From: Nemertoderma westbladi
Taxonomy: Eukaryota > Animalia > Xenacoelomorpha
Length of the DNA: 64,000 nucleotides
Reading direction: 5' to 3'
NCBI GenBank assembly: GCA_032718475.1
Contig: JAUCBJ010005935.1
Span: forward strand, 62,001 to 126,000
This document shows, piece after piece, positions 1 to 64,000 of this stretch (position 1 is its first letter; each line of letters begins with the position of its first letter). A model generated the notes under the pieces. It saw nothing but the letters and a program-made list of their open reading frames with translations, ran no database searches and had not been told where the DNA came from. The translations under genes were made by a program, and so were the position numbers.

Positions 1-3000
1 TAATTCAACATGGAGTGAAGGTATATCACAGCAAGGGCGGGGAAGTTTTGTTGTATATGGAGTTGGTGTAGGTGTCGTGAATGTAGCTGGACATGATGTC
101 GCTTTATATGTTGTTGGACAAGATACAGGTGTCGTTGTAGTTGTTGATTCAATGCAGTCTATTATTACATTGACTGATCCATAACTATTGCAGTTATTGT
201 TTGAGAATTTAAGTTGTAAATAAAACTCTTTAGTATCAAAACAGTCAAGCTCTTTCTTCAAAATTATTATGTAGTCTTTTATTGCGAAATAATTGTTCTT
301 TGGATCAGGGTTTATGAGATAAACAGATGGCAGTTTTCCTTGAAAGACAGTTGATATGTCCAATAATGATGTTGATGGGGATGAATTTTCTGGAATATTT
401 AATTCAGCATGGAGTGAAGGTATATCACAGCATGGGCGGGGAAGTTTTGTTGTATAGGGAGTTGGTGTTGGTGTCGTGAATGTAGCTGGGCATGATGTCG
501 CTTTATATGTTGTTGGACAAGATACAGGTGTTGTTGTAGTTGTTGATTCAATGCAGTCTATTATGATGTTTATTGAACCATAACTATTGCAGACGTTGTT
601 TGAGAATTTAAGTTGTAAATAAAACTCTTTGGTATCAAAACAGTCAAGCTCTTTCTTCAAAATTATTATGTAGTCTTTTATTGCAAAATAATTGTTCTTT
701 GGATCAGGGTTTATGAGATAAACAGATGGCAGTTTTCCTTGAAAGACAGTTGATATGTCCAATAATGATGTTGATGGGGATGAATTTTCTGGAATATTTA
801 ATTCAGCATGGAGTGAAGGTATATCACAGCATGGGCGGGGAAGTTTTGTTGTATAGGGGGTTGGTGTAGGTGTCGTGAATGTAGCTGGACATGATGTCGC
901 TTTATACGTTGTTGGACAAGATACAGGTGTAGTTGTAGTTGTTGATTCAATACAGTCTATTATGACATTGACTGATCCATAACTATTGCAGTCATTGTTT
1001 GAGAATTTAAGTTGTAAATAAAACTCTTTGGTATCAAAACAGTCAAGCTCTTTCTTCAAAATGATCATGTAACCCTTTATTTCAAAATAATTGTTCTTTG
1101 GATCAGGGTTTATGAGATAAACATATGGCAGTTTCCCTTGAAAGACAGTTGAAATGTCCAATAATGATGTTGATGGGGATGAATTTTCTGGAATATTTAA
1201 TTCAACATGGAGTGAAGGTATATCACAGCATGGGCGGGGAAGTTTTGTTGTATATGGAGTTGGTGTAGGTGTCGTAAATGTAGCTGGACATGATGTCGCT
1301 TTATATGTTGTTGGACAAGATACAGGTGTAGTTGTAGTTGTTGATTCAATGCAGTCTATTATGACATTGACTGATCCATAACTATTGCAATTATTATTTG
1401 AGAATTTAAGTTGTAAATAAAACTCTTTGGTATCGAAACAGTCAAGCTCTTTCTTCAAAATTATCATGTAATCCTTTATTTCAAAATAATTGTTCTTTGG
1501 ATCAGGGTTTATGAGATAAACAGATGGCAGTTTTCCTTGAAAGACAGTTGATATGTCCAATAATGATGTTGATGGGGATGAATTTTCTGGAATATTTAAT
1601 TCAGCATGGAGTGAAGGTATATCACAGCAAGGGCGGGGAAGTTTTGTTGTATATGGAGTTGGTGTAGGTGTCGTGAATGTAGCTGGACATGATGTCGCTT
1701 TATATGTTGTTGGACAAGATACAGGTGTAGTTGTAGTTGTTGATTCAATGCAGTCTATTATGACATTGACTGATCCATAACTATTGCAGTTATTATTTGA
1801 GAATTTAAGTTGTAAATAAAACTCGTTGGTATCAAAACAGTCAAGCTCTTTCTTCAAAATTATTATGTAGTCTTTTATTGCAAAATAATTGTTCTTTGGA
1901 TCAGGGTTTATGAGATAAACAGATGGCAGTTTTCCTTGAAAGACAGTTGAAATGTCCAATAATGATGTTGTTGGGGTTGAATTTTCTGGAATATTTAATT
2001 CAACATGGAGTGAAGGTATATCACAGCATGGGCGGGGAAGTTTTGTTGTATATGGAGTTGGTGTAGGTGTCGTGAATGTAGCTGGGCATGATGTCGCTTT
2101 ATATGTTGTTGGACAAGATACAGGTGTAGTTGTAGTTGTTGTTTCAATACAGTCTATTATTACATTGACTGATCCATAACTATTGCAGTCATTGTTTGAG
2201 AATTTAAGTTGTAAATAAAACTCTTTGGTATCAAAACAGTCAAGCTCTTTCTTCAAAATTATTATGTAGTCTTTTATTGCAAAATAATTGTTCTTTGGAT
2301 CAGGGTTTATGAGATAAACAGATGGCAGTTTTCCTTGAAAGACAGTTGATATGTCCAATAATGATGTTGATGGGGATGAATTTTCTGGAATATTTAATTC
2401 AGCATGGAGTGAAGGTATATCACAACAAGGGCGGGGAAGTTTTGTTGTATATGGAGTTGGTGTAGGTGTCGTGAATGTAGCTGGACATGATGTTGCTTTA
2501 TATGTTGTTGGACAAGATACAGGTGTAGTTGTAGTTGTTGATGCAATGCAGTCTATTATGACATTGACTGATCCATAACTATTGCAGTTATTATTTGAGA
2601 ATTTAAGTTGTAAATAAAACTCTTTGGTATCGAAACAGTCAAGCTCTTTCTTTAAAATTATCATGTAATCTTTTATTTCAAAATGATTGTTCTTTGGATC
2701 AGGGTTTATGAGATAAACAGATGGCAATTTTCCTTGAAAGACAGTTGATATGTCCAATAATGATGTTGATGGGGATGAATTTCCTGGAATATTTAATTCA
2801 GCATGGAGTGAAGGTAAATCACAGCATGGGCGGGGAAGTTTTGTTGTATAGGGGGTTGGTGTTGGTGTCGTGAATGTAGCTGGGCATGATGTCGCTTTAT
2901 ATGTTGTTGGACAAGATACAGGTGTTGTTGTAGTTGTTGATTCAATGCAGTCTATTATGATGTTTATTGAACCATAACTATTGCAGACGTTGTTTGAGAA

Positions 3001-6000
3001 TTTAAGTTGTAAATAAAACTCTTTGGTATCAAAACAGTCAAGCTCTTTCTTCAAAATTATTATGTAGTCTTTTATTGCAAAATAATTGTTCTTTGGATCA
3101 GGGTTTATGAGATAAACAGATGGCAGTTTTCCTTGAAAGACAGTTGATATGTCCAATAATGATGTTGATGGGGATGAATTTTCTGGAATATTTAATTCAG
3201 CATGGAGTGAAGGTATATCACAGCATGGGCGGGGAAGTTTTGTTGTATAGGGGGTTGGTGTAGGTGTCGTGAATGTAGCTGGACATGATGTCGCTTTATA
3301 CGTTGTTGGACAAGATACAGGTGTAGTTGTAGTTGTTGATTCAATACAGTCTATTATGACATTGACTGATCCATAACTATTGCAGTCATTGTTTGAGAAT
3401 TTAAGTTGTAAATAAAACTCTTTGGTATCAAAACAGTCAAGCTCTTTCTTCAAAATGATCATGTAACCCTTTATTTCAAAATAATTGTTCTTTGGATCAG
3501 GGTTTATGAGATAAACAGATGGCAGTTTCCCTTGAAAGACAGTTGAAATGTCCAATAATGATGTTGATGGGGATGAATTTTCTGGAATATTTAATTCAAC
3601 ATGGAGTGAAGGTATATCACAGCATGGGCGGGGAAGTTTTGTTGTATATGGAGTTGGTGTAGGTGTCGTAAATGTAGCTGGACATGATGTCGCTTTATAT
3701 GTTGTTGGACAAGATACAGGTGTAGTTGTAGTTGTTGATTCAATGCAGTCTATTATGACATTGACTGATCCATAACTATTGCAATTATTATTTGAGAATT
3801 TAAGTTGTAAATAAAACTCTTTGGTATCGAAACAGTCAAGCTCTTTCTTCAAAATTATCATGTAATCCTTTATTTCAAAATAATTGTTCTTTGGATCAGG
3901 GTTTATGAGATAAACAGATGGCAGTTTTCCTTGAAAGACAGTTGATATGTCCAATAATGATGTTGATGGGGATGAATTTTCTGGAGTATTTAATTCAGCA
4001 TGGAGTGAAGGTATATCACAGCAAGGGCGGGGAAGTTTTGTTGTATATGGAGTTGGTGTAGGTGTTGTGAATGTAGCTGGACATGATGTCGCTTTATATG
4101 TTGTTGGACAAGATACAGGTGTAGTTGTAGTTGTTGATTCAATGCAGTCTATTATGACATTGACTGATCCATAACTATTGCAGTTATTATTTGAGAATTT
4201 AAGTTGTAAATAAAACTCGTTGGTATCAAAACAGTCAAGCTCTTTCTTCAAAATTATTATGTAGTCTTTTATTGCAAAATAATTGTTCTTTGGATCAGGG
4301 TTTATGAGATAAACAGATGGCAGTTTTCCTTGAAAGACAGTTGAAATGTCCAATAATGATGTTGGGGTTGAATTTTCTGGAATATTTAATTCAACATGGA
4401 GTGAAGGTATATCACAGCATGGGCGGGGAAGTTTTGTTGTATATGGAGTTGGTGTAGGTGTCGTGAATGTAGCTGGGCATGATGTCGCTTTATATGTTGT
4501 TGGACAAGATACAGGTGTAGTTGTAGTTGTTGTTTCAATACAGTCTATTATTACATTGACTGATCCATAACTATTGCAGTCATTGTTTGAGAATTTAAGT
4601 TGTAAATAAAACTCTTTGGTATCAAAACAGTCAAGCTCTTTCTTCAAAATTATTATGTAGTCTTTTATTGCAAAATAATTGTTCTTTGGATCAGGGTTTA
4701 TGAGATAAACAGATGGCAGTTTTCCTTGAAAGACAGTTGATATGTCCAATAATGATGTTGATGGGGATGAATTTTCTGGAATATTTAATTCAGCATGGAG
4801 TGAAGGTATATCACAACAAGGGCGGGGAAGTTTTGTTGTATATGGAGTTGGTGTAGGTGTCGTGAATGTAGCTGGACATGATGTTGCTTTATATGTTGTT
4901 GGACAAGATACAGGTGTAGTTGTAGTTGTTGATGCAATGCAGTCTATTATGACATTGACTGATCCATAACTATTGCAGTTATTATTTGAGAATTTAAGTT
5001 GTAAATAAAACTCTTTGGTATCGAAACAGTCAAGCTCTTTCTTTAAAATTATCATGTAATCTTTTATTTCAAAATGATTGTTCTTTGGATCAGGGTTTAT
5101 GAGATAAACAGATGGCAATTTTCCTTGAAAGACAGTTGATATGTCCAATAATGATGTTGATGGGGATGAATTTCCTGGAATATTTAATTCAGCATGGAGT
5201 GAAGGTAAATCACAGCATGGGCGGGGAAGTTTTGTTGTATAGGGGGTTGGTGTTGGTGTCGTGAATGTAGCTGGGCATGATGTCGCTTTATATGTTGTTG
5301 GACAAGATACAGGTGTTGTTGTAGTTGTTGATTCAATGCAGTCTATTATGATGTTTATTGAACCATAACTATTGCAGACCTTGTTTGAGAATTTAAGTTG
5401 TAAATAAAACTCTTTGGTATCAAAACAGTCAAGCTCTTTCTTCAAAATTATTATGTAGTCTTTTATTGCGAAATAATTGTTCTTTGGATCAGGGTTTATG
5501 AGATAAATTGATGGCAGTTTTCCTTGAAAGACAGTTGATATGTCCAATAATGATGTTGATGGGGATGAATTTTCTGGAATATTTAATTCAGCATGGAGTG
5601 AGGGTATATCACAGCATGGGCGGGGAAGTTTTGTTGTATAGGGGGTTGGTGTAGGTGTTGTGAATGTAGCTGGACATGATGTCGCTTTATACGTTGTTGG
5701 ACAAGATACAGGTGTAGTTGTAGTTGTTGATTCAATACAGTCTATTATGACATTGACTGATCCATAACTATTGCAGTTATTGTTTGAGAATTTAAGTTGT
5801 AAATAAAACTCTTTGGTATCGAAACAGTCAAGCTCTTTCTTCAAAATGATCATGTAATCCTTTATTTCAAAATAATTGTTCTTTGGATCAGGGTTTATGA
5901 GATAAACAGATGGCAGTTTTCCTTGAAAGACATTTGAAATGTCCAATAATGATGTTGTTGGGGTTGAATTTTCTGGAATATTCAATTCAACATGGAGTGA

Positions 6001-8820
6001 AGGTATATCACAGCAAGGGCGGGGAAGTTTTGTTGTATATGGAGTTGGTGTAGGTGTCGTAAATGTAGCTGGACATGATGTCGCTTTATATGTTGTTGGA
6101 CAAGATACAGGTGTAGTTATAGTTGTTGATTCAATGCAGTCTATTATGACATTGACTGATCCATAACTATTGCAGTTATTATTTGAGAATTTAAGTTGTA
6201 AATAAAACTCTTTGGTATCAAAACAGTCAAGCTCTTTCTTCAAAATGATCATGTAATCGTTTATTTCAAAATAATTATTCTTTGGATCAGGGTTTATGAG
6301 ATAAACAGATGGCAGTTTTCCTTGAAAGACAGTTGAAATGTCCAATAATGATGTTGTTGGGGTTGAATTTTCTGGAATATTTAATTCAACATGGAGTGAA
6401 GGTATATCACAGCAAGGGCGGGGAAGTTTTGTTGTATATGGAGTTGGTGTAGGTGTCGTGAATGTAGCTGGACATGATGTCGCTTTATATGTTGTTGGAC
6501 AAGATACAGGTGTAGTTGTAGTTGTTGCTTCAATACAGTCTATTATTACATTGACTGATCCATAACTATTGCAGTCATTGTTTGAGAATTTAAGTTGTAA
6601 ATAAAACTCTTTGGTATCAAAACAGTCAAGCTCTTTCTTCAAAATGATCATATAATCTTTTATTTTAAAATAATTGTTCTTTGGATCAGGGTTTATGATA
6701 TAAACAGATGGCAGTTTTCCTTGAAAGACAGTTGAAATGTCCAATAATGATGTTGTTGGGGTTGAATTTTCTGGAATATTTAATTCAACATGGAGTGAAG
6801 GTATATCACAGCAAGGGCGGGGAAGTTTTGTTGTATATGGAGTTGGTGTAGGTGTCGTGAATGTAGCTGGACATGATGTCGCTTTATATGTTGTTGGACA
6901 AGATACAGGTGTAGTTGTAGTTGTTGCTTCAATACAGTCTATTATTACATTGACTGATCCATAACTATTGCAGTCATTGTTTGAGAATTTAAGTTGTAAA
7001 TAAAACTCTTTGGTATCAAAACAGTCAAGCTCTTTCTTCAAAATTATAATGTAGTCTTTTATTGCAAAATAATTGTTCTTTGGATCAGGGTTTATGAGAT
7101 AAACAGATGGCAGTTTTCCTTGAAAGACAGTTGATATGTCCAATAATGATGTTGATGGGGATGAATTTTCTGGAATATTTAATTCAGCATGGAGTGAAGG
7201 TATATCACAACAAGGGCGGGGAAGTTTTGTTGTATACGGAGTTGGTGTAGGTGTCGTGAATGTAGCTGGACATGATGTTGCTTTATATGTTGTTGGACAA
7301 GATACAGGTGTAGTTGTAGTTGTTGATTCAATGCAGTCTATTATGACATTGACTGATCCATAACTATTGCAGTTATTATTTGAGAATTTAAGTTGTAAAT
7401 AAAACTCTTTGGTATCGAAACAGTCAAGCTCTTTCTTTAAAATTATTATGTAGTCTTTTATTGCAAAATAATTGTTCTTTGGATCAGGGTTTATGAGATG
7501 AACAGATGGCAGTTTTCCTTGAAAGACAGTTGATATGTCCAATAATGATGTTGATGGGGATGAATTTTCTGGAATATTTAATTCAGCATGGAGTGAAGGT
7601 ATATCACAACAAGGGCGGGGAAGTTTTGTTGTATATGGAGTTGGTGTAGGTGTCGTGAATGTAGCTGGACATGATGTTGCTTTATATGTTGTTGGACAAG
7701 ATACAGGTGTAGTTGTAGTTGTTGATTCAATGCAGTCTATTATGACATTGACTGATCCATAACTATTGCAGTTATTATTTGAGAATTTAAGTTGTAAATA
7801 AAACTCTTTGGTATCAAAACAGTCAAGCTCTTTTTTCAAAATTATTATGTAGTCTTTTATTGCAAAATAATTGTTCTTTGGGTCAGGGTTTATGAGATGA
7901 ACAGATGGCAGTTTTCCTTGAAAGACAGTTGATATGTCCAATAATGATGTTGATGGGGATGAATTTTCTGGAATATTTAATTCAGCATGGAGTGAAGGTA
8001 TATCACAACAAGGGCGGGGAAGTTTTGTTGTATATGGAGTTGGTGTAGGTGTCGTGAATGTAGCTGGACATGATGTTGCTTTATATGTTGTTGGACAAGA
8101 TACAGGTGTAGTTGTAGTTGTTGATTCAATGCAGTCTATTATGACATTGACTGATCCATAACTATTGCAGTTATTATTTGAGAATTTAAGTTGTAAATAA
8201 AACTCTTTGATATCAAAACAGTCAAGCTCTTTCTTCAAAATTATTATGTAGTCTTTTATTGCAAAATAATTGTTCTTTGGATCAGGGTTTATGAGATAAA
8301 CAGATGGCAGTTTTCCTTGAAAGACAGTTGATATGTCCAATAATGATGTTGATGGGGATGAATTTTCTGGAATATTTAATTCTGCATGGAGTGAAGGTAT
8401 GTCACAACAAGGGCGGGGAAGTTTTGTTGTATACGGAGTTGGTGTAGGTGTCGTGAATGTAGCTGGGCATGATGTCGCTTTATATGTTGTTGGACAAGAT
8501 ACAGGTGTTGTTGTAGTTGTTGATTCAATGCAGTCTATTACGATGTTTATTGAACCATAACTATTGCAGTTTTTGTTTGAGAATTTAAGTTGTAAATAAA
8601 ACTCCTTGGTGTCAAAACAATCTAATTCTTTCATCAAAATTAATATATAGTCATTTAGAGCAAAATAATTATTTTTTGGATCCTGATTTATAATAAATAC
8701 TGAAGGTAGTTGTCCATGAAGCATTATTGATGAATCCAATAACTGTGTTGATGGCATTGTGTTATCTGGGATAGATAAATCAGCATGGAAAGAGGGGAGG
8801 TCGCAGCAGTTTATGGGTAA
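1..8820 (-). repeat. Coding tandem array A: about 22 copies of a 399-bp (133-aa) unit, truncated by the window edge
   Basis: Marker atgtccaataatgatg recurs at 356, 755, 1154 ... 8333 (399-bp spacing, one 396-bp unit with an in-frame 3-bp deletion near 4360), with a diverged copy near 8732. Confidence 0.97.
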
Positions 8821-11800
8821 ATTTGTAGGACAAGGTGTTGGGGGAGGCATTGTTGGTAAAACCTCAAATACTGGACAAATCAATGGACAGAGAGGTTGTA
8901 ACAACATCTCAGAAATAGCTATTGGATATCGATTTGGTTGTAAAATATCAATATCATTGAGTGAATTTCGGAGCTGCACACTGCTTGCAAGTATTGGATT
9001 TGTACCATCAATGATAATTGCCATTAAAATTATTGCATATGTAGACAAAACCTCATTGCAATCAGTGTCATAATGTTGTTTAATTGCATATATAGATGTC
9101 CGAAATGAATTGGGAGTTTCTGCATTAAGCTCTGCCAAGAAGTCTCGTTCCTTGGAAGCAATAACAGATGGGTCTTCTTCTTTTGTAAGCAATATTAATT
9201 GGTAATCTTCATTAGTTACACAAATATCAATATTAACACTATTGCTTTCAGATGTCCCAATATCTGTTGCTCTAGCAACACATTGAAAACATTCACCTTT
9301 TAGTGCTGTAATATAATCTGATGTTCGTAGTATACCAGTTGTTCTGTCAATAGTAAATGACAAACATTTGTTAGAACTAACTAGACTATATTCTGTTCTT
9401 CCATTTCCAACAGTGTCTTTATCACTTGTGGTGAGTGTAGCAATGAAGCTGTGTGGAGCTACACAAGCATCTAAAATGAATTGATATTCGTTATCAAATT
9501 GTGGAGGATTGTCATTTGTATCCAGAATTGAAACATCAATAACAGCTATAGCCTCGCATAATGCTCCAATCAAATTAACTTTAACTATATGCCTGTCATT
9601 GATTTCAAAATCGGAATTAACAATATCAACTGCCTTGTTTCTAACTAGAAAGTTGTTTAAGTCACTTCCACTGCTGACGCTACCAATACTAATACTCTGT
9701 AAAGACCCCAAATTGATATAATCATGGAGTTCCACAAATTGTGTATTTTCTGTTATCTCCACAGCATTATATAAGCCATAACACCAGTCTGGTAGCTGGG
9801 ACGAGCATCTACTGGCACATCTTATGGCATCGTAGTGATCGATATAATTCAAACCATTACTTAGAAGTTCTGCAGTTACATCAGTAAGATCACTACTTAT
9901 TAATGTATATATCTGGTTGGTATTCATGAGTTTGTATTCATCATTAGTAGAAAAGTCACTTAAACGCACTGCAGTGAATTCAACTGTTGTTTCAGCTGTT
10001 TTAAGGACGCAATTCTTATCATACCGCGCATGTGCATTATTTACAATAATATGATTTTGTTTTAAATTTAATGTGTTTGAAAGTATTTGTTTCACTTGTT
10101 CAATCGACTTTTCAACCTCATTCAGTGGATTATTGAAGTGGATGGCAGCTAAATTAGAAGCAGTTTGAACACAAAGATTAGCATTTGTGCGCTTGCTATG
10201 CTCACCTTGATCTACAACTTGTGGTATACATAATTTGCATGCTCCTATTTCACTTTCAACAGGCTCTCTCTCAAGACGAACCATACCTGTTTTATCATTA
10301 ACAGAAAATGGTGCACAATTTGTTAAACTGTATGTGAGTTCATCTAAAGGGTCTGCATCTTGGGCGATAAGTTTAACTACTTCAGTCCCCAATTTATCAC
10401 ATTCATTAGCTACACCAAAAAAGGTATTTTCAGTGAACCGTGGAAATTCATCATTTATGTTTTGTACATTGATAGTCACTGTAGCAAAACGTACACAATG
10501 TTGCAATAAAACTTTGACGCTGAGAATGTATTTAGTTGAACCTTCATCATAGTTAAGTGCAGAAATTGTTACTATTTTATTTGGATTTTCTACACCAAAT
10601 AGACCTTGAATGTCCCCTTTAACAATTTCAATTTCAGTTACACCATCAACATTTATAATCCCAACTTCAGCACCAGCAATATTTTCATCTACCTTGAATT
10701 CTTCATAAATTGCATCTGAAAAGATACATGATACCATTGGAGTTGTAGTAGGGCACTGTATTGGTTCAGCTGTTGTAGTAATTTCAATACAATCAATATT
10801 TATGTTTAATGACCCATAACTGTTACAGTTGTTATTGAACAATTTAAGTTGTAAATAAAACTCTTTGGTATCGAAACAGTCAAGCTCTTTCATCAACAGA
10901 ATCTTATAGTCTTTTACAGTGAAATAATTGTTCTTTGGATCTGGATTTATCAGATAAACAGATGGCAGTTTTCCTTGAAAGACTGCTGATATGTCTAATA
11001 ATGATGTTGATATTGGTGAATTTTCTGGAATAGTCAATTCAGCATGGAGTGAAGGTATATCACAGCATGGACGGGGAAGTTTTGTTGTATATGGGGTTGG
11101 TGTAGGTGTCGTGAGTGTAGCTGGGCATGATGTCGCTTTATATGTAGTTGGACAAGATACAGGAGTAGTTGTAGTTGTTGATTCAATGCAGTCTATTATG
11201 ACATTTACTGAACCATAACTATTGCAATTATTATCTGAGAATTTAAGTTGTAAATAAAACTCTTTGGTATCGAAACAGTCAAGCTCTTTCATCAACAGTA
11301 TCTTATAGTCTTTTACAGCGAAATAATTTTTCTTTGGATCTGGATTTATCAGATATACAGATGGGACTTTTCCTTGAAAGACTGCTGATATGTCCAATAA
11401 TGATGTTGATATTGGTGAATTATCTGGAATAGATAATTCAACATGGAGTGACGGTATATCACAGCAAGGGCGGGGAAGTTTAGTTGTATATGGGGTTGGT
11501 GTATGTGTCGTGAATGTAGCTGGGCATGATGTTGCTTTATATGTTGTTGGACAAGATACAGGAGTTGTTGTAGTTGTTGATTCAATGCAGTCTATTATGA
11601 CATTTACTGAACCATAACTTTTACAGTTGTTGTTAGAAAACTTAAGTTGTAAATAAAACTCTTTGGTATCGAAACAGTCAAGCTCATTCATCAACAGTAT
11701 CTTATAGTCTTTTACAGCGAAATAATTGTTCTTTGGATCTGGATTTATCAGATAAACAGATGGGAGTTTTCCTTGAAAAATTGCTGATATGTCCAATAAT

Positions 11801-14800
11801 GATGTTGATATTGGTGAATTATCTGGAATAGATAATTCAACATGGAGTGAAGGTATATCACAGCATGGGTGGGGAAGTTTAGTTGTATATGGGGTTGGTG
11901 TAGGTGTCGTGAATGTAGCTGGGCATGATGTTGCTTTATATGTTGTTGGACAAGATACAGGAGTAGTTGTAGTTGTTGATTCAATGCAGTCTATTATGAC
12001 ATTTACTGAACCATAACTTTTACAGTTGTTGTTAGAAAATTTAAGTTGCAAATAAAACTCTTTGGTATCGAAACAGTCAAGCTCTTTCATCAACAGTATC
12101 TTATAGTCTTTTACAGCGAAGTAATTGTTCTTTGGATCTGGATTTATCAGATAAACAGATGGGAGTTTTCCTTGAAAGACTGCTGATATGTCCAATAATG
12201 ACGTTGATATTGGTGAATTATCTGGAATAGATAATTCTGCATGTAGTGAAGGTATATCACAGCATGGGTGGGGAAGTTTTGTTGTATAGGGAGTTGGAGT
12301 AGGTGTTGTTAAAGTAGCAGGACATGTTGTTGCTTTATAAGTAGTTGGACAAGGTACAGGAGTAGTTGTAGTTGTTGATTCAATGCAGTCTATTATGATA
12401 TTTACTGAACCATAACTTTTACAGTTGTTGTTAGAAAACTTAAGTTGCAAATAAAACTCTTTGGTATCGAAACAGTCAAGCTCTTTCATCAACAGTATCT
12501 TATAGTCTTTTACAGCGAAATAATTGTTCTTTGGATCTGGATTTATCATATAAACAGATGGCCATTTTCCTTGAAAGACAGTAGATATGTCCAATAATGA
12601 TGTTGATGGGGATGAATTTTCTGGAATATTTAATTCAGCATGGAGTGAAGGTATATCACAGCAAGGGCGGGGAAGTTTTGTTGTATAGGGAGTTGGAGTA
12701 GGTGTTGTTAAAGTAGCAGGACATGTTGTTGCTTTATAAGTAGTTGGACAAGATACAGGAGTAGCTGTAGTTGTTGATTCAATGCAGTCTATTATGAAAT
12801 TTATTGAACCATATCTTTTACAGTTGTTGTTAGAAAACTTAAGTTGCAAATAAAACTCCTTGGTATCGAAACAGTCAAGCTCTTTCATCAACAGTATCTT
12901 ATAGTCTTTTACAGCGAAATAATTGTTCTTTGGATCTGGATTTATCAGATAAACAGATGGGAGTTTTCCTTGAAAGACTGCTGATATGTCCAATAATGAT
13001 GTTGATATTGGTGAATTATCTGGAATAGATAATTCTGCATGTAGTGAAGGTATATCACAGCATGGGCGGGGAAGTTTTGTTGTACAAGGTGTTGGAGTAG
13101 GTGTTGTTAAAATAGCTGGGCATGATGTCGCTTTATATGTTGTTGGACAAGATACCGGAATAGTTGTAGTTGTGGATTCAATGCAGTCTATTATGACATT
13201 TACTGAACCATAACTTCTACAGTTGTTGTTAGAAAACTTAAGTTGCAAATAAAACTCTTTGGTATCGAAACAGTCAAGCTCTTTCATCAACAGTATCTTA
13301 TAGTCTTTTACAACGAAATAATTGTTCTTTGGATCTGGATTTATCAGATAAACAGATGGCCATTTTCCTTGAAAGACTGCTGATATGTCCAATAATGATG
13401 TTGATATTGGTGAATTATCTGGAATAGATAATTCTGCATGTAGTGAAGGTATATCACAGCATGGGCGGGGAAGTTTTGTTGTATAGGGAGTTGGAGTAGG
13501 TGTTGTTAAAGTAGCAGGACATGTTGTTGCTTTATAAGTAGTTGGACAAGATACAGGAGTAGCTGTAGTTGTTGATTCAATGCAGTCTATTATGACATTT
13601 ATTGAACCATATCTTTTACAGTTGTTGTTAGAAAACTTAAGTTGCAAATAAAACTCCTTGGTATCGAAACAGTCAAGCTCTTTCATCAACAGTATCTTAT
13701 AGTCTTTTACAGCGAAATAATTGTTCTTTGGATCTGGATTTATCAGATAAACAGATGGGAGTTTTCCTTGAAAGACTGCTGATATGTCCAATAATGATGT
13801 TGATATTGGTGAATTATCTGGAATAGATAATTCTGCATGTAGTGAAGGTATATCACAGCATGGGCGGGGAAGTTTTGTTGTACAAGGTGTTGGAGTAGGT
13901 GTTGTTAAAATAGCTGGGCATGATGTCGCTTTATATGTTGTTGGACAAGATACCGGAGTAGTTGTAGTTGTGGATTCAATGCAGTCTATTATGACATTTA
14001 CTGATCCATAACTATTACAGTTGTTGTTGGAGAATTTAAGTTGTAAATAGAACTCTTTGGTATCAAAACAGTCAAGCTCTTTCTTCAAAATTATTATGTA
14101 GTCTTTTATAGCAAAATAATTGTTCTTTGGATCAGGGTTTATGAGATAAACAGATGGCAGTTTTCCTTGAAATACTGCTGATATGTCCAATAATGATGTT
14201 GATGTTAGTGAATTATCTGGAATAGATAATTCAGCATGTAGTGAAGGTATATCACAGCATGGGCGGGGAAGTTTTGTTGTACAAGGTGTTGGAGTAGGTG
14301 TTGTTAAAATAGCTGGGCATGATGTCGCTTTATATGTTGTTGGACAAGATACCGGAGTAGTTGTAGTTGTTGATTCAATGCAGTCTATTATGACATTTAC
14401 TGAACCATAACTTCTACAGTTGTTGTTAGAAAACTTAAGTTGCAAATAAAACTCTTTGGTATCGAAACAGTCAAGCTCTTTCATCAACAGTATCTTATAG
14501 TCGTTTACAACGAAATAATTGTTCTTTGGATCTGGATTTATCAGATAAACAGATGGGAGTTTTCCTTGAAAGACTGCTGATATGTCCAATAATGATGTTG
14601 ATATTGGTGAATTATCTGGAATAGATAATTCTGCATGTAGTGAAGGTATATCACAGCATGGGCGGGGAAGTTTTGTTGTATAGGGAGTTGGAGTAGGTGT
14701 TGTTAAAGTAGCAGGACATGTTGTTGCTTTATAAGTAGTTGGACAAGATACAGGAGTAGTTGTAGTTGTTGATTCAATGCAGTCTACAATGATATTTACT

Positions 14801-17800
14801 GAACCATAACTTTTACAGTTGTTGTTAGAAAACTTAAGTTGCAAATAAAACTCTTTGGTATCGAAACAGTCAAGCTCTTTCATCAATAGTATCTTATAGT
14901 CTTTTACAGCGAAATAATTGTTCTTTGGATCAGGGATTATGAGATAAACAGATGGCAGTTTTCCTTGAAATATTGCTGATATATCCAATAATGATGTTGA
15001 TATTTGTGAATTATCTGGAATAGATAATTCAGTATGTAGTGAAGGTATATCACAGCATGGGCGGGGAAGTTTTGTTGTACAAGGTGTTGGAGTAGGTGTT
15101 GTTAAAATAGCTGGGCATGATGTCGCTTTATATGTTGTTGGACAAGATACCGGAGTAGTTGTAGTTGTGGATTCAATGCAGTCTATTATGATATTTACTG
15201 ATCCATAACTATTACAGTTGTTGTTGGAGAATTTAAATTGTAAATAGAACTCTTTGGTATCAAAACAGTCAAGCTCTTTCTTCAAAATTATCATATAATC
15301 TTTTAAAGCAAAATAATTGTTCTTTGGATCTGGATTTATGAGATAAACAGATGGCAGTTCTCCTTGAAATATTGCCGATATATCCAATAATGATGTTGAT
15401 ATTGGTGAATTATCTGGAATAGATAATTCAGCATGTAGTGAAGGAATATCACAGCATGGGCGGGGAAGTTTTGTTGTACAAGGTGTTGGAGTAGGTGTTG
15501 TTAAAATAGCTGGGCATGATGTCGCTTTATATGTTGTTGGACAAGATACCGGAGTAGTTGTAGTTGTGGATTCAATGCAGTCTATTATGATATTTACTGA
15601 TCCATAACTATTACAGTTGTTGTTGGAGAATTTAAATTGTAAATAGAACTCTTTGGTATCAAAACAGTCAAGCTCTTTCTTCAAAATTATCATATAATCT
15701 TTTAAAGCAAAATAATTGTTCTTTGGATCTGGATTTATGAGATAAACAGATGGCAGTTCTCCTTGAAATATTGCCGATATATCCAATAATGATGTTGATA
15801 TTGGTGAATTATCTGGAATAGATAATTCAGCATGTAGTGAAGGAATATCACAGCAAGGGCGGGGAAGTTTTGTTGTACAAGGTGTTGGAGTAGGTGTTGT
15901 TAAAATAGCTGGGCATGATGTCGCTTTATATGTTGTTGGACAAGATACCGGAGTAGTTGTAGTTGTGGATTCAATGCAGTCTATTATGATATTTACTGAT
16001 CCATAACTATTACAGTTGTTGTTGGAGAATTTAAATTGTAAATAGAACTCTTTGGTATCAAAACAGTCAAGCTCTTTCTTCAAAATTATCATATAATCTT
16101 TTAAAGCAAAATAATTGTTCTTTGGATCTGGATTTATGAGATAAACAGATGGCAGTTCTCCTTGAAATATTGCCGATATATCCAATAATGATGTTGATAT
16201 TGGTGAATTATCTGGAATAGATAATTCAGCATGTAGTGAAGGTATATCACAGCATGGGCGGGGAAGTTTTGTTGTACAAGGTGTTGGAGTAGGTGTTGTT
16301 AAAATAGCTGGGCATGATGTCGCTTTATATGTTGTTGGACAAGATACCGGAGTAGTTGTAGTTGTGGATTCAATGCAGTCTATTATGATATTTACTGATC
16401 CATAACTATTACAGTTGTTGTTGGAGAATTTAAATTGTAAATAGAACTCTTTGGTATCAAAACAGTCAAGCTCTTTCTTCAAAATTATCATATAATCTTT
16501 TAAAGCAAAATAATTGTTCTTTGGATCTGGATTTATGAGATAAACAGATGGCAGTTCTCCTTGAAATATTGCCGATATATCCAATAATGATGTTGATATT
16601 GGTGAATTATCTGGAATAGATAATTCAGCATGTAGTGAAGGAATATCACAGCAAGGGCGGGGAAGTTTTGTTGTATATGGGGTTGGTGTAGGTGTCGTGA
16701 ATGTAGCTGGGCATGATGTCGCTTTATATGTTGTTGGACAAGATACTGGAGTTGTTGTAGTTGTTGATTCAATGCAGTCTATTATGACATTTACTGATCC
16801 ATAACTATTGCAGTTATTATTTGAGAATTTAAGTTGTAAATAGAACTCTTTGGTATCGAAACAGTCAAGCTCTTTCTTCAAAATTATCATATAATCTTTT
16901 ATAGCAATATAATTGTTCTTTGGATCAGGGTTTATGAGATAAACAGATGGCAGTTTTCCTTGAAATACTGCTGATATGTCCAATAATGATGTTGATGTTA
17001 GTGAATTATCTGGAATAGATAATTCAGCATGTAGTGAAGGTATATCACAGCAAGGGCGGGGAAGTATTGTTGTACAAGGTGTTGGAGTAGGTGTTGTTAA
17101 AATAGCTGGGCATGATGTCGCTTGATATGTAGTTGGACAAGATACAGGTGTTGTGGTAGTTGTTGATTCAATGCAGTCTATTATGATATTGACAGAACCG
17201 TAACTATTGCAGTTATTGTTTGAGAATTTAAGTTGTAAATAAAATTCTTTGGTATCGAAACAGTCAAGCTCTTTCTTCAGAATTATTATGTAGTCTTTTA
17301 TAGCAAAATAATTATTCCTTGGATCAGGGTTTATGAGATAAACAGATGGCAGTTTTCCTTGAAATACTGCTGATATGTCCAATAATGATGTTGATATTGG
17401 TGAATTATCTGGAATAGATAATTCAGCATGTAGTGAAGGTATATCACAGCAAGGGCGGGGAAGTTTTGTTGCACAAGGTGTTGGAGTAGGTGTTGTTAAA
17501 ATAGCTGGGCATGATGTTGCTTTATAGGTAGTTGGACAAGATACAGGTGTTGTGGTAGTTGTTGATTCAATGCAGTCTATTATGACATTTACTGATCCAT
17601 AACTATTACAGTTGTTGTTGGAAAATTTAAGTTGTAAATAAAACTCTTTGGTATCGAAACAGTCAAGCTCTTTCTTCAAAATTATCATATAATCTTTTAT
17701 AGCAAAATAATTGTTCTTTGGATCTGGATTTATGAGATAAACAGATGGCAGTTCTCCTTGAAATATTGCCGATATATCCAATAATGATGTTGATATTGGT

Positions 17801-18753
17801 GAATTATCTGGAATAGATAATTCAACATGGAGTGAAGGTATATCACAGCATGGGCGGGGAAGTTTTGTTGTATATGGTGTTGGTGTAGGTGTTGTGAATG
17901 TAGCTGGGCATGATGTCGCTTTATATGTTGTTGGACAAGATACTGGAGTTGTTGTAGTTGTTGATTCAATGCAGTCTATTATGACATTGACTGATCCATA
18001 ACTATTGCAGTCATTGTTTGAGAATTTAAGTTGTAAATAAAACTCTTTGGTATCAAAACAGTCAAGCTCTTTCTTCAAAATTATCATGTAATCTTTTATT
18101 TCAAAATAATTGTTCTTTGGATCAGGGTTTATGAGATAAACAGATGGCAGTTTTCCTTGAAGTACTTCCGATATGTCCAATAATGATGTCGATATTGGTG
18201 AAGTATCTGGAATTTTTAATTCAACATGTAGTGAAGGTATATCACAGCATGGGCGGGGGAGTTTAGTTGTATATGGGGTTGGTGTAGGTGTTGTGATAGT
18301 AGCAGGACATGATGTCGCTTTATATGTAGTTGGACACGACACTGGCATATGTGTTGTTGTAATTTCTTTTCCGCATTCAACGTTGATCTTCATGGAGCCA
18401 TGCTGGAGGCAATTTCCATTTTTAAATGACAGTTGAAGATATATGTCATTAATGTCATGGCAATCGAGTTCTCTTACTAAGATTAATCTATTGAATTGTA
18501 TTTCAAAATACTTATGTTTAGGGTCTCTGTTTGTTATTTCTACACTGACTTCTGATTCTGGGAAATAGTCACCAAAATCCACAATTGTGGATAGGCCATA
18601 GCTATCAGGCACAGTGACTTCTGCGTTCAGTGTGGGGATGTGGCAACAGATAGGTGGTTGTGAAGTTGGGCATGGTGTAGGTACAATCACTGTCCCAGGT
18701 GCTTTGATATTCACTACCATAAACCCACTGCTTGGTGGTTCTAACGACTCTGC
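1..18753 (-). CDS. Giant coding exon 17 of a PCDH15/CDHR5-like mucin-cadherin; two arrays of 133-aa repeats around a unique cadherin/SEA-like core; open past the left window edge
   Basis: Acceptor tttag|GCA at 18753, starting AESLEPPSSGFMVVNIKAPG. The same minus frame reads open at 18753, across 8700-10860 (translated fully) and at position 1. An in-frame ATG near 18720 produces no ORF in the track, consistent with no stop inside the window. Cadherin motifs include NINDEFPRF, AQDAD and DTNDNPPQF. Confidence 0.9.
10745..18660 (-). repeat. Coding tandem array B: about 20 copies of the 399-bp (133-aa) unit
   Basis: Marker at 10991, 11390 ... 18173 with 399-bp spacing, plus a diverged founder-like copy at about 18360-18660 (CCHIPTLNAEVTVPDS...RELDCHD). 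Confidence 0.97.
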
Positions 18754-20276
18754 CTAAAATATAATATAAAAATTAAAATTATTTAGTGAACATCAATGTA
18801 ACCTATATAAATAAAGTATATCTTACCATTATCATAATAAAATACCAGTATAATGCATCGTGCAATGCATCCCTTATTTAGAGAATATATAATTTTTAAC
18901 TATTGTCTGAGGAAATAAATGAATGTTGGTTAAAATTGTGAATAGTATGGTATTGTACCACCAATATATCTATCTATATTATTCAACAACTGAACAAGAA
19001 CAACACGTTATGATAACAAACAATTAAACTATAACAGTAACGTAGAACAAGCGGTAAATCTCCCCCACAACCTGCAGACCTGCAACCCTTCACTGATCTG
19101 CTCTCGCCTAACGGTACTTTTCATGTAGTCTGTCCGTTCTCTCTCCCTAGTTCCATAGAGGGCGAGCCAAGTACCTTACTTTCTTCCACTACCTATTTAT
19201 ACTACATATGGTGAGTATAGATGTATTATTTGTAATTTATATAATATGAAAAATAACTCTATTGTGAGCGCATTGAAATTGAAAGATGAAGAAGATTGCT
19301 GAACAACATCTCCAGTTTTATCAAAGCTGTCCATGTTAATATTTCTCTTAAACCGCACATTATGGAATATCTTGTTTTCACACTGATCTGTTTTACATAA
19401 AAGTTTAGGGATGGGGTACCAGTTTTGCACCTCCCATGCAAAATGCCATGCACAACTTATGCAGACTTGATTTTAAGCATGGTGGTATGCGGTAAGTTTT
19501 TGTTGACATCGAAATTGAGAAGATTCGTCTTTCCAGAATAAATTGAGAGGGGAGAACTTAAGGAAAGGGCAGGAAAGGAATTGAATTGAGTCAGAAAAAT
19601 ATACAACTTTGTTGTCCATAAGAGCTTGGTGTATATTTGACATCCGACAAGTCCTAATAAAGACACTTCATATAAGCCACAGTACTTATCTATAAAGGTC
19701 CATTGGCTTTTAAACGATTAAGTATGAGAAAGCTTTCACTTTCACATTTAGGCGATATAGACTGAATAAAAAATGGCGACATCAACAGAAGTAACAACTG
19801 TAGATTGATTGCATAATGCAATTATAGTGTAGTGTGCTAATTTCCACCTTAAAACTTCCAACTTAAACTAGGAGTGTTGGTTTATTTTTACAGTAGCGCT
19901 GTGTTTATGGTGATACAAGTCAATTTTTTTTTTAAGTTAAGTAAGCAGTGTTGCAACACTACCTCATTGTATTCGATATGAAGTTACTATTATGATTAAT
20001 TTGATCAAATTGATTTATTTTTGCTCCATAGCATTTACAAAGAGTGTTCGAATCTAATGTGTTTACTAACACTTAATTGGTCTCAATGATCTCAAGTTAT
20101 TCTACATGAATCATGTTATCACGCCCTTTCCACAATAATTTATATTCAACCAACAACCAAACTGCTTGTACGACATCCTAAGGCTACAACTACTCAGGTG
20201 GTAATTCCAATCCTAAATCATCGCGAGTACTCATCGATTCTACCTGAAGTACAAACTCGTTCATCTACACACCAAC

Positions 20277-20374
20277 CTTCACTGTTATAGCAACATCGCT
20301 GACCAACGCTTCATTTAGAGTTATCTGTCCATTGTCTTTATTAATTTGTATCCCCGTGGTAGCAGTTGGAAATA
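20277..20374 (-). CDS. Cadherin exon 16
   Basis: ttatag|TA...FPTATTGIQINKDNGQITLNEALVSDVAITVK|gttggt; phases 1/0 match the neighbouring exons. Confidence 0.85.
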
Positions 20375-20626
20375 CTATAATATTAACAAATACCTTAATA
20401 AAAAAGACCTGTCAAAATTCAGAAAGAATCTAAAAAAACAATAAATATATAAATCCAGAATACTTTCTTTGACATAGTTAAAAATTAATTGAAGGTTAAT
20501 ATTATGTTAGACACTGATATGAATCAATATTTGGCATAATTGACCAACAGATGAACCAGAGAATATCTTGTATACACAAACAATAACTAATCAATCGCGC
20601 AGTAACCTTCACTACTTCACTCTCAC

Positions 20627-20769
20627 CCGAAGCAATGGAATAGGTGACTCCAGTTCCAGTAGCTTTGATCTCAGTAACTGTGTCACCCGTCGTTAAACTT
20701 TTGTAAGTATCAATGTTTGCCGGCAATATCAACGTCTCATCATATATTGCTTCATAGGTTACAGCGCAC
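20627..20769 (-). CDS. Cadherin exon 15
   Basis: ctag|G CAVTYEAIYDETLILPANIDTYKSLTTGDTVTEIKATGTGVTYSIAS g|gtgag; phases 2/1. Confidence 0.85.
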
Positions 20770-21704
20770 CTAGAATGTATAAGAATCAGTTTTATTTATC
20801 CCTTACATGGATACCTGAATATTCCAGGAACTCATATACACTTAAAATATAATTTGTAAAATTGTCAAGAAAAAATTTAACAAGATACCTTTTTATACTC
20901 TTAATGTAGTTATGTAAGCTATGTACGCAGTACAAGAGACACATCCATGGGATGCTAAATATAGACAGAACCGCGTTATTAGTGTTATTTTTCGACCCAA
21001 AATATTTTTTAATAAAGTGGTAAGTATATAGTATAGCAAGCTCTGAAAAAATTGAAGCTAATTCGTCCAGAGAGTTCTCGAGGTATAATCGATCAAAGTT
21101 TACATATTTGCCAACAAAAAAACTGGGCTGGGGTGATTTAAGAAATTGGGACAAATAAGCTGGTTGCTCTCAAAGGAAAGAAAGAAATCGAGAAATATGA
21201 ATAATCAGCAGGATTTTGACCGCTGCTACTTTTTTCACCAGAATAATGTTGAACTAGATATGAAATCCGATTTCAAGCTCAATTTCAAGTTCCTGCTGGG
21301 CAACCAAAACAGGTGATATAGACTCAACTGTAGGCTGTATCCCATGTCGGTCTGCTTGTAAAACCAGAATTATAACTAAAAACTTGGATTCCCCTGGCAG
21401 GTCGTAATGTGAATTAATCATTGGATATCCTTGTTGCTCATGTAGCTTTACTACCTAGAATCTTCGATTCAGGGATCTGCTGAAGACCTCCCCAAATTCG
21501 AAAGGGTAAGGCATGTTCTACATTAGATAATCTAATAAATTGGAACGTAATGCTGTAAATTTTTATTATTTGCCATTATTTTACATCATTAAATAATCTA
21601 TCAATGATTTAGAAATCACAGGCAGTAACACTTCCTCTGATGGTGAAATTATTAAGGGAAGCATTAAATCCAGTGCTGCATTACTGTAAATTTTAAACAC
21701 TTAC

Positions 21705-21808
21705 CTAAGCAAACCAGTTGGACAGGTTCCGAATTGGAGAGACAAAGTTTCACCTGGTTCTCGAATGTTAATTGTAACAGAGGTTGTAGCACTATTACCA
21801 AAGGAATC
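21705..21808 (-). CDS. Cadherin exon 14
   Basis: cacag|DSFGNSATTSVTINIREPGETLSLQFGTCPTGLL ag|gtaag; phases 0/2. Confidence 0.87.
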
Positions 21809-21972
21809 CTGTGATAATATATTTATGTTTGGTTTAATATTCATGTTTATATTCGGTTAACTAATTAATATGTATAAAATGTTACAATAGTGATAATAAT
21901 AATAATAATTATATAAACACATTAACACTAAAATAATTAATAATTAGTTCTTTAATACTATGAATATCTAAC

Positions 21973-22042
21973 CTGAGCTATGACTTGCAGAACCCTTTGA
22001 CCCGGTGAGGTAAACATCTCTGAGGAACGAATGATTCCCGTT
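21973..22042 (-). CDS. Cadherin exon 13
   Basis: ttcag|A TGIIRSSEMFTSPGQRVLQVIAQ|gttag; phases 2/0. Confidence 0.85.
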
Positions 22043-22360
22043 CTGAAATACAGTATGAATTAGACAATTCAATGGCACTAACACTACATATAACACTACT
22101 GCATGTATAAAATAAACTATTATGTGAAGAAACCTTTGCACCGTAGCGGGAAGAGTGGTAGATCTATACTGGCGAATAGTCGCTTCTATAAATCAACCAC
22201 TCATTTTTAAATTAACTATATTGACGCTAATATACTAAACTTAGCTTTATGTGATGGACATAGAATAAAGATAAATAGATAAATAAATAGATGGTAATGA
22301 TAGGCATAGGCACTACAGTATGACCACAGGTCCAGTAATATCACTTGCAACATGACTTAC

Positions 22361-22552
22361 TCTTGGTCGATTACAAAACCAGTCGCGCTTCCCGCACCGA
22401 GGCTATATGTAACATCGGCCCCAGGTTCAACTGTAACGACAGTAGCTATGGTTTCTGATGGTTCACCAGTTGCTATGGTAACGGGTAATGTTCCTTGTAT
22501 AACAGAGAATGTTGGTGTGTAGGCATTTACAGTGACAACAGCAAAAGATTGA
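22361..22552 (-). CDS. Cadherin exon 12
   Basis: ttcag|T QSFAVVTVNAYTPTFSV...ADVTYSLGAGSATGFVIDQ ga|gtaag; phases 2/2. Confidence 0.88.
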
Positions 22553-22904
22553 CTGAAAGATAGAAAACATATCATTCAATACACGAAGCTACCTTCGACA
22601 TTGATATCGAGAATGGCAACGACTCCTACAACTATATGTCCTGCAACAAAGCCCATCCTAAGCCAGTTAAAAATTAAAAGTATTAGAATTAAACATTATC
22701 ATTATTTTAATATCTAAAAGACATTAAAAATAAAAAATAAGGACAGAATTTTGTAATTATAAATAAAATAAAGATCAGCTTCTGAAGAATTTCATTAAAA
22801 TCATCCTATAGAATGAGTCAAAGGGGGGTAGGCCTCTATCTCGATTAGTGCTGCATGAGTAGCATAATTATTATTTTACTATTAAAATATCAGCCGTCAC
22901 TCAC

Positions 22905-23110
22905 CTTGGTACCACAGAACCAGTTTCTTCTGCTCTAACCAGTAATACATACTGACTCCCAGACTGTATTGCTGAGGCTTTCATTCCCTCTGTCGTTATA
23001 GAAACCTGACCTGATCCGTCGACTTCAAACAAAGTTGCACCGTTGTTGGACACAAATGGAAGGCTGTATGCGATTGGGTTGGTCTTCGTATCTTCATCGC
23101 TAGCAGAGAC
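22905..23110 (-). CDS. Cadherin exon 11
   Basis: cacag|VSASDEDTKTNPIAYSL...LFEVDGSGQVSI...YVLLVRAEETGSVVP ag|gtgag; contains the AxDxD motif; phases 0/2. Confidence 0.92.
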
Positions 23111-23174
23111 CTGTGAAAAACGATAAAGCAGATAATGCATGCATTATATGCTGATCCGATGTGCTTATCAGATA

Positions 23175-23325
23175 TGCGCCTTTCATCCACTGGGGTCGAT
23201 AAAATGAGTACCAGTTAAATAACTGGGAGCAAATCTTGGGATAGGAGTAGCGCCCACCCCTACCCTCGGGTAGCAGCTATCGAAAGAGGAGCCTTCGGGT
23301 CGCCTCCGGCTTCGGCCGACTGTTT
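23175..23325 (+). mobile_element. Probable SINE fragment
   Basis: gcctttcatccactggggtcgataaaatgagtaccag resembles, from memory, the conserved central domain of MetaSINE-type SINEs; GC-rich island within a short intron. Confidence 0.4.
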
Positions 23326-23536
23326 GCTTTTGCTTGTTTGCTATGCTTAGGAATGCATGCATATAGGACCGACCTCTGAAAGTAAAGAGCAAGGAGGTAC
23401 TGTACCATCATTATTAAGATTATTTAATACTGCAGCATCAAACCACACATTAAGGAAAATCAAATCTATTGTTACTATAAATTTTGCAGCAACTAATCTC
23501 TCAGTCAATATTACCCTGTTGTATAAGGTGACTCAC

Positions 23537-23698
23537 CTTCACTACTCCGTTCTGATTGGGTACACCGTTTGTAGTCAGGATTATTGCAGCGGTATATTGG
23601 CTGTCTGGCACGAACTTTGGAGGCGTCTCATTAATGTCTGTTACTGTAACTGCCACTTGAGTTGACTCACTTCTACCCTGGTCATCAGTGACTGTCAC
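23537..23698 (-). CDS. Cadherin exon 10
   Basis: ttag|VTVTDDQGRSESTQVAVTVTDINETPPKF...GVVK|gtgag; DINE-PP-F linker motif; phases 0/0. Confidence 0.92.
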
Positions 23699-24280
23699 CT
23701 AAACAAGTACCATATGATAGATGCAGTAGTTGGTAGATTGGGGGTTGCCCTGGCCTGGGGATATAGGTTGATTGCATGGATACTAATGGAGTGCAGTAGA
23801 TTGGCCGTGTGGAGCCCTGCAGTTAGTCGCTTATTGCTATTGGTTGCATTCCCAATCATATACTACTATTGTGCTAACAAGTTGTAACATTATTGTTTCA
23901 TATTTTATGTGTATTTACCTAATTATCAGGTTGTAGGGAGTTCGGCTGGTAGTAGTAACGGGCATATAGGGGCTCTACATAGTGGTTTGCGGGTAACTCT
24001 GTCAGAGGTGGAAGGAAGTGGTATGTTGTATTGTTTTCATCATTTTTATGCATTTTATTGTTAGAGACAGAACCAAAAATACTATTGTCTCATTTTTAAC
24101 AACTGAACTACACAGTGATAGGGGCGGACAATCACATAGAGCACGGAATCAATGCTGTGCTAATGTTTATAGATTGATGAAACCAAAAAAAATCTTGCAC
24201 TCTCAAACCCTAAGATTGGGAAAATTGATCAGATAGGGAGTAACAAGTGGCCGCGGCCGGTAATATTCATATTATAACTA

Positions 24281-24792
24281 ATTGTGGGGCGAGCCACGAA
24301 GTTGGCGGAGCCTTAGCGAATTGACACTGTTAGGGGGTGGGTCAATTTATGCAAATAGTTGTCGTCGTCGTCGTCGTCGTCGTTGTCGTCGTCGTCGTTG
24401 TCGTCGTCGTTACGATTTTGACATGCTAATAACTTTGTCGGATTTAAAGCTGCCAAGTTGAAAATTTGTAGGTATCAATATGAGCAAAAGTTGAGATTTT
24501 TGAGAGACTTTCAGACACCATCAGTGCAATGGTCTCCCGCTAGAGGGCCACATGTCTAAACATTAAATGCCCTCCCATTTCTTTGCTTTTAATCCGTTTA
24601 AGCTGAAACTTGGCAGATATGTATTAGACCATTAGCTGTGACTTTCAAAGGAGGCGAATCCATCTGCAGTTCTCCAGTCTGCCGCTAGAGGGCCAACGTG
24701 ACTATTTGCATAAATTGACCTACCCCCTAACAGTGTCAATTCGCTAAGGCTCTGCCAACTTCGTGCTGCGCGAAGTCCCCACTTCGTGTACT
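24281..24792. mobile_element. Non-autonomous Helentron/DINE-like element with (GTC)n and internal inverted repeat
   Basis: Near-identical in reverse complement to 41975-42458; inverted repeat 24297-24358 vs 24703-24764; microsatellite at 24361-24410; terminal motif shared with 41450 and 61025. Confidence 0.65.
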
Positions 24793-25469
24793 GTTATATA
24801 TAATATATATATAATTATGAGATGAGTTTTTTTTGAGGAATAGATAATTGGATTTATAAATGTTTACTAAAATATTGTTTCTTAAATTCAATCACACTAA
24901 ATGAGCTATTCAACGAAAGATAGATGTAGCCAGTTAAAATCAGTACTCCGGTATCAAGGCCAATGCCATGACCGATATTATCTAGCACATGGGCGTGAAG
25001 AATACCAGGATTTCACTTTTCGGTCGACTTTTTATTGGAATTTTATATATTAAGAAGTTTTATTTTTTTAATTTATCTTTTATTAAGTGTTTTATAGCGC
25101 TTATTTCTGTCTTATATATAACCTATACTAATTTGTTTATTGTTTTTGTTAGATTCAGCCCTTCTTGTATCCTGTGTTTTTGGTTAAAACATGGTATTCT
25201 TCACAATGGCCATGGGGGTAACGGCAAAGTGAAATATAACGGCAGAAAGTCTGGTATTTTTCATATGGGCCGTTTACACACCGTTGTTTGCGGTTGTTTG
25301 ATCACCTTGATCGATTTAAGGGGAAAGGGAAACTAACTTTATTTTTCAATATTTGTATTAATAAATGAATACGCCTTGAAGTCGGCATGTTGTTGGCTGT
25401 TATATATTATTCTTGAGATTTGCAGGACTTTTACTTAACTCTATATTAAATTATTATAAAATCATTTAC

Positions 25470-25607
25470 CTGAATATTGAATGGATCGGGGGACGTCTCC
25501 TTATCTAGACTTCCCGAGAGGCTAAGAAGCACAGCTCCATTAACTTCAGTAGCAGTGAATGGAGCGGTGCTTGGTGACACTGAGTATGTCCTATTAGGAA
25601 CCTCGCC
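25470..25607 (-). CDS. Cadherin exon 9
   Basis: tatag|GEVPNRTYSVSPSTAPFTATEVNGAVLLSLSGSLDKETSPDPFNIQ|gtaaat; LDKE motif; phases 0/0. Confidence 0.9.
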
Positions 25608-26329
25608 CTATAAATTAATAAATGGATGATTAAATGTTTGAAATATCGAAACAAAGTGGACTATATAACCTACATGTTATCAAAATATATCATTGCCCCA
25701 ATCTGTGTTACTTCTCACAGTCATCCTCCTGACACCGACCCCATCCCACCAGACTCGACACGCAACCATCATTAATCCCGTTATGCGCTCTTAGCTCGTT
25801 CGTCTTTATTGTTAAATTAAAGCGTAGATGTAACTAAATGTTGCGATGGGTGTGAGAGATAAAGAAAAAATAAATAGCGTATTCATTATATTTTTTTACT
25901 GATAATGTTCTCTATCTATCACATTTAATAATCGTTTTACTCACTTTTTTGTTTTTTGTTTTCAATTCATGTTTCAATTTTTTCCGTCTGAGAAAAACGT
26001 CAGAGAAACTTATCAAAATGACCCAAGAAACGGCCAGGCGAAAACTGTACTTTAAGGCCATTATTCGTAAATTATACTACGTTAAGTGGTTTTAATATTC
26101 GAAGAAACGTCATGATTTTATAACGTAAGATGTTTTTTTAAATGCAAAAACATTATGCTATTGGACTATATATAACGTATAATTTGTTTGGAGAAACCAA
26201 CAAATAAGCCCATTTTTCAGAAATGTTCTAACCACATTCACCAAAATGTGATTTTTAATGCATTCAGCTAAAAGCTATATTTTTTTTTATATAGTAACCT
26301 GTTAATAAATAATTTAATTTATATCTTAC

Positions 26330-26548
26330 AGGCATTAGTTTGTCCGCGTCTGTTAAAGTGAGTAACAGTGTCCGTTTTGTGGTCCCATCAATAAGTGTTG
26401 TCCCTAATGGGGAATTCTCCGGAATAACCCCGGCGAAAGAAGGTGAGCTGAAAACGGTTGGAAATTCGTTCACGCCGTTTATGTTGATCGAGATTTGGGC
26501 TCGACGATAGAAACCTTCTTGGTTGTTTAACGGATTCACCTCTAACGC
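26330..26548 (-). CDS. Cadherin exon 8
   Basis: tttag|ALEVNP...ININGVNEFPTVFSSPSFAGVIPENSPLGT...LTLTDADKLMP|gtaag; PEN and DAD motifs. Confidence 0.93.
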
Positions 26549-26679
26549 CTAAAATATATACAAAAAATAATTTTACAAACAGCTCGGAAATGGTGATGTA
26601 TAGAAATGTAACTTTCCTATTCATTTAATATACTTGGCAGCGTGTATCTTCAGTAACAGCGGTGTATCATGCTCGACAC

Positions 26680-26880
26680 TTGAACGGATCCGCCTCCACT
26701 TTGCAGGACATTGCTTTCGCCGTGACGAATAGCCAGTGCATAATCTTGCGCTTTGGCGGCCTCATGAAGTGAATAAGCATGGTGGACAGCCCATGACTTT
26801 CTTGAGACGCATCTTAAAGGACACTGGCCTTGAAGATGCGGATAATCTAGCGAAATTCGTGGGTGCTAGGAAGTTGTGTC
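26680..26880 (+). mobile_element. Degenerate 3' end of an RTE-like non-LTR retrotransposon ORF
   Basis: Translates as RIRLHFAGHCFRRDE*PVHNLALWRP...GGQPMTFLRRILKDTGL, resembling the RRLRFAGH...LW.P...GRP C-terminus of RTE-clade ORFs. Confidence 0.55.
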
Positions 26881-27046
26881 GCGTAAGTTTGACGCCAAGC
26901 CGGCAAAACTTACTTCATATATACTGTATGTAATATATATAATGCCGCTGCAATGCAGCATGCCGTCAGTCACACTTAGACATAATTCTAAATAAAATGA
27001 AGGATAATAGAGACTCTGAAACTGAAACAATATAACAATCACCAAC

Positions 27047-27204
27047 CTTTACGTAAAACACCATATTCTGGAATACTTCTCTGTCTATTGACTCTTTCAC
27101 TTCCAACTGAATTCCACGATTTTGTGAGGAATCGGTAGAAATTTCTTTTACGCTAAAATATCTATTGATTTGATCGGCAGTTAATCTGTTATCGTCAGTG
27201 ACCC
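27047..27204 (-). CDS. Cadherin exon 7
   Basis: cacag|GG VTDDNRL...YFSVKE...LEVKESIDREVFQNMVFYVK|gttggt; IDRE motif; phases 1/0. Confidence 0.9.
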
Positions 27205-27347
27205 CTGTGACAATAAATAAACGGTGAACGGTAGGAATTGCTATACCGGTATACAAATTATTGATCGGAATATTAACCTGTTACAGCGATTAGTGTAGGC
27301 CTATATAATATGTTAAACATTTATAATAATTTGTTTATGATACTTAC

Positions 27348-27527
27348 CAGGAATTAGGGAGTAACGAATATTAACTTTTGTTTTCAAGTCAATGTCAGGA
27401 TCGACCGCGTAGATAATCCTACCATCCAGATTTCCGTTTACTCCGTTTACGCTGAATGTTTCAATAGTTGTTGGACCAGATCCTTCAGTAATTGTAGCTT
27501 GGTACTTGAAGTAAAGTTCATTGGCGT
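27348..27527 (-). CDS. Cadherin exon 6
   Basis: gatag|AC ANELYFKYQATITEG...IIYAVDPDIDLKTKVNIRYSLIP g|gtaag; phases 1/1. Confidence 0.9.
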
Positions 27528-27614
27528 CTATCAAATAAGTATAATTAATTAGCTGCATGAAAAATCAAATCATAACAATTCATAAAAAAAACTACAGTCT
27601 TAATCATTAAAAAC

Positions 27615-27748
27615 TTATTATAACTTTTTGTTGGGCGCTGCTTTTGCAAAGTCGGCAATGACGTCCAGGTGGGATCGAACTGGTGACCTCCCACCTGGGC
27701 GTCATTGCCGACTTTGCAAAAGCTGTGCCCAACAAAAAGTTATAATAA
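27615..27748. repeat. Near-perfect 134-bp palindrome (hairpin)
   Basis: Arm ttattataactttttgttgggcgctgcttttgcaaagtcggcaatgacgtccaggtggga pairs with tcccacctgggcgtcattgccgactttgcaaaagctgtgcccaacaaaaagttataataa. Confidence 0.9.
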
Positions 27749-28407
27749 TATGAAACCACTCATTCACCCAAAAACACCAATAATAAATTAAAAACTAAAT
27801 AAATTAAAATATGTAATATTTGATTGAAAAATTCACAATACCTGTAAGTACGAATTATTACAGCTACGATTTATATTTTATTTCCTTAAATTTCATTAAA
27901 GTCCATAGAAAATTATTAAAATTTTAAAATTATAATAGAAATGACGACAAGTAATGATAATAAAATTGAATGAAATTTTATTGGCATTGTAATAGTATTA
28001 AGTATTTTATTCAGTTAATATATAATATAATACTAATATAAAGAATTCGATTATCACTGTTTTTTTCCACTTTTCTTATAAAATACATATATATAGTTTA
28101 GGTCATGATACAGTACTGACATATATTAGTTATCACTTATCAGTGTAAATATATACACTGTTCATTTTATGTGGTGCCTTCGCGCAGTCTAATCACTTTT
28201 ACCCCTAGCGGTAGACTCTGAAAGTCTTTCAAATATATCACTTTTAGTCCTAGTAATGCCTACAAATTTTAAATTTGTTAGTTTTAGATCCGACAGAGTT
28301 ATTATCCAGTAAAAATCGTAAGGACGACATGACAATAACAAAATGTTGTTGTTGGTGTTGTTCATAGGTGATTGGGCGCAAGATACAAACTGCTAATGTC
28401 TACGAAC

Positions 28408-28546
28408 CTGAGCATGATGCTAGTGATGTCAGAGAACCAGTTGTGGCGCAAGGAACAAACTGAGGCCTTTGGTCGTTCTCATCGACTATATTTACCGTCA
28501 ACGTAGCTGTGCTCGTCAAGGAATTGGCACTGATCTTCGGGTTATC
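28408..28546 (-). CDS. Cadherin exon 5
   Basis: tacag|DNPKISANSLTSTATLTVNIVDENDQRPQFVPCATTGSLTSLASCS g|gttcg; phases 0/1. Confidence 0.9.
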
Positions 28547-28778
28547 CTGTAGAGAAATATTAGAACCAATAGATTTCATCTGTGTCCATATTTGTTTTAT
28601 ATATATAGACGTTTGTTTCATATATATTACGTATATATATGCGGATATATCAGTATTTATGACAATAAATAATTGCAATTAACGATAACCGTATAAATAG
28701 TATTAATTATTGAACTAGTAATAAGTATACGGTATTTCCGTAAATCAGGTAGTTTAATTAGTTGCCATGGCGGCTTAC

Positions 28779-29102
28779 CTTGGCCTCAATCGTAATCTTA
28801 TACAGCGAAGTTTTCTCATAATCCGGAGAATTGGGTTCGACCAATTTAATCACACCAGTTTCGGAATCAATCGAGAAAAAATTCGGTTCGTCATTTCCGG
28901 CGTTGTCCTTTACCGCGGTAATGGAGTATGTAACCTCATTGTTAGGAGATGTAGCATCATTGTCTGTAGCCTGAACTGTAAAGACCTGCGTGAGGATGGT
29001 GGGGTCGGCGTTCTCCGGTAGATTAGTCTCGTAGGGGGTCCCAATGAATACCGGTTCATTGTCGTTCACATCAAGTAGATGGAACCGGATAATATATTCT
29101 AG
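28779..29102 (-). CDS. Cadherin exon 4
   Basis: cacag|LEYIIRFHLLDVNDNEPVF...LPENADP...VQATDND...FFSIDSETGVIKL...PDYEK...IEAK|gtaag; canonical EC domain. Confidence 0.96.
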
Positions 29103-29146
29103 CTGTGAAAAAATAAAAGGGCAGTAAAATATGTGTTTAAACTTCT

Positions 29147-32100
29147 GCATTCTTTATTGCTACAGTACCTGCTGGTCTGATTAGAGATTTGAGATATAAT
29201 ACTGCATTGTTGCTACAGTACCTGCTGGTTCGATTCTAGATTGGTGATATAATGCTGCATTGCTGCTACAGTACCGGCTGTGCGATTGGAGATTTGTGTT
29301 ATAAATCTGAATTGTTGCTACCGTACCTGTTGGTCCGATTGGAGATTAGTTATATAATGCTGCATTGTTGCTACCGTACCTGCTGGTCCGATTGGAAATT
29401 AGTGATATAAAGCGGATCAGCAGATATGGTAGCAACAATGTATTGTTGCTACCATATCTGCTGATCCGATTGGAGATTAGTAATATAAGGCTGCATTGTT
29501 GCTACAGTTCCTGCTGGTTCGATTGGAGATTACTGATATAAAGCTACATGTGGAAGCGCTATCGGCGCCCGGTCCCGGATCCACGGCCACGCACTATCCC
29601 GCTCGAGGGGTGAGCTGGAGAAGACTGAAGTGAAACTAGCTGCAGTATACCAGTATATTGTGTATTGAGATACATGAATAACAAATAATGATATGATACA
29701 ATCAGACAATGAAACTAATAACGAACTACCTACAAAACATGACTGACAACCCTACACCGGTAAGTCATCTCAATAACTAAACTGAATGATAACTGCTCAC
29801 TGCGCCCTGCCCCCAGGACTATATCCCTGACAGCTACCGTACAACCAGCTGTTCACACCCTAGGTGCTAACAAGATACTACTATATTATACCTACTTAAC
29901 CTATACAATACATACTAATCAGTCCAATTATACACCATCCCATAATACAATATCACATCCCCCCTTCTTAAAAAAAACTCGCCCACGAGTTTCTAGAACG
30001 CACAAACTACAAACCCCAAGTCTAATGACTACATCGACAAGTAAAGTCTACCTCAACGGCAGTATAGATACTGTATATGAAGCACGATACCAACAATACA
30101 TTCAACTAGCCTAAGGCCAATAATATCTAAATCGAAATTTCGTGCTGCATGTATCGTAAGCCAGTATGACTAAAGAATAACACGTACAACTCAATGAGTA
30201 ACCAAATAACACTATATCAAGCATATTGCAATCTATAAATCGCACCGTAAGTAACCGACCATAGTACAATCCATAAAATGTGTCACTGCCACAATAAATA
30301 AAGGCTATATAAGTAAATAATTAATACGTGTATCTATCACATGAAAATGTATCCATACAGTATCTATCATAAACATGTATCCATCCATACAGTATCTATC
30401 TATCCGTATCTTATGTAATAATAATACGTAATGACGTAACAAAAATATACAAAAAAATATATATGTTGGAGTTATGTACATAAGGTAAATAATAATACAT
30501 ACAGAATAGAGAATACTCTACAAAATGTACATAACTGAGGCACAAAATATCTCGTGGGCGAATAACGGGTGAGAGCCGAGCAATGGAACGGAATTTAAAA
30601 AAAATCACAATATCTAAATAATTCAGGATAACAATTTTTTTTCCAAACAAAAGTTATTCATTGTTAATAAATGCAATTTATCTATGTAGCCATGGTAACC
30701 AGCAAACAGTCAAGTCACATCGACTACGTCTCTATAATTTGCGTCAACGGTCAACAGTCGCTATCGTCACCGTCGTAGTCGTCCCCACTGTCATTCCCCC
30801 TACCTGTATCATCTCCCGTGGAGTTACTTTCTTCCCTATAGTATGGTTTTAAGTCCTTCACATTTACAATAATAAGTCGAGAACGTGGATTTGGTTTTCC
30901 CGATTTTCCCAACAGTTTAATGGCATAACTTGATTTACCAACCTGATCAACAATAGCATAAGGACCCCTAAACCTGAAGCTCAGCTTCGTATTCTTACCT
31001 TTGGTCGTCCTATCATAGTATAATACAGACTGCCCCTTAGTGTAGGTTCGAATGTTACTGCGTTGGCGCTTCCCCAGCTTACCGTCGTGGTATTGTTTCT
31101 GTTTAACCTGTGTAAGCCTAAGAGCTTCCCTGGCTATCCCATGGGCCCGCTCCAAACGAAACCTTAATTCGTCTGCGAATGTTGCTTCATCTGCTAGCAA
31201 GCTGTACGGCCGGGCTATCTGCGTGTCTACTTGTGTTGTCGCCTGTCGCCCATACATTAAAGAGTGTTCCTACCTAATCTGCTGGTCCGATTCTAGATTG
31301 GTGATATAATGCTGCATTGTTGCTACAATACCGGCTGGTTCGATTGGAGATTGGTGATATAATGCTGCATTGTTGCTACAGTATCTGCTGGACCGATTCT
31401 AGATTGGTGATATAATGGTGCATTGTTGCTACAGTAACGGCTGGTTCGATTGGAGATTGGTGATATAATGCTGCATTGTTGCTAAAGTATCTGCTGGCCC
31501 GATTGGAAATTAGTAATATAAGGCTGCATTGTTGCTACCGTACGTGCTGGTCCGATTGGAGATTAGTGATCTAAAGCTACATTGTTGCTACGGTATCTGC
31601 TGGTCCGGTTCTAGATTGGTAATATAATGCTGCATTGTTGCTACAGTAACGGCTGGCCCGATTGGAAATTAGTAATATAAGGCTGCATTGTTGCTACCGT
31701 ACGTGCTGGTCCGATTGGAGATTAGTGATATAAAGCTACATTGTTGATACCGTATCTGCTGGTCCGGTTCTAGATTGGTAATATAATGCTGCATTGTTGC
31801 TACAATACCGGCTGGTTCGATTGGAGATTGGTGATATAATGCTGCATTGTTTCTACAGTACCGGCTGGTTCGTTTGGAGATTGGTGATATAATGCTGCAT
31901 TTTTGCTACAGTATCTTATGGTTTGATTGGATATTGGTGATATAATGCTGCATTTTTGCTACAGTATCTTATGGTTCGATTGGATATTGGTGATATAATG
32001 CTGTATTGTTGCTACAGTATCCGCTGGCCCGATTGGAAATTAGTAATATAAGGCTGCATTGTTGCTACCGTACGTGCTGGTCCGATTGGAGATTAGTGAT

Positions 32101-35100
32101 ATAAAGCTACATTGTTGATACCGTATCTTCTGGTCCGGTTCTAGATTGGTAATATAATGCTGCATTGTTACTACAATACCCGCTGGTTCGATTGGAGATT
32201 GGTGATATAATGCTGCATTGTTTCTACAGTACCGGCTGGTTTGATTGGAGATTTGTGATATAATGCTGCATTTTTGCTACAGTATCTTATGGTTCGATTG
32301 GATATTGGTGATATAATGCTGCATTTTGCTACAGTATCTTATGGTTCGATTGGATATTGGTGATATAATGCTGTATTGTTGCTACAGTATCTGCTGGCCC
32401 GATTGGAAATTAGTATTATAAGGCTGCATTGTTGCTACCGTACGTGCTGGTCCGATTGGAGATTAGTGATATAAAGCTACATTGTTGATACCGTATCTGC
32501 TGGTCAGGTTCTAGATTGGTAATATAATGCTGCATTGTTGCTACAATACCGGCTGGTTCGATTGGAGATTGGTGATATGATGCTGCATTGTTTCTACAGT
32601 ACCGGCTGGTTCGATTGGAGATTGGTGATATAATGCTGCATTGTTGCTACAGTATCTTCTGGCCCGATTGGAAATTAGTAATATAAGGCTGCATTGTTGC
32701 TATCGTATCTGCTGGTCCGGTTCTAGATTAGTAATATAATGCTGCATTGTTGCTACAGTAACGGCTGGTTCGATTGGAGATTGGTGATATAATGCTGCAT
32801 TGTTGCTACAGTATCTGCTGGCCCGATTGGAAATTAGTAATATAAGGCTGCATTGTTGCTACCGTACGTGCTGGTCCAATTGGAGATTAGTGATATAAAG
32901 CTACATTGTTGCTACCGTATCTGCTGGTCCGGTTCTAGATCGGTAATATAAGGCTGCATTGTTGCTACAGTAACTACTGGATCGATTGGAGATTAGTGAT
33001 ATAAAGCTACATTGTTGATACCGTATCTGCTGGTCCGGTTCTAGATCGGTAATATAATGCTGCATTGTTGCTACAATACCGGCTGGTTCGATTGGAGATT
33101 GGTGATATAATGCTGCATTTTTGCTACAGTATCTTATGGCTCGATTGGATATTGGTGATATAATGCTGCATTGTTTCTACAGTACCGGCTGGTTGGATTG
33201 GAGATTGGTGATATAATGCTGCATTATTTCTACAGTACCGGCTGGTTCGATTGGAGATTGGTGATATAAAGCTGCATTTTTGCTACAGTATCTTATGGTT
33301 CGATTGGATATTGGTGATATAATGCTGCATTTCTACAGTACCGGCTGGTTCGATTGGAGATTGGTGATATAATGCTGCATTGTTGCTACAGTATCTGCTG
33401 GCCCGATTGGAAATTAGTAATATAAGGCTGCATTGTTGCTATCGTATCTGCTGGTCCGGTTCTAGATTGGTAATATAATGCTGCATTGTTGCTACAGTAA
33501 CGGCTGGTTCGATTGGAAATTGGTGATATAATGCTGCATTGTTGCTACAGTATCTGCTGGCCCGATTGGAAATTAGTAATATAAGGCTGCATTGTTGCTA
33601 CCGTACGTGCTGGTCCGATTGGAGATTAGTGATGTAAAGCTACATTGTTGCCACCGTATCTGCTGATCCGATTGGAGATTAGTAATATAAGGCTGCATTG
33701 TTGCTACAGTACCTGTTGGATCGATTGGAGATTAGTGATCTAAAGCTACATTGTTGCTACGGTATCTGCTGGTCCGGTTCTAGATTGGTAATATAAAGCT
33801 ACATTGTTGCTACCGTATCTGCTGGTCCAATTCTAGATTGGTGATATAATGCTGCATTGTTGCTACAGTAACGGCTGGTTCGATTGGAGATTGGTGATAT
33901 AATTCTGCATTGTTGCTACCGTACGTGCTGGTCCGATTGGAGATTAGTGATGTAAAGCTACATTGTTGCCACCGTATCTGCTGATCCGATTGGAGATTAG
34001 TAATATAAGGCTGCATTGTTGCTACAGTACCTGTTGGATCGATTGGAGATTAGTGATCTAAAGCTACATTGTTGCTACGGTATCTGCTGGTCCGGTTCTA
34101 GATTGGTAATATAAAGCTACATTGTTGCTACCGTATCTGCTGGTCCAATTCTAGATTGGTGATATAATGCTGCATTGTTGCTACAGTAACGGCTGGTTCG
34201 ATTGGAGATTGGTGATATAATTCTGCATTGTTGCTACCGTACGTGCTGGTCCGATTGGAGATTAGTGATGTAAAGCTACATTGTTGCCACCGTATCTGCT
34301 GATCCGATTGGAGATTAGTAATATAAGGCTGCATTGTTGCTACAGTACCTGTTGGATCGATTGGAGATTAGTGATCTAAAGCTACATTGTTGCTACGGTA
34401 TCTGCTGGTCCGGTTCTAGATTGGTAATATAATGCTGCATTGTTGCTACCGTACGTGCTGGTCCGATTGGAGATTAGTGATGTAAAGCTACATTGTTGCC
34501 ACCGTATCTGCTGATCCGATTGGAGATTAGTAATATAAGGCTGCATTGTTGCTACAGTACCTGTTGGATCGATTGGAGATTAGTGATCTAAAGCTACATT
34601 GTTGCTACGGTATCTGCTGGTCCGGTTCTAGATTGGTAATATAAAGCTACATTGTTGCTACCGTATCTGCTGGTCCAATTCTAGATTGGTGATATAATGC
34701 TGCATTGTTGCTACAGTAACGGCTGGTTCGATTGGAGATTGGTGATATAATTCTGCATTGTTGCTACCGTACGTGCTGGTCCGATTGGAGATTAGTGATG
34801 TAAAGCTACATTGTTGCCACCGTATCTGCTGATCCGATTGGAGATTAGTAATATAAGGCTGCATTGTTTCTACAGTACCTGTTGGATCGATTGGAGATTA
34901 GTGATCTAAAGCTACATTGTTGCTACGGTATCTGCTGGTCCGGTTCTAGATTGGTAATATAAAGCTACATTGTTGCTACCGTATCTGCTGGTCCAATTCT
35001 AGATTGGTGATATAATGCTGCATTGTTGCTACAGTAACGGCTGGTTCGATTGGAGATTGGTGATATAATTCTGCATTGTTGCTACAGTATCTGCTGGCCC

Positions 35101-38100
35101 GATTGGAAATTAGTAATATAAGGCTGCATTGTTGCTATCGTATCTGCTGATCCGGTTCTAGATCGGTAATATAAGGCTGCATTGTTGCTACAGTACCTGC
35201 TGGATCGATTGGAGATTAGTGATATAAAGCTACATTGTTGACACCGTATCTGCTGGTCCGGTTCTAGATTGGTAATATAATGCTGCATTGTTTCTACAGT
35301 ACCGGCTGGTCCGATTGGAGATTAGTGATATAAAGCTACATTGTTGCTACCGTATCTGCTGGTCCGGTTCTAGATCGGTAATATAATGCTGCATTGTTGC
35401 TACAATACCGGCTGGTTCGATTGGAGATTGGTGATATAATGCTGCGGTTCGATTGGAGATTGGTGATATAATGCTGCATTGTTGCTACAGTATCTGCTGG
35501 CCCGATTGGAAATTAGTAATATAAGGCTGCATTGTTGCTATCGTATCTGCTGGTCCGGTTCTGGATCGGTAATATAATGCTGCATTGTTGCTACAATACC
35601 GGCTGGTTGGATTGGAGATTGGTGATATAATGCTGCATTATTTCTACAGTACCGGCTGGTTCGATTGGAGATTGGTGATATAAAGCTGCATTTTTGCTAC
35701 AGTATCTTATGGTTCGATTGGATATTGGTGATATAATGCTGCATTTCTACAGTACCGGCTGGTTCGATTGGAGATTGGTGATATAATGCTGCATTGTTGC
35801 TACAATACCGGCTGGTTCGATTGGAGATTGGTGATATGATGCTGCATTGTTTCTACAGTACCGGCTGGTTCGATTGGAGATTGGTGATATAATGCTGCAT
35901 TGTTGCTACAGTATCTTCTGTCCCGATTGGAAATTAGTAATATAAGGCTGCATTGTTGCTATCGTATCTGCTGGTCCGGTTCTAGATTAGTAATATAATG
36001 CTGCATTGTTGCTACAGTAACGGCTGGTTCGATTGGAGATTGGTGATATAATGCTGCATTGTTGCTACAGTATCTGCTGGCCCGATTGGAAATTAGTAAT
36101 ATAAGGCTGCATTGTTGCTACCGTACGTGCTGGTCCAATTGGAGATTAGTGATGTAAGGCTGCATTGTTGCTACAGTACCTGCTGGATCGATTGGAGATT
36201 AGTGATATAAAGCTACATTGTTGCTACCGTATCTGCTGGTCCGGTTCTAGATCGGTAATATAAGGCTGCATTGTTGCTACAGTAACTACTGGATCGATTG
36301 GAGATTAGTGATATAAAGCTACATTGTTGATACCGTATCTGCTGGTCCGGTTCTAGATCGGTAATATAATGCTGCATTGTTGCTACAATACCGGCTGGTT
36401 CGATTGGAGATTGGTGATATAATGCTGCATTTTTGCTACAGTATCTTATGGTTCGATTGGATATTGGTGATATAATGCTGCATTGTTTCTACAGTACCGG
36501 CTGGTTGGATTGGAGATTGGTGATATAATGCTGCATTATTTCTACAGTAGCGGCTGGTTCGATTGGAGATTGGTGATATAAAGCTGCATTTTTGCTACAG
36601 TATCTTATGGTTCGATTGGATATTGGTGATATAATGCTGCATTTCTACAGTACCGGCTGGTTCGATTGGAGATTGGTGATATAATGCTGCATTGTTGCTA
36701 CAGTATCTGCTGGCCCGATTGGAAATTAGTAATATAAGGCTGCATTGTTGCTATCGTATCTGCTGGTCCGGTTCTAGATTGGTAATATAATGCTGCATTG
36801 TTGCTACAGTAACGGCTGGTTCGATTGGAAATTGGTGATATAATGCTGCATTGTTGCTACAGTATCTGCTGGCCCGATTGGAAATTAGTAATATAAGGCT
36901 GCATTGTTGCTACCGTACGTGCTGGTCCGATTGGAGATTAGTGATGTAAAGCTACATTGTTGCCACCGTATCTGCTGATCCGATTGGAGATTAGTAATAT
37001 AAGGCTGCATTGTTGCTACAGTACCTGTTGGATCGATTGGAGATTAGTGATGTAAAGCTACATTGTTGCTACAGTATCTGCTGGCCCGATTGGAAATTAG
37101 TAATATAAGGCTGCATTGTTGCTACCGTACGTGCTGGTCCGATTGGAGATTAGTGATGTAAAGCTACATTGTTGCCACCGTATCTGCTGATCCGATTGGA
37201 GATTAGTAATATAAGGCTGCATTGTTGCTACAGTACCTGTTGGATCGATTGGAGATTAGTGACCTAAAGCTACATTGTTGCTACCGTATCTGCTGGTCCA
37301 ATTCTAGATTGGTGATATAATGCTGCATTGTTGCTACAGTAACGGCTGGTTCGATTGGAGATTGGTGATATAATTCTGCATTGTTGCTACAGTATCTGCT
37401 GGCCCGATTGGAAATTAGTAATATAAGGCTGCATTGTTGCTATCGTATCTGCTGATCCGGTTCTAGATCGGTAATATAAGGCTGCATTGTTGCTACTGTA
37501 CCTGCTGGATCGATTGGAGATTAGTGATATAAAGCTACATTGTTGACACCGTATCTGCTGGTCCGGTTCTAGATTGGTAATATAATGCTGCATTGTTTCT
37601 ACAGTACCGGCTGGTCCGATTGGAGATTAGTGATATAAAGCTACATTGTTGCTACCGTATCTGCTGGTCCGGTTCTAGATCGGTAATATAATGCTGCATT
37701 GTTGCTACAATACCGGCTGGTTCGATTGGAGATTGGTGATATAATGCTGCATTTTTGCTACAGTACCGGCTGGTTCGATTGGAGATTGGTGATATAATGC
37801 TGCATTGTTGCTACAGTATCTGCTGGCCCGATTGGAAATTAGTAATATAAGGCTGCATTGTTGCTATCGTATCTGCTGGTCCGGTTCTGGATCGGTAATA
37901 TAATGCTGCATTGTTGCTACAATACCGGCTGGTTGGATTGGAGATTGGTGATATAATGCTGCATTATTTCTACAGTACCGGCTGGTTCGATTGGAGATTG
38001 GTGATATAAAGCTGCATTTTTGCTACAGTATCTTATGGTTCGATTGGATATTGGTGATATAATGCTGCATTTCTACAGTACCGGCTGGTTCGATTGGAGA

Positions 38101-40790
38101 TTGGTGATATAATGCTGCATTGTTGCTACAGTATCTGCTGGACCGATTGGAAATTAGTAATATAAGGCTGCATTGTTGCTATCGTATCTGCTGGTCCGGT
38201 TCTAGATTGGTGATATAATGCTGCATTGTTGCTACAGTAACGGCTGGTTCGATTGAAGATTGGTGATATAATGCTGCATTGTTGCTACAGTATCTGCTGG
38301 CCCGATTGGAAATAAGTAATATAAGGCTGCATTGTTACTACCGTACGTGCTGGTCCGATTGGAGATTAGTGATGTAAAGCTACATTGTTGCCACCGTATC
38401 TGCTGATCCGATTGGAGATTAGTAATATAAGGCTGCATTGTTACTACAGTACCTGCTGGATCGATTGGAGATTAGTGATCTAAAGCTACATTGTTGCTAC
38501 CGTATCTGCTGATCCGATTCTAGATTGGTGATATAATGCTGCATTGTTGCTACAGTAACGGCTGGTTCGATTGGAGATTGGTGATATAATGCTGCATTGT
38601 TGCTACAGTATCTGCTGGCCCGATTGGAAATTAGTAATATAAGGCTGCATTGTTGCTACCGTACGTGCTGGTCCGATTGGAGATTAGTGATATAATGCTA
38701 CATTGTTGATACCGTATCTGCTGGTCCGGTTCTAGATTGGTAATATAATGCTGCATTGTTGCTACAATACCGGCTGGTTCGATTGGAGATTGGTGATATA
38801 ATGCTGTATTGTTTCTACAGCACCGGCTGGTTCGATTGGAGATTGGTGATATAATGCTGCATTTTTGCTACAGTATCTTATGGTTCGATTGGATATTGGT
38901 GATATAATGCTGCATTGTTTCTACAGTACCGGATGGTCCGATTGGAGATTAGTGATATAAAGCTACATTGTTGCTACCGTATCTGCTGGTCCGGTTCTAG
39001 ATCGGTAATATAATGCTGCATTGTTGCTACAATACCGGCTGGTTCGATTGGAGATTGGTGATATAATGCTGCATTTTTGCTACAGTATCTTATGGTTCGA
39101 TTGGATATTGGTGATATAATGCTGCATTGTTTCTACAGTACCGGCTGGTTCGATTGGAGATTGGTGATATAATGCTGCATTGTTGCTACAGTATCTGCTG
39201 GCCCGATTGGAAATTAGTAATATAAGGCTGCATTGTTGCTATCGTATCTGCTGGTCCAGTTCTAGATTGGTAATATAATGCTGCATTGTTGCTACAATAC
39301 CGGCTGGTTGGATTGGAGATTGGTGATATAATGCTGCATTTTTTCTACAGTACCGGCTGGTTCGATTGGAGATTGGTGATATAATGCTGCATTTTTGCTA
39401 CAGTATCTTATGGTTCGATTGGATATTGATGATATAATGCTGCATTGTTTCTACAGTACCGGCTGGTTCGATTGGAGATTGGTGATATAATGCTGCATTG
39501 TTGCTACAGTACCGGCTGGTCCGATTGGAGATTAGTGATATAAAGCTACATTGTTGCTACCGTATCTGCTGGTCCGGTTCTAGGTCGGTAATATAATGCT
39601 GCATTGTTGCTACAATATCGGCTGGTTCGATTGGAGATTGGTGATATAATGCTGCATTGTTTCTACAGTACCGGCTGGTTCGATTGGAGATTGGTGATAT
39701 AATGCTGCATTGTTGCTACAGTATCTGCTGGCCCGATTGGAAATTAGTAATATAAGGCTGCATTGTTGCTATCGTATCTGCTGGTCCGGTTCTAGATTGG
39801 TAATATAATGCTGTATTGTTGCTACAATACCGGCTGGTTGGATTGGAGATTGGTGATATAATGCTGCATTGTTTCTACAGTATCTGCTGGCCCGATTGGA
39901 AATTAGTAATATTACGCTGCATTGTTGCTACCGTATCTTCTGGTCCGGTTCTAGATTGGTAATATAATGCTGCATTGTTGCTACAATACCAGCTGGTTCG
40001 ATTGCAGATTGGTGATATAATGCTGCATTGTTTCTACAGTACCGGCTGGTTCGAATGGAGATTGGTGATATAATGCTGCATTTTTGTTACAGTATCTTAT
40101 GGTTCGATTGGATATTGGTGATATAATGCTGCATTGTTTCTACAGTACCGGCTGGTTCGATTGGAGTTTGGTGATATAATGCTGCATTGTTGCTACAGTA
40201 TCTGCTGGCCCGATTGGAAATTAGTAATATAAGGCTGCATTGTTGCTATCGTATCTGCTGTCCGGTTCTAGATTGGTGATATAATACTGCATTGTTGCTA
40301 AAGCAGTACCTGCTGGTTCGATTGGAGATTAGTGAGATAAAGCTGCATTGTTGCTACCGTACGTGCTGGTCCGATTGGAGATTAGTAATATAATGCTGCA
40401 TTGCTGCTACTGTACGTGCTGGTCCGATTGGAGATTAGTGATATAAAGCTGAATTGTTGTTACAGTACCTGCTGGTTCGATTGGAAATTATATAGTTATA
40501 TAAAGCTGCATTGTTGCTACCGTACGTGTTGGTCCGATTGGAGATTAGTAATATAATGCTGCATTGCTGCTACTGTACGTGCTGGTCCGATTGGAGATTA
40601 GTGATATAAAGCTGAATTGTTGTTACAGTACCTGCTGGTTCGATTGGAAATTATATAGTTATATAAAGCTGCATTGTTGCTACCGTACGTGTTGGTCCGA
40701 TTGGAGATTAGTGATATAAAGCTGCATTGTTGCTACCGTACCTGCTGGTTCGATTGGAGATTGGTGCATATGAGCTTCATTGTTGCAGTC
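29147..40790. repeat. 53-bp intronic satellite, roughly 185 copies, interrupted at 29549-31268
   Basis: Unit gattggagattggtgatataatgctgcattgttgctacagtaccggctggttc and variants; local higher-order repeats, e.g. 318 bp between identical ORFs at 33810 and 34128. Copy number estimated from length. Confidence 0.97.
29549..31268 (-). mobile_element. 3' remnant of a Ty3/Gypsy LTR retrotransposon (integrase C-terminus, PPT, 3' LTR)
   Basis: ORF 30751-31257 has LMYGR... and the GPY/F motif KLSFRFRGPYAIV. Minus-strand PPT aagaagggggga (29958-29969) directly precedes a TGTG...CACA-bounded 409-bp LTR (29549-29957). Confidence 0.85.
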
Positions 40791-40861
40791 GGAGGTACCG
40801 CTTCACGGTCCGGGGCCTTGAACATTTCGATCCGTTGTTCTCCAGCCTTTATTCGAATGTG
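40742..40861 (-). CDS. Cadherin exon 3 (EC1, C-terminal half)
   Basis: ttgcag|HIRIKAGEQRIEMFKAPDREAVPPTATMKLICTNLQSNQQ|gtacgg; DRE motif; joins exon 4 in phase 0. Confidence 0.87.
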
Positions 40862-41446
40862 CTGCAATAAATAAATAATCATTAAATTAAAGAGGTGCCA
40901 AAATATTACAAACCAATCAATACCGGTATATGATCTGATAAATATTATCGTTTAGTCGTATCATGCATTGCAATGGCCTTCATTTCAAAGGAAACAAAAT
41001 ATTGAAAGTATTTTAGATTTCTGTAAGAAACACTGAATATTAAATATACACGGAAAAACAAATGTATCACACCCTAAAACAGTTCAGAGTATTTCTGAAA
41101 GCCCAAAAACTATCTTTGGACGATAAAATTAGTGAAACTCATCCAGCCGCTGCTGGTTTCAAAGCATCACAGCGCGCAAAGAAACGGAAACTTATGTTAT
41201 GAGATTCTCCGTGGTATTACTAGTACAGGCCTACACCGATTCCGGAAACCTGGCGCCACTATCACTATAACGCTATTTCAGCTCCAACTTGTCACAACTT
41301 TTGCCACAAGCAGGGCAGGTATCTTTCTACAATCAACCTGATGCTAATACTGTACGTGTACATGGCTATTCGAAACAAGATACCGACGGTTATCAAGTAT
41401 GTAGTAGAACAGTAGGTACTTTAAAACATAGGAGTTACGTCCATAG

Positions 41447-42291
41447 TAAGACACGAAGTGGGGCCTTCGCGCAGCACGTGACTTAATTATACTTAGTTAT
41501 ACATTTCGCCCTCTAGCGGCAGACTGGAGGACTCCAGACCGTTTACTGCCCACCAAAGACTCAGGCCGACTTCTACTACATATCTGCTACGTTTCAGCTT
41601 GAACGGATCATAAATAACGAGATGGGAGAAAGATTTCACTTTCAAACATTTCGCCCTCTAGCGGCAGACTGAAGAACTGCACACGGATTAGCCTTCAATT
41701 CAATTCAATTCAATTCCTTCTTTCAAAGTCACAGCTAATGGTCTAGTACATATCTGCCAAATTTCAGCATAAATGGATTAAAAGCAAAGAAATGGGAGGA
41801 CATTTAACGTTTAGACATGTGGCCCTCTAGCAGGAGACTATTGCTCTGATGGTGTCTGAAAGTCTCTCAAACGTCTCAACTTTAGCTCATATTGATACCT
41901 ACAAATTTTCAACTTGGCAGCTTTAAATCCGACAAAGTTATTAGCATGTCAAAATCGTAACGACGACAACGATTTCACTTTCAGACCTTTGGCCCTCTAG
42001 CGGCAGACTGGAGAACTGCAGATGGATTCGCCTCCTTTGAAAGTCACAGCTAATGGTCTAATACATATCTGCCAAGTTTCAGCTTAAACGGATTAAAAGC
42101 AAATAAATGGGAGGGCATTTAATGTTTAGACATGTGGCCCTCTAGCGGGAGACCATTGCACTGATGGTGTCTGAAAGTCTCTCAAAAATCTCAACTTTTG
42201 CTCATATTGATACCTACAAATTTTCAACTTGGCAGCTTTAAATCCGACAAAGTTATTAGCATGTCAAAATCGTAACGACGACGACGACGAC

Positions 42292-42378
<87 letters not shown>

Positions 42379-42458
42379 AACTATTTGCATAAATTGACCC
42401 ACCCCCTAACAGTGTCAATTCGCTAAGGCTCCGCCAACTTCGTGGCTCGCCCCACAAG
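41447..42458. mobile_element. Helentron/DINE-like element with internal tandem subunits and (GAC)n tract
   Basis: Longer inverted relative of the 24.3-kb element; (GAC)n at about 42274-42378; repeated gccctctagc motif. Confidence 0.65.
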
Positions 42459-42558
42459 GTTTATCTAAAATAGCAATCTAGACCTATTTTGTGTTTCGTC
42501 TCTAGAACCGTCGTACAGTATTACAGTAGCTCTCTGTCTGTATGGATTAGTACTCTAC

Positions 42559-42749
42559 CTCCGTTGCATCGGCGTCGCTTGCTGTATCATCGTGTACCAA
42601 CTTGAGTGTAAAGTCTGTGTCTAGAATTCCAGATAATTCGAAGTTATCGCCGATATCCCTTGGAACATTGCCGTTCTCGTTCACATTAACTTCCAACTCG
42701 GCTCCTCCACTAAACGGCGACCCCTGTTCCGCGAAGCAAGGCAGCTGAG
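42559..42749 (-). CDS. Cadherin exon 2 (EC1, N-terminal half)
   Basis: ttccag|CT QLPCFAEQGSPFSGGAELEVNVNENGNVPRDIGDNFELSG...DATE|gtagag; phases 1/0. Confidence 0.82.
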
Positions 42750-43227
42750 CTGGAATATAATAACAAAAAAGTGAAAATCACAATGTATAGAGGGGTGGGG
42801 GCTAATAGGTCTATAGATCACACTTCCTTGAAATCCAAAAGTTATGTCTGGGGTAGTAGAAATTAACCTAATTCTTCGAGTAGTAAATTGTCTATTAATC
42901 CCTGTATCAGATGTTTTTATTTTGAAAAATATTTCAATACCTCTTATCTTCAATGTTCTGTATTCCTATTGTAACTTAATATTGTTAACCAGAATACACC
43001 CCCTATTTATATGGGGTTCCAAACATGTCAAAAACAATTTTGCATTTGAATTTCAAACATTGGGGTGGGGGTAAGGAGCCAATTAGAGAGATGGTACTCT
43101 ACTCATAGTGAGCAGAAGCGATAATAACCATAATTATTTGGCCTACTCCAGTTGTCAAATTTAATAATATGCGTATATATAACGATTTTGTTTTTGATCT
43201 TGGGTCTTCAGTTCAGATTGTGTTAAT

Positions 43228-43541
43228 GTTAAGACACGTGCGTGGGGCGTCGCCCCACGCAAGCAGGCTTTGCATGAGCAAGTTCGATTTGATCTGAAGT
43301 CAAAAGTTTGAGAGGTAATTGCCCGTAACTTTAAAAAATATTGTAAATTTTTCTCTAGTATGAACCCATACAAAATTTGGTTGATAATGGTTAAAATCTT
43401 CAAAAGTTATTTACGAATGAATTTTTCATTACAGACAGACAAACAGACGGACGGACAGACAGACGGACGTGATATTTTGCCCTATTTACTAATTATAATT
43501 GTGCGCTAAGGCTCGCCCTGACAGCGTGGCTCGCCCCACGG
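43228..43541. mobile_element. Short related Helentron/DINE-like element with (ACAG/ACGG)n
   Basis: Ends aagacacg..gtgggg and cgctaaggctc...cgtggctcgccccac match the termini of the 41.4-42.5 kb element; microsatellite at 43431-43469. Confidence 0.5.
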
Positions 43542-43751
43542 TAAACTATTAATTGAAACTCATCATATTTATTATTACACATACATAAAAACATCATCAT
43601 CTGATTTTTCCCAGAACCCACCCAGCCCCCTTCGGCCAAATCCCGTAACTACTTGAAATTCAGCGCATGGTGGATTTCGGAGAATGGAGAACTAACCCAA
43701 AGATCCAATACGGCAGGGTAAATCAACCAAGGGAAAATCAACCCAAGCAAC

Positions 43752-45607
43752 CCAATGGTTGCGAACTTTGTTCCAATGGTTGCGAACTTTGTTCCAATGG
43801 TTGCGAACTTTGTTCCAATGAGAGTAGTCCAACTGCGAACATTGTTCCAATGGTTGCGAACTTTGTTCCAATGGTTGCGAACTTAGTTCCAATGGTAGCG
43901 AACTTAGTTTCAATGGTTGCGAACTTTGTGCCAATGGTTGCGAACTTTGTTCCAATGGTTGCGAACTTTGTTCCAATGGTCGCGAACTTAGTTCTAATGG
44001 TTGCGAACTTTGTTCCAATGGTTGCGAACTTTGTTCCAATGAGAGTAGTCCAACTGCGAACATTGTTCCAATGGTTGCGAACTTAGTTTCAATGGTTGCG
44101 AACTTTGTGCCAATGGTTGCGAACTTTGTTCCAATGGTTGCGAACTTTGTGCCAATGGTTGCGAACTTTGTTCCAAAGGGTTGCGAACTTTGTTCCAATG
44201 GTAGCGAACTTTGTTCCAATGGTCGCGAACTTAGTTCTAATGGTTGCGAACTTTGTTCCAATGGTTGCGAACTTTGTTCCAATGAGAGTAGTCCAACTGC
44301 GAACATTGTTCCAATGGTTGCGAACTTTGTTCCAATGGTTGCGAACTTAGTTCCAATGGTAGCGAACTTAGTTTCAATGGTTGCGAACTTTGTGCCAATG
44401 GTTGCGAACTTTGTTCCAATGGTTGCGAACTTTGTTCCAATGGTCGCGAACTTAGTTTCAATGGTTGCGAACTTTGTGCCAATGGTTGCGAACTTTGTTC
44501 CAATGGTTGCGAACTTAGTTCCAATGGTTGCGAACTTAGTTCCAATGGTTGCGAACTTTGTGCCAATGGTTGCGAACTTTGTTCCAATGGTTGCGAACTT
44601 TGTTCCAATGAGAGTAGTCCAACTGCGAACATTGTTCCAATGGTTGCGAACTTTGTTCCAATGGTTGCGAACTTAGTTCCAATGGTAGCGAACTTAGTTT
44701 CAATGGTTGCGAACTTTGTGCCAATGGTTGCGAACTTTGTTCCAATGGTTGCGAACTTTGTTCCAATGGTCGCGAACTTAGTTCTAATGGTTGCGAACTT
44801 TGTTCCAATGGTTGCGAACTTTGTTCCAATGAGAGTAGTCCAACTGCGAACATTGTTCCAATGGTTGCGAACTTAGTTTCAATGGTTGCGAACTTTGTGC
44901 CAATGGTTGCGAACTTTGTTCCAATGGTTGCGAACTTTGTGCCAATGGTTGCGAACTTTGTTCCAATGGTTGCGAACTTTGTTCCAATGGTAGCGAACTT
45001 TGTTCCAATGGTCGCGAACTTAGTTCTAATGGTTGCGAACTTTGTTCCAATGGTTGCGAACTTTGTTCCAATGAGAGTAGTCCAACTGCGAACATTGTTC
45101 CAATGGTTGCGAACTTTGTTCCAATGGTTGCGAACTTAGTTCCAATGGTAGCGAACTTAGTTTCAATGGTTGCGAACTTTGTGCCAATGGTTGCGAACTT
45201 TGTTCCAATGGTTGCGAACTTTGTTCCAATGGTCGCGAACTTAGTTTCAATGGTTGCGAACTTTGTGCCAATGGTTGCGAACTTTGTTCCAATGGTTGCG
45301 AACTTAGTTCCAATGGTTGCGAACTTAGTTCCAATGGTTGCGAACTTTGTGCCAATGGTTGCGAACTTTGTTCCAATGGTTGCGAACTTTGTTCCAATGA
45401 GAGTAGTTCAACTGCGAATATTGTTCCAATGGTCGCGAACTTAGTTCCAATGGTTGCGAACTTAGTTCCAATGGTAGCGAACTTAGTTTCAATGGTTGCG
45501 AACTTTGTGCCAATGGTTGCGAACTTTGTACCAATGGTTGCGAACATTGTTCCAATGGTTGCGAACTTAGTTCCTATGGTTGCGAACTTAGTTCCAACTT
45601 AGTTCCA
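43752..45607. repeat. 21-bp satellite (ccaatggttgcgaactttgtt) with ~789-bp higher-order structure
   Basis: Direct tandem units; variant marker gagagtagt at 43820, 44041, 44284, 44610, 44831, 45073, 45399. Confidence 0.96.
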
Positions 45608-45710
45608 CATGTGATAATGCAAGCTAAGGTGATCAGGACGCAACCTGTCGATTCTCTATAAAGATCATCCCACACCGTAGTCTTTACACCATACGTGATG
45701 TAAGTACTTT

Positions 45711-48700
45711 GTAAGTACGTTAAGGTGGTGTATGTAAGTTATTTAGTGTGCCTGAGATGTAAGTACGTTAGTGTGGTGTATGTAAGTTATTTAGTGTGCC
45801 TGAGATGTAAGTACGTTAAGGTGGTGTATGTAAGTTATTTAGTGTGTTATAGATGTGAGTACTTTAGTGTAGTGTATGTAAGTTATTTAGTGTGCCTGAG
45901 ATGTAAGTACGTTAAGGTGGTGTATGTAAGTTATTTAGTGTGCCTGAGATGTAAGTATGTTAAGGTGGTGTATGTAAGTTATTTTGTGTGTTATAGATGT
46001 GAGTACTTTAGTGTGGTGTATGTAAGTTATTTAGTGTGCCTGAGATGTAAGTACGTTAAGGTGGTGTATGTAAGTTATTTAGTGTACCTGAGATGTAAGT
46101 ACGTTAATGTGGTGTATGTATGTTATTTAGTGTGCCTGAGATGTAAGTACGTTAAGGTGGTGTATGTAAGTTATTTAGTGTGCCTGGGATGTAAGTACGT
46201 TAAGGTGGTGTATGTAAGTTATTTAGTGTGTTATAGATGTGAGTACTTTAGTGTGGTGTATTTAAGTTATTTAGTGTGCCTGAGATGTAAGTACGTTAAG
46301 GTGGTGTATGTAAGTTATTTAGTGTGCCTGAGATGTAAGTACGTTAAGGTGGTGTATGTAAGTTATTTAGTGTGCCTGGGATATAAGTACGTTAAGGTGG
46401 TGTATGTAAGTTATTTAGTGTGTTATAGATGTGAGTACTTTAGTGTGGTGTATTTAAGTTATTTAGTGTGCCTGAGATGTAAGTACGTTAAGGTGGTGTA
46501 TGTAAGTTATTTAGTGTGCCTGAGATGTAAGTACGTTAAGGTGGTGTATGTAAGTTATTTAGTGTGCCTGAGATGTAAGTACGTTAAGGTGGTGTATGTA
46601 AGTTATTTAGTGTGCCTGAGATGTAAGTACGTAAGTTATTTAGTGTGCCTGAGATGTAAGTACGTTAAGGTGGTGTATGTAAGTTATTTATTGTGCTATA
46701 GATGTGAGTACTTTAGTGTGGTGTATTTAAGTTATTTAGTGTGCCTGAGATGTAAGTATGTTAAGGTGGTGTATGTAAGTTATTTAGTGTGCCTGAGATG
46801 TAAGTACGTTAAGGTGGTGTATGTAAGTTATTTAGTGTGCCTGGGATGTAAGTACGTTAAGGTGGTGTATGTAAGTTATTTAGTGTGTTATAGATGTGAG
46901 TACTTTAGTGTGGTGTATTTAAGTTATTTAGTGTGCCTGAGATGTAAGTACGTTAAGGTGGTGTATGTAAGTTATTTAGTGTGCCTGAGATGTAAGTACG
47001 TTAATGTGGTGTATGTAAGTTATTTAGTGTGCCTGAGATGTAAGTACGTTAAGGTGGTTTATGTAAGTTATTTAGTGTCCCTGAGATGTAAGTACGTTAA
47101 GGTGGTGTATGTACGTTATTTAGTGTGCCTGAGATGTAAGTACGTTAGTGTGGTGTATGTAAGTTATTTAGTGTTCCTGAGATGTAAGTACGTTAAGGTG
47201 GTGTATGTAAATTATTTAGTGTGCCTGAGATGTAAGTACGTTAGTGTGGTGTATGTAAATTATTTAGTGTGCCTGAAATGTAAGTACGTTAGTGTGGTGT
47301 ATGTAAGTTATTAAGTGTGCCTGAGATGTAAGTACGTTAAGGTGGTGTATGTAAGTTATTTAGTGTGCCTGAAATGTAAGTACGTTAAGGTGGTGTATGT
47401 TAGTTATTTAGTGTGCCTGAGATGTAAGTACGTTAGTGTGGTGCAGGTAAGTTATTTAGTGTGCCTGAGATGTAAGTACGTTAGTGTGGTGTATGTAAGT
47501 TATTTAGTGTGCCTGAGATGTAAGAACGTTAGTGTGGTGTATGTAAGTTATTTAGTGTGCCTGAGATGTAAGTACGTTAAGGTGGTGTATGTAAGTTATT
47601 TAGTGTGCCTGAGATGTAAGTACGTTAAGGTGGTGTATGTAAGTTATTTAGTGTGCCTGAGATGTAAGTACGTTAAGGTGGTGTATGTAAGTTATTTAGT
47701 GTGCCTGAGATGTAAGTACGTTAAGGTGATGTATGTAAGTTATTTAGTGTGCCTGAGATGTAAGTACGTTAAGGTGGTTTATGTAAGTTATTTAGTGTGC
47801 CTGAGATGTAAGTACGTTAAGGTGGTTTATGTAAGTTATTTAGTGTGCCTGAGATGTAAGTACGTTAAGGTGGTTTATGTAAGTTATTTAGTGTGCCTGA
47901 GATGTAAGTACGTTAATGTGGTGTATGTAAGTTATTTAGTGTGCCTGAGATGTAAGTACGTTAGTGTGGTGTATGTAAGTTATTTAGTGTGCCTGAGATG
48001 TAAGTACGTTAAGGTGGTGTATGTAAGTTATTTAGTGTGCCTGAGATGTAAGTACGTTAAGGTGGTGTATGTAAGTTATTTAGTGTGCCTGAGATGTAAG
48101 TACGTTAAGGTGGTTTATGTAAGTTATTTAGTGTGCCTGAGATGTAAGTACGTTAGTGTGGTGTATGTAAGTTATTTAGTGTGCCTGAGATGTAAGTACG
48201 TTAAGGTGGTGTATGTACGTTATTTAGTGTGCCTGAGATGTAAGTACGTTAGTGTGGTGTATGTAAGTTATTTAGTGTGCCTGAGATGTAAGTACGTAAG
48301 TGTGGTGCAGGTAAGTTATTTAGTGTGCCTGAGATGTAAGTACGTTAGTGTGGTGTATGTAAATTATTTAGTGTGCCTGAGATGTAAGTACGTAAGTGTG
48401 GTGCAGGTAAGTTATTTAGTGTGCCTGAGATGTAAGTACGTTAGTGTGGTGTATGTAAGTTATTTAGTGTGCCTGAGATGTAAGTACGTAAGTGTGGTGC
48501 AGGTAAGTTATTTAGTGTGCCTGAGATGTAAGTACGTTAGTGTGGTGTATGTAAGTTATTTAGTGTGCCTGAGATGTAAGTACGTTAAGGTGGTGTATGT
48601 AAATTATTTAGTGTGCCTGAGATGTAAGTACGTTAGTGTGGTGTATGTAAATTATTTAGTGTGCCTGAAATGTAAGTACGTTAGTGTGGTGTATGTAAGT

Positions 48701-48846
48701 TATTTAGTGTGCCTGAAATGTAAGTACGTTAAGGTGGTGTATGTTAGTTATTTAGTGTGCCTGAGATGTAAGTACGTAAGTGTGGTGCAGGTAAGTTATT
48801 TAGTGTGCTTGAGATGTAAGTACGTTAGTGTGGTGTATGTATGTTA
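45711..48846. repeat. 48-bp satellite (2 x 24-bp halves), about 65 copies
   Basis: Unit gtaagtacgttaaggtggtgtatgtaagttatttagtgtgcctgagat. Confidence 0.97.
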
Positions 48847-49141
48847 TTCCCGACTGTTTTTCAACGGGATTCCGAAGTATAAATTGTGAAGTAAATTTGT
48901 TCAATATCTGGTGAACAGTTGCACCAGAACATACATTTATTGATTATAATATTGAATTAATATGTAAACCATTTATCTTCTAATATTTTAGCACTGTGCA
49001 ATAAGTCAGGCTGTATCTGTATAAAGGAACACACTATTTTCCTTAATATTTCTTTTTCGTTGCTATTGATACTAACAAAAGGTTTGTAACTGTCACTGTA
49101 GCTACATGTTATATGTAACGCTGTGAACAACAAACATCTCC

Positions 49142-49940
49142 CTTAATACAACAACCAATTTTAGCCTCATCTAACTTATTTTTTTTTAATTTCAAACATA
49201 TGCTACGAAATTTGGTATGATGTTAGTTTTTACTGCTGGCAGGGCAGGATTTTTAAATTTCTGTGCTATTTCGATACAACAAGCCGATAAAAATCGTCTA
49301 TTTGACAATAATATATATAGCCACCTCCATCGGATTTATTTCTCGTCTTTGAAATATAATCTAGATATCTTCATCTGCAGATTCCGAATCTGAAAACCGT
49401 TTTAAATTTCACAAGAAATTGCCAAAGATATTATCAAAATACTACGCTGTAAATTTTGAGACGTAAATCGCTATAATTCTAATGTTTTTTGTCTTCATTC
49501 TAGAATATTAATTATTATTTAGCTGAGCGTTTAAAACTCTACATGTTGTTTCTTCATTGCGCGTAATTAATATAACTTCAGTAAATATAATCATATTATA
49601 TTATAATATTATAAATATAATATCTCCGGAAGTTATTGGTGAAATTGAAAGTTGTTTCGGATTCGGAATCTACAGATGAAGGCTGTTCTAATGATATCTA
49701 GATTACATTCCAAAGGCCAAAAATAAAACTGACGGAGGTGGCTAAAAATTGTCAAATAGCCAATTTTATCGGCTTGTTGTATCGAAATAGCTCAAATATT
49801 GAAAATATCTTACTTGCCGGCCAGGCCAACAGTAAGAAAAGTTGTCGAACTATCATCGTACCAAATTTCATAGCATGTGATTGAAATTTGAAAACAATTT
49901 AGGGGTGGGGGGGTACTTACTAGAAATGGTTGTGGTATTT
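49142..49940. mobile_element. Foldback/MITE with long imperfect inverted repeats, TTAA-like ends
   Basis: 49190-49411 (gctatttcgatacaacaagccgataaaa; tagccacctcc; gattccgaatc) is the reverse complement of 49639-49888. Confidence 0.7.
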
Positions 49941-50940
49941 ATAGTCGAGTCAATCTAGCAAAAAACCCATAAGTATTTCGCAATCAATCCGAACCACACA
50001 TTTTGGATTCTATATTACCTTATTAATTACCAAAAAAAAGTCTATAAAATTTTATTTTGCGGATCATATGTTTATTCATGGAAATTCTGCGTAAATTTGC
50101 ATAACAGAAGCCAAACAAAAGGAACAGTAGGGAAAAGTAAGTAGCAAATTGGTGATGTTCTAGAATAATTTAATTAATTTCACAATAAGCTGTGATTCAA
50201 TGTGAAATTAGTAATATTTACACTGGCGTGTTACACATTAATTGCTATATCTCTGAAACTAGAAGTCACATCAAATTTTTAAATATATCAAAAACTTCAC
50301 GATATATTAAGGAAACTGTTGTAAAAAAATTATACAATTCTACTGCAAGGAAATTTCATAATTTCCATTAATATTAGTGAAGATTTTTCACATAATTAAA
50401 TTGTGATTGCTCTATTGATTTTAGGTGTAATTTATTTATTTGTTTTAGTTTGAAAACCGCAATAGTTTATCATATAACAAATAATTTTTTTGGGGATAAG
50501 GGTTTTTGAGGTCGATAAATCCGATGGGCGAGGTTATATCCACCCGTTTAGTAGAGAAGTTGTGTAAATAAGATCCTTATATTGTACCAGCAAAATTGGT
50601 ATTAAAAATTGTTAAATTATTACACAAATTTCCGTTGCTCTGAAAACTAAATTGGTAACTATCTAGAAGTGCATACTTCAGTCAATCGATAGTCATTAGA
50701 GTAAAGTTTGTCTGTACCAAATTTGGAGAAAATACCACCAATAGACCCCTTGTTGCTATGTAAAATCCATGTTGCTAAGGAAAGAAACAGGAAATTGAAG
50801 GTGATCCGCATAATATATTTTTATAGACTTTTTTGGGGGTATTAACAAGGTAATTTAGAATAAAATAAAATTGGTTTGGATGAATTGCGAATTTGTTATG
50901 GGTTGACACCCTTTTTCGGCTAGATTGACTCGCCTATTAA
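49941..50940. mobile_element. Second MITE abutting the first, ~130-bp imperfect TIRs
   Basis: atag.cgagtcaatctagc...aaaaaagtctataaaa...tgcggatca versus tgatccgca...tttatagacttttt...gctagattgactcgcctat ttaa. Confidence 0.7.
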
Positions 50941-51005
50941 GGGAGATGGTGTAAATACAGTACTGTATAAACAAACATTTACACGTAATATACTTAGATG
51001 GAACG

Positions 51006-52144
51006 GGTACTACTATGTTATGGGTACCCACTTTTTAAACAAATTTATTCATATGAAAATTGCTTTTATCATGAGGTTTTTTGTTCTAGAACAAGTATTT
51101 AACCTTCTGCCAGTACGATGGTAGCTAGTAATTTTGATTTTGTGTTATAGCTAGTACTTTTTATTACCTATTGAAAAAAATTATAATGGAAAAATTGAAA
51201 AAAAATTTGACCAACTATTTTCTTGTAAAAATATATTTTATTTTGAAGTTTTTTATCTAGAACAAATATTTGACCTTCTGACAGTAAGATGGAGCTAGTA
51301 CTATTAATTTTGTGTTAGCTAGTACTATTTATTAGCTAGTAAATGTAAGATATACTGGTAATTTAATTCTCAATTATATATTTGCATGGAATAATTTATG
51401 AGTCATGGCAGCTAGTAATTTTTATTTGATAGTCAACGTAGCTAGTAATTATTCACTAGCTAGTTTTTTATACAAAATATGAGATACAGATGTAAAAATA
51501 GAGTTTTTACATATTTTACTTATTTAGGCCTATTTTACTTATTACTAGATTTATTTATCTTTTTATTAGTCATTTCTACAGAAGAATATATTGATGATAT
51601 GGAAATTGTCTAAATAAAAGGGGCACTACAAAATTTCTTTTCTAATTTTAAGATCACTATCTATCTACCTTTAAAAACACTAGCTACCATAATAAAAAAT
51701 AATAGCTAACCTCGCTCAGAAGGTGAAATAATTTATGTTCTAGAACAAAAAACCATCTTGATAATATCCATTAACATGGTCCAAAATATTATTTTGTAAT
51801 TTTAAGATCTCTAGCTACTTTTAAAAACACTAGCTACTTTAATAAAAAATAATAGGTAACCTCTCTCAGAAGGTGAAATTTATGTTCTAGAACGAAAAAC
51901 AACATGATAATATCCAATAATATGGTAAAAATAATTGCTCAAAAATTTGGGGCCAAAAATTTGGTTTTGTAATTTTAAAAACAGTAGCTACCTAAAAGAA
52001 ATCACTAGCTACCATAAAAAAAACAATAGCTAACGTCTAACAGAAGATGACATTAATGTTATAAAACAAAAAACCTCAAGATAATAGCCATTAACATTGT
52101 CAAATAAATGGTCAAAAAGTGGGTACCCATAACATAGTAGTACC
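51006..52144. mobile_element. Mutator/Foldback-like non-autonomous element with 9-bp TSD
   Basis: Perfect terminal IR ggtactactatgttatgggtacccacttttt, longer imperfect IRs inside, and direct repeat gatggaacg at 50997-51005 and 52145-52153. Confidence 0.85.
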
Positions 52145-52252
52145 GATGGAACGTACGTACATAAGTATTAATTAATTAATTATATATTTTATGATTTTTG
52201 TATTGTTGTATTGTTGTATATTAATATTAATATTGTTCAAGAGAATTAGCTG

Positions 52253-55200
52253 ATGTCTTCCAAAAATCTCCTTGCTGACATCCCACTCAATTACTCAGAA
52301 CCTGTTATTAAAGGCCCAGCGGATAATAAACATTACAAACCATTTACCCTCGAAGGCAGTGGTATCAAAGTACTTCTCATTCAGGATGTAGTCAAATTCG
52401 GAAAGCCGATTGAAAGACCAAGTCTGGAATCCCTGTTCAAAAAAAACAATGAAAAGCAAGGGTTGTCTTCTGTAGAAGATGACGTTGAAACAGTGAATGA
52501 CGTCAGTGGGTCTAGTAGTAGTAGTAGTAGTGGAACGTCGTGTTTGCTGAGCGACAAATACATTAGGAACAGCAGCATTCTGACGTCAGAGGAAAAGAAG
52601 GCGGCCGTTGCATTGTGTGTGGGCGCTGGTAGCTTCGATGATCCTGATGGATTGCCGGGATTGGCTCACTTCCTCGAGCATATGTTGTTCATGGGCAGTA
52701 AGAAGTATCCGAAGGAGAACAGCTGGGAAACCTTTATCGATGAGCACGGAGAATCGGAAAATGCCTACACAGACCACGAACGTACAGTGTTTCATTTTTC
52801 CATACAGCAAGAGTTTCTCAAAGAAGCTTTGGAACGGTTTGCGAGTTATTTTATATCACCATTGTTTGATAAAGATTCGATGAAGAAAGAACTAAAAGCG
52901 CTCGATAGCGAGTTTCAAATGAAGAGCACAACCGACTGCCATCGTCAAGAACAGGTTCTTCAAACAACGGTTAAACCATCTCATCCAATGTCGCGCTTCT
53001 TTTGGGGGAATATAGAAACATTGTCCACAATCCCTGAGCGGGAAGGCATCAATGTAAGAGACAGAATTGTAAAGTTTTATGAAGACATTTATAAGAAACG
53101 ATTGATAACAATATGTGTACAGTCTCTTCACCCATTGGAAACAGTGGAGAAATGGGTGACTAAATCATTTTCTAAATTTCACGCAAACTTGGAGACCAAA
53201 GACGAAAATATAGAGCGAGTTTTTCTTAAAAAATATCCTTTTATTCGTGAAAGCTTCAACAAAATATTACACATTAGACCTATCTTCGATCACAATAAAA
53301 TATGTGTGACCTGGTCTATAGATTCAACATTCCAGTTTTATAAAGAGAAACCTCTCGTATTTTTATCCAGTTTATTAGGTCATGAAGGCGAAGGGTCTAT
53401 AATAAATTACTTAAGGAAACGACTATGGGCTGTTGAAATCGTAGCAGGTCAAACAGACAGCGGATTTGAGGATAACTCATTCCAAAGTCTTTTTCATGTT
53501 GACATATTTCTAACTCATGATGGTCTTAAGAATGTTATGACTGTTATCAACATTGTCCATCAGTATATAAATATGTTAAACAGATGTCAACCTTATGATT
53601 GGCTCTGGAGTGATATTGCCAATATATCTCAGTTGGAATTTGTTTTCAGAAGCGAAACAGATCCTGAGATAAATGTAGATAATATTGCGTGCGCTATGCA
53701 AAAATACAACCCAGAGGACTATTTAATAGGGGACTACTTGGTTCTCACATCAGGTTCAGAGGTTGTTGATACAGTTTTGCATTTACTAACACCACGAGCC
53801 GCAAATTATCGACTTGTCTCAAAACATTACTTTACAAATAAATTCAACTTAGTTGAGCCATGGTTCGGCACACAATACGGGGTAGAAGACATCCCTGAAG
53901 ATCAAAATAATACTTGGGAAACCGACCAACAACTTGAGTACTTGCATCTCCCGCCACAAAACAAATACATACCACATGACTTTGCTATAAAATGGGATGA
54001 CAATACTTGTAATTCGTATGACGCTGATGAACTCATCAAATATCGTAAGAAACCCACATTAATTTGCGACAATCTCGGATGCCAAGTTTGGTTTCAACCG
54101 GATTTAAAATTCAGAGTACCCAAGGCATATGTGAAATTCCACCTTATGACCAATTTCAATTACAGGGCACCATTTGAATTTGTCACTGGGCAACTTTTAG
54201 CAATGATTATTATGCAACGGTTAGCCCCAGTTCTGTATAACGCAAGGTCTGCTGATATGAATTACAGAGTGTACACTGGTCATTTGGGATTAGTACTTTC
54301 TCTTCACGGTTACAATGACAAATTGCTTCTTCTTATGAAAACGGTTATACGTTTCATAGCTGAGTTTGAATGTTGTCAAGAAGTATTTGATGTAGCAAAG
54401 AAAATGTTTGCGAGGGAATGTCAAAATGCTATGCGAAACCCACAAATACTTTGCAAGGAAATGAGATTGCGAGTGTTACCCCAAAGTTACTGGAACACAA
54501 GAGATCAATATCAAATTCTTGAATCTATTCATTTGAGTGATCTTAGAACCTACCTAAATAGATTGCTGCATAATTTGCACATTAATGGACTAATACAAGG
54601 GAATTTAACGAAGGAAGATGCCTTGGAATATGTTGATGTTGTGATCAGTCAACTACAACTCGGGGTTCTTGATAAATGGGCGATTCCTCATCTTAGAGTT
54701 TATGAGATTCCCTGGGGACAACACGTTCTTCGAGTTCGCAACCCCATGGCGGGGGATGTCAATTCCGTTACCTCTAACTACTACCAGTTCGGATCTTCCA
54801 CCATCGACACGTTGCTAATGATGGAAATTTTGACAGACTTTCTAGTCGAACCGGTGTCTGAGATTCTGCGCACAAAGGAACAACTCGGTTACGACATCCG
54901 TTGTGAGATGCGGCCGATATTCGGCACAATCGGATTTCACATCCAAGTCATCTACCAAATAGATAGGCACAGTCCTAATCATGTTGATAACAAGATCGAG
55001 GAATGCCTAACTACTATGAAAAGAAAGATTCGACTAATGAGCAAACATATGTTTGGTGAGCTGGTTGAAGGGTTAATTAGCAGTAAAGTGGCAGAGGAAA
55101 ATAGCCTAGGAGAGGAAGTATCACGAAATTGGCGAGAAATTCTAAATCGCACGTATCTGTTCAACAGACGCGTGCATGAAATTTCACATTTGACGAAATT

Positions 55201-55468
55201 GTCAGTTGAAGAATTCAAGAGTTGGTTTTTCAAAGCGTTACCAGAATCTGCTGCGGGTAAGAAGTTATCCTTCCAGGTTGTAGGTAACATGAGAAACGAT
55301 CCCAACTTCATGGATAATCTTGAGGAAAGTCTACCGGAGAAGGGGATCACATTGGAAACAGGACGCCATGGTGATAACGATACAAAAGACGTAGCAACCG
55401 GTCGCAAATTCATTAAAAATATTATGGAGTTTCAAAACAAACTTCGTCTTTACCCAGTGTCTATATAA
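52253..55468 (+). CDS. NRDC: Nardilysin (M16A metalloendopeptidase), single uninterrupted 1071-aa ORF
   Basis: AALCVGAGSFDDPDGLPGLAHFLEH-type region (HxxEH), ENAYTDHERTVF, third ligand in DSEF, LSSLLGHEGEGS, LRTKEQLGY. An N-terminal insertion before the catalytic motif favours nardilysin over IDE. AATAAA at 55478. Confidence 0.9.
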   Translation: MSSKNLLADIPLNYSEPVIKGPADNKHYKPFTLEGSGIKVLLIQDVVKFGKPIERPSLESLFKKNNEKQGLSSVEDDVETVNDVSGSSSSSSSGTSCLLSDKYIRNSSILTSEEKKAAVALCVGAGSFDDPDGLPGLAHFLEHMLFMGSKKYPKENSWETFIDEHGESENAYTDHERTVFHFSIQQEFLKEALERFASYFISPLFDKDSMKKELKALDSEFQMKSTTDCHRQEQVLQTTVKPSHPMSRFFWGNIETLSTIPEREGINVRDRIVKFYEDIYKKRLITICVQSLHPLETVEKWVTKSFSKFHANLETKDENIERVFLKKYPFIRESFNKILHIRPIFDHNKICVTWSIDSTFQFYKEKPLVFLSSLLGHEGEGSIINYLRKRLWAVEIVAGQTDSGFEDNSFQSLFHVDIFLTHDGLKNVMTVINIVHQYINMLNRCQPYDWLWSDIANISQLEFVFRSETDPEINVDNIACAMQKYNPEDYLIGDYLVLTSGSEVVDTVLHLLTPRAANYRLVSKHYFTNKFNLVEPWFGTQYGVEDIPEDQNNTWETDQQLEYLHLPPQNKYIPHDFAIKWDDNTCNSYDADELIKYRKKPTLICDNLGCQVWFQPDLKFRVPKAYVKFHLMTNFNYRAPFEFVTGQLLAMIIMQRLAPVLYNARSADMNYRVYTGHLGLVLSLHGYNDKLLLLMKTVIRFIAEFECCQEVFDVAKKMFARECQNAMRNPQILCKEMRLRVLPQSYWNTRDQYQILESIHLSDLRTYLNRLLHNLHINGLIQGNLTKEDALEYVDVVISQLQLGVLDKWAIPHLRVYEIPWGQHVLRVRNPMAGDVNSVTSNYYQFGSSTIDTLLMMEILTDFLVEPVSEILRTKEQLGYDIRCEMRPIFGTIGFHIQVIYQIDRHSPNHVDNKIEECLTTMKRKIRLMSKHMFGELVEGLISSKVAEENSLGEEVSRNWREILNRTYLFNRRVHEISHLTKLSVEEFKSWFFKALPESAAGKKLSFQVVGNMRNDPNFMDNLEESLPEKGITLETGRHGDNDTKDVATGRKFIKNIMEFQNKLRLYPVSI

Positions 55469-55698
55469 ATAGCAACAAATAAATGGTCATTCATAATATA
55501 CAAAAGTACACGCAATTAAACGTGCGTGCATAATAATATCGAACATATTTAGTACTATTATGTATAGAACCATTGTACTCTACAGGCGGGGCGTTCATAA
55601 AGTATGTCCCGCAAAAGGGGGGGGGGGGGTCTAGCTTGCGTGACATTTTGTGACAAGGGGGGGGGGGTTGACTTTTGTGACAGTCACGGCGATGTTCT

Positions 55699-55998
55699 AC
55701 GGTATGCTTTAATGGTAGCTTGACTTTGACTAACACATTTGTAGATGAGTAGTTATGGACTACAACACTGAAGGAAATAGTTGGTATATATTCGATTCGT
55801 AATCATAATATCGTTGTTATGCCGGAATTCTTATGTTAGTCACTAAAAACCTAGGTGTAGGGTTCATAGGAACAAAGTTCGAATCCTATTGGAACAAAGT
55901 TCGAATCCTATTGGAACAAAGTTCACAACTATTGGTACAAAGTTAGCAACCCATTTGAAAAAAGTTCACAAAAGAAGGTTTTGGAACAAAGTACCGTA
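55699..55998. mobile_element. Small TACGG...CCGTA-bounded element carrying inverted copies of the 21-bp satellite unit
   Basis: ttggaacaaagttcgaatccta-type repeats at 55868-55992 are the reverse complement of the 43.7-45.6 kb unit; ends tacggta / taccgta. Confidence 0.45.
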
Positions 55999-56217
55999 CA
56001 CGAGATTAAATGACCTTGTGTAGATGGCCAAAGGGAAAGTGCTGTTTGTAGCTTGTAGGTAGTGTTGTCAAATTTGTCGTAGATAGGGTATACAGTATAT
56101 AAAGAGGAATTATTTATATTGCTTGTTTACACATTACGCTATTTGATTTCTGTTTCCAGTTCCAATGAATAAACTCAATTGTTAAATACCAATAATTACT
56201 ATTCTACTGGTACTTAC

Positions 56218-56293
56218 CCTGACACAACGAGGCTGTCCATAGCAAGAACAGCCCCAGTTGCAGCCACAAAGTAAAATAAAACGGGCCACCCAT
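56218..56293 (-). CDS. Cadherin exon 1: start codon and signal peptide
   Basis: ATG at 56293, MGGPFYFTLWLQLGLFLLWTASLCQ g|gtaagt. Hydrophobic core, perfect donor, and phase 1 completes Ala with exon 2. Confidence 0.78.
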
Positions 56294-57539
56294 CGTTTGT
56301 GGCACTATGTGTGGCCTTCCACACCTAACACCCCGTCATTCCAATGAAACTGAATGTATACAAATTTTAACTTTTTATAAATTTATTATAATTCATAAAT
56401 TAACAAGTGTTTAATATACTTATTTGAATTTCAAATGAGGGTCTCTTTACTGGCAGTGGGAGAGACAAAATTAGCCTTAATTAACTTTAGTATATATACC
56501 GGTACCGTAACTGATAGTTGTTGTTGGGTGGGGCCACTTTAGTTGCCAGGTAACTTAACTACTAATATCATTTATTAACATGGGGTTCCCTCAATCACTC
56601 TGCTGGAAAATGTAAAATATTAGCCAAATTCCGCCCTCCCTAAATATGTATATAAGCCAACTCTACCACTAATTAAATAAATACTGTAAATCATTCATAC
56701 GTATTGGCAAACCTCGGCTGGTCTTAGGTAGATGATGGGTGATAATGGATGATAAAAATGCTTAATATATATTTAAAAACTTAGGTAACTAATTAATAAG
56801 CACCAAAATAAATATAAATGATTTAAATAATAATACTAATTATAAAAGCTGTAATACAGACACATTAAACAAAAAATTCGATTTACGTTAGGTACGAATC
56901 ATTTTATTAAAAGTTGAAAAAATTGTAGATATAGCTGACAACAAACATCGCGAATCATTGAAACATATTTTATTCTATTGGATCTAATACTAATGATCAG
57001 ATTTCACTGTGCGAAATTCCGGCATACCCAGAAACAATGTCGGCCAAGTAGAAGGCCTACTTTATCCAAATAATCTTACTGAACCATTATAAAGCTAATA
57101 ATTACAGAAATAATACATATCAATAATAATAATAATAATAATAAACACAATAGTGAAACACTATAAATAATACTGTACAGTAACTACTCATCAAAAGTCT
57201 TAAGTGTGTTCATGATACAGTAGAACCGTAAAGATGTCAGAGGACATCATGGTCCGCGGTGCTTTCATACAGTAGTATCTGGTGGCGTGATCCATTTGAG
57301 GACAGATCTAATACTTTACATACTATGAAATTGTTGCGTGTGTCTCAATGAGCTGTAGGTTTGATTATATTGCTATACAGCATTGTAGACAAAGTACTGA
57401 GAGCAGTCCTGTTATGGGAGAACTTCTAAGTTTGTAGCATCTTCTATCACACCTACTGTAAATATCCTAGATATAGAAGACCAATCTCTTTAAAGGGAGA
57501 TGGTACCCCAGGCTATCCCCGTACATTTTACTATTAAAA

Positions 57540-60500
57540 CCCACGAAGGCCCACAGGGGTCAAATCTGACCCCAAGCGTCACTTTGCCTCTACTAAACAC
57601 TGTTAAACTATTTGAAATATGCTAAAACTTTACTAATTCGTTACCTTATGTATTATAAACCTCCCTAGCATAAAAATGTTAAAAATATTTAATTGGAATT
57701 TTTTTTAATTGAATTTAAAGTTTTGAACCACGCGCATGACCGAGTGGGGTCAGAATTGACCCCACTAATAATTTATATGTAAAACTAAACTTATGATTAA
57801 ATATCTAATTAATTTAGCTAAGCTAAAAGACAAATGATGTTACATATAATGTTACCAGATGCTATGAAGACCATATCCTGTCTGTCTGAGTTTCTGTCTG
57901 TCTGAGTTTCTGTCTGTCTGAGTTTCTGTCTGTCTGAGTTTCTGTCTGTCTGTTCATAAAAATTGTACACATTTACCATTACATATTTAACAGTTACTTT
58001 TCAAAATTTCAGCCAGTGAGGTGATTGAATAATGACAAATCAACGGCCGGTTTACTCATGTAGGCATATCTGTCACTAGCAGGGGACCATGCAGCTATGC
58101 ATAGCTACACAGGTACAGTATCTATGTAGCTACCTGCAGTAGAAATAGTATTACCCCGGCCCCATACAGCCATACCTATTGAAATAGGCTAACTGTACTT
58201 CAGTATCAAAATGAATGTAGGCTAGGCCTAGGTTTGTAGGGCAGTAGGTTGTAATAATTTTGCACCCATTGCTGGTTTGGTTATTTTATTTAGATTATGT
58301 ATGTAGGCCTATTGATCAGCTGAACAATGGATAAAGATCTGCAGCGGAGGAGAATTCAGAGGATCGATCGATTTTATGAACCTCCTGAGGTACTCTCACA
58401 TAATGACGATAATGATGGTCAAGCTAGCGACACTGGGAACGAGAATGAGGTCGATTTGATTGAGACAATAGATTCCGAGCTCAAACTGTCAAACGAAGAC
58501 TATTCCTATGAAGAGGAAAATAGCCCAAGCATTACCCGTGGTTTACCCGTGGTTTACCCGTGGTATCTACTGCTTCGGGTTCGGGTTCGGCAGACAGGAC
58601 TAATGCTTCTGGTGGGCCTACTGCAAAGGTCAGAAGGTGTCGCGGTGTTCCAAGAAATGCTCCCACCATCCCCCTTCTTCAGGTCATAAACCTTTTTTAT
58701 CTCGAAAAGGTAACATTCAGTGGGACAGTGATCCAGTTACACCAGTGCGAGAAAAAAATCGATTAACATTGTACGAGAGACTCCAGGATTACCTCAACAT
58801 GTAAAAACAAAAAATTTCATGTCTGCTGCAGATGTATTACTACATTTTTTAAACGATTCTCAAATTAATATTATTCTTTCAAACTCCAACGTAGAACGTC
58901 TGCGAGTTTTAAAAGAAGATACAAATCCATTCCAATGAAAAGAACTCCTTGGATTTATTGGAATCCTCTTTTTCGCTGGGATTCAACACGATTCAAGATT
59001 ACCTATTCATAAATTGTTTAATTTAACATATGGGCGACCCATATACAATGCCACGTTATCACGAAACAGATTTACAGAATTTTTACGTTTCTTGCGTTTT
59101 GACGACAAGAGAACAAGATCTACTCGAAGAGAAAACGATCAACTTGCACCCATTAGAGAATTTTGGACGGAACTAATTCGAACTATTAAATCATCATATA
59201 TACCGGCACCGGGGCTGTTTACAACGGTGGATGAAATGTTGACCCCATTTCGTGGAAGTTACCCTTTTACATTTTAGGCAGTATATTAAGTCTAAACCAG
59301 CTAAGTATGGAATCAAAATATGGTGGATTTCCGACGCTACTACATTTTACCCGTTTAATGGGCAAGTGTATACTGGTAAGGAAGATAAATCACCTGAAAC
59401 TAATCAATGTAGGCGAGTTGTTTTAGATCTTATTGAAACAATAAGGGGATCGGGAAGAAATATGTGCAGATAAATTTTTTACCAGCCTGGACCTTCTGTC
59501 TGAACTTTATAAATTAAAATTAACTTATCTCGGAACAATGAGGATAAATAAACCGGAAATCCCATATGAAATGTTGCCTTGTCCTCGGAGACCTCTGAAT
59601 TCTTCCGTTTTTCGATTTCTTCCAACTTGTACGATTGTGAAATACGTTCGGAAAAAATCGAAATCAGTTACACTTATTAGCTCCCTTCACTCAGATGCAG
59701 GTCTAGAACAAGAAGAGAAAGCTCGTCCTGATATTATAATCATCATAAAGTTGGTGTTGATTGCATGGATAAAATGGCTGGAATCATGACAACACGGAGA
59801 GCCACACGAAGGTGGCAAATACTATTTTATACATCATTAGATATTTATGGAATTTGTTCCTTTGTGGTATACAATCTAAAGTTTCCAACTGCGCAAAAGA
59901 CATGAAGGAACTTTCTGTTCGAAGCTTCTGAAGAACTTATGAAGCAATCAATACTTAGTCGTAGTATCTCAAGGAATATCCCCGAACCTGCTAGAAACAT
60001 TGTTGAGTCTTACTCACCTGTTGAGTCTCGATCTTCTAGTCCCTACAGAGAGTCTAATAATAGTCCAAAGTGACGTCGTTGTTCACAGTGTCCACGTGAA
60101 ATGGACAGAAAAACCCCCTTGTCTTGTTCAAAGTGTAATATTCATGTTTGTTTGCTTCACTCTAGTAAAATAGTAGTTTGTAGCTCATGCCACTCTTTGG
60201 GATGAGTGGATCGAGTGAATCTGTCATATATTATACTATATTGTGCTATATTATACCTTACTTATAGGGAATCTCTACTACTATAGGGGTCCTCTACTAC
60301 TACCTATAACATTCTACTAACATAATACTTTGTTACCAGTTTATTTCCAATAATTATTAATTGTTTCGAATAATGAATAATACTTTGTTTCGCTCAACTA
60401 TTAAAATGTTCTACTGTTATCCCCCCCCCCCCCCCCCCCCCCCAGCCCAGTGCAAAAATAATCTCCAATTTGTTATTCAGGTATAATTTCGCGGAACCAA

Positions 60501-60784
60501 CTTATATATATATATATATGTATAGCGAGCAAAAATGATTAAAAATTTGAGTATTACAATGACATTAAATATATTACAAAGTTTGCATTTCTTGTTTAAA
60601 GTAGCCTACCTCCCATCCATCAAAAATGTCATAAAATACTTTCTGAATGATAAAATTATCATTTCCGATCAGTTGTATAAAGTAAAATAGCAAAGTTTTA
60701 CATTCTTAGTTAGAAAAGTACTCGGGGTCAGATTTGACCCCACCTGGTACATAGCGTGGTAAAAAAAACCTGGTCAGGCGTGGG
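57540..60784 (+). mobile_element. piggyBac DNA transposon, decayed
   Basis: Ends cccacg / cgtggg-TTAA; subterminal IRs ggggtcaaatctgacccc (57556) and ggggtcagatttgacccc (60724); transposase remnants inside. Confidence 0.9.
58327..60205 (+). pseudogene. piggyBac transposase pseudogene
   Basis: LSRNRFTEFLRFLRFDD, TVDEMLTPFRG, YIKSKPAKYGIKIW, GVDCMDKM and the C-terminal Cys-rich RRCSQC...CSKC...VCLLH, split by frameshifts and stops. Confidence 0.9.
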
Positions 60785-61382
60785 TTAACACATATGTACC
60801 CATTACGCTGGTTCTACAAGATGGAATTTCATGAAAATTTCCAGAACGGCGGAGTAACTATCGAGACACACCTGGAACCTAAAAAATTTTTTGAGGGTGT
60901 AAGAAATTGAAATTGAATAAGAAATTGGGGGTGTAAGACTCCTGTTCTTCCATTAATTTAATTCGAAATATAAGTGGCAGAGTTTTACCATTACACGTCG
61001 AGTTCACAGAGCTATGTCGGTCAAGTACACGTTCGTGGGGCCTTCGCGCAGCACGAGGCCCAGTTATGAGATACAAGTTAAAATTGTGCGACTGTATCAC
61101 AAAATCAGGTTATGAGAGATTAACCCACACCACCAATTAATCAAAGAAAGGGGGAGGACAGTACGTGTTCACCCCTTTTAATCTGCACCCCCCCCCCCCC
61201 TCCCCCCACCCACCAATACATAACCGCGACATCTACCACCCACGGAAGGGTAGCACGAACTTATTTCCAAACGCACGTTCAATATGCAAAGCCAGGTGGT
61301 TTATAGGAATATAATCAATGCAGTACTCGTCTTCATTATAAGCCTCTTTGCGTTCGACCTGTTTTGTATTAAAATATATTTA

Positions 61383-61754
61383 TTAAACGCAGGCTGATTT
61401 ATAATAATAATACCTAGGGATGCCAGCTTCCAGACTTTCAATCTTTACTGCCGCGCAAACCCCGCAGAGGAAGTTTTGGTTTGAGAGATCAAGCACATCG
61501 GCAATTGGTGTTTCAATTTCGGTCCAGGAACTCTGACAATGGGAGCATTCAATCTTAGCTGTGGTCCATTCCCGTGGTTTCGGCTTCCTTTTCTTCGTCC
61601 CAATGACAGATTCTTCTGAAGACGTTCGATTCGCTTTCAGTTTATTGTTGGCGTTTGTGTTTTGAAGTTGTATTCGAGTGGACAGTCGCGCCGGTTTCGA
61701 GGTAACCATACCGACCTGTGATAAGCGTTGGTTTTGTTGAGTGCCGGTATTCAT
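61383..61754 (-). other. Short ORF with partial PHD-like Cys pattern, possibly a LINE ORF1 remnant
   Basis: Basic N-terminus followed by IECSHC...W...FLCGVC; no associated ORF2 seen. Confidence 0.25.
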
Positions 61755-64000
61755 CTTCTCTCACCTCTTCAATGTCAGATGTTGCAAATACTGATAACAC
61801 GAATAACGGTATATATTTCAATACTTGTCAATAGTAATATATATAATTTAGATAACTATTTTATATCTGTACTGTTGAGCAAACTCTACATAAATTTCAA
61901 CCTGTGTATCGCCGGTAGTGCTGTTGCTGTGCAAGTGCTGAAGTGCTAGTTGCCACCGGTCACGCGGTCAGCCGGTACCGGTAGTAGGGTGGTACCATGG
62001 CCTACTACACACAGGCCATGACAAGGACTTTGCTGTGAAATTAGCGTAGGCTGACTGATGAATTATCAAATATTATATTTTCCATGAATGCAGGGTCCAT
62101 ATTTAAAAGAAGATGACTAGATTTTCGTAAAGAATTTAATTGAAACAGTATTTAATAATTAATAAATTAATTAACGCTCGAGTTCCTGCAGCTTTTATTT
62201 GTTTGTGGCTGCCTCTGGCTATGTTTGTGGCAGGAATGTTTGAAAAGCTAATAAGTCGGTCAATCATGGATGAAATGGAACCAAACTTGGTGCACATGTA
62301 GTCTATAAAAAATTTAGAAATTCTACACACAGACGGACTTCTACAGTTCCCCGGTCTGCCGCTAGGGGGCGAATTAACAGAAACGTAAAAATAGCTGTAA
62401 TTATAGAACCAAAGATCAGATTCATCTGAAATTTAGTAGTAGTTACCTAAGAGCATTGCTTAATTAGAAATTCTACAGAGACTTTTACAGTTCCTGCCTG
62501 CCGCTAGTGGGGAATTGTTAGAGCTCCAGTTCAACGTGCTTAGCACGGTTTAATAAACAATAAATTAAGGGGGTTAAGGGGGCATCTGCCCCTCCGCAGG
62601 TATCTTGGGGGGGGGGGGGGCTTGCCCCCTCCCTAGCGAAAGGTAATGTGGTAAATCCGTACCAGTGGGTACCGACTTGCTCGAAAACAGACCTCTCTGG
62701 GAAAAGACTTCTATTTTTTTTCAAAATTTTGTTACTACCCGGAGATATCCATTATAAAACACTCTGATATTTTTGTAAAATTCTGGAACTTTGGGAATTC
62801 GGGAAAAAATCGGGAAATTTTCTTCAAAGTTTTCTTCTTCGAACTGTAGCTTGTTTCCGAAACGTGCAGTGGCGTGCAGAAGGGGGGGGGGGGGGGGGGC
62901 GCCAAAATTTGAGCAGTAGTGGCATCATAGCCAGCTGATAGTATAATGGTGGTTCCAAGTTTAGCTTATTGATGCTAGACATTTAGCCCATCCAACATAC
63001 AAACATAGTAGTTTGGTTCTGTATTGGTTGCATAGCCTTTCAGCACTGCCCACATTGCACATGTGAAGGTGTCACAGGTGAGAAGGTAGATGTCTCCTGC
63101 GATTGGTCCATGGTATGGTCACTGGAAATATCTCCATTGGTAAGTTCAGTGGCTTTGTGGTTTAAGGCATGTGCAAGTAAATTTAAGCAGTAAATTTCTT
63201 AATATAATATAATTTTGCAATTAAAATAGTCTTAAAATAGTCATTTAATTACTTCAATATTTTACACTACCACACATGTTATGAAAGTTTGTGCGGCTAA
63301 AATACTAAAGTATATTTATTGCCTCGTAAATAATTAAATATAAGATAATTATTTTATTGCGCAGAACACCATCTCCATACCGAAACCTAACTAACCTGTT
63401 CGCGCCGCTGACTTTTTCTAACTCACAACGCGATATTTGTCACGGAGCGATGGTATTTTTACGTTGAGTTGCAATACGCTAATTAATTAGTACTTTAATA
63501 GGCTTAATGAATATATGAAGTGTATGTATAGATTACGGTGCCCGGAATGTAATTGAACCGGACAACAATCGGACACAAAGGGCTGTCAATCACACACAGT
63601 GCACTGGCAATAAAGGGCAGAGAACAAATGGCTTGACACTCACCGTGTGCGGCAAATAGCTCCCCTTGTTTCCCTTTAATCGTTGAACAACGTCTTGTGT
63701 TATATCTTTCTTCATATATTACTTTCAATGCAGATTACAGTATATACCGTATATATCAAACTTATTATACACTTAATAATTAATGATTTATAAATACTGC
63801 ATAACTATTAAATTTAGTACTATTTGAACTTAATTTTATTGCTTTCCTATAGCAACTCTATCGCGTTACGATGAGGGATAAATTAATAATCACCGCTCAA
63901 TATTAAACCAAGGCCTTATATACCACATAACAAATAGGTATGTCCTATACACAAGTACAGCAGCTGCGATTGCCCTAGAAATTGAACCAATCACAGCGTC

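Follow-up and report, generated by a model that had tools for sequence, protein, structure and literature searches.

PCDH15 and CDHR5 form the links in hair-cell bundles and in the brush border of the gut, and what sets the length, elasticity and calcium dependence of these links is an active question. Cad99C and PCDH15 have 11 ECs, one membrane-adjacent MAD and a transmembrane helix, with a total length of about 1,600 aa for Cad99C. CDHR5 belongs to the same subfamily and, in the excerpts of its literature, combines 4 ECs with a single membrane-proximal tract of Thr/Ser/Pro-rich repeats (about 4 × 31 aa) and has no MAD. Excerpts of PMC8691648 and 10.1101/460097 describe how members of the family act in the links of microvilli and stereocilia.

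Here we analyzed a gene of Nemertoderma westbladi within a 64,000-nucleotide stretch of DNA, hereafter the window. Like Cad99C and PCDH15, it shows collinear EC1-6, an EC1 Cys pair, an EC3 Cys loop and an EC-EC-MAD module. Unlike them, it encodes 53 or more EC folds, carries Thr/Pro linkers from bead to bead and has two MAD-type domains inside the stalk, with further ECs and no membrane segment after them in the part seen; it thus departs from a PCDH15 or Cad99C orthologue in the strict sense. Its ECs and Thr/Ser/Pro-rich repeats recall CDHR5; however, seven ECs precede the first linker, a MAD (MAD1) is present, and mucin-type linkers alternate with EC beads at least 42 times.

Other systems, as described in excerpts of the literature, share parts of this layout. 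The MUC16 (CA125) repeat region and Xenopus SEA/PTS proteins also repeat a folded domain plus a PTS linker (19 times in MUC16), but their bead is a SEA domain, whereas the window bead is a cadherin fold; in contrast to MUC16, the window protein descends from a cadherin rather than a mucin and has its repeats in one exon. Macrostomum Mlig-ap2 is likewise giant (14,794 aa) and glycosylated and holds 21 and 25 long repeats in its two central arrays, yet it has a vWD/TIL/TSP framework without cadherin domains and is comparable in layout alone, by analogy. FAT and CELSR have giant EC arrays and a MAD that does not adjoin the membrane, but this MAD lies after the last EC and before EGF/LamG, and their ECs are contiguous, without mucin linkers. 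Each ingredient has a precedent in these excerpts: ECs with a mucin tract in CDHR5, a string of domains in MUC16, and giant size in flatworm glue proteins. The layout as a whole, which the first-pass annotation had called unrecognized, occurred in none of the 221 proteins compared nor in the literature searched, and within this scope that claim is borne out.

Our main reading, to which we give a probability of about 0.5, is that this is an intact gene model of the PCDH15/Cad99C/CDHR5 type (at least 7,091 aa, with at least 42 calcium-motif-free beads and Thr/Pro linkers) whose product likely serves apical microvilli or cilia as a tether or coat filament of great length that is likely O-glycosylated.

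Gene model

Exons were rebuilt by hand from the sequence (Table 1). The first-pass annotation had proposed 16 small exons joined in phase to an exon of at least 6,251 codons, and this model held. All 16 introns are GT-AG and in phase, the small exons encode exactly 840 aa, and the joined minus-strand frame stays free of stops over at least 7,091 aa before it exits the window. The giant frame (minus strand 18753-1; 18,753 bases, 6,251 codons) contains 0 stops, compared with 278–529 per frame in the other five frames. The domain order and repeat counts were also as claimed: a signal peptide and EC1-7 are followed by 20 repeats, two EC-EC-MAD modules, and 22 full repeats with one partial repeat.

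Table 1. Coordinates of the predicted gene features in the window
Feature	Position	Strand	Content
Exon 1	56218..56293	-	ATG and predicted signal peptide (aa 1-25); hydrophobic stretch aa 5-23
Exon 2	42559..42749	-	First part of EC1, including strand-A Cys
Exon 3	40742..40861	-	EC1 DRE motif and strand-F Cys
Exon 4	28779..29102	-	End of EC1, most of EC2; Pfam Cadherin E 1.8e-12
Exon 5	28408..28546	-	End of EC2 and EC3 cysteine loop; aligns with PCDH15 EC2-EC3 junction including Cys
Exons 6 (27527-27348) and 7 (27204-27047)	27047..27527	-	EC3
Exons 8 (26548-26330) and 9 (25607-25470)	25470..26548	-	End of EC3, then EC4
Exons 10 (23698-23537) and 11 (23110-22905)	22905..23698	-	End of EC4, then EC5
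Exons 12 (22552-22361), 13 (22042-21973) and 14 (21808-21705)	21705..22552	-	EC6
Exons 15 (20769-20627) and 16 (20374-20277)	20277..20769	-	Most of EC7
Giant exon	1..18753	-	At least 6,251 codons, open at window edge
Last strands of EC7	18688..18753	-	Start of giant exon
Array 1	10729..18648	-	20 × (93-aa calcium-free domain of predicted cadherin fold + 40-aa Thr/Pro/Cys linker)
Module 1	9829..10728	-	EC-EC with canonical calcium linker between, and MAD1 (9829-10155)
Module 2	8884..9786	-	EC-EC with canonical calcium linker, and probable MAD2 (8884-9213)
Array 2	1..8808	-	22 full repeats and start of 23rd; includes duplicated six-unit block

We infer the splice from 20277 to 18753, like the other junctions, from sequence. 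EC7 straddles this junction and is completed inside the giant exon. When AG acceptors from 20276 down to 15000 and the unspliced form were compared (243 alternatives), acceptor 18753 gave the top EC score (20.7 bits; next 18.1; no splice 15.0), which favors the junction originally named. A donor for exon 3 at 40799 was rejected because it would drop the EC1 strand-F Cys.

In composition, the giant exon stands apart from the small ones, with a GC content of 0.35 vs 0.45 and a CpG o/e of 0.35 vs 0.93. This would fit a giant exon that is optional or partly used, in which case the main product would be a PCDH15-like protein of ordinary size, with the giant form as a tissue-specific isoform; the CDHR5 mucin tract is indeed spliced in or out in the excerpt of 10.1101/2023.02.22.529570. 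However, EC7 is incomplete without the 22 codons that open the giant exon, and the 18.7 kb of this exon hold only two consensus-like donors (18478 and 10206). We consider such an optional exon improbable.

Family placement and the central modules

Among the 221 proteins, the six that match aa 27-870 best are all Cad99C-like and collinear from EC1. With Cad99C, identity is 27% over about 660 columns, and EC1-6 are collinear. Cys30 and Cys121 of EC1, in strands A and F, align with the pair of Cad99C and form a putative disulfide; an EC1 strand A/F Cys pair with no Trp2 is, in the excerpt of PMC8691648, a feature of Cr-3 cadherins, the group of PCDH15, CDHR5 and Cad99C. The EC3 Cys loop aligns with PCDH15, and a cysteine-stapled loop at the start of EC3 is named in 10.1101/695502. 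Its pattern occurs in 11 of the 221 proteins: in six, all Cad99C-like, it lies at the EC2-EC3 junction, and in the other five, which are unnamed proteins, it lies earlier. Since the N-terminus is collinear with Cad99C and carries both PCDH15-type Cys marks, the predicted product is a PCDH15/Cad99C/CDHR5-type cadherin, in agreement with the affinity proposed at first pass.

In a tree of the N-terminal ECs, grouping with CDH23/Cad87A/Cad74A was rejected (p-AU 0.03), and the window sequence fell inside a set supported at 96/95 with Cad99C, a beetle cadherin and fish 13-EC cadherins. Its place as sister to Cad99C reached only 79/58, with a long branch and in a tree from which vertebrate PCDH15 and CDHR5 are absent.

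Two SEA/MAD-like domains had been claimed for the center of the protein; the first stood clearly and the second weakly. MAD1 scored 26.1 bits vs 9.8 for the best of 2,000 shuffles and, in a global alignment with 24 full-length cadherins, lined up with their MADs unaided. We regard its predicted identity as firm. For MAD2, the profile match in place was weak (E 0.015), hhalign gave a probability of 6% with a score of 21.4 vs a shuffle best of 17.6, and the Atlas returned no family. Its assignment is supported because module 2 is collinear with module 1 (score 123 vs shuffle best 65), and we consider MAD2 probable, at a much lower strength than MAD1. By sequence, neither MAD1 alone nor exon 6 found anything real in the PDB. 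A homologue search with the central region, which covered proteins of 1,116–3,185 aa only, yielded generic cadherins at 22–37% identity. The predicted two-copy EC-MAD1 complex, run without an alignment, scored 0.01, which speaks neither for nor against a dimer.

The repeat domain and a proposed function

The repeat is 133 aa long and consists of a 93-aa domain and a 40-aa linker. The EC-like nature that had been ascribed to the domain was supported by profile and model comparisons. With an EC profile, 40 of the 42 repeat domains outscored the best of 2,000 shuffles, and a profile built from 15 window-only rows found cadherins in 11 of its 14 PDB matches. AlphaFold, given an alignment of 13 repeats and two central ECs, modeled the bead with seven strands at a pLDDT of 80.4 (32 for a single-sequence fold of two repeats). 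The best Foldseek match of this model was PCDH15 EC4-7 (E 2.7e-6, TM 0.78), and the VIA comparison gave Z 12.7 and an rmsd of 2.1 over 95 residues. For the repeat, the Atlas returned sub-0.9 cadherin leads only. The predicted fold of the 93-aa domain is thus that of a cadherin. When two repeats (269 aa) were searched with phmmer in a set of 1.84 billion representatives, there were 0 matches at E 0.001, and Pfam called no domain in the 13 repeat domains scanned. A Resistin match below the Pfam cut-off was rejected as Cys/Thr bias.

Tandem ECs with DRE, DxNDN and DxD, as in the cadherin superfamily, are present in the protein, and PF00028 was found in exon 4 and module 2. Full sets of canonical calcium motifs are kept at five junctions, namely EC1/2, EC2/3, EC4/5 and both central pairs. 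In the repeats, ELDC replaces LDRE in 42 of 42 cases, and DxNDN is absent from all common end-of-domain variants. Cys occupies two former calcium-motif positions, the Arg of DRE and the DxNDN position. The linkers are 64% Pro/Thr/Ser and 37% Thr, with 17.6 Ser/Thr per 40 aa, and are Pro/Thr/Ser-rich tandem repeats of the mucin type, though short and interrupted. The description of the gene as a mucin-cadherin hybrid therefore holds for PTS-rich linkers placed among ECs; a long continuous mucin tract is absent, the linkers being 40 aa.

We infer a function as tether, glycocalyx, mucus or glue. In the tether that we favor, the calcium-linked tip EC1-2 would bind a CDH23/CDHR2-type partner, as PCDH15 and CDHR5 do. 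Each bead may be held by disulfides instead of calcium; the expected pairs would be strand-A with strand-G Cys and the LDC Cys with the one at the end of strand G, besides a loop in the linker and one unpaired Cys in units with 7. The linkers, with about 17 Ser/Thr each, may carry O-glycans and behave as stretched-out, compliant spacers. Inside the stalk, the pair of EC-EC-MAD modules could serve as parallel-dimer clamps or mechanical fuses, as in PCDH15 EC11-MAD12, and a membrane anchor would lie beyond the window. Membrane anchoring is only assumed, because neither a transmembrane segment nor a tail occurs in the 7,091 aa seen (the highest 19-aa hydropathy, 2.0, falls within an EC strand). 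With 4.5 nm taken for each EC and 0.25 nm for each linker residue, the part seen would measure roughly 0.6–0.7 micrometre. This far exceeds the length of tip links and intermicrovillar links, whose known geometry thus does not call for such a protein.

A signal peptide without a membrane segment in the part seen would suit a secreted mucus, glue or matrix protein, in which a cadherin gene has turned into a gel-forming glycoprotein with spare Cys cross-linking its chains. We counted 333 Cys, and 31 of 40 units carry 7; this odd number speaks against the tether in that it is equally compatible with a cross-linked secreted gel. The loss of calcium motifs from every repeat points the same way, as do the giant two-array glue proteins of flatworms (excerpt of PMC6410801) and the secreted Xenopus proteins that alternate SEA and PTS domains (excerpt of PMC4948705). 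On the other hand, EC1-EC3 retain canonical calcium linkers and both family Cys marks, as expected if the tip still binds a cadherin partner. The VWD, C8 and TIL domains of gel-forming mucins were absent from the parts scanned with Pfam (central region, first 300 aa of the giant exon, 13 repeat domains), and the excerpts of the bioadhesion literature examined do not mention cadherins. We judge secretion as a mucus, glue or matrix protein rather unlikely, yet it is the chief alternative to the tether.

A further reading is conceivable, which we put forward tentatively: a tip-link-type cadherin rebuilt as a micrometre-scale, calcium-independent, disulfide-stapled mucin filament, with a handshake tip, two bead arrays on glycosylated springs and duplicated mid-stalk MAD clamps. 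If true, such a filament would add a new structural class to the surface-coat or adhesive proteins and would mark a lineage-specific path by which a cell-adhesion receptor became a mucus-like polymer. The gene offers a natural experiment at the extreme, the tip being the same and the stalk, counted in ECs, about five times as long. In this stalk calcium sites are lost with Cys in their place, mucin spacers separate the domains, and the membrane-adjacent domain has moved inside. A single repeat could be used to probe a cadherin fold that lacks calcium and to study mechanics at the single-molecule level.

Selection and duplication in the repeat arrays

Across 39 repeats pN/pS was 0.198, with 95 synonymous distinct alleles on 91 sites vs 70 non-synonymous on 308 sites. 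Codon position 3 accounts for 94 of the 165 variable columns, and the sole indel within regular units is 3 bases long. With pN/pS near 0.2, purifying selection acts on the repeats. Selection on the repeats implies that the long form is made in any case, which further weakens the case for a mainly ordinary-sized product.

In array 2, a six-unit block is duplicated with 2,383 of 2,391 bases identical (99.7%). Among the repeats, units 6, 8 and 9 are identical to one another. Such copies could mean that the size was inflated by the assembly, through joined haplotypes or over-counted repeats; in the excerpt of PMC10829539, the MUC16 repeat count dropped from 63 to 19 with long reads. Alternatively, the locus could be a decaying copy. 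However, 38 of the 42 units are distinct at the DNA level, and more than 30 repeats with the same layout would remain if the suspect units were removed. Together with the purifying selection and a frame free of stops and frameshifts, this makes an inflated or decaying locus improbable.

The gene likely grew by tandem amplification of one EC and its linker inside the exon, with unequal crossing-over still active. A mucin-like function may thus have arisen within a cadherin through amplification inside one exon, in a type of gene prone to be broken or missed by annotation pipelines. Comparison of the repeat with candidate ancestral ECs gave scores below 6 bits throughout. An origin of the beads as copies of EC1 was dropped because their second Cys sits at the start of strand G and not in strand F. 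Unit 1 of array 1 is diverged, at 41% identity.

Gene model and repeat units

In six-frame translation, only one frame, on the minus strand, stays open between 18753 and the window edge (6,251 codons), whereas the five remaining frames contain 278–529 stops each over this stretch. An AG acceptor sits exactly at its start. Upstream, 16 exons rebuilt from sequence sum to exactly 840 aa (exon 3 ends at 40742), and each of the 16 introns has GT-AG ends and keeps the phase. The first-pass annotation had claimed both the in-phase joining of 16 small exons (840 aa) and a giant exon of at least 6,251 codons, and our reconstruction reproduced them. The predicted product is stop-free for 7,091 aa up to the window edge. 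Cadherin domain EC7 is split over exons 15 and 16 and the giant exon, of which it takes up the first 22 codons; among 243 alternatives scored, acceptor 18753 completed it best (20.7 bits; runner-up 18.1, unspliced 15.0). Splice signals, phase and domain continuity thus point to splicing of the exons; that the giant form is an optional isoform seems quite unlikely.

The order is signal peptide, EC1–7, 20 units (133 aa each), two ~315-aa modules, and 22 units plus the start of a 23rd, matching the claimed order and counts. Over 39 units (omitting unit 20, the 132-aa unit and the diverged first of the 40 regular units) pN/pS was 0.198, with 0.21 in the domain and 0.13 in the linker. Distinct alleles were 95 synonymous and 70 non-synonymous, and no stops were seen against ~9 expected from 165 random changes (crude P 1e-4). 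The units are therefore protein-coding and under constraint. An inflated or decaying locus would fit one six-unit block that is 99.7% identical to the following block (one 3-base indel), but 38 of 42 units are distinct at the DNA level and the constrained frame lacks stops, which makes this reading highly unlikely. The unit number could therefore be off by a few, but the layout is genuine. The gene is real, intact and unusual.

CpG observed/expected is 0.35 in the giant exon (1–18753) and 0.41 in its central unique part, compared with 0.93 in the small exons and 0.87 in the nardilysin-like frame, possibly reflecting local methylation or a different origin.

Beads, linkers and central modules

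Each unit comprises a bead (93-aa domain) and a 40-aa linker that is 64% Pro/Thr/Ser. Pfam made no domain call on the bead, and a phmmer search of 1.84 billion representatives with the repeat found no relatives. Against an EC profile derived from fetched cadherins, in contrast, 40 of the 42 beads outscored every one of 2,000 shuffles. We aligned 13 beads with the first EC of both modules; cadherins, including CDH23 and PCDH15, made up 11 of its 14 PDB matches. The fold predicted from the alignment has seven strands (pLDDT 80.4), although the two module ECs in the alignment, which are more canonical, may have aided folding. Foldseek (TM 0.78) and VIA (Z 12.7, rmsd 2.1 over 95 residues) ranked cadherins top for this model, the top rank being a tie among many cadherins. 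ELDC replaces the cadherin LDRE in all 42 beads and the C-terminal end is DC, versus DxNDN in cadherins; the calcium motifs are gone. Five domain cysteines and two linker cysteines are invariant (with a one-residue offset in unit 1), and 9 of 40 units have an eighth. General cadherin geometry suggests that the two at former calcium positions may pair.

Both modules, which are collinear, consist of two ECs joined by a canonical calcium linker, followed by a MAD-type domain. Against a profile of 32 membrane-adjacent segments (Cad99C, CDH23, Cad87A, others), the first such domain scored 26.1 bits (top of 2,000 shuffles, 9.8), with an hhalign probability of 77%, and in global alignment it landed on the MADs of 24 of 24 full-length proteins. 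The second scored weakly (hhalign 6%). Of the two SEA/MAD-like domains proposed earlier, the first is thus well matched and the second weakly.

Family placement and proposed role

For aa 27–870, the six top matches are Cad99C or Cad99C-like, collinear from EC1, and both PCDH15/Cad99C marks are present: a Cys pair in EC1 and a Cys loop in EC3. In the N-terminal EC phylogeny, built without vertebrate PCDH15 and CDHR5, the protein has a long branch and is placed, with modest support, on the Cad99C side; grouping with the CDH23/Cad87A side was rejected (p-AU 0.03). Its sequence places it as a Cr-3-type cadherin (PCDH15/CDHR5/Cad99C), departing from the strict PCDH15 and CDHR5 layouts. A cadherin of this type marks the source as an animal.

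Six fish proteins labelled 'Fat 4-like' (P0050, P0057, P0059, P0140, P0144, P0146) are membrane cadherins with 12–13 ECs and a MAD that cluster near Cad99C, not Fat; the label is probably wrong.

We compared the layout with 221 fetched proteins, 195 of them with ECs. The MAD profile identified a MAD in 34 and two MADs in none. ECs follow the MAD only in P0032, a hypothetical and possibly fused fish model. A Thr-rich window precedes the last EC in one of the 195, at its N-terminus. The openly accessible literature searched, supplements aside, yielded no cadherin of the same layout; this is weak evidence, as cadherin repertoires are usually tabulated in supplements. The unfamiliar architecture claimed earlier is new as an arrangement inside a known family, every component having precedent. 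Exonic repeats are proposed as a path to mucin function in PMC9417175.

We favour a role as a long tether or as a coat filament of the apical surface, at a probability of about 0.5. By family analogy, its tip would bind a partner, calcium-independent, putatively disulfide-bonded beads would alternate with presumably glycosylated spacers, the MADs may dimerize as clamps, and a membrane anchor would lie past the window edge. Cad99C has a role in insect microvilli. A secreted mucus or glue protein is a possible but doubtful alternative.

Introns and flank

Features in the introns and upstream flank of the cadherin gene
Feature	Position	Strand	Location
53-bp minisatellite, 185 copies	29157-40786		intron 3
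LTR retrotransposon remnant, Tf2-like SH3 domain	30754-31269	minus	interrupts 53-bp array
21-bp minisatellite, ~75-85 copies	43752-45597		intron 1
48-bp minisatellite, ~65 copies	45710-48848		intron 1
Nardilysin-like M16 peptidase ORF, intronless, 1,071 aa	52253-55468	plus	nested antisense, intron 1
Broken transposase, DDE_Tnp_1_7 matches	58324-59786	plus	upstream of cadherin gene

The 53-bp unit is derived from the boundary of exon 3 and intron 3, combining the final 45 bases of the exon with the first 8 of the intron. AG/GT is intact in 18 of 185 copies and the +1 G is retained in 43%; beyond the true donor, the frame stays open for just two codons before a stop. Copying of other exon edges was not found in this gene. 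Amphioxus 'mirage' repeats, described in PMC3087553 as copies of an exon-intron boundary, are of the same kind, but the array here is far longer. Long open frames arising from both intron 1 minisatellites are probably non-coding. The nardilysin-like frame retains the zinc motif HxxEH, shows at most 38% identity to any match found and forms a long branch in its own tree. The transposase is presumably piggyBac-type.

Follow-up and report, generated by a model that had tools for sequence, protein, structure and literature searches.

The Cr-3 cadherins PCDH15 and CDHR5 are described as having cysteines on strands A and F of EC1 and no Trp2 (PMC8691648). CDHR5 consists of four EC repeats and one mucin-like domain (PMC8691648; 10.64898/2026.05.11.724279) and PCDH15 of 11 EC repeats and one MAD (10.1101/460097; PMC8691648). 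The MAD/SEA domain of PCDH15 is ferredoxin-like, drives the formation of cis-dimers, and is mechanically weak (10.1101/460097), and a MAD/SEA domain can also act as a proteolytic switch (PMC6586460). The name MAD28 implies that CDH23 has 27 cadherin repeats (10.1101/460097). Very large coding exons are reported for mucins and titin: exon 3 of MUC16 exceeds 21 kb and an exon of titin exceeds 17 kb (PMC3467050), the exon of MUC12 measures 14.9 kb in the reference and that of MUC5B 10.9 kb (PMC3467050, PMC13345508), and the proteins encoded by MUC12 alleles have up to 23,080 amino acids (PMC13345508). The PIGSFEAST region of Drosophila Dumpy is described as about 40 nearly identical units of 102 residues, contained in one large exon and subject to concerted evolution by unequal crossing-over (PMC2930355).

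The window analyzed here, a stretch of 64,000 nucleotides from Nemertoderma westbladi, carries on its minus strand a gene that shares features with each of these systems. The gene is a cadherin and not a mucin, although it has grown in the manner of the mucin and Dumpy exons. Our joint reading, which we consider reasonably probable, is that its 3′ part forms one translated exon of a secreted-pathway cadherin and encodes a long extracellular tether of disulfide-closed, calcium-free domains. The gene model comprises the following features.

56218..56293, minus strand: modelled exon 1, with the ATG and a signal-peptide-like leader (hydrophobic leader read off the translation by eye)
42559..42749, minus strand: modelled exon 2, EC1 with the strand-A cysteine C30
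40742..40861, minus strand: modelled exon 3, EC1 with the DRE motif and the strand-F cysteine C121
20277..29102, minus strand: modelled exons 4–16, cadherin repeats EC2–EC7, with GT-AG introns
1..18753, minus strand: giant open frame, modelled exon 17, 18,753 bp (6,251 codons) or longer, with its 3′ end beyond the window
18649..18753, minus strand: start of the giant exon, putatively the last strands of a seventh cadherin-like repeat and a short Thr/Pro/Cys linker

The 16 small exons and the giant frame give an open model of 7,091 residues in which all introns are GT-AG and the ATG-bearing leader begins at 56293. The lengths of exons 4–16 are 324, 139, 180, 158, 219, 138, 162, 206, 192, 70, 104, 143, and 98 bp, and the range of 70–324 bp given for the other exons in the preliminary description is correct for the modelled internal exons 2–16. 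An additional exon considered near 24000 was left out of the model, since the frame continues from exon 9 to exon 10 in its absence. The assignment to the cadherin superfamily is based on EC repeats with calcium-linker motifs, on PF00028 matches in exon 4 (Pfam, E 3.5e-12, above the cut-off) and in a unique block of the giant frame, and on matches to cadherins in the PDB. The calcium-linker motifs (DxNDN, DRE, DxD) are located at model residues 140, 259, 326, 383, 3605, and 3918. About seven cadherin repeats can be recognized in the N-terminal part, five of them with a profile made from cadherin repeats (residues 148–265, 377–424, 429–542, 561–647, and 683–741), EC1 by its motifs, and the seventh by eye; as seen by eye, the seventh begins in exons 15–16 and continues into the giant exon. 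In EC1, C30 lies four residues past the likely signal cleavage site, C121 lies ten residues past the DRE motif, and no Trp2 is present, as judged by position in the spliced model. A nardilysin-like gene is nested in the locus, with at most 38% identity to annotated proteins, the best match being from amphioxus.

Translation of the reverse complement of positions 1–18753 gives 6,251 codons and no stops, and the remaining five frames contain 278–529 stops each. The earlier claim that a single minus-strand frame persists throughout this region is thereby upheld. On its upstream side the frame is limited by a TAG, the AG of which is the splice acceptor at 18755–18754; this site follows a long T/A-rich tract and has the highest score (17.6 bits, leave-one-out) of all 16 modelled acceptors. 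The preliminary description had called the frame invisible to the ORF track. It is indeed absent from the default listing, which returns no ORFs from it because the frame runs off the edge of the window, but this is a mere edge effect and an open-ended listing reports 1..18720 with 6,240 residues. Thr, Ser, and Pro together account for 31% of the frame. The description had also proposed a single coding exon of at least 18.75 kb; the unbroken frame agrees with this, and on the sequence evidence a single exon is the simplest reading and a strongly favored one.

The giant frame is composed of two arrays of repeated units separated by the unique block.

10768..18648, minus strand: array 1, 20 cadherin-fold domains in units of 399 bp
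8809..10737, minus strand: unique block of about 640 codons, two modules of the form cadherin–cadherin–(alpha/beta-type domain of about 105–110 residues)
1..8808, minus strand: array 2, with 22 complete cadherin-fold domains followed by a truncated 23rd

Each unit has 133 residues, comprising a 95-residue domain and a 38-residue Thr/Pro linker, which is 66% Thr, Ser, and Pro in the unit examined. Among the 43 unit starts, 40 intervals are of 399 bp and one, that of the unit at 4419, is of 396 bp because of a 3-bp deletion; of the two other starts, one opens a unit that continues into the unique block, and the other opens the last unit, which is cut by the window edge after 11 codons. A 3-bp indel had been the only one noticed in the preliminary description, but the domain of the first unit (18648), the most divergent in array 1, contains a gap of one residue even though this unit totals 133 residues. 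Full units contain seven cysteines (32 of 41) or eight (9 of 41), and seven cysteines are invariant in all 39 units compared, with silent variation in five of their codons.

The unique block is assigned the following domains.

10450–10737, 10159–10446, 9511–9798, and 9214–9507 (approximate), minus strand: cadherin domains, from Pfam and PDB matches
9823..10158, minus strand: candidate SEA/MAD-like domain 1, which follows a cadherin domain and probably parallels domain 2
8905..9213, minus strand: candidate SEA/MAD-like domain 2, from an Atlas feature search

The block matches PF00028 with E 4.3e-15 (Pfam) and also matches cadherins in the PDB. Its two modules align with 23% identity over 128 residues (E 3e-8), and its 638 codons contain no stops as compared with a mean of 47.9 in 2,000 shuffles. 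The first domain of each module shares with the array unit a cysteine in strand A, a cysteine in the FG loop, and the shortness of that loop, features which suggest that the ancestor of the unit was a domain of this unique-block type. In the Atlas search, a query consisting of domain 2 and the preceding cadherin domain gave FAT3 (0.91), DE-cadherin-like (0.89), dystroglycan (0.85), and sarcoglycan and PCDH15 (0.82); the query contained a cadherin domain, so these scores serve as a lead only. Domain 1 had no Pfam match, sequence searches of the PDB gave one chance match for each domain (E 0.24 and 0.3), and a single-sequence fold of 1,019 residues failed, with a pLDDT of 31. From their positions and the Atlas lead, the two domains of about 110 residues are likely to resemble the ferredoxin-like MAD/SEA domains. 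The sole match to domain 2 plus one unit among 1.84 billion representatives, P0003, was rejected, as its alignment covers 24 residues of an unrelated repeat.

Selection was assessed in 39 full units that start with CCDxP; the divergent first unit, the 132-residue unit, and the two incomplete units were left out. The dN/dS among these units, a check suggested in the preliminary description, is 0.17 (mean dS 0.32, mean dN 0.055), with values of 0.18 for the folded domain and 0.11 for the linker. Across the 35 units with distinct sequences, variation is present at 70 of 261 zero-fold sites as compared with 44 of 62 four-fold sites, the corresponding figures being 56 of 185 and 26 of 31 in the domain and 14 of 76 and 18 of 31 in the linker. 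Stop codons are absent from the 202 derived alleles, whereas 65 of the 1,197 possible single changes would create one; the nominal P for this avoidance is about 1e-5, and because the units share ancestry the significance figures are indicative only. The proposal that selection on translation has kept the frame is therefore supported, the in-frame stop that was looked for in 1–18753 is not there, and the giant frame is real, under selection, and very likely translated. A freshly amplified unit that is free of stops and divisible by three would also give an open array, so that a non-coding satellite or a recent pseudogene could owe its frame to inheritance from one such unit. However, the units have diverged to the dS given above with a low dN/dS and neither stops nor frameshifts, and the unique block is open as well and encodes cadherin domains. 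These two observations refute this explanation for anything other than a very recent loss of function, and we consider it extremely improbable.

The arrays appear to have grown by local duplication. The units group by array, with two label changes as compared with about 14 for shuffled labels, and those at the array edges are the most divergent and have the longest branches. Four adjacent units at 16653–15058 are near-identical, with 0–2 differences, and array 2 contains a higher-order duplication of six units (5616–3226 and 3225–832) with eight mismatches in 2,391 bp and the 3-bp gap. This combination of clustering, near-identical neighbors, and block duplication is what unequal crossing-over together with local homogenization would be expected to produce, and the exon is likely to have expanded by unequal crossing-over of the 399-bp unit. 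The abrupt switch to intron-free coding then need not have a special cause, since there was no intron in the 399 bp that became duplicated. The same four units and six-unit block are what might be seen if the number of units had been inflated or collapsed in the assembly, making the true length of the exon different. In addition, in three genomic-looking sequencing runs from at most two samples (X1–X3), one of which possibly supplied the assembly, the short-read contigs end where the array begins; long contigs from these runs contain the exon-17 acceptor boundary with 0–1 differences. On the other hand, 35 of the 39 units are distinct and the mean dS is 0.32, and if the near-identical copies (about 9–11 units) were removed more than 14 kb would remain, so that an assembly error, which we judge quite improbable, would affect the length of the exon but not the finding.

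The fold of the unit was predicted from a 16-row alignment of domains from the window itself, omitting ECb, ECd, and exon 4, which were misaligned. The model of the 95-residue domain has a pLDDT of 84.1. Its best Foldseek match is PCDH15 EC4-7 (E 9.9e-7, TM 0.72), and the best 50 rows from VIA-align are all cadherins, the best having a Z of 12.5 and an rmsd of 2.3 over 95 residues. When scored, independently of this model, with a profile built from seven ordinary cadherin repeats, the 42 units have a mean of 8.5 bits; one of 1,000 shuffles attains the unit median, and reversed units score at most 2.0 bits. The repeated unit is therefore predicted to have the seven-strand EC fold. Its calcium-linker motifs have been lost: LDC replaces LDRE (DRE), IDC replaces DxNDN, the DxND motif is absent from every unit, and successive domains are separated by a 38-residue linker instead of a calcium linker. 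By sequence the unit is poorly recognized, with no Pfam match in the 16 segments scanned, an hhalign probability below 4% against cadherin profiles, the profiles being shallow, and an Atlas feature score of 0.88 with low recognition. A Pfam match of the Cys/Thr linker to Resistin (E 0.001, below the cut-off) was rejected. Searches for homologues of the 886-residue middle region found two generic cadherins among 7,995 candidates, with 27–31% local identity, and a search with two units against proteins of 467–2,000 residues found no relative among 7,974 candidates, which is weak evidence of absence. From cadherin topology, C64 and C93 are expected to meet at the base of the domain, and C81 is expected to meet C1/2 at its top, an arrangement in which disulfides would be likely to replace calcium.

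The splice signals and sequencing runs also have a bearing on whether the frame is used as one exon. The relevant intron is as follows.

23110..23537, minus strand: boundaries of intron 10, for which the spliced form is present in one contig of run X4

This contig, of 234 bases at a depth of 8.6, joins exon 10 exactly to exon 11, allowing for a 2-base overlap, and the stretch around it, which is mostly intronic, has zero depth from X4 in 22 of its 30 bins. The run also contains a fraction of 0.53 of 232 sampled words from 8700–10900. Contigs of X4 do not cover exons 12–16 or the start of exon 17, and such contigs cannot show absence. None of the public runs matched by the word search is labelled as RNA, and X4 carries the tentative label "DNA?"; nevertheless, from the junction contig and the word share we infer that X4 consists of RNA reads and that there is transcription of the gene and of the central part of the giant frame. 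With matrices built from the modelled splice sites of the gene itself, the donor-like sites within either array score at most 4.2 bits, whereas the modelled donors have a leave-one-out median of 9.2 (range 1.4–11.7, n = 16). Five donor-like sites above 7 bits (7.7–10.1) are all in the unique block, at 10692, 10286, 10281, 10205, and 9296, and acceptor-like sites of about 9.2–12.4 bits are present at 9305 and in most units, those in the units being just under the modelled median. These sites would permit a coding region that is not one constitutive exon but gives rise to isoforms of different length through cryptic donors and the acceptor-like sites in the units. Neither array has a good donor, however, purifying selection is uniform over domain and linker, and only one donor and three acceptors in the 18.7 kb attain the modelled medians, so that we regard such isoforms as improbable, although minor internal splicing may occur.

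In the mechanism that we propose, the unit would have arisen from a single cadherin domain like the two that survive in the unique block, already within an intron-free exon, and with each duplication the coding sequence would have lengthened without gaining an intron. At the two ends of the domain, cysteines (C1/2–C81 at the top and C64–C93 at the base) would take over the stabilizing role of calcium, and the Thr/Pro linkers, which are likely to be O-glycosylated, would give a flexible, protease-resistant chain resembling beads on a string. The calcium-binding N-terminal repeats, with a tip of the PCDH15/CDHR5 type, would bind a partner, and the arrays would hold this tip far from the anchor; the SEA/MAD-like domains may be points of dimerization, stretch, or shedding. 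Allowing 4.5 nm for each domain and 0.25 nm for each linker residue, a rough sum gives about 0.6 micrometre for the visible part. The most likely role, from this analysis, would be that of a spacer-tether of at least about 0.6 micrometre at an apical surface (microvilli, cilia, cuticle, or mucus coat), in which the arrays would play, for a cadherin, the role of the mucin-like domain of CDHR5 or the PIGSFEAST exon of Dumpy.

The same exon might alternatively encode a secreted product that is cross-linked into a gel or fibre, with the odd seventh cysteine forming bonds between chains. The cysteine counts and the invariance of all seven are in line with this, the gene structure is of the mucin type, and no transmembrane segment was found in the visible part of the giant exon, where the best 19-residue hydropathy is 2.0. 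An odd cysteine could equally bond to a neighboring unit of the same chain, however, and the tip of the PCDH15/CDHR5 type suggests a membrane cadherin. No Pfam match to vWD, CysD, CTCK, or SEA-EGF-TM was obtained in the 16 segments scanned, the C terminus being outside the window. We view a secreted polymer as possible but rather unlikely. An elaborated form, which we rate as an unlikely one, is a cadherin turned into a mucus or matrix polymer, with calcium-free, disulfide-capped beads along an O-glycosylated chain, cross-links between chains through the odd cysteine, the internal SEA/MAD-like domains acting as force-gated release points, and length polymorphism arising from one exon that possibly exceeds the largest human reference exons.

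The literature searched, in which most subscription journals were not covered, contained no comparable cadherin, and protein databases miss genes of such build, as no relative of the unit was found in them. The locus provides a test case for cadherin folding without calcium, for cadherin-to-mucin transitions, in which it takes CDHR5 to an extreme, and for the concerted evolution of folded domains. With CDHR5 and PCDH15 it shares a likely signal peptide, the EC1 cysteines on strands A and F together with the absence of Trp2 (by position in the spliced model), and the combination of cadherin repeats with a Thr/Pro-rich part, as in CDHR5, or with candidate MAD-like domains, a MAD domain being present in PCDH15. 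It differs from both in having about 53 cadherin-type domains in the window, of which 42 calcium-free ones alternate with Thr/Pro linkers, and, in the middle of the chain, two domains that are likely MAD/SEA-like. In CDH23, CDHR2, FAT, CELSR, and dystroglycan, as here, a non-cadherin domain of about 110 residues directly follows a cadherin repeat, but in those proteins it comes after the last EC repeat, whereas the two candidates here are followed by at least 22 cadherin domains.

The giant exons of human mucins and titin are of a similar size class and likewise consist of one huge, repeat-rich coding exon in a gene with small exons. The preliminary description had likened the frame to the giant central exons of mucins. 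The likeness applies to the gene structure, in which a giant repeat exon follows small ones, but not to the protein, since 95 of the 133 residues of each unit are predicted to have a cadherin fold; 71% of the repeat is thus a folded domain and only the 38-residue linker resembles a PTS sequence, with no continuous PTS tract. Dumpy is similar in that its gene, which has many exons and encodes a giant extracellular protein, contains one large repeat exon. It is, however, an EGF/DPY/ZP protein, and the unit is not described as a cadherin fold in the account cited above; moreover, there are two arrays here, and the product of unit number and length is larger (42 × 399 bp as compared with about 40 × 306 bp). 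The size of the exon thus has a precedent in MUC16 (>21 kb), and the architecture is without a detected relative in the databases searched. FAT has 34 cadherin domains. As compared with FAT or CDH23, the present gene has more cadherin-type domains, most of which are near-identical, calcium-free, and closed by cysteines; in it mucin-like linkers alternate with cadherin domains, and growth has taken place inside one exon and not by the duplication of exons.

An eighth cysteine, in addition to the seven invariant ones, is found in 9 of the 39 full units (beginning CCDxP) of the 399-bp repeat in modelled exon 17, all of them in array 1 (window 16653-12266), and results from replacement of Tyr by Cys at unit position 126. 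The following features lie elsewhere in the window.

23180-23330, intron 10: very high-copy dispersed element (from sequencing depth)
24290-24700, intron 9: very high-copy dispersed element (from sequencing depth)
29150-40800, minus strand, intron 3: 53-bp minisatellite (copies counted in the sequence)
29550-31277, intron 3: insertion breaking up the 53-bp array
43752-45597, intron 1: about 75 tandem copies of a 21-bp repeat
45710-48848: about 65 tandem copies of a 48-bp repeat, matching at 89-92%
52247-55468, plus strand: intronless frame for a nardilysin-like M16 peptidase, about 1,070 aa
55865-55971, intron 1: short array related to the 21-bp repeat, in opposite orientation

In three genomic-looking sequencing runs (X1-X3, at most two samples), depth over the intron 10 and intron 9 elements is thousands of times that of single-copy sequence. 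By eye, an inverted element resembling these, which contains an ACG microsatellite, is present at about 41800-42460.

The nardilysin-like frame, which is nested in modelled intron 1 antisense to the cadherin gene, has an intact HFLEH motif and at most 38% identity to annotated nardilysins; it is possibly a retrogene. The 21-bp array and its short relative, 10 kb apart, flank it on both sides. The 48-bp array, which is probably non-coding, is open in two frames on the plus strand, each about 530 codons long.

The minisatellite takes up most of the 11.6-kb intron 3, and its repeat is a copy of the exon 3/intron 3 boundary sequence. Among the 184 copies found in the intron, GT is kept at the donor position in 81 and CAG|GT in 19. 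The insertion, with a 172-codon frame containing a Tf2-type SH3 domain (PF24626, E 8.3e-7, just under the cut-off), is likely what remains of the 3' end of an LTR retrotransposon. The 53-bp repeat matches the 'mirage' repeats described from amphioxus (PMC3087553); however, those of BflGb6 comprise 3-6 units there, and the N. westbladi array is far longer.

Follow-up and report, generated by a model that had tools for sequence, protein, structure and literature searches.

At the left end of the window (the whole stretch of 64,000 nucleotides of Nemertoderma westbladi DNA that we analysed) lies a giant exon on the minus strand, whose reading frame stays open from position 18753 to the window's left edge. 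Its frame runs through a divergent repeat unit (unit 0), a first array of 133-aa units (array B), a spacer of about 650 aa and a second array (array A). The unit sequence quoted in the initial annotation was found again as the exact translation of positions 432-34 of the minus strand. Each full unit consists of a 95-aa domain, called the bead hereafter, and a threonine-rich 38-aa linker. Within the window we count 42 complete beads over the two arrays; array A runs off the window, and the count is a minimum. The features needed in what follows are these:

1..18753, minus strand: giant exon, open over 6,251 codons, starting GCAGAG after a clear acceptor ttttag
1..8808, minus strand: array A, 22 complete units and an edge fragment, all with 7 Cys, running off the window
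34..432, minus strand: 133-aa repeat unit (exact translation)
148..432, minus strand: bead, predicted 95-aa degenerate cadherin (EC) domain (AF2 pLDDT 79.6, Foldseek and VIA-align matches, motif mapping)
430-432, 427-429, 241-243, 190-192 and 154-156, minus strand: bead Cys C1, C2, C64, C81 and C93
34..147, minus strand: linker, 38 aa, 68% Pro/Thr/Ser
118-120, 91-93 and 55-57, minus strand: linker C105, C114 and Tyr126 (Cys in the likely ancestral state)
8809..10773, minus strand: spacer, two homologous Cys-rich EC-EC-X modules (Pfam Cadherin, PF00028, E 4e-15, above cut-off)
10731-10441, 10440-10162 and 10161-9823, minus strand: spacer module a, ECa1, ECa2 and X1
9789-9502, 9501-9211 and 9210-8896, minus strand: spacer module b, ECb1, ECb2 and X2
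10774..18249, minus strand: array B, 18 full units (9 with 8 Cys) and one domain-only unit (unit 19)
18250..18648, minus strand: divergent unit 0 (domain 43% identical, same five domain Cys)
20277..29102, minus strand: 14 predicted small GT-AG exons, about six EC repeats (canonical calcium motifs in the earliest)
40742..40861, minus strand: predicted exon, first EC repeat from strand D to strand F, with the strand-F Cys
42559..42749, minus strand: predicted exon, start of the first EC repeat, including the N-terminal Cys

Beads and linkers are under purifying selection and constitute real selected coding sequence. The comparison covered 39 full 133-aa units, setting aside the edge fragment, the divergent unit 0, the domain-only unit 19 and a copy of 132 aa. 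Across these units the beads have a pN/pS of 0.21 and the linkers, which are better conserved, one of 0.13. Among the copies we saw a single indel: one unit has lost 3 nt, a whole codon. Several units are 100% identical to one another, and at 832-5616 array A contains a six-unit higher-order duplication with paired units that are 98.7-100% identical. Joints between the end of one unit and the start of the next are present in contigs of all four DNA runs, which come from at most three samples, and 1.9-kb contigs identical to the spacer occur in three runs of two samples, one of them perhaps the source of the assembly. Contig depth in run X1 is 3,419 for the unit and 37 for the spacer, depth not being usable as copy number; the exact copy number alone could be an assembly matter. 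Loose contig ends in runs X1-X4 carry other unit variants with different linkers, as well as a shorter 352-nt form, and these variants lie beyond the window, either further along the cadherin gene or in paralogues.

The giant exon is predicted to belong to an animal cadherin gene, according to a manual model for which GT-AG exons were picked by hand from the DNA. Together with 16 upstream exons it makes 17 that join without a stop into 7,081 aa, both ends missing. Exon phases are consistent across the model, the frame holds with or without one 48-nt exon, and the first residues of the giant exon finish an EC domain begun in the preceding exon. The upstream exons encode about seven EC repeats in all, of which the early ones keep canonical calcium motifs; in these exons and in the spacer we find DxNDN-type, DxD and LDxE motifs and matches to an EC profile (built from fetched cadherins) with E values down to 2e-21. 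Tandem EC repeats with canonical calcium motifs outside the arrays, together with the predicted fold of the bead, assign the protein to the cadherin superfamily. A scan for a signal-peptide exon gave no convincing candidate, and a scan of 6,978 aa for transmembrane segments saw none (highest hydropathy over 19 residues 2.0), the C-terminus lying beyond the window. Fat/CDH23-like and bacterial cadherin-repeat proteins of a generic kind were all that word-based homologue searches brought up, and the 40-aa exon 40861-40742 searched alone had no PDB match.

The cadherin-like fold that the initial annotation proposed for the bead is supported as a predicted seven-strand EC fold. AF2, supplied with a 16-row alignment of near-identical copies, returned a beta-sandwich in five models with pLDDT from 79.6 down to 50.7, the two weakest at 61 and 51. 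The Foldseek search that had been suggested as a check gave cadherin entries in all 41 rows shown (best E 5.6e-4). With VIA-align against 48,161 chains, cadherins took the top 37 rows and 47 of 50 overall; the best match (Z 10.0, rmsd 2.8, 93 aligned) was to PCDH15 EC6-7, tied within 1 Z with other cadherins, and the best non-cadherin reached Z 8.2. The EC profile scored the bead at 14.7 bits, above 1,000 of 1,000 shuffles, and Atlas scores of 0.89 for a cadherin fold are to be read as leads only. A profile of 16 beads searched against 1.84 billion proteins found a single match, a bacterial cadherin-repeat protein (E 2.4e-6) without the Cys pattern of the bead, so that no relative with this pattern came to light among them; the hhalign probability of the bead profile with that protein was only 7%. 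Pfam gave no cadherin match to the 133-aa unit, and a viral fold library none at E 0.001. Resistin and similar Pfam matches were discarded as sub-threshold noise (E 0.07, against a cut-off of 25 bits), as were the nine matches of a PDB sequence search with the bead, all at E 0.9 or worse, as chance.

Cadherin repeats are defined by calcium-rigidified linkers. In the beads, the canonical calcium linker is lost. We used the roles of the XEX, DRE, DxNDN, DxD and XDX motifs as given in the accessible text of PMC5120219 and scored 40 of the 42 complete domains, without unit 0 and the 132-aa unit. The Glu of DRE is replaced by Phe in 40/40, turning LDRE into LDCF as first described, and DxD is absent, again as described, its position being taken by F-Q-G in the alignment. 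Asn replaces the top Asp (AxD) in 39/40 domains, and XEX has its Glu in 20/40. The PEN motif, said to be kept, reads PEN in half of the domains (20/40) and PD (18/40) or PG (2/40) in the rest. DxNDN had been read as DCIES; its loss is real, the register is not. A strand-G profile made from 319 canonical strand-G ends and applied to four units in six registers places C93 at the first Asp with 4.1 bits, against -14.8 for the D92 register, and the C93 register is the best of the six in all four units, so that C93 and not D92 replaces this Asp and the motif reads CIEST. The bead is left without the DRE, DxD, top Asp and DxNDN ligands of a canonical calcium-binding EC. D63, D66 and D92 are invariant (40/40) and E95 nearly so, and a residual metal site is therefore possible. 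D25 was considered as a kept DxD ligand and dropped, as the EC profile places it on strand B.

As initially reported, full units carry seven Cys or, in part of array B, eight: the counts are 30/39 and 9/39, and all the 8-Cys units belong to array B, where they make up half (9/18) of the full units. None of the units compared lacks any of the seven Cys, against invariance in 60/126 of the other columns (48%), with p about 0.006 on the assumption of independent columns, which these are not. Synonymous variation occurs in five of the seven codons for these Cys. C64 is the middle residue of DRE, and with C93 at the DxNDN Asp the two stand at the lost base calcium site. C1 and C2 fall at the x-P after DxNDN, in an extension of the EC-profile alignment, and C81 in the F-G hairpin; these stand at the lost top calcium site. 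The presence of Cys at both sites lends support to two staples, C64-C93 and C1/2-C81, which we infer from position along with a linker loop C105-C114. The beads are thus probably held by disulfides in place of calcium. The earlier proposal that disulfides replace Ca2+ stands as far as the placing of Cys on the base and top sites goes, the S-S pairs themselves being putative.

The odd number of Cys, also stressed in the initial annotation, is real and likely derived from eight through a change of Cys126 to Tyr. Eight residues before each CC one finds Cys in 11 of 43 cases and Tyr in 32, and every one of these Tyr codons is TAT, one base from TGT. This -8 position is Cys in both of the copies that diverge most, so that eight Cys is likely the ancestral state and the second Cys of CC likely has its partner in C126. 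The share of Cys126 in the contig depth of the four runs is 576/2,310, 895/2,999, 3,154/4,571 and 0/154. The 8-Cys form is interspersed in array B, so that drift by gene conversion fits as well as selection, and the domain-only unit 19 leaves an odd Cys, which means that the pairing scheme is not closed everywhere. In unit 0 the eighth Cys precedes its domain.

The linker has 26 Pro, Thr or Ser among its 38 residues, compared with only 31% for the giant exon overall, and its Cys-free stretches measure 9, 8 and 19 aa. It shares with mucins in the broad sense a tandemly repeated, Pro/Thr/Ser-rich sequence. The description as a mucin linker is therefore apt for its composition and less so for its size, since it is short and lacks the long PTS stretch of a classical mucin. 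O-glycosylation of the linker is likely. Pfam scans of the units and the spacer revealed no VWD-C8-TIL, CysD or cystine knot.

The spacer between the arrays is of a different make. Its two modules are 23% identical to each other (E 2e-10), and ECa1 and ECb1 have an N-terminal and an F-G Cys, the same pair as in the bead. Each module (8896-10731) counts ten Cys at conserved positions. Protocadherins of the Cr-2 and Cr-3 subfamilies have a ferredoxin- or SEA-like membrane-adjacent domain after the last EC, then a single transmembrane helix and a cytoplasmic tail. Domain X of the spacer is possibly a SEA-like domain of this membrane-adjacent kind, a lead that comes from an Atlas SEA score of 0.83, itself weak, and from alignments that PCDH15 chains alone extend past the EC into domain X. 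The AF2 model of domain X (pLDDT 32) was too low for a fold search, and neither phmmer against the fetched cadherins nor an X-only profile against the PDB gave a match. If it is a membrane-adjacent domain, its occurrence twice in mid-protein would be unusual.

The explanation that we favour, with a probability of about 0.6, is that calcium-free, disulfide-stapled cadherin beads and likely O-glycosylated linkers form a mucin-like extracellular fibre. The C64-C93 staple would close the bead at its base, in the place where calcium was bound by the DRE and DxNDN ligands. The top would be closed by a bond from C81 to either C1 or C2, resembling the clamp that EC1 domains of the tip type have, and within the linker C105-C114 would form a small loop. 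This leaves one Cys of CC, whose ancestral partner would have been C126 of the preceding linker; with the spread of Cys126 to Tyr through the arrays, roughly three in four beads would carry one thiol without a partner. Such thiols would pair between beads, either within one chain or between chains, and interchain pairing would produce a covalently linked mesh in the apical matrix, the glycocalyx or mucus, with the calcium-binding N-terminal repeats staying as the adhesive or tethering end. That unmatched thiols do link chains covalently, the cross-linking raised in the initial annotation, is a tentative step, to which we give about one chance in three or slightly more; each may equally pair with a neighbouring bead of the same chain. 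It would be bolder still, and rather unlikely at present, to suppose that a cadherin gene independently became a covalently cross-linking mucin through staples in exchange for calcium, amplification into dozens of copies together with glycosylated linkers, a single Cys to Tyr change that frees one thiol per bead, and lengthwise polymerisation without VWD or cystine-knot ends like those of the gel-forming mucins.

The same beads and staples are compatible with a membrane-tethered stalk without cross-linking, which differs from the fibre on polymer formation: beads and linkers would lengthen a protein of the CDHR5/PCDH15 type and project its adhesive tip, spare thiols would pair within the chain or be capped, and Cys126 to Tyr would have spread neutrally by unequal crossover. 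We hold this to be the less probable outcome, at roughly one chance in three or a little under. It would fit the first EC repeat, with the two-Cys pattern described for EC1 of CDHR5 and PCDH15, the combination of EC repeats, mucin-like domain and membrane anchor in CDHR5 (PMC8691648, accessible text), the mixture of Cys and Tyr units in array B and the near-identity of the duplicated blocks in array A. It does not readily explain why C1, C2, C105 and C114 are kept in 39/39 units despite an odd number of partners, and the scan for transmembrane segments, though it stopped short of the C-terminus, speaks against it too.

The invariance of D63, D66 and D92 and the strong conservation of the bead could also mean that beads act as non-covalent cross-linkers or adhesive sites, perhaps binding one metal ion, for which the CysD domains of MUC2 offer a precedent in what is accessible of PMC3195396. 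We regard this as improbable. The metal ion in particular is hard to reconcile with key ligands that are replaced in every copy or nearly (Glu to Phe, Asp to Cys, top Asp to Asn in 39/40), and with the next bead 38 residues away the three-ion linker cannot form in the way described in PMC5120219, again to the extent of its accessible text. An array inflated or misjoined by assembly, or an exon that is a non-expressed repeat, appears very improbable. The identity of several units and the fact that none of the contig pieces listed spans the spacer with both flanks could be taken in that sense; the pN/pS values, the long open frame with its one whole-codon indel, the head-to-tail joints in every run, the spacer contigs without differences and the consistent exon phases argue against it.

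The protein is a cadherin superfamily member closest in style to CDHR5 and PCDH15, by likeness of design. The accessible text of PMC8691648 describes a strand A-F disulfide clamp in EC1 of both and, for CDHR5, four calcium-linked ECs with one mucin-like domain and a membrane anchor. CDHR5, a mucin-like protocadherin of the Cr-3 subfamily, resembles the present protein in uniting EC repeats and a mucin-like region, and CDHR5 and PCDH15 both resemble it in a first EC with an N-terminal and a strand-F Cys; two Cys in places matching this Cr-3 trait, the EC1 strand A-F disulfide, are found in the manual three-exon model. Unlike CDHR5, our protein has at least 42 single calcium-free ECs that alternate with short Cys-bearing linkers in one exon. 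The gel-forming mucins MUC2, MUC5AC and MUC5B likewise set disulfide-rich beads within P/T/S-rich sequence, as far as the available portions of PMC4948705 and PMC3195396 describe them; here, by contrast, the fold is that of cadherin and not CysD, and the linkers have only 38 aa. MUC2 CysD beads cross-link non-covalently, every disulfide being internal (PMC3195396, same portion), and compared with this even, fully internal set the Cys count here is odd in most units. Strict alternation of one folded domain with one PTS linker is known from a Xenopus SEA-PTS mucin (PMC4948705, in the part available), where the repeated domain is SEA and not a cadherin EC; in our protein SEA-like would apply at most, and as a lead, to the two X domains of the spacer. 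Loss of XEX, DRE/DYE, DxNDN, DxD and XDX is shared with the calcium-free linkers of PCDH15 EC9-10 and Drosophila N-cadherin, which are single hinges between directly joined ECs and for which the accessible text of PMC5120219 mentions no disulfide replacement.

The beads-on-a-string design of mucins is thus known, and cadherin domains as the beads appear to be new: cadherin beads alternating with PTS linkers had no description in the literature searched, which included few subscription papers, and supplementary inventories could list one. Whether disulfides can stand in for calcium in the fold can be tested directly on a natural EC with Cys at both lost calcium sites, and the natural 7-Cys and 8-Cys variants, one base apart, provide a built-in control for cross-linking. 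If the favoured reading is true, a cell-adhesion protein has been turned into a mucus-like fibre, and if the chains polymerise, this would be an independent route to a mucus-like gel from adhesion-protein parts.

The DNA around the upstream exons is rich in repeats of other kinds. About 179 copies of a 53-bp minisatellite lie at 31277-40786 and spread donor-like sites along the intron. The minisatellite unit corresponds to the splice donor of exon 40861-40742 together with the final bases of that exon, and so seems to have arisen from the exon's end. Satellites of 21 bp and 48 bp occupy 43752-45597 and 45710-48848, upstream of the first cadherin exon found, and a dispersed repeat with a (GAC)n microsatellite lies in opposite orientations at 24300-24800 and 41500-42450. 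On the minus strand at 30751-31269, a 172-codon frame gives the impression of an LTR-retroelement integrase tail. On the plus strand, an intronless nardilysin-like ORF of 1,072 aa (52250-55468), possibly a retrocopy, shares no more than 38% identity with any of the animal proteins listed.

Follow-up and report, generated by a model that had tools for sequence, protein, structure and literature searches.

The host gene

The analysed window, a stretch of 64,000 nt of Nemertoderma westbladi DNA, contains on its reverse strand an intron of 11,639 nt that, judged by protein similarity, is an intron of an animal cadherin gene of the Cad99C-like kind. The gene is intact, with no stop in 7,066 codons and GT-AG at every intron of a 16-exon model; this model includes a 70-nt exon and is the source of all acceptor scores given below. 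The intron separates the exons numbered 3 and 4 (Table 1), a numbering that presumes one further upstream exon, exon 1 being placed without confidence. Exon 3, already proposed as an exon in the initial annotation, is coding by sequence: its open reading frame is intact, and its translation retains the DR motif and the cysteine and aligns without gaps across the 3' junction with the EC1 domain of cadherin-99C proteins. As a query on its own it is too short and gave no Pfam family and no solved-structure match. Exon 4 matches 140 sequences of solved structures and, in a protein search, 282 cadherins, with an identity that never exceeds 48% among the 120 listed. The array-bearing intron is the longest of the gene's 15 introns, the others all measuring at least 143 nt; none of these 14 introns contains a copy of the ends of its own flanking exons, and no Rfam matches in positions 29000-41000.

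Table 1. Features of the array-bearing intron and its neighbouring exons (positions in the window; the slash in the donor motif marks the exon-intron junction)
Feature	Position	Strand	Remarks
Upstream coding exon (exon 2)	42559..42749	-	Cadherin domain EC1, first half; part of the 16-exon model
Coding exon (exon 3)	40742..40861	-	120 nt, phase 0 at both ends; EC1, second half
Exonic part of the repeat unit	40742..40786	-	3'-terminal 45 nt of exon 3
Predicted real donor, CAG/GTACGG	40736..40744	-	First and strongest junction of the array; score 8.1
Main array	31277..40741	-	179 units of 53 nt; higher-order blocks, lags 3, 4, 6, 10, 14, 16
12-nt filler between main array and truncated end of retroelement	31265..31276	.	
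5'-truncated LTR-retroelement fragment	29549..31264	-	Integrase C-terminal SH3 region, ends in CA; splits the array
Tail array	29154..29548	-	About 7 diverged units, severed by the LTR insertion
Inverted duplication of a unit junction (hairpin)	29410..29471	.	Inside the tail; 30-bp arms, 97% complementary, 2 nt apart
Exact copy of the real donor 9-mer	29374..29382	-	
Exact copy of the real donor 9-mer	29321..29329	-	
Intron end, 66 nt	29103..29168	-	Last donor copy, unique sequence, T-tract, acceptor (score 13.1)
Downstream coding exon (exon 4)	28779..29102	-	EC1 end and EC2; Pfam Cadherin, E 8e-12

Anatomy and origin of the array

Satellite sequence occupies 9,861 nt (85%) of the intron and is built from a 53-nt unit that joins 8 nt of the donor side to the last 45 nt of exon 3. 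The unit alignment (190 rows, one of which is the exon itself, 184 of them full-length besides partial ones) and TRF (178.9 copies at 31277-40786 and 4.8 plus 2.0 copies at 29157-29549) bear out the initial count of about 185 tandem copies of the exon-intron junction. Within the window, the unit motif has 160 matches, all of them inside 29224-40717, and none in 100 shuffles. As annotated, the array begins at the true donor, with its first position at 40741 next to the exon end at 40742, and stops shortly before the acceptor, the last partial unit ending at 29154, 51 nt from the acceptor at 29103. It is not the unbroken run that was first described: a truncated LTR-retroelement fragment of 1.7 kb, which the first reading had missed, lies within it. 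This fragment matches Pfam SH3_Tf2-1 (E 8e-7, slightly below the curated cut-off) and is dispersed, with about ten times the single-copy depth and different flanks in the sequencing runs. Contigs of the retroelement diverge from the window sequence after 31264 in three runs, and its insertion ends are bridged by none of the contigs shown.

The array has undergone concerted evolution inside, with its borders left out. Nearest-neighbour units differ by 0.45 inside the main array, by 1.22 at its 5' edge and by 4.0 in the tail, whose hairpin folds with a z of -13. The sequencing runs consist of short contigs that break inside the array. Both edges of the array are identical in two samples: contigs without any difference cover the exon-side edge in the runs X1 and X3, and the acceptor-side edge likewise in X1 and X3 and with two differences in X2; in X5, which carries the same species label, only the repeats are covered, and X6 yields nothing. 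The loose contig ends shown (19 of 26) lead solely to other units or to the exon. The summed depth of the unit is 65-124 times single copy, compared with more than 5,000 for a dispersed element, a value that does not represent true copy number. The unit motif had no match in metagenome contigs. A search of the same contigs with exon 4 returned 13 loci, 12 of them with 29-40% identity and one with a match of 16 residues; none has the unit, and an orthologous intron was seen in none.

This anatomy supports the initial proposal that a splice junction was amplified. The 66-nt intron end is probably a remnant of the ancestral intron. It shares GCAA (6 of 7 nt) with the exon at -45, and this match may well mark the duplication breakpoint, such that a tandem duplication at 4-7 nt of microhomology within an intron of about 66 nt would have founded the array. 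The units diverged into lineages, an LTR element inserted among them and was truncated at its 5' end, and the portion upstream of it expanded via block duplication as the tail froze. The locus is a clean example of a short intron enlarged about 175-fold by its own splice junction and one retroelement.

State of the repeated junctions

An AG/GT junction is intact in 18 of the 185 internal junctions (3 of the first 8, 11 of 170 inside and 4 of 7 in the tail), in agreement with the initial description of a junction broken in many internal copies and intact near both ends and sporadically inside. The score of the real donor falls within the range of the gene's other donors, and G at +5 is present in 13 of 15 donors. 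Its exact 9-mer recurs at two of the 185 junctions, both among the seven of the tail (224 and 277 nt upstream of the intron end), and at none of the 178 of the main array. There, AG/GT is kept in 14 of 178 junctions and never together with +5 G: all 14 intact junctions have lost this G, hence they are not copies of the real donor, and the 60 junctions that carry it are all broken at other positions. T at +2 is invariant throughout the main array. A tree of the units separates CCG, CAC and +1 A lineages and unites the 11 interior intact copies in one lineage. All of the first eight internal junctions retain GT, with scores of 0.3-3.1 versus 8.1 for the first donor. CTAAT, initially noted upstream of the junctions, lies within 30 nt of 75 of the 185 junctions, among them 15 of the 18 that are intact. 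As the exon reads CCAAT, the motif is a derived variant.

Erosion was quantified window by window. The ancestral state of the AG/GT window remains in 14 of 176 scored junctions (8%), compared with 33-97% in all 41 non-overlapping 4-nt windows, which makes it the most eroded (first of 53, a rank shared with one overlapping window). Permutation gave P = 0.012-0.014 for 175 junction-centred units and P = 0.022-0.025 for 86 distinct units. In a simple model built for the present analysis, diversity-matched neutral simulation gave P = 0.061 (3,477 of 24,103 runs) and neutral simulation with no column near fixation, as observed, P = 0.005 (977 runs), and simulation with selection fitted 5-10 times better than neutrality. 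Behind this signal stand three or four founder mutations, all at a single locus chosen for its odd appearance. The exon also differs from all units in at least one non-junction column and in a small indel block, so an ancestral state can be fully lost without splicing as well. Substitutions, for which enrichment at the junction had been suggested as a test, show none: 15 of 151 fall at -2 to +2, where 11.4 are expected (P = 0.17).

Relation to known arrays

The array belongs to a known kind that comprises the 'mirages' of amphioxus and the donor minisatellites of human F7, CBS and 6-16. Its tandem unit crosses the exon-intron boundary of the host, its terminal unit is, by protein alignment and intact reading frame, the genuine gene boundary, and splice signals persist in some of its minisatellite-sized copies. 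The accessible parts of the amphioxus papers describe mirages in Adh3, in the globins BflGb6 and BflGb9, in TnC and in PGBD5; like the present array, these repeat in tandem an exon-intron boundary of the gene that hosts them, with units of 10-160 bp, AG/GT kept in some and not in all, and concerted evolution inside with the edges excluded (PMC3087553, PMC3902484). According to the same parts, the globin mirages have 3-6 units, compared with about 185 here (PMC3087553, PMC3902484). The present host differs in not being cephalochordate-like and in having no close annotated relative. Set against those descriptions, the present array is split by a retroelement and its splice signal has been measured as the most eroded part of the unit, a test of which the accessible parts contain no example. 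Mirage units are aligned in Additional file 4 of PMC3087553, which may be informative on whether erosion is already visible there. A literature search whose coverage mostly excluded subscription papers found no study of whether splice signals in such arrays erode or are under selection.

Human minisatellites that span a donor include, in the accessible text of the source, F7 IVS7 (37 bp, 5-9 copies), 6-16 (25 pseudo-sites), CBS IVS13 (15-20), lamin B2 and PDGF; there too, the boundary between exon and donor lies within the first unit, so that the donor recurs along the intron, and the first one is expected to win (PMC1557585). Splicing has been shown for these arrays, whereas that of the present one is a prediction, and the pseudo-sites of F7 are identical to the real donor, which is true of only 2 of 185 here (PMC1557585). 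Compared with the arrays described there, exonic sequence makes up most of the present unit (45 of 53 nt), and the copy number is about ten times higher.

Two further systems invite comparison, again from the accessible parts of their sources. The recursive ratchet points of Drosophila also juxtapose AG/GT in a long intron, here of 11.6 kb, with the next donor about 50 nt downstream; they are highly conserved acceptor-donor pairs, whereas AG/GT is the least conserved window here (PMC8605326). In the present array, moreover, the acceptor half is without a T-tract and the donor half is weak. In the intron gain model of Rogers, tandem duplication across AG/GT likewise gives GT...AG units (PMC3087553). 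Here, in contrast to that model, no new intron arose, and the one already present, with an acceptor of its own, became longer: the next exon starts with CTAG rather than with a duplicated GT, and the intron ends in 51 nt of unique sequence.

Use of the copies in splicing

A functional recursive acceptor requires a pyrimidine tract. The unit ends hold 0-2 T at -15 to -4, compared with 5-9 in the gene's 16 real acceptors, their acceptor scores range from -19.7 to -3.9 versus 0.1 to 17.6, and none of the 107 junctions that end in AG reaches the score of even the weakest real acceptor. Since GT...AG ends are the automatic outcome of any tandem duplication across AG/GT, they do not single out the units as introns, and the initial view of each unit as a mini-intron or recursive site finds no support in unit ends that are without a T-tract. 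It is exceedingly unlikely that intact CTAAT...CAG/GT copies are used stepwise, or that splicing first takes out the 66-nt end and then uses the regenerated CAG as acceptor. The retained junctions, most of them with CTAAT upstream, and the exceptional length of the intron would fit such a ladder; besides the poor acceptors, it is opposed by the 90% of junctions that are broken, by the single lineage of the interior intact copies, whose donors are without +5 G, and by a unit shorter than every intron of the gene. Read-through from the exon into the array meets TAG at the third codon, as annotated, and every extension runs into this stop, so that nearby weak copies, if sometimes used, might tune expression by NMD. 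GT is kept in the first eight junctions, and human 6-16 and CBS use the two nearest pseudo-sites, according to the accessible text of the source (PMC1557585). Such regulation is nevertheless very unlikely: the scores of these eight junctions lie far below that of the first donor, there is no sign of conservation, a functionless leak would look alike, and the absence of a strong donor from the main array argues against a maintained decoy.

The reading that we prefer, with confidence about evenly poised, is that of a mirage-type minisatellite whose first donor is likely the sole one used and whose multiplied copies were probably filtered for a broken donor. As in F7 and the amphioxus mirages, splicing would run from the first donor to the acceptor at 29103, the only strong one, and the array would be a passenger with no function of its own; silent copies have precedents in the accessible parts of PMC1557585, PMC3087553 and PMC3902484.

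Selection or drift

Whether selection against competing donors underlies the donor loss is a question on which our judgement is equally divided. [quoted passage not shown] Expansion would therefore, it is proposed with the same balance, have been open to the lineages carrying -2 A>C, -1 G>C, +1 G>A or +5 G>T and closed to a full-strength donor. The evidence on the initial suggestion of selection against cryptic sites is mixed: the junction is the most eroded window, but substitutions are not enriched there. Against selection also count the invariant T at +2 and the two exact donor copies that persist near the intron end. Several frequent second hits on junctions already dead cannot be explained by donor selection, and intact junctions cluster at the edges (7 of 15 versus 11 of 170), where competition should peak. 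In F7, the accessible text describes identical silent donors that are retained without erosion (PMC1557585). The second hits and the F7 donors favour an account with the same origin and silent splicing, in which a few lineages drifted up by unequal exchange, three of them bearing junction changes; we give it somewhat less than an even chance. The flat substitution counts and the edge pattern, which neutral turnover reproduces in simulation, also fit this account, and a retention of 8% is reached in a given window in 6% of neutral runs and in some window in 64%. Against drift, the eroded window coincides exactly with the splice site, at the first of 53 ranks, and only 0.5-0.9% of neutral runs show a loss via several lineages instead of one near-fixed change. 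That the junction is a local mutation hot-spot, through a quasi-palindrome and template switching, is barely conceivable: -1 G>C does create a perfect 6-nt palindrome and the tail does contain an inverted duplication of a junction, but the other two founder changes improve no palindrome, unit dimers fold no better than shuffles (z 0.3-0.8) and the counts of changes at the junction are not raised. RNA folding that hides the junctions was not seen.

Returning to selection, if it accounts for the donor loss, splicing would be the route by which purifying selection acts on a satellite's internal sequence, and the array would offer a cheap, genome-only test of how 'first donor wins' protects against hundreds of decoys. 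It is conceivable, though doubtful, that the spliceosome acts as a sieve across species, junction repeats reaching hundreds of copies only from variants with a crippled donor. Large mirage arrays would then record, by lineage, the single changes that silence a 5' splice site (here -2, -1, +1 and +5), and the present one would be a natural experiment in splice-site selection. Structurally, it is one more, unusually large, case of a known oddity.

Host gene and array-bearing intron

The minus strand of the window carries a cadherin gene, for which a hand-built 16-exon model running from 42749 to the window end comprises 7,066 codons with no stops and 15/15 GT-AG introns. The exon at which the array starts gives no family match when taken alone; joined to its neighbours, it aligns gap-free across the 3' junction with insect proteins that bear the name cadherin-99C, in their first cadherin domain, and keeps the DR motif and one Cys. 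Judged by this alignment it is a genuine coding exon, so that the array-bearing intron extends from its donor at 40741 to the acceptor at 29103. This intron measures 11,639 nt, whereas the remaining 14 introns of the gene range from 143 to 1,771 nt.

A further exon of this gene, open along its entire length, consists mostly of 133-aa Cys/Thr/Pro-rich repeats with 40 CC[DH]IP motifs, arranged in two blocks that flank a cadherin domain; no Pfam family matches the repeat convincingly. Together with the 15 upstream exons it would encode a predicted Cad99C-like protein of more than 7,000 aa, and it is possibly odder than the splice-junction array itself.

Coordinates of features in the window
Feature	Position	Strand	Description
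Repeat exon	1-18753	-	one open exon, at least 18.7 kb, 6,251 codons, running off the window
Short dispersed element	24310-24750, 28170-28340, 41450-42420		very abundant; copies in three cadherin-gene introns
Tail array	29154-29548		
Inverted duplication	29410-29471		near-perfect, 30 bp, of the unit junction
Retroelement fragment	29549-31264		truncated LTR retroelement (Pfam SH3_Tf2-1)
Main array	31277-40741		
Coding exon	40861-40742	-	120 nt
21-bp satellite	43752-45597		higher-order structure
48-bp satellite	45710-48848		dimer of 24-nt halves
Candidate exon 1	49815-49871	-	signal peptide; phase fits, GTAAGA donor
Nardilysin-like ORF	52250-55465	+	uninterrupted, 1,072 codons, peptidase M16
Degenerate 21-bp copies	55865-55971		related to the 21-bp satellite, other strand
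piggyBac-like transposase	58324-60070	+	broken pieces (Pfam DDE_Tnp_1_7)

Structure and history of the array

The initial annotation had described an intron filled with tandem copies of its own exon-intron junction, and this was borne out by decomposition, TRF, motif count and both array edges. The last 45 nt of the exon are followed by 179 units of 53 nt (the same 45 nt plus 8 nt of the donor side) down to 31279 and, after a break, by about 7 units down to 29154, with which TRF is consistent. The unit motif occurs 160 times in the window, always within this intron, and never in 100 shuffles; satellite accounts for 9,861 nt of the intron. The described continuity did not hold, as the retroelement fragment that forms the break had been overlooked; the element is dispersed in the genome, and elsewhere its flanks are different and it extends further at the 5' end. 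Inside the tail array, the inverted duplication of a unit junction is a trace of template switching.

Contigs from three sequencing runs (X1-X3) were compared with the window. The exon-side edge contig showed no differences in X1 and X3, and the acceptor-side contig, which extends into the last units, none in X1 and X3 and two in X2. Both edges are present in contigs from two samples, which speaks against an assembly artefact; because the window itself may derive from one of the two, the agreement counts as one independent confirmation, limited to the edges. The listed loose ends of unit-bearing contigs (19/26) run only into other unit variants or the exon, a weak indicator of a single locus. 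A second weak indicator is summed contig depth, which is not a copy number: relative to the unique exon contig it was 65- and 124-fold on the unit but more than 5,000-fold on a neighbouring dispersed element.

At the start of the final 66 nt of the intron stands a copy of the donor (12 nt in common with the unit start), followed by unique sequence, a T-tract and a strong acceptor. GCAA (6 of 7 nt) occurs both at intron position +9 and at exon position -45, the point where units pass from intron to exon sequence. At 40757-40777 all units show one substitution relative to the exon, together with a small block of compensating insertion and deletion, while a Cys conserved in cadherin-99C is preserved in the exon; the founder unit had thus drifted before amplification. 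Units differ pairwise by 8.5 of 53 positions on average, nearest neighbours by 0.45 inside the main array, 1.22 at its 5' edge and 4.0 in the tail, with periodicity peaks at 3, 4, 6, 10, 14 and 16 units. In the simplest history, a microhomology-mediated 53-nt tandem duplication would have occurred in an intron of then about 66 nt, followed by early divergence of units from the exon and their splitting into lineages; the retroelement would then have inserted and been truncated, and the upstream part would have grown recently by block duplication.

Splicing potential of the units

It had also been proposed that each unit resembles a mini-intron, possibly spliced recursively. The GT start and AG end of the units are no evidence for this, because any tandem duplication across AG/GT produces both. 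With scoring matrices built from the gene's own splice sites, the 107/185 junctions between units that end in AG score -19.7 to -3.9 as acceptors, compared with 0.1 to 17.6 for real acceptors (leave-one-out), and contain 0-2 T at -15..-4, where the 16 real acceptors have 5-9; the units thus lack the acceptor half. CTAAT lies upstream of 75/185 junctions and of 15/18 intact ones, as a derived variant, and 11 intact copies belong to one lineage. Mini-introns or recursive sites were rejected on this anatomy, the junction also being the least conserved part of the unit; ratchet points, as described in an excerpt of PMC8605326, are in contrast juxtaposed and highly conserved acceptor-donor pairs.

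The first donor, which no other donor near the exon exceeds in strength, would join 29103, the only strong acceptor flanking the satellite, and normal mRNA is the likely product, given the intact gene and precedent. Any use of an internal donor would read into a TAG at the third intronic codon.

Erosion of donors and the question of selection

AG/GT is kept in 14/178 main-array junctions, never together with G at +5; the 60 junctions with +5 G are all broken at -1 or +1, and 13/15 donors of the gene have +5 G. As donors, main-array junctions with GT have scores of -1.4 to 5.3, against 8.1 for the first donor, and the exact real donor survives twice, both times in the tail array. The ancestral state was read from exon and donor wherever it is still present in the array, and masking the junctions of one broken unit pair left n=176. 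The AG/GT window is retained in 14/176 (8%), whereas retention is 33-97% in every one of the 41 windows that do not overlap it; this holds for either choice of ancestral +5 base.

Selection against cryptic sites, as initially suggested, agrees with this depletion, for which column and event permutations gave P 0.012-0.025, but the substitution enrichment at the junction proposed as a check is absent, parsimony changes at -2..+2 amounting to 15/151 against 11.4 expected (P = 0.17). The bias thus concerns the set of lineages that expanded and not the rate of mutation at the site. Further points against selection are the invariant +2 in the main array, several common junction variants that are second hits on already dead junctions, and the excess of intact junctions at the array edges (7/15 vs 11/170), which neutral simulation yields as well.

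That simulation is our own model, with mutation and with duplication and deletion of blocks, and its runs were matched on diversity. Some window was equally eroded in 64% of matched runs; P for AG/GT itself was 0.061, or 0.005 when runs with any column near fixation were also excluded. A penalty on duplicating intact junctions made the observed state 5- to 10-fold more probable (0.38 and 0.67 vs 0.065 under neutrality; stricter pattern 0.037 and 0.034 vs 0.007). The signal comprises three or four founder events at a single locus picked post hoc, and the odds that selection shaped the loss of donors are about even. The pattern hints, in a way open to testing, that multiplication was restricted to copies with a crippled splice site; in the literature searched, no work on how selection acts on splice signals inside exon-intron boundary arrays turned up.

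Known boundary repeats

Excerpts of two amphioxus studies (PMC3087553, PMC3902484) describe mirages, tandem repeats of exon-intron boundaries whose units measure 10-160 bp and in many cases, though not always, retain AG/GT; they evolve in concert with borders excluded, and these excerpts report no splicing effect. The array shares with them the boundary-spanning unit, a terminal unit that by sequence is the genuine gene boundary, the unit size, the partial retention of AG/GT and the concerted evolution with borders excluded, and it is a further example of this kind, at its large end. Donor-spanning minisatellites of 5-25 copies in human F7, 6-16, CBS, lamin B2 and PDGF are treated in an excerpt of PMC1557585, according to which the first donor wins and the two nearest are also used in 6-16 and CBS; unlike in F7, downstream donors identical to the real one are limited here to the two in the tail array. 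Repeats at human exon-intron boundaries have been surveyed (PMC2812944, seen as an excerpt).

Other features of the window

On its plus strand, which is antisense to the cadherin gene, the 48-bp satellite has 114 GTAAGT words resembling donors; no parent exon was identified for it. If candidate exon 1 is right, this satellite and the 21-bp satellite would both lie in intron 1. The nardilysin-like ORF shows 31-38% identity to relatives among the 120 matches listed, so the collection holds no close annotated relative of the animal. The short dispersed element ends near a GAC microsatellite, and its summed contig depth is thousands of times that of a single copy.
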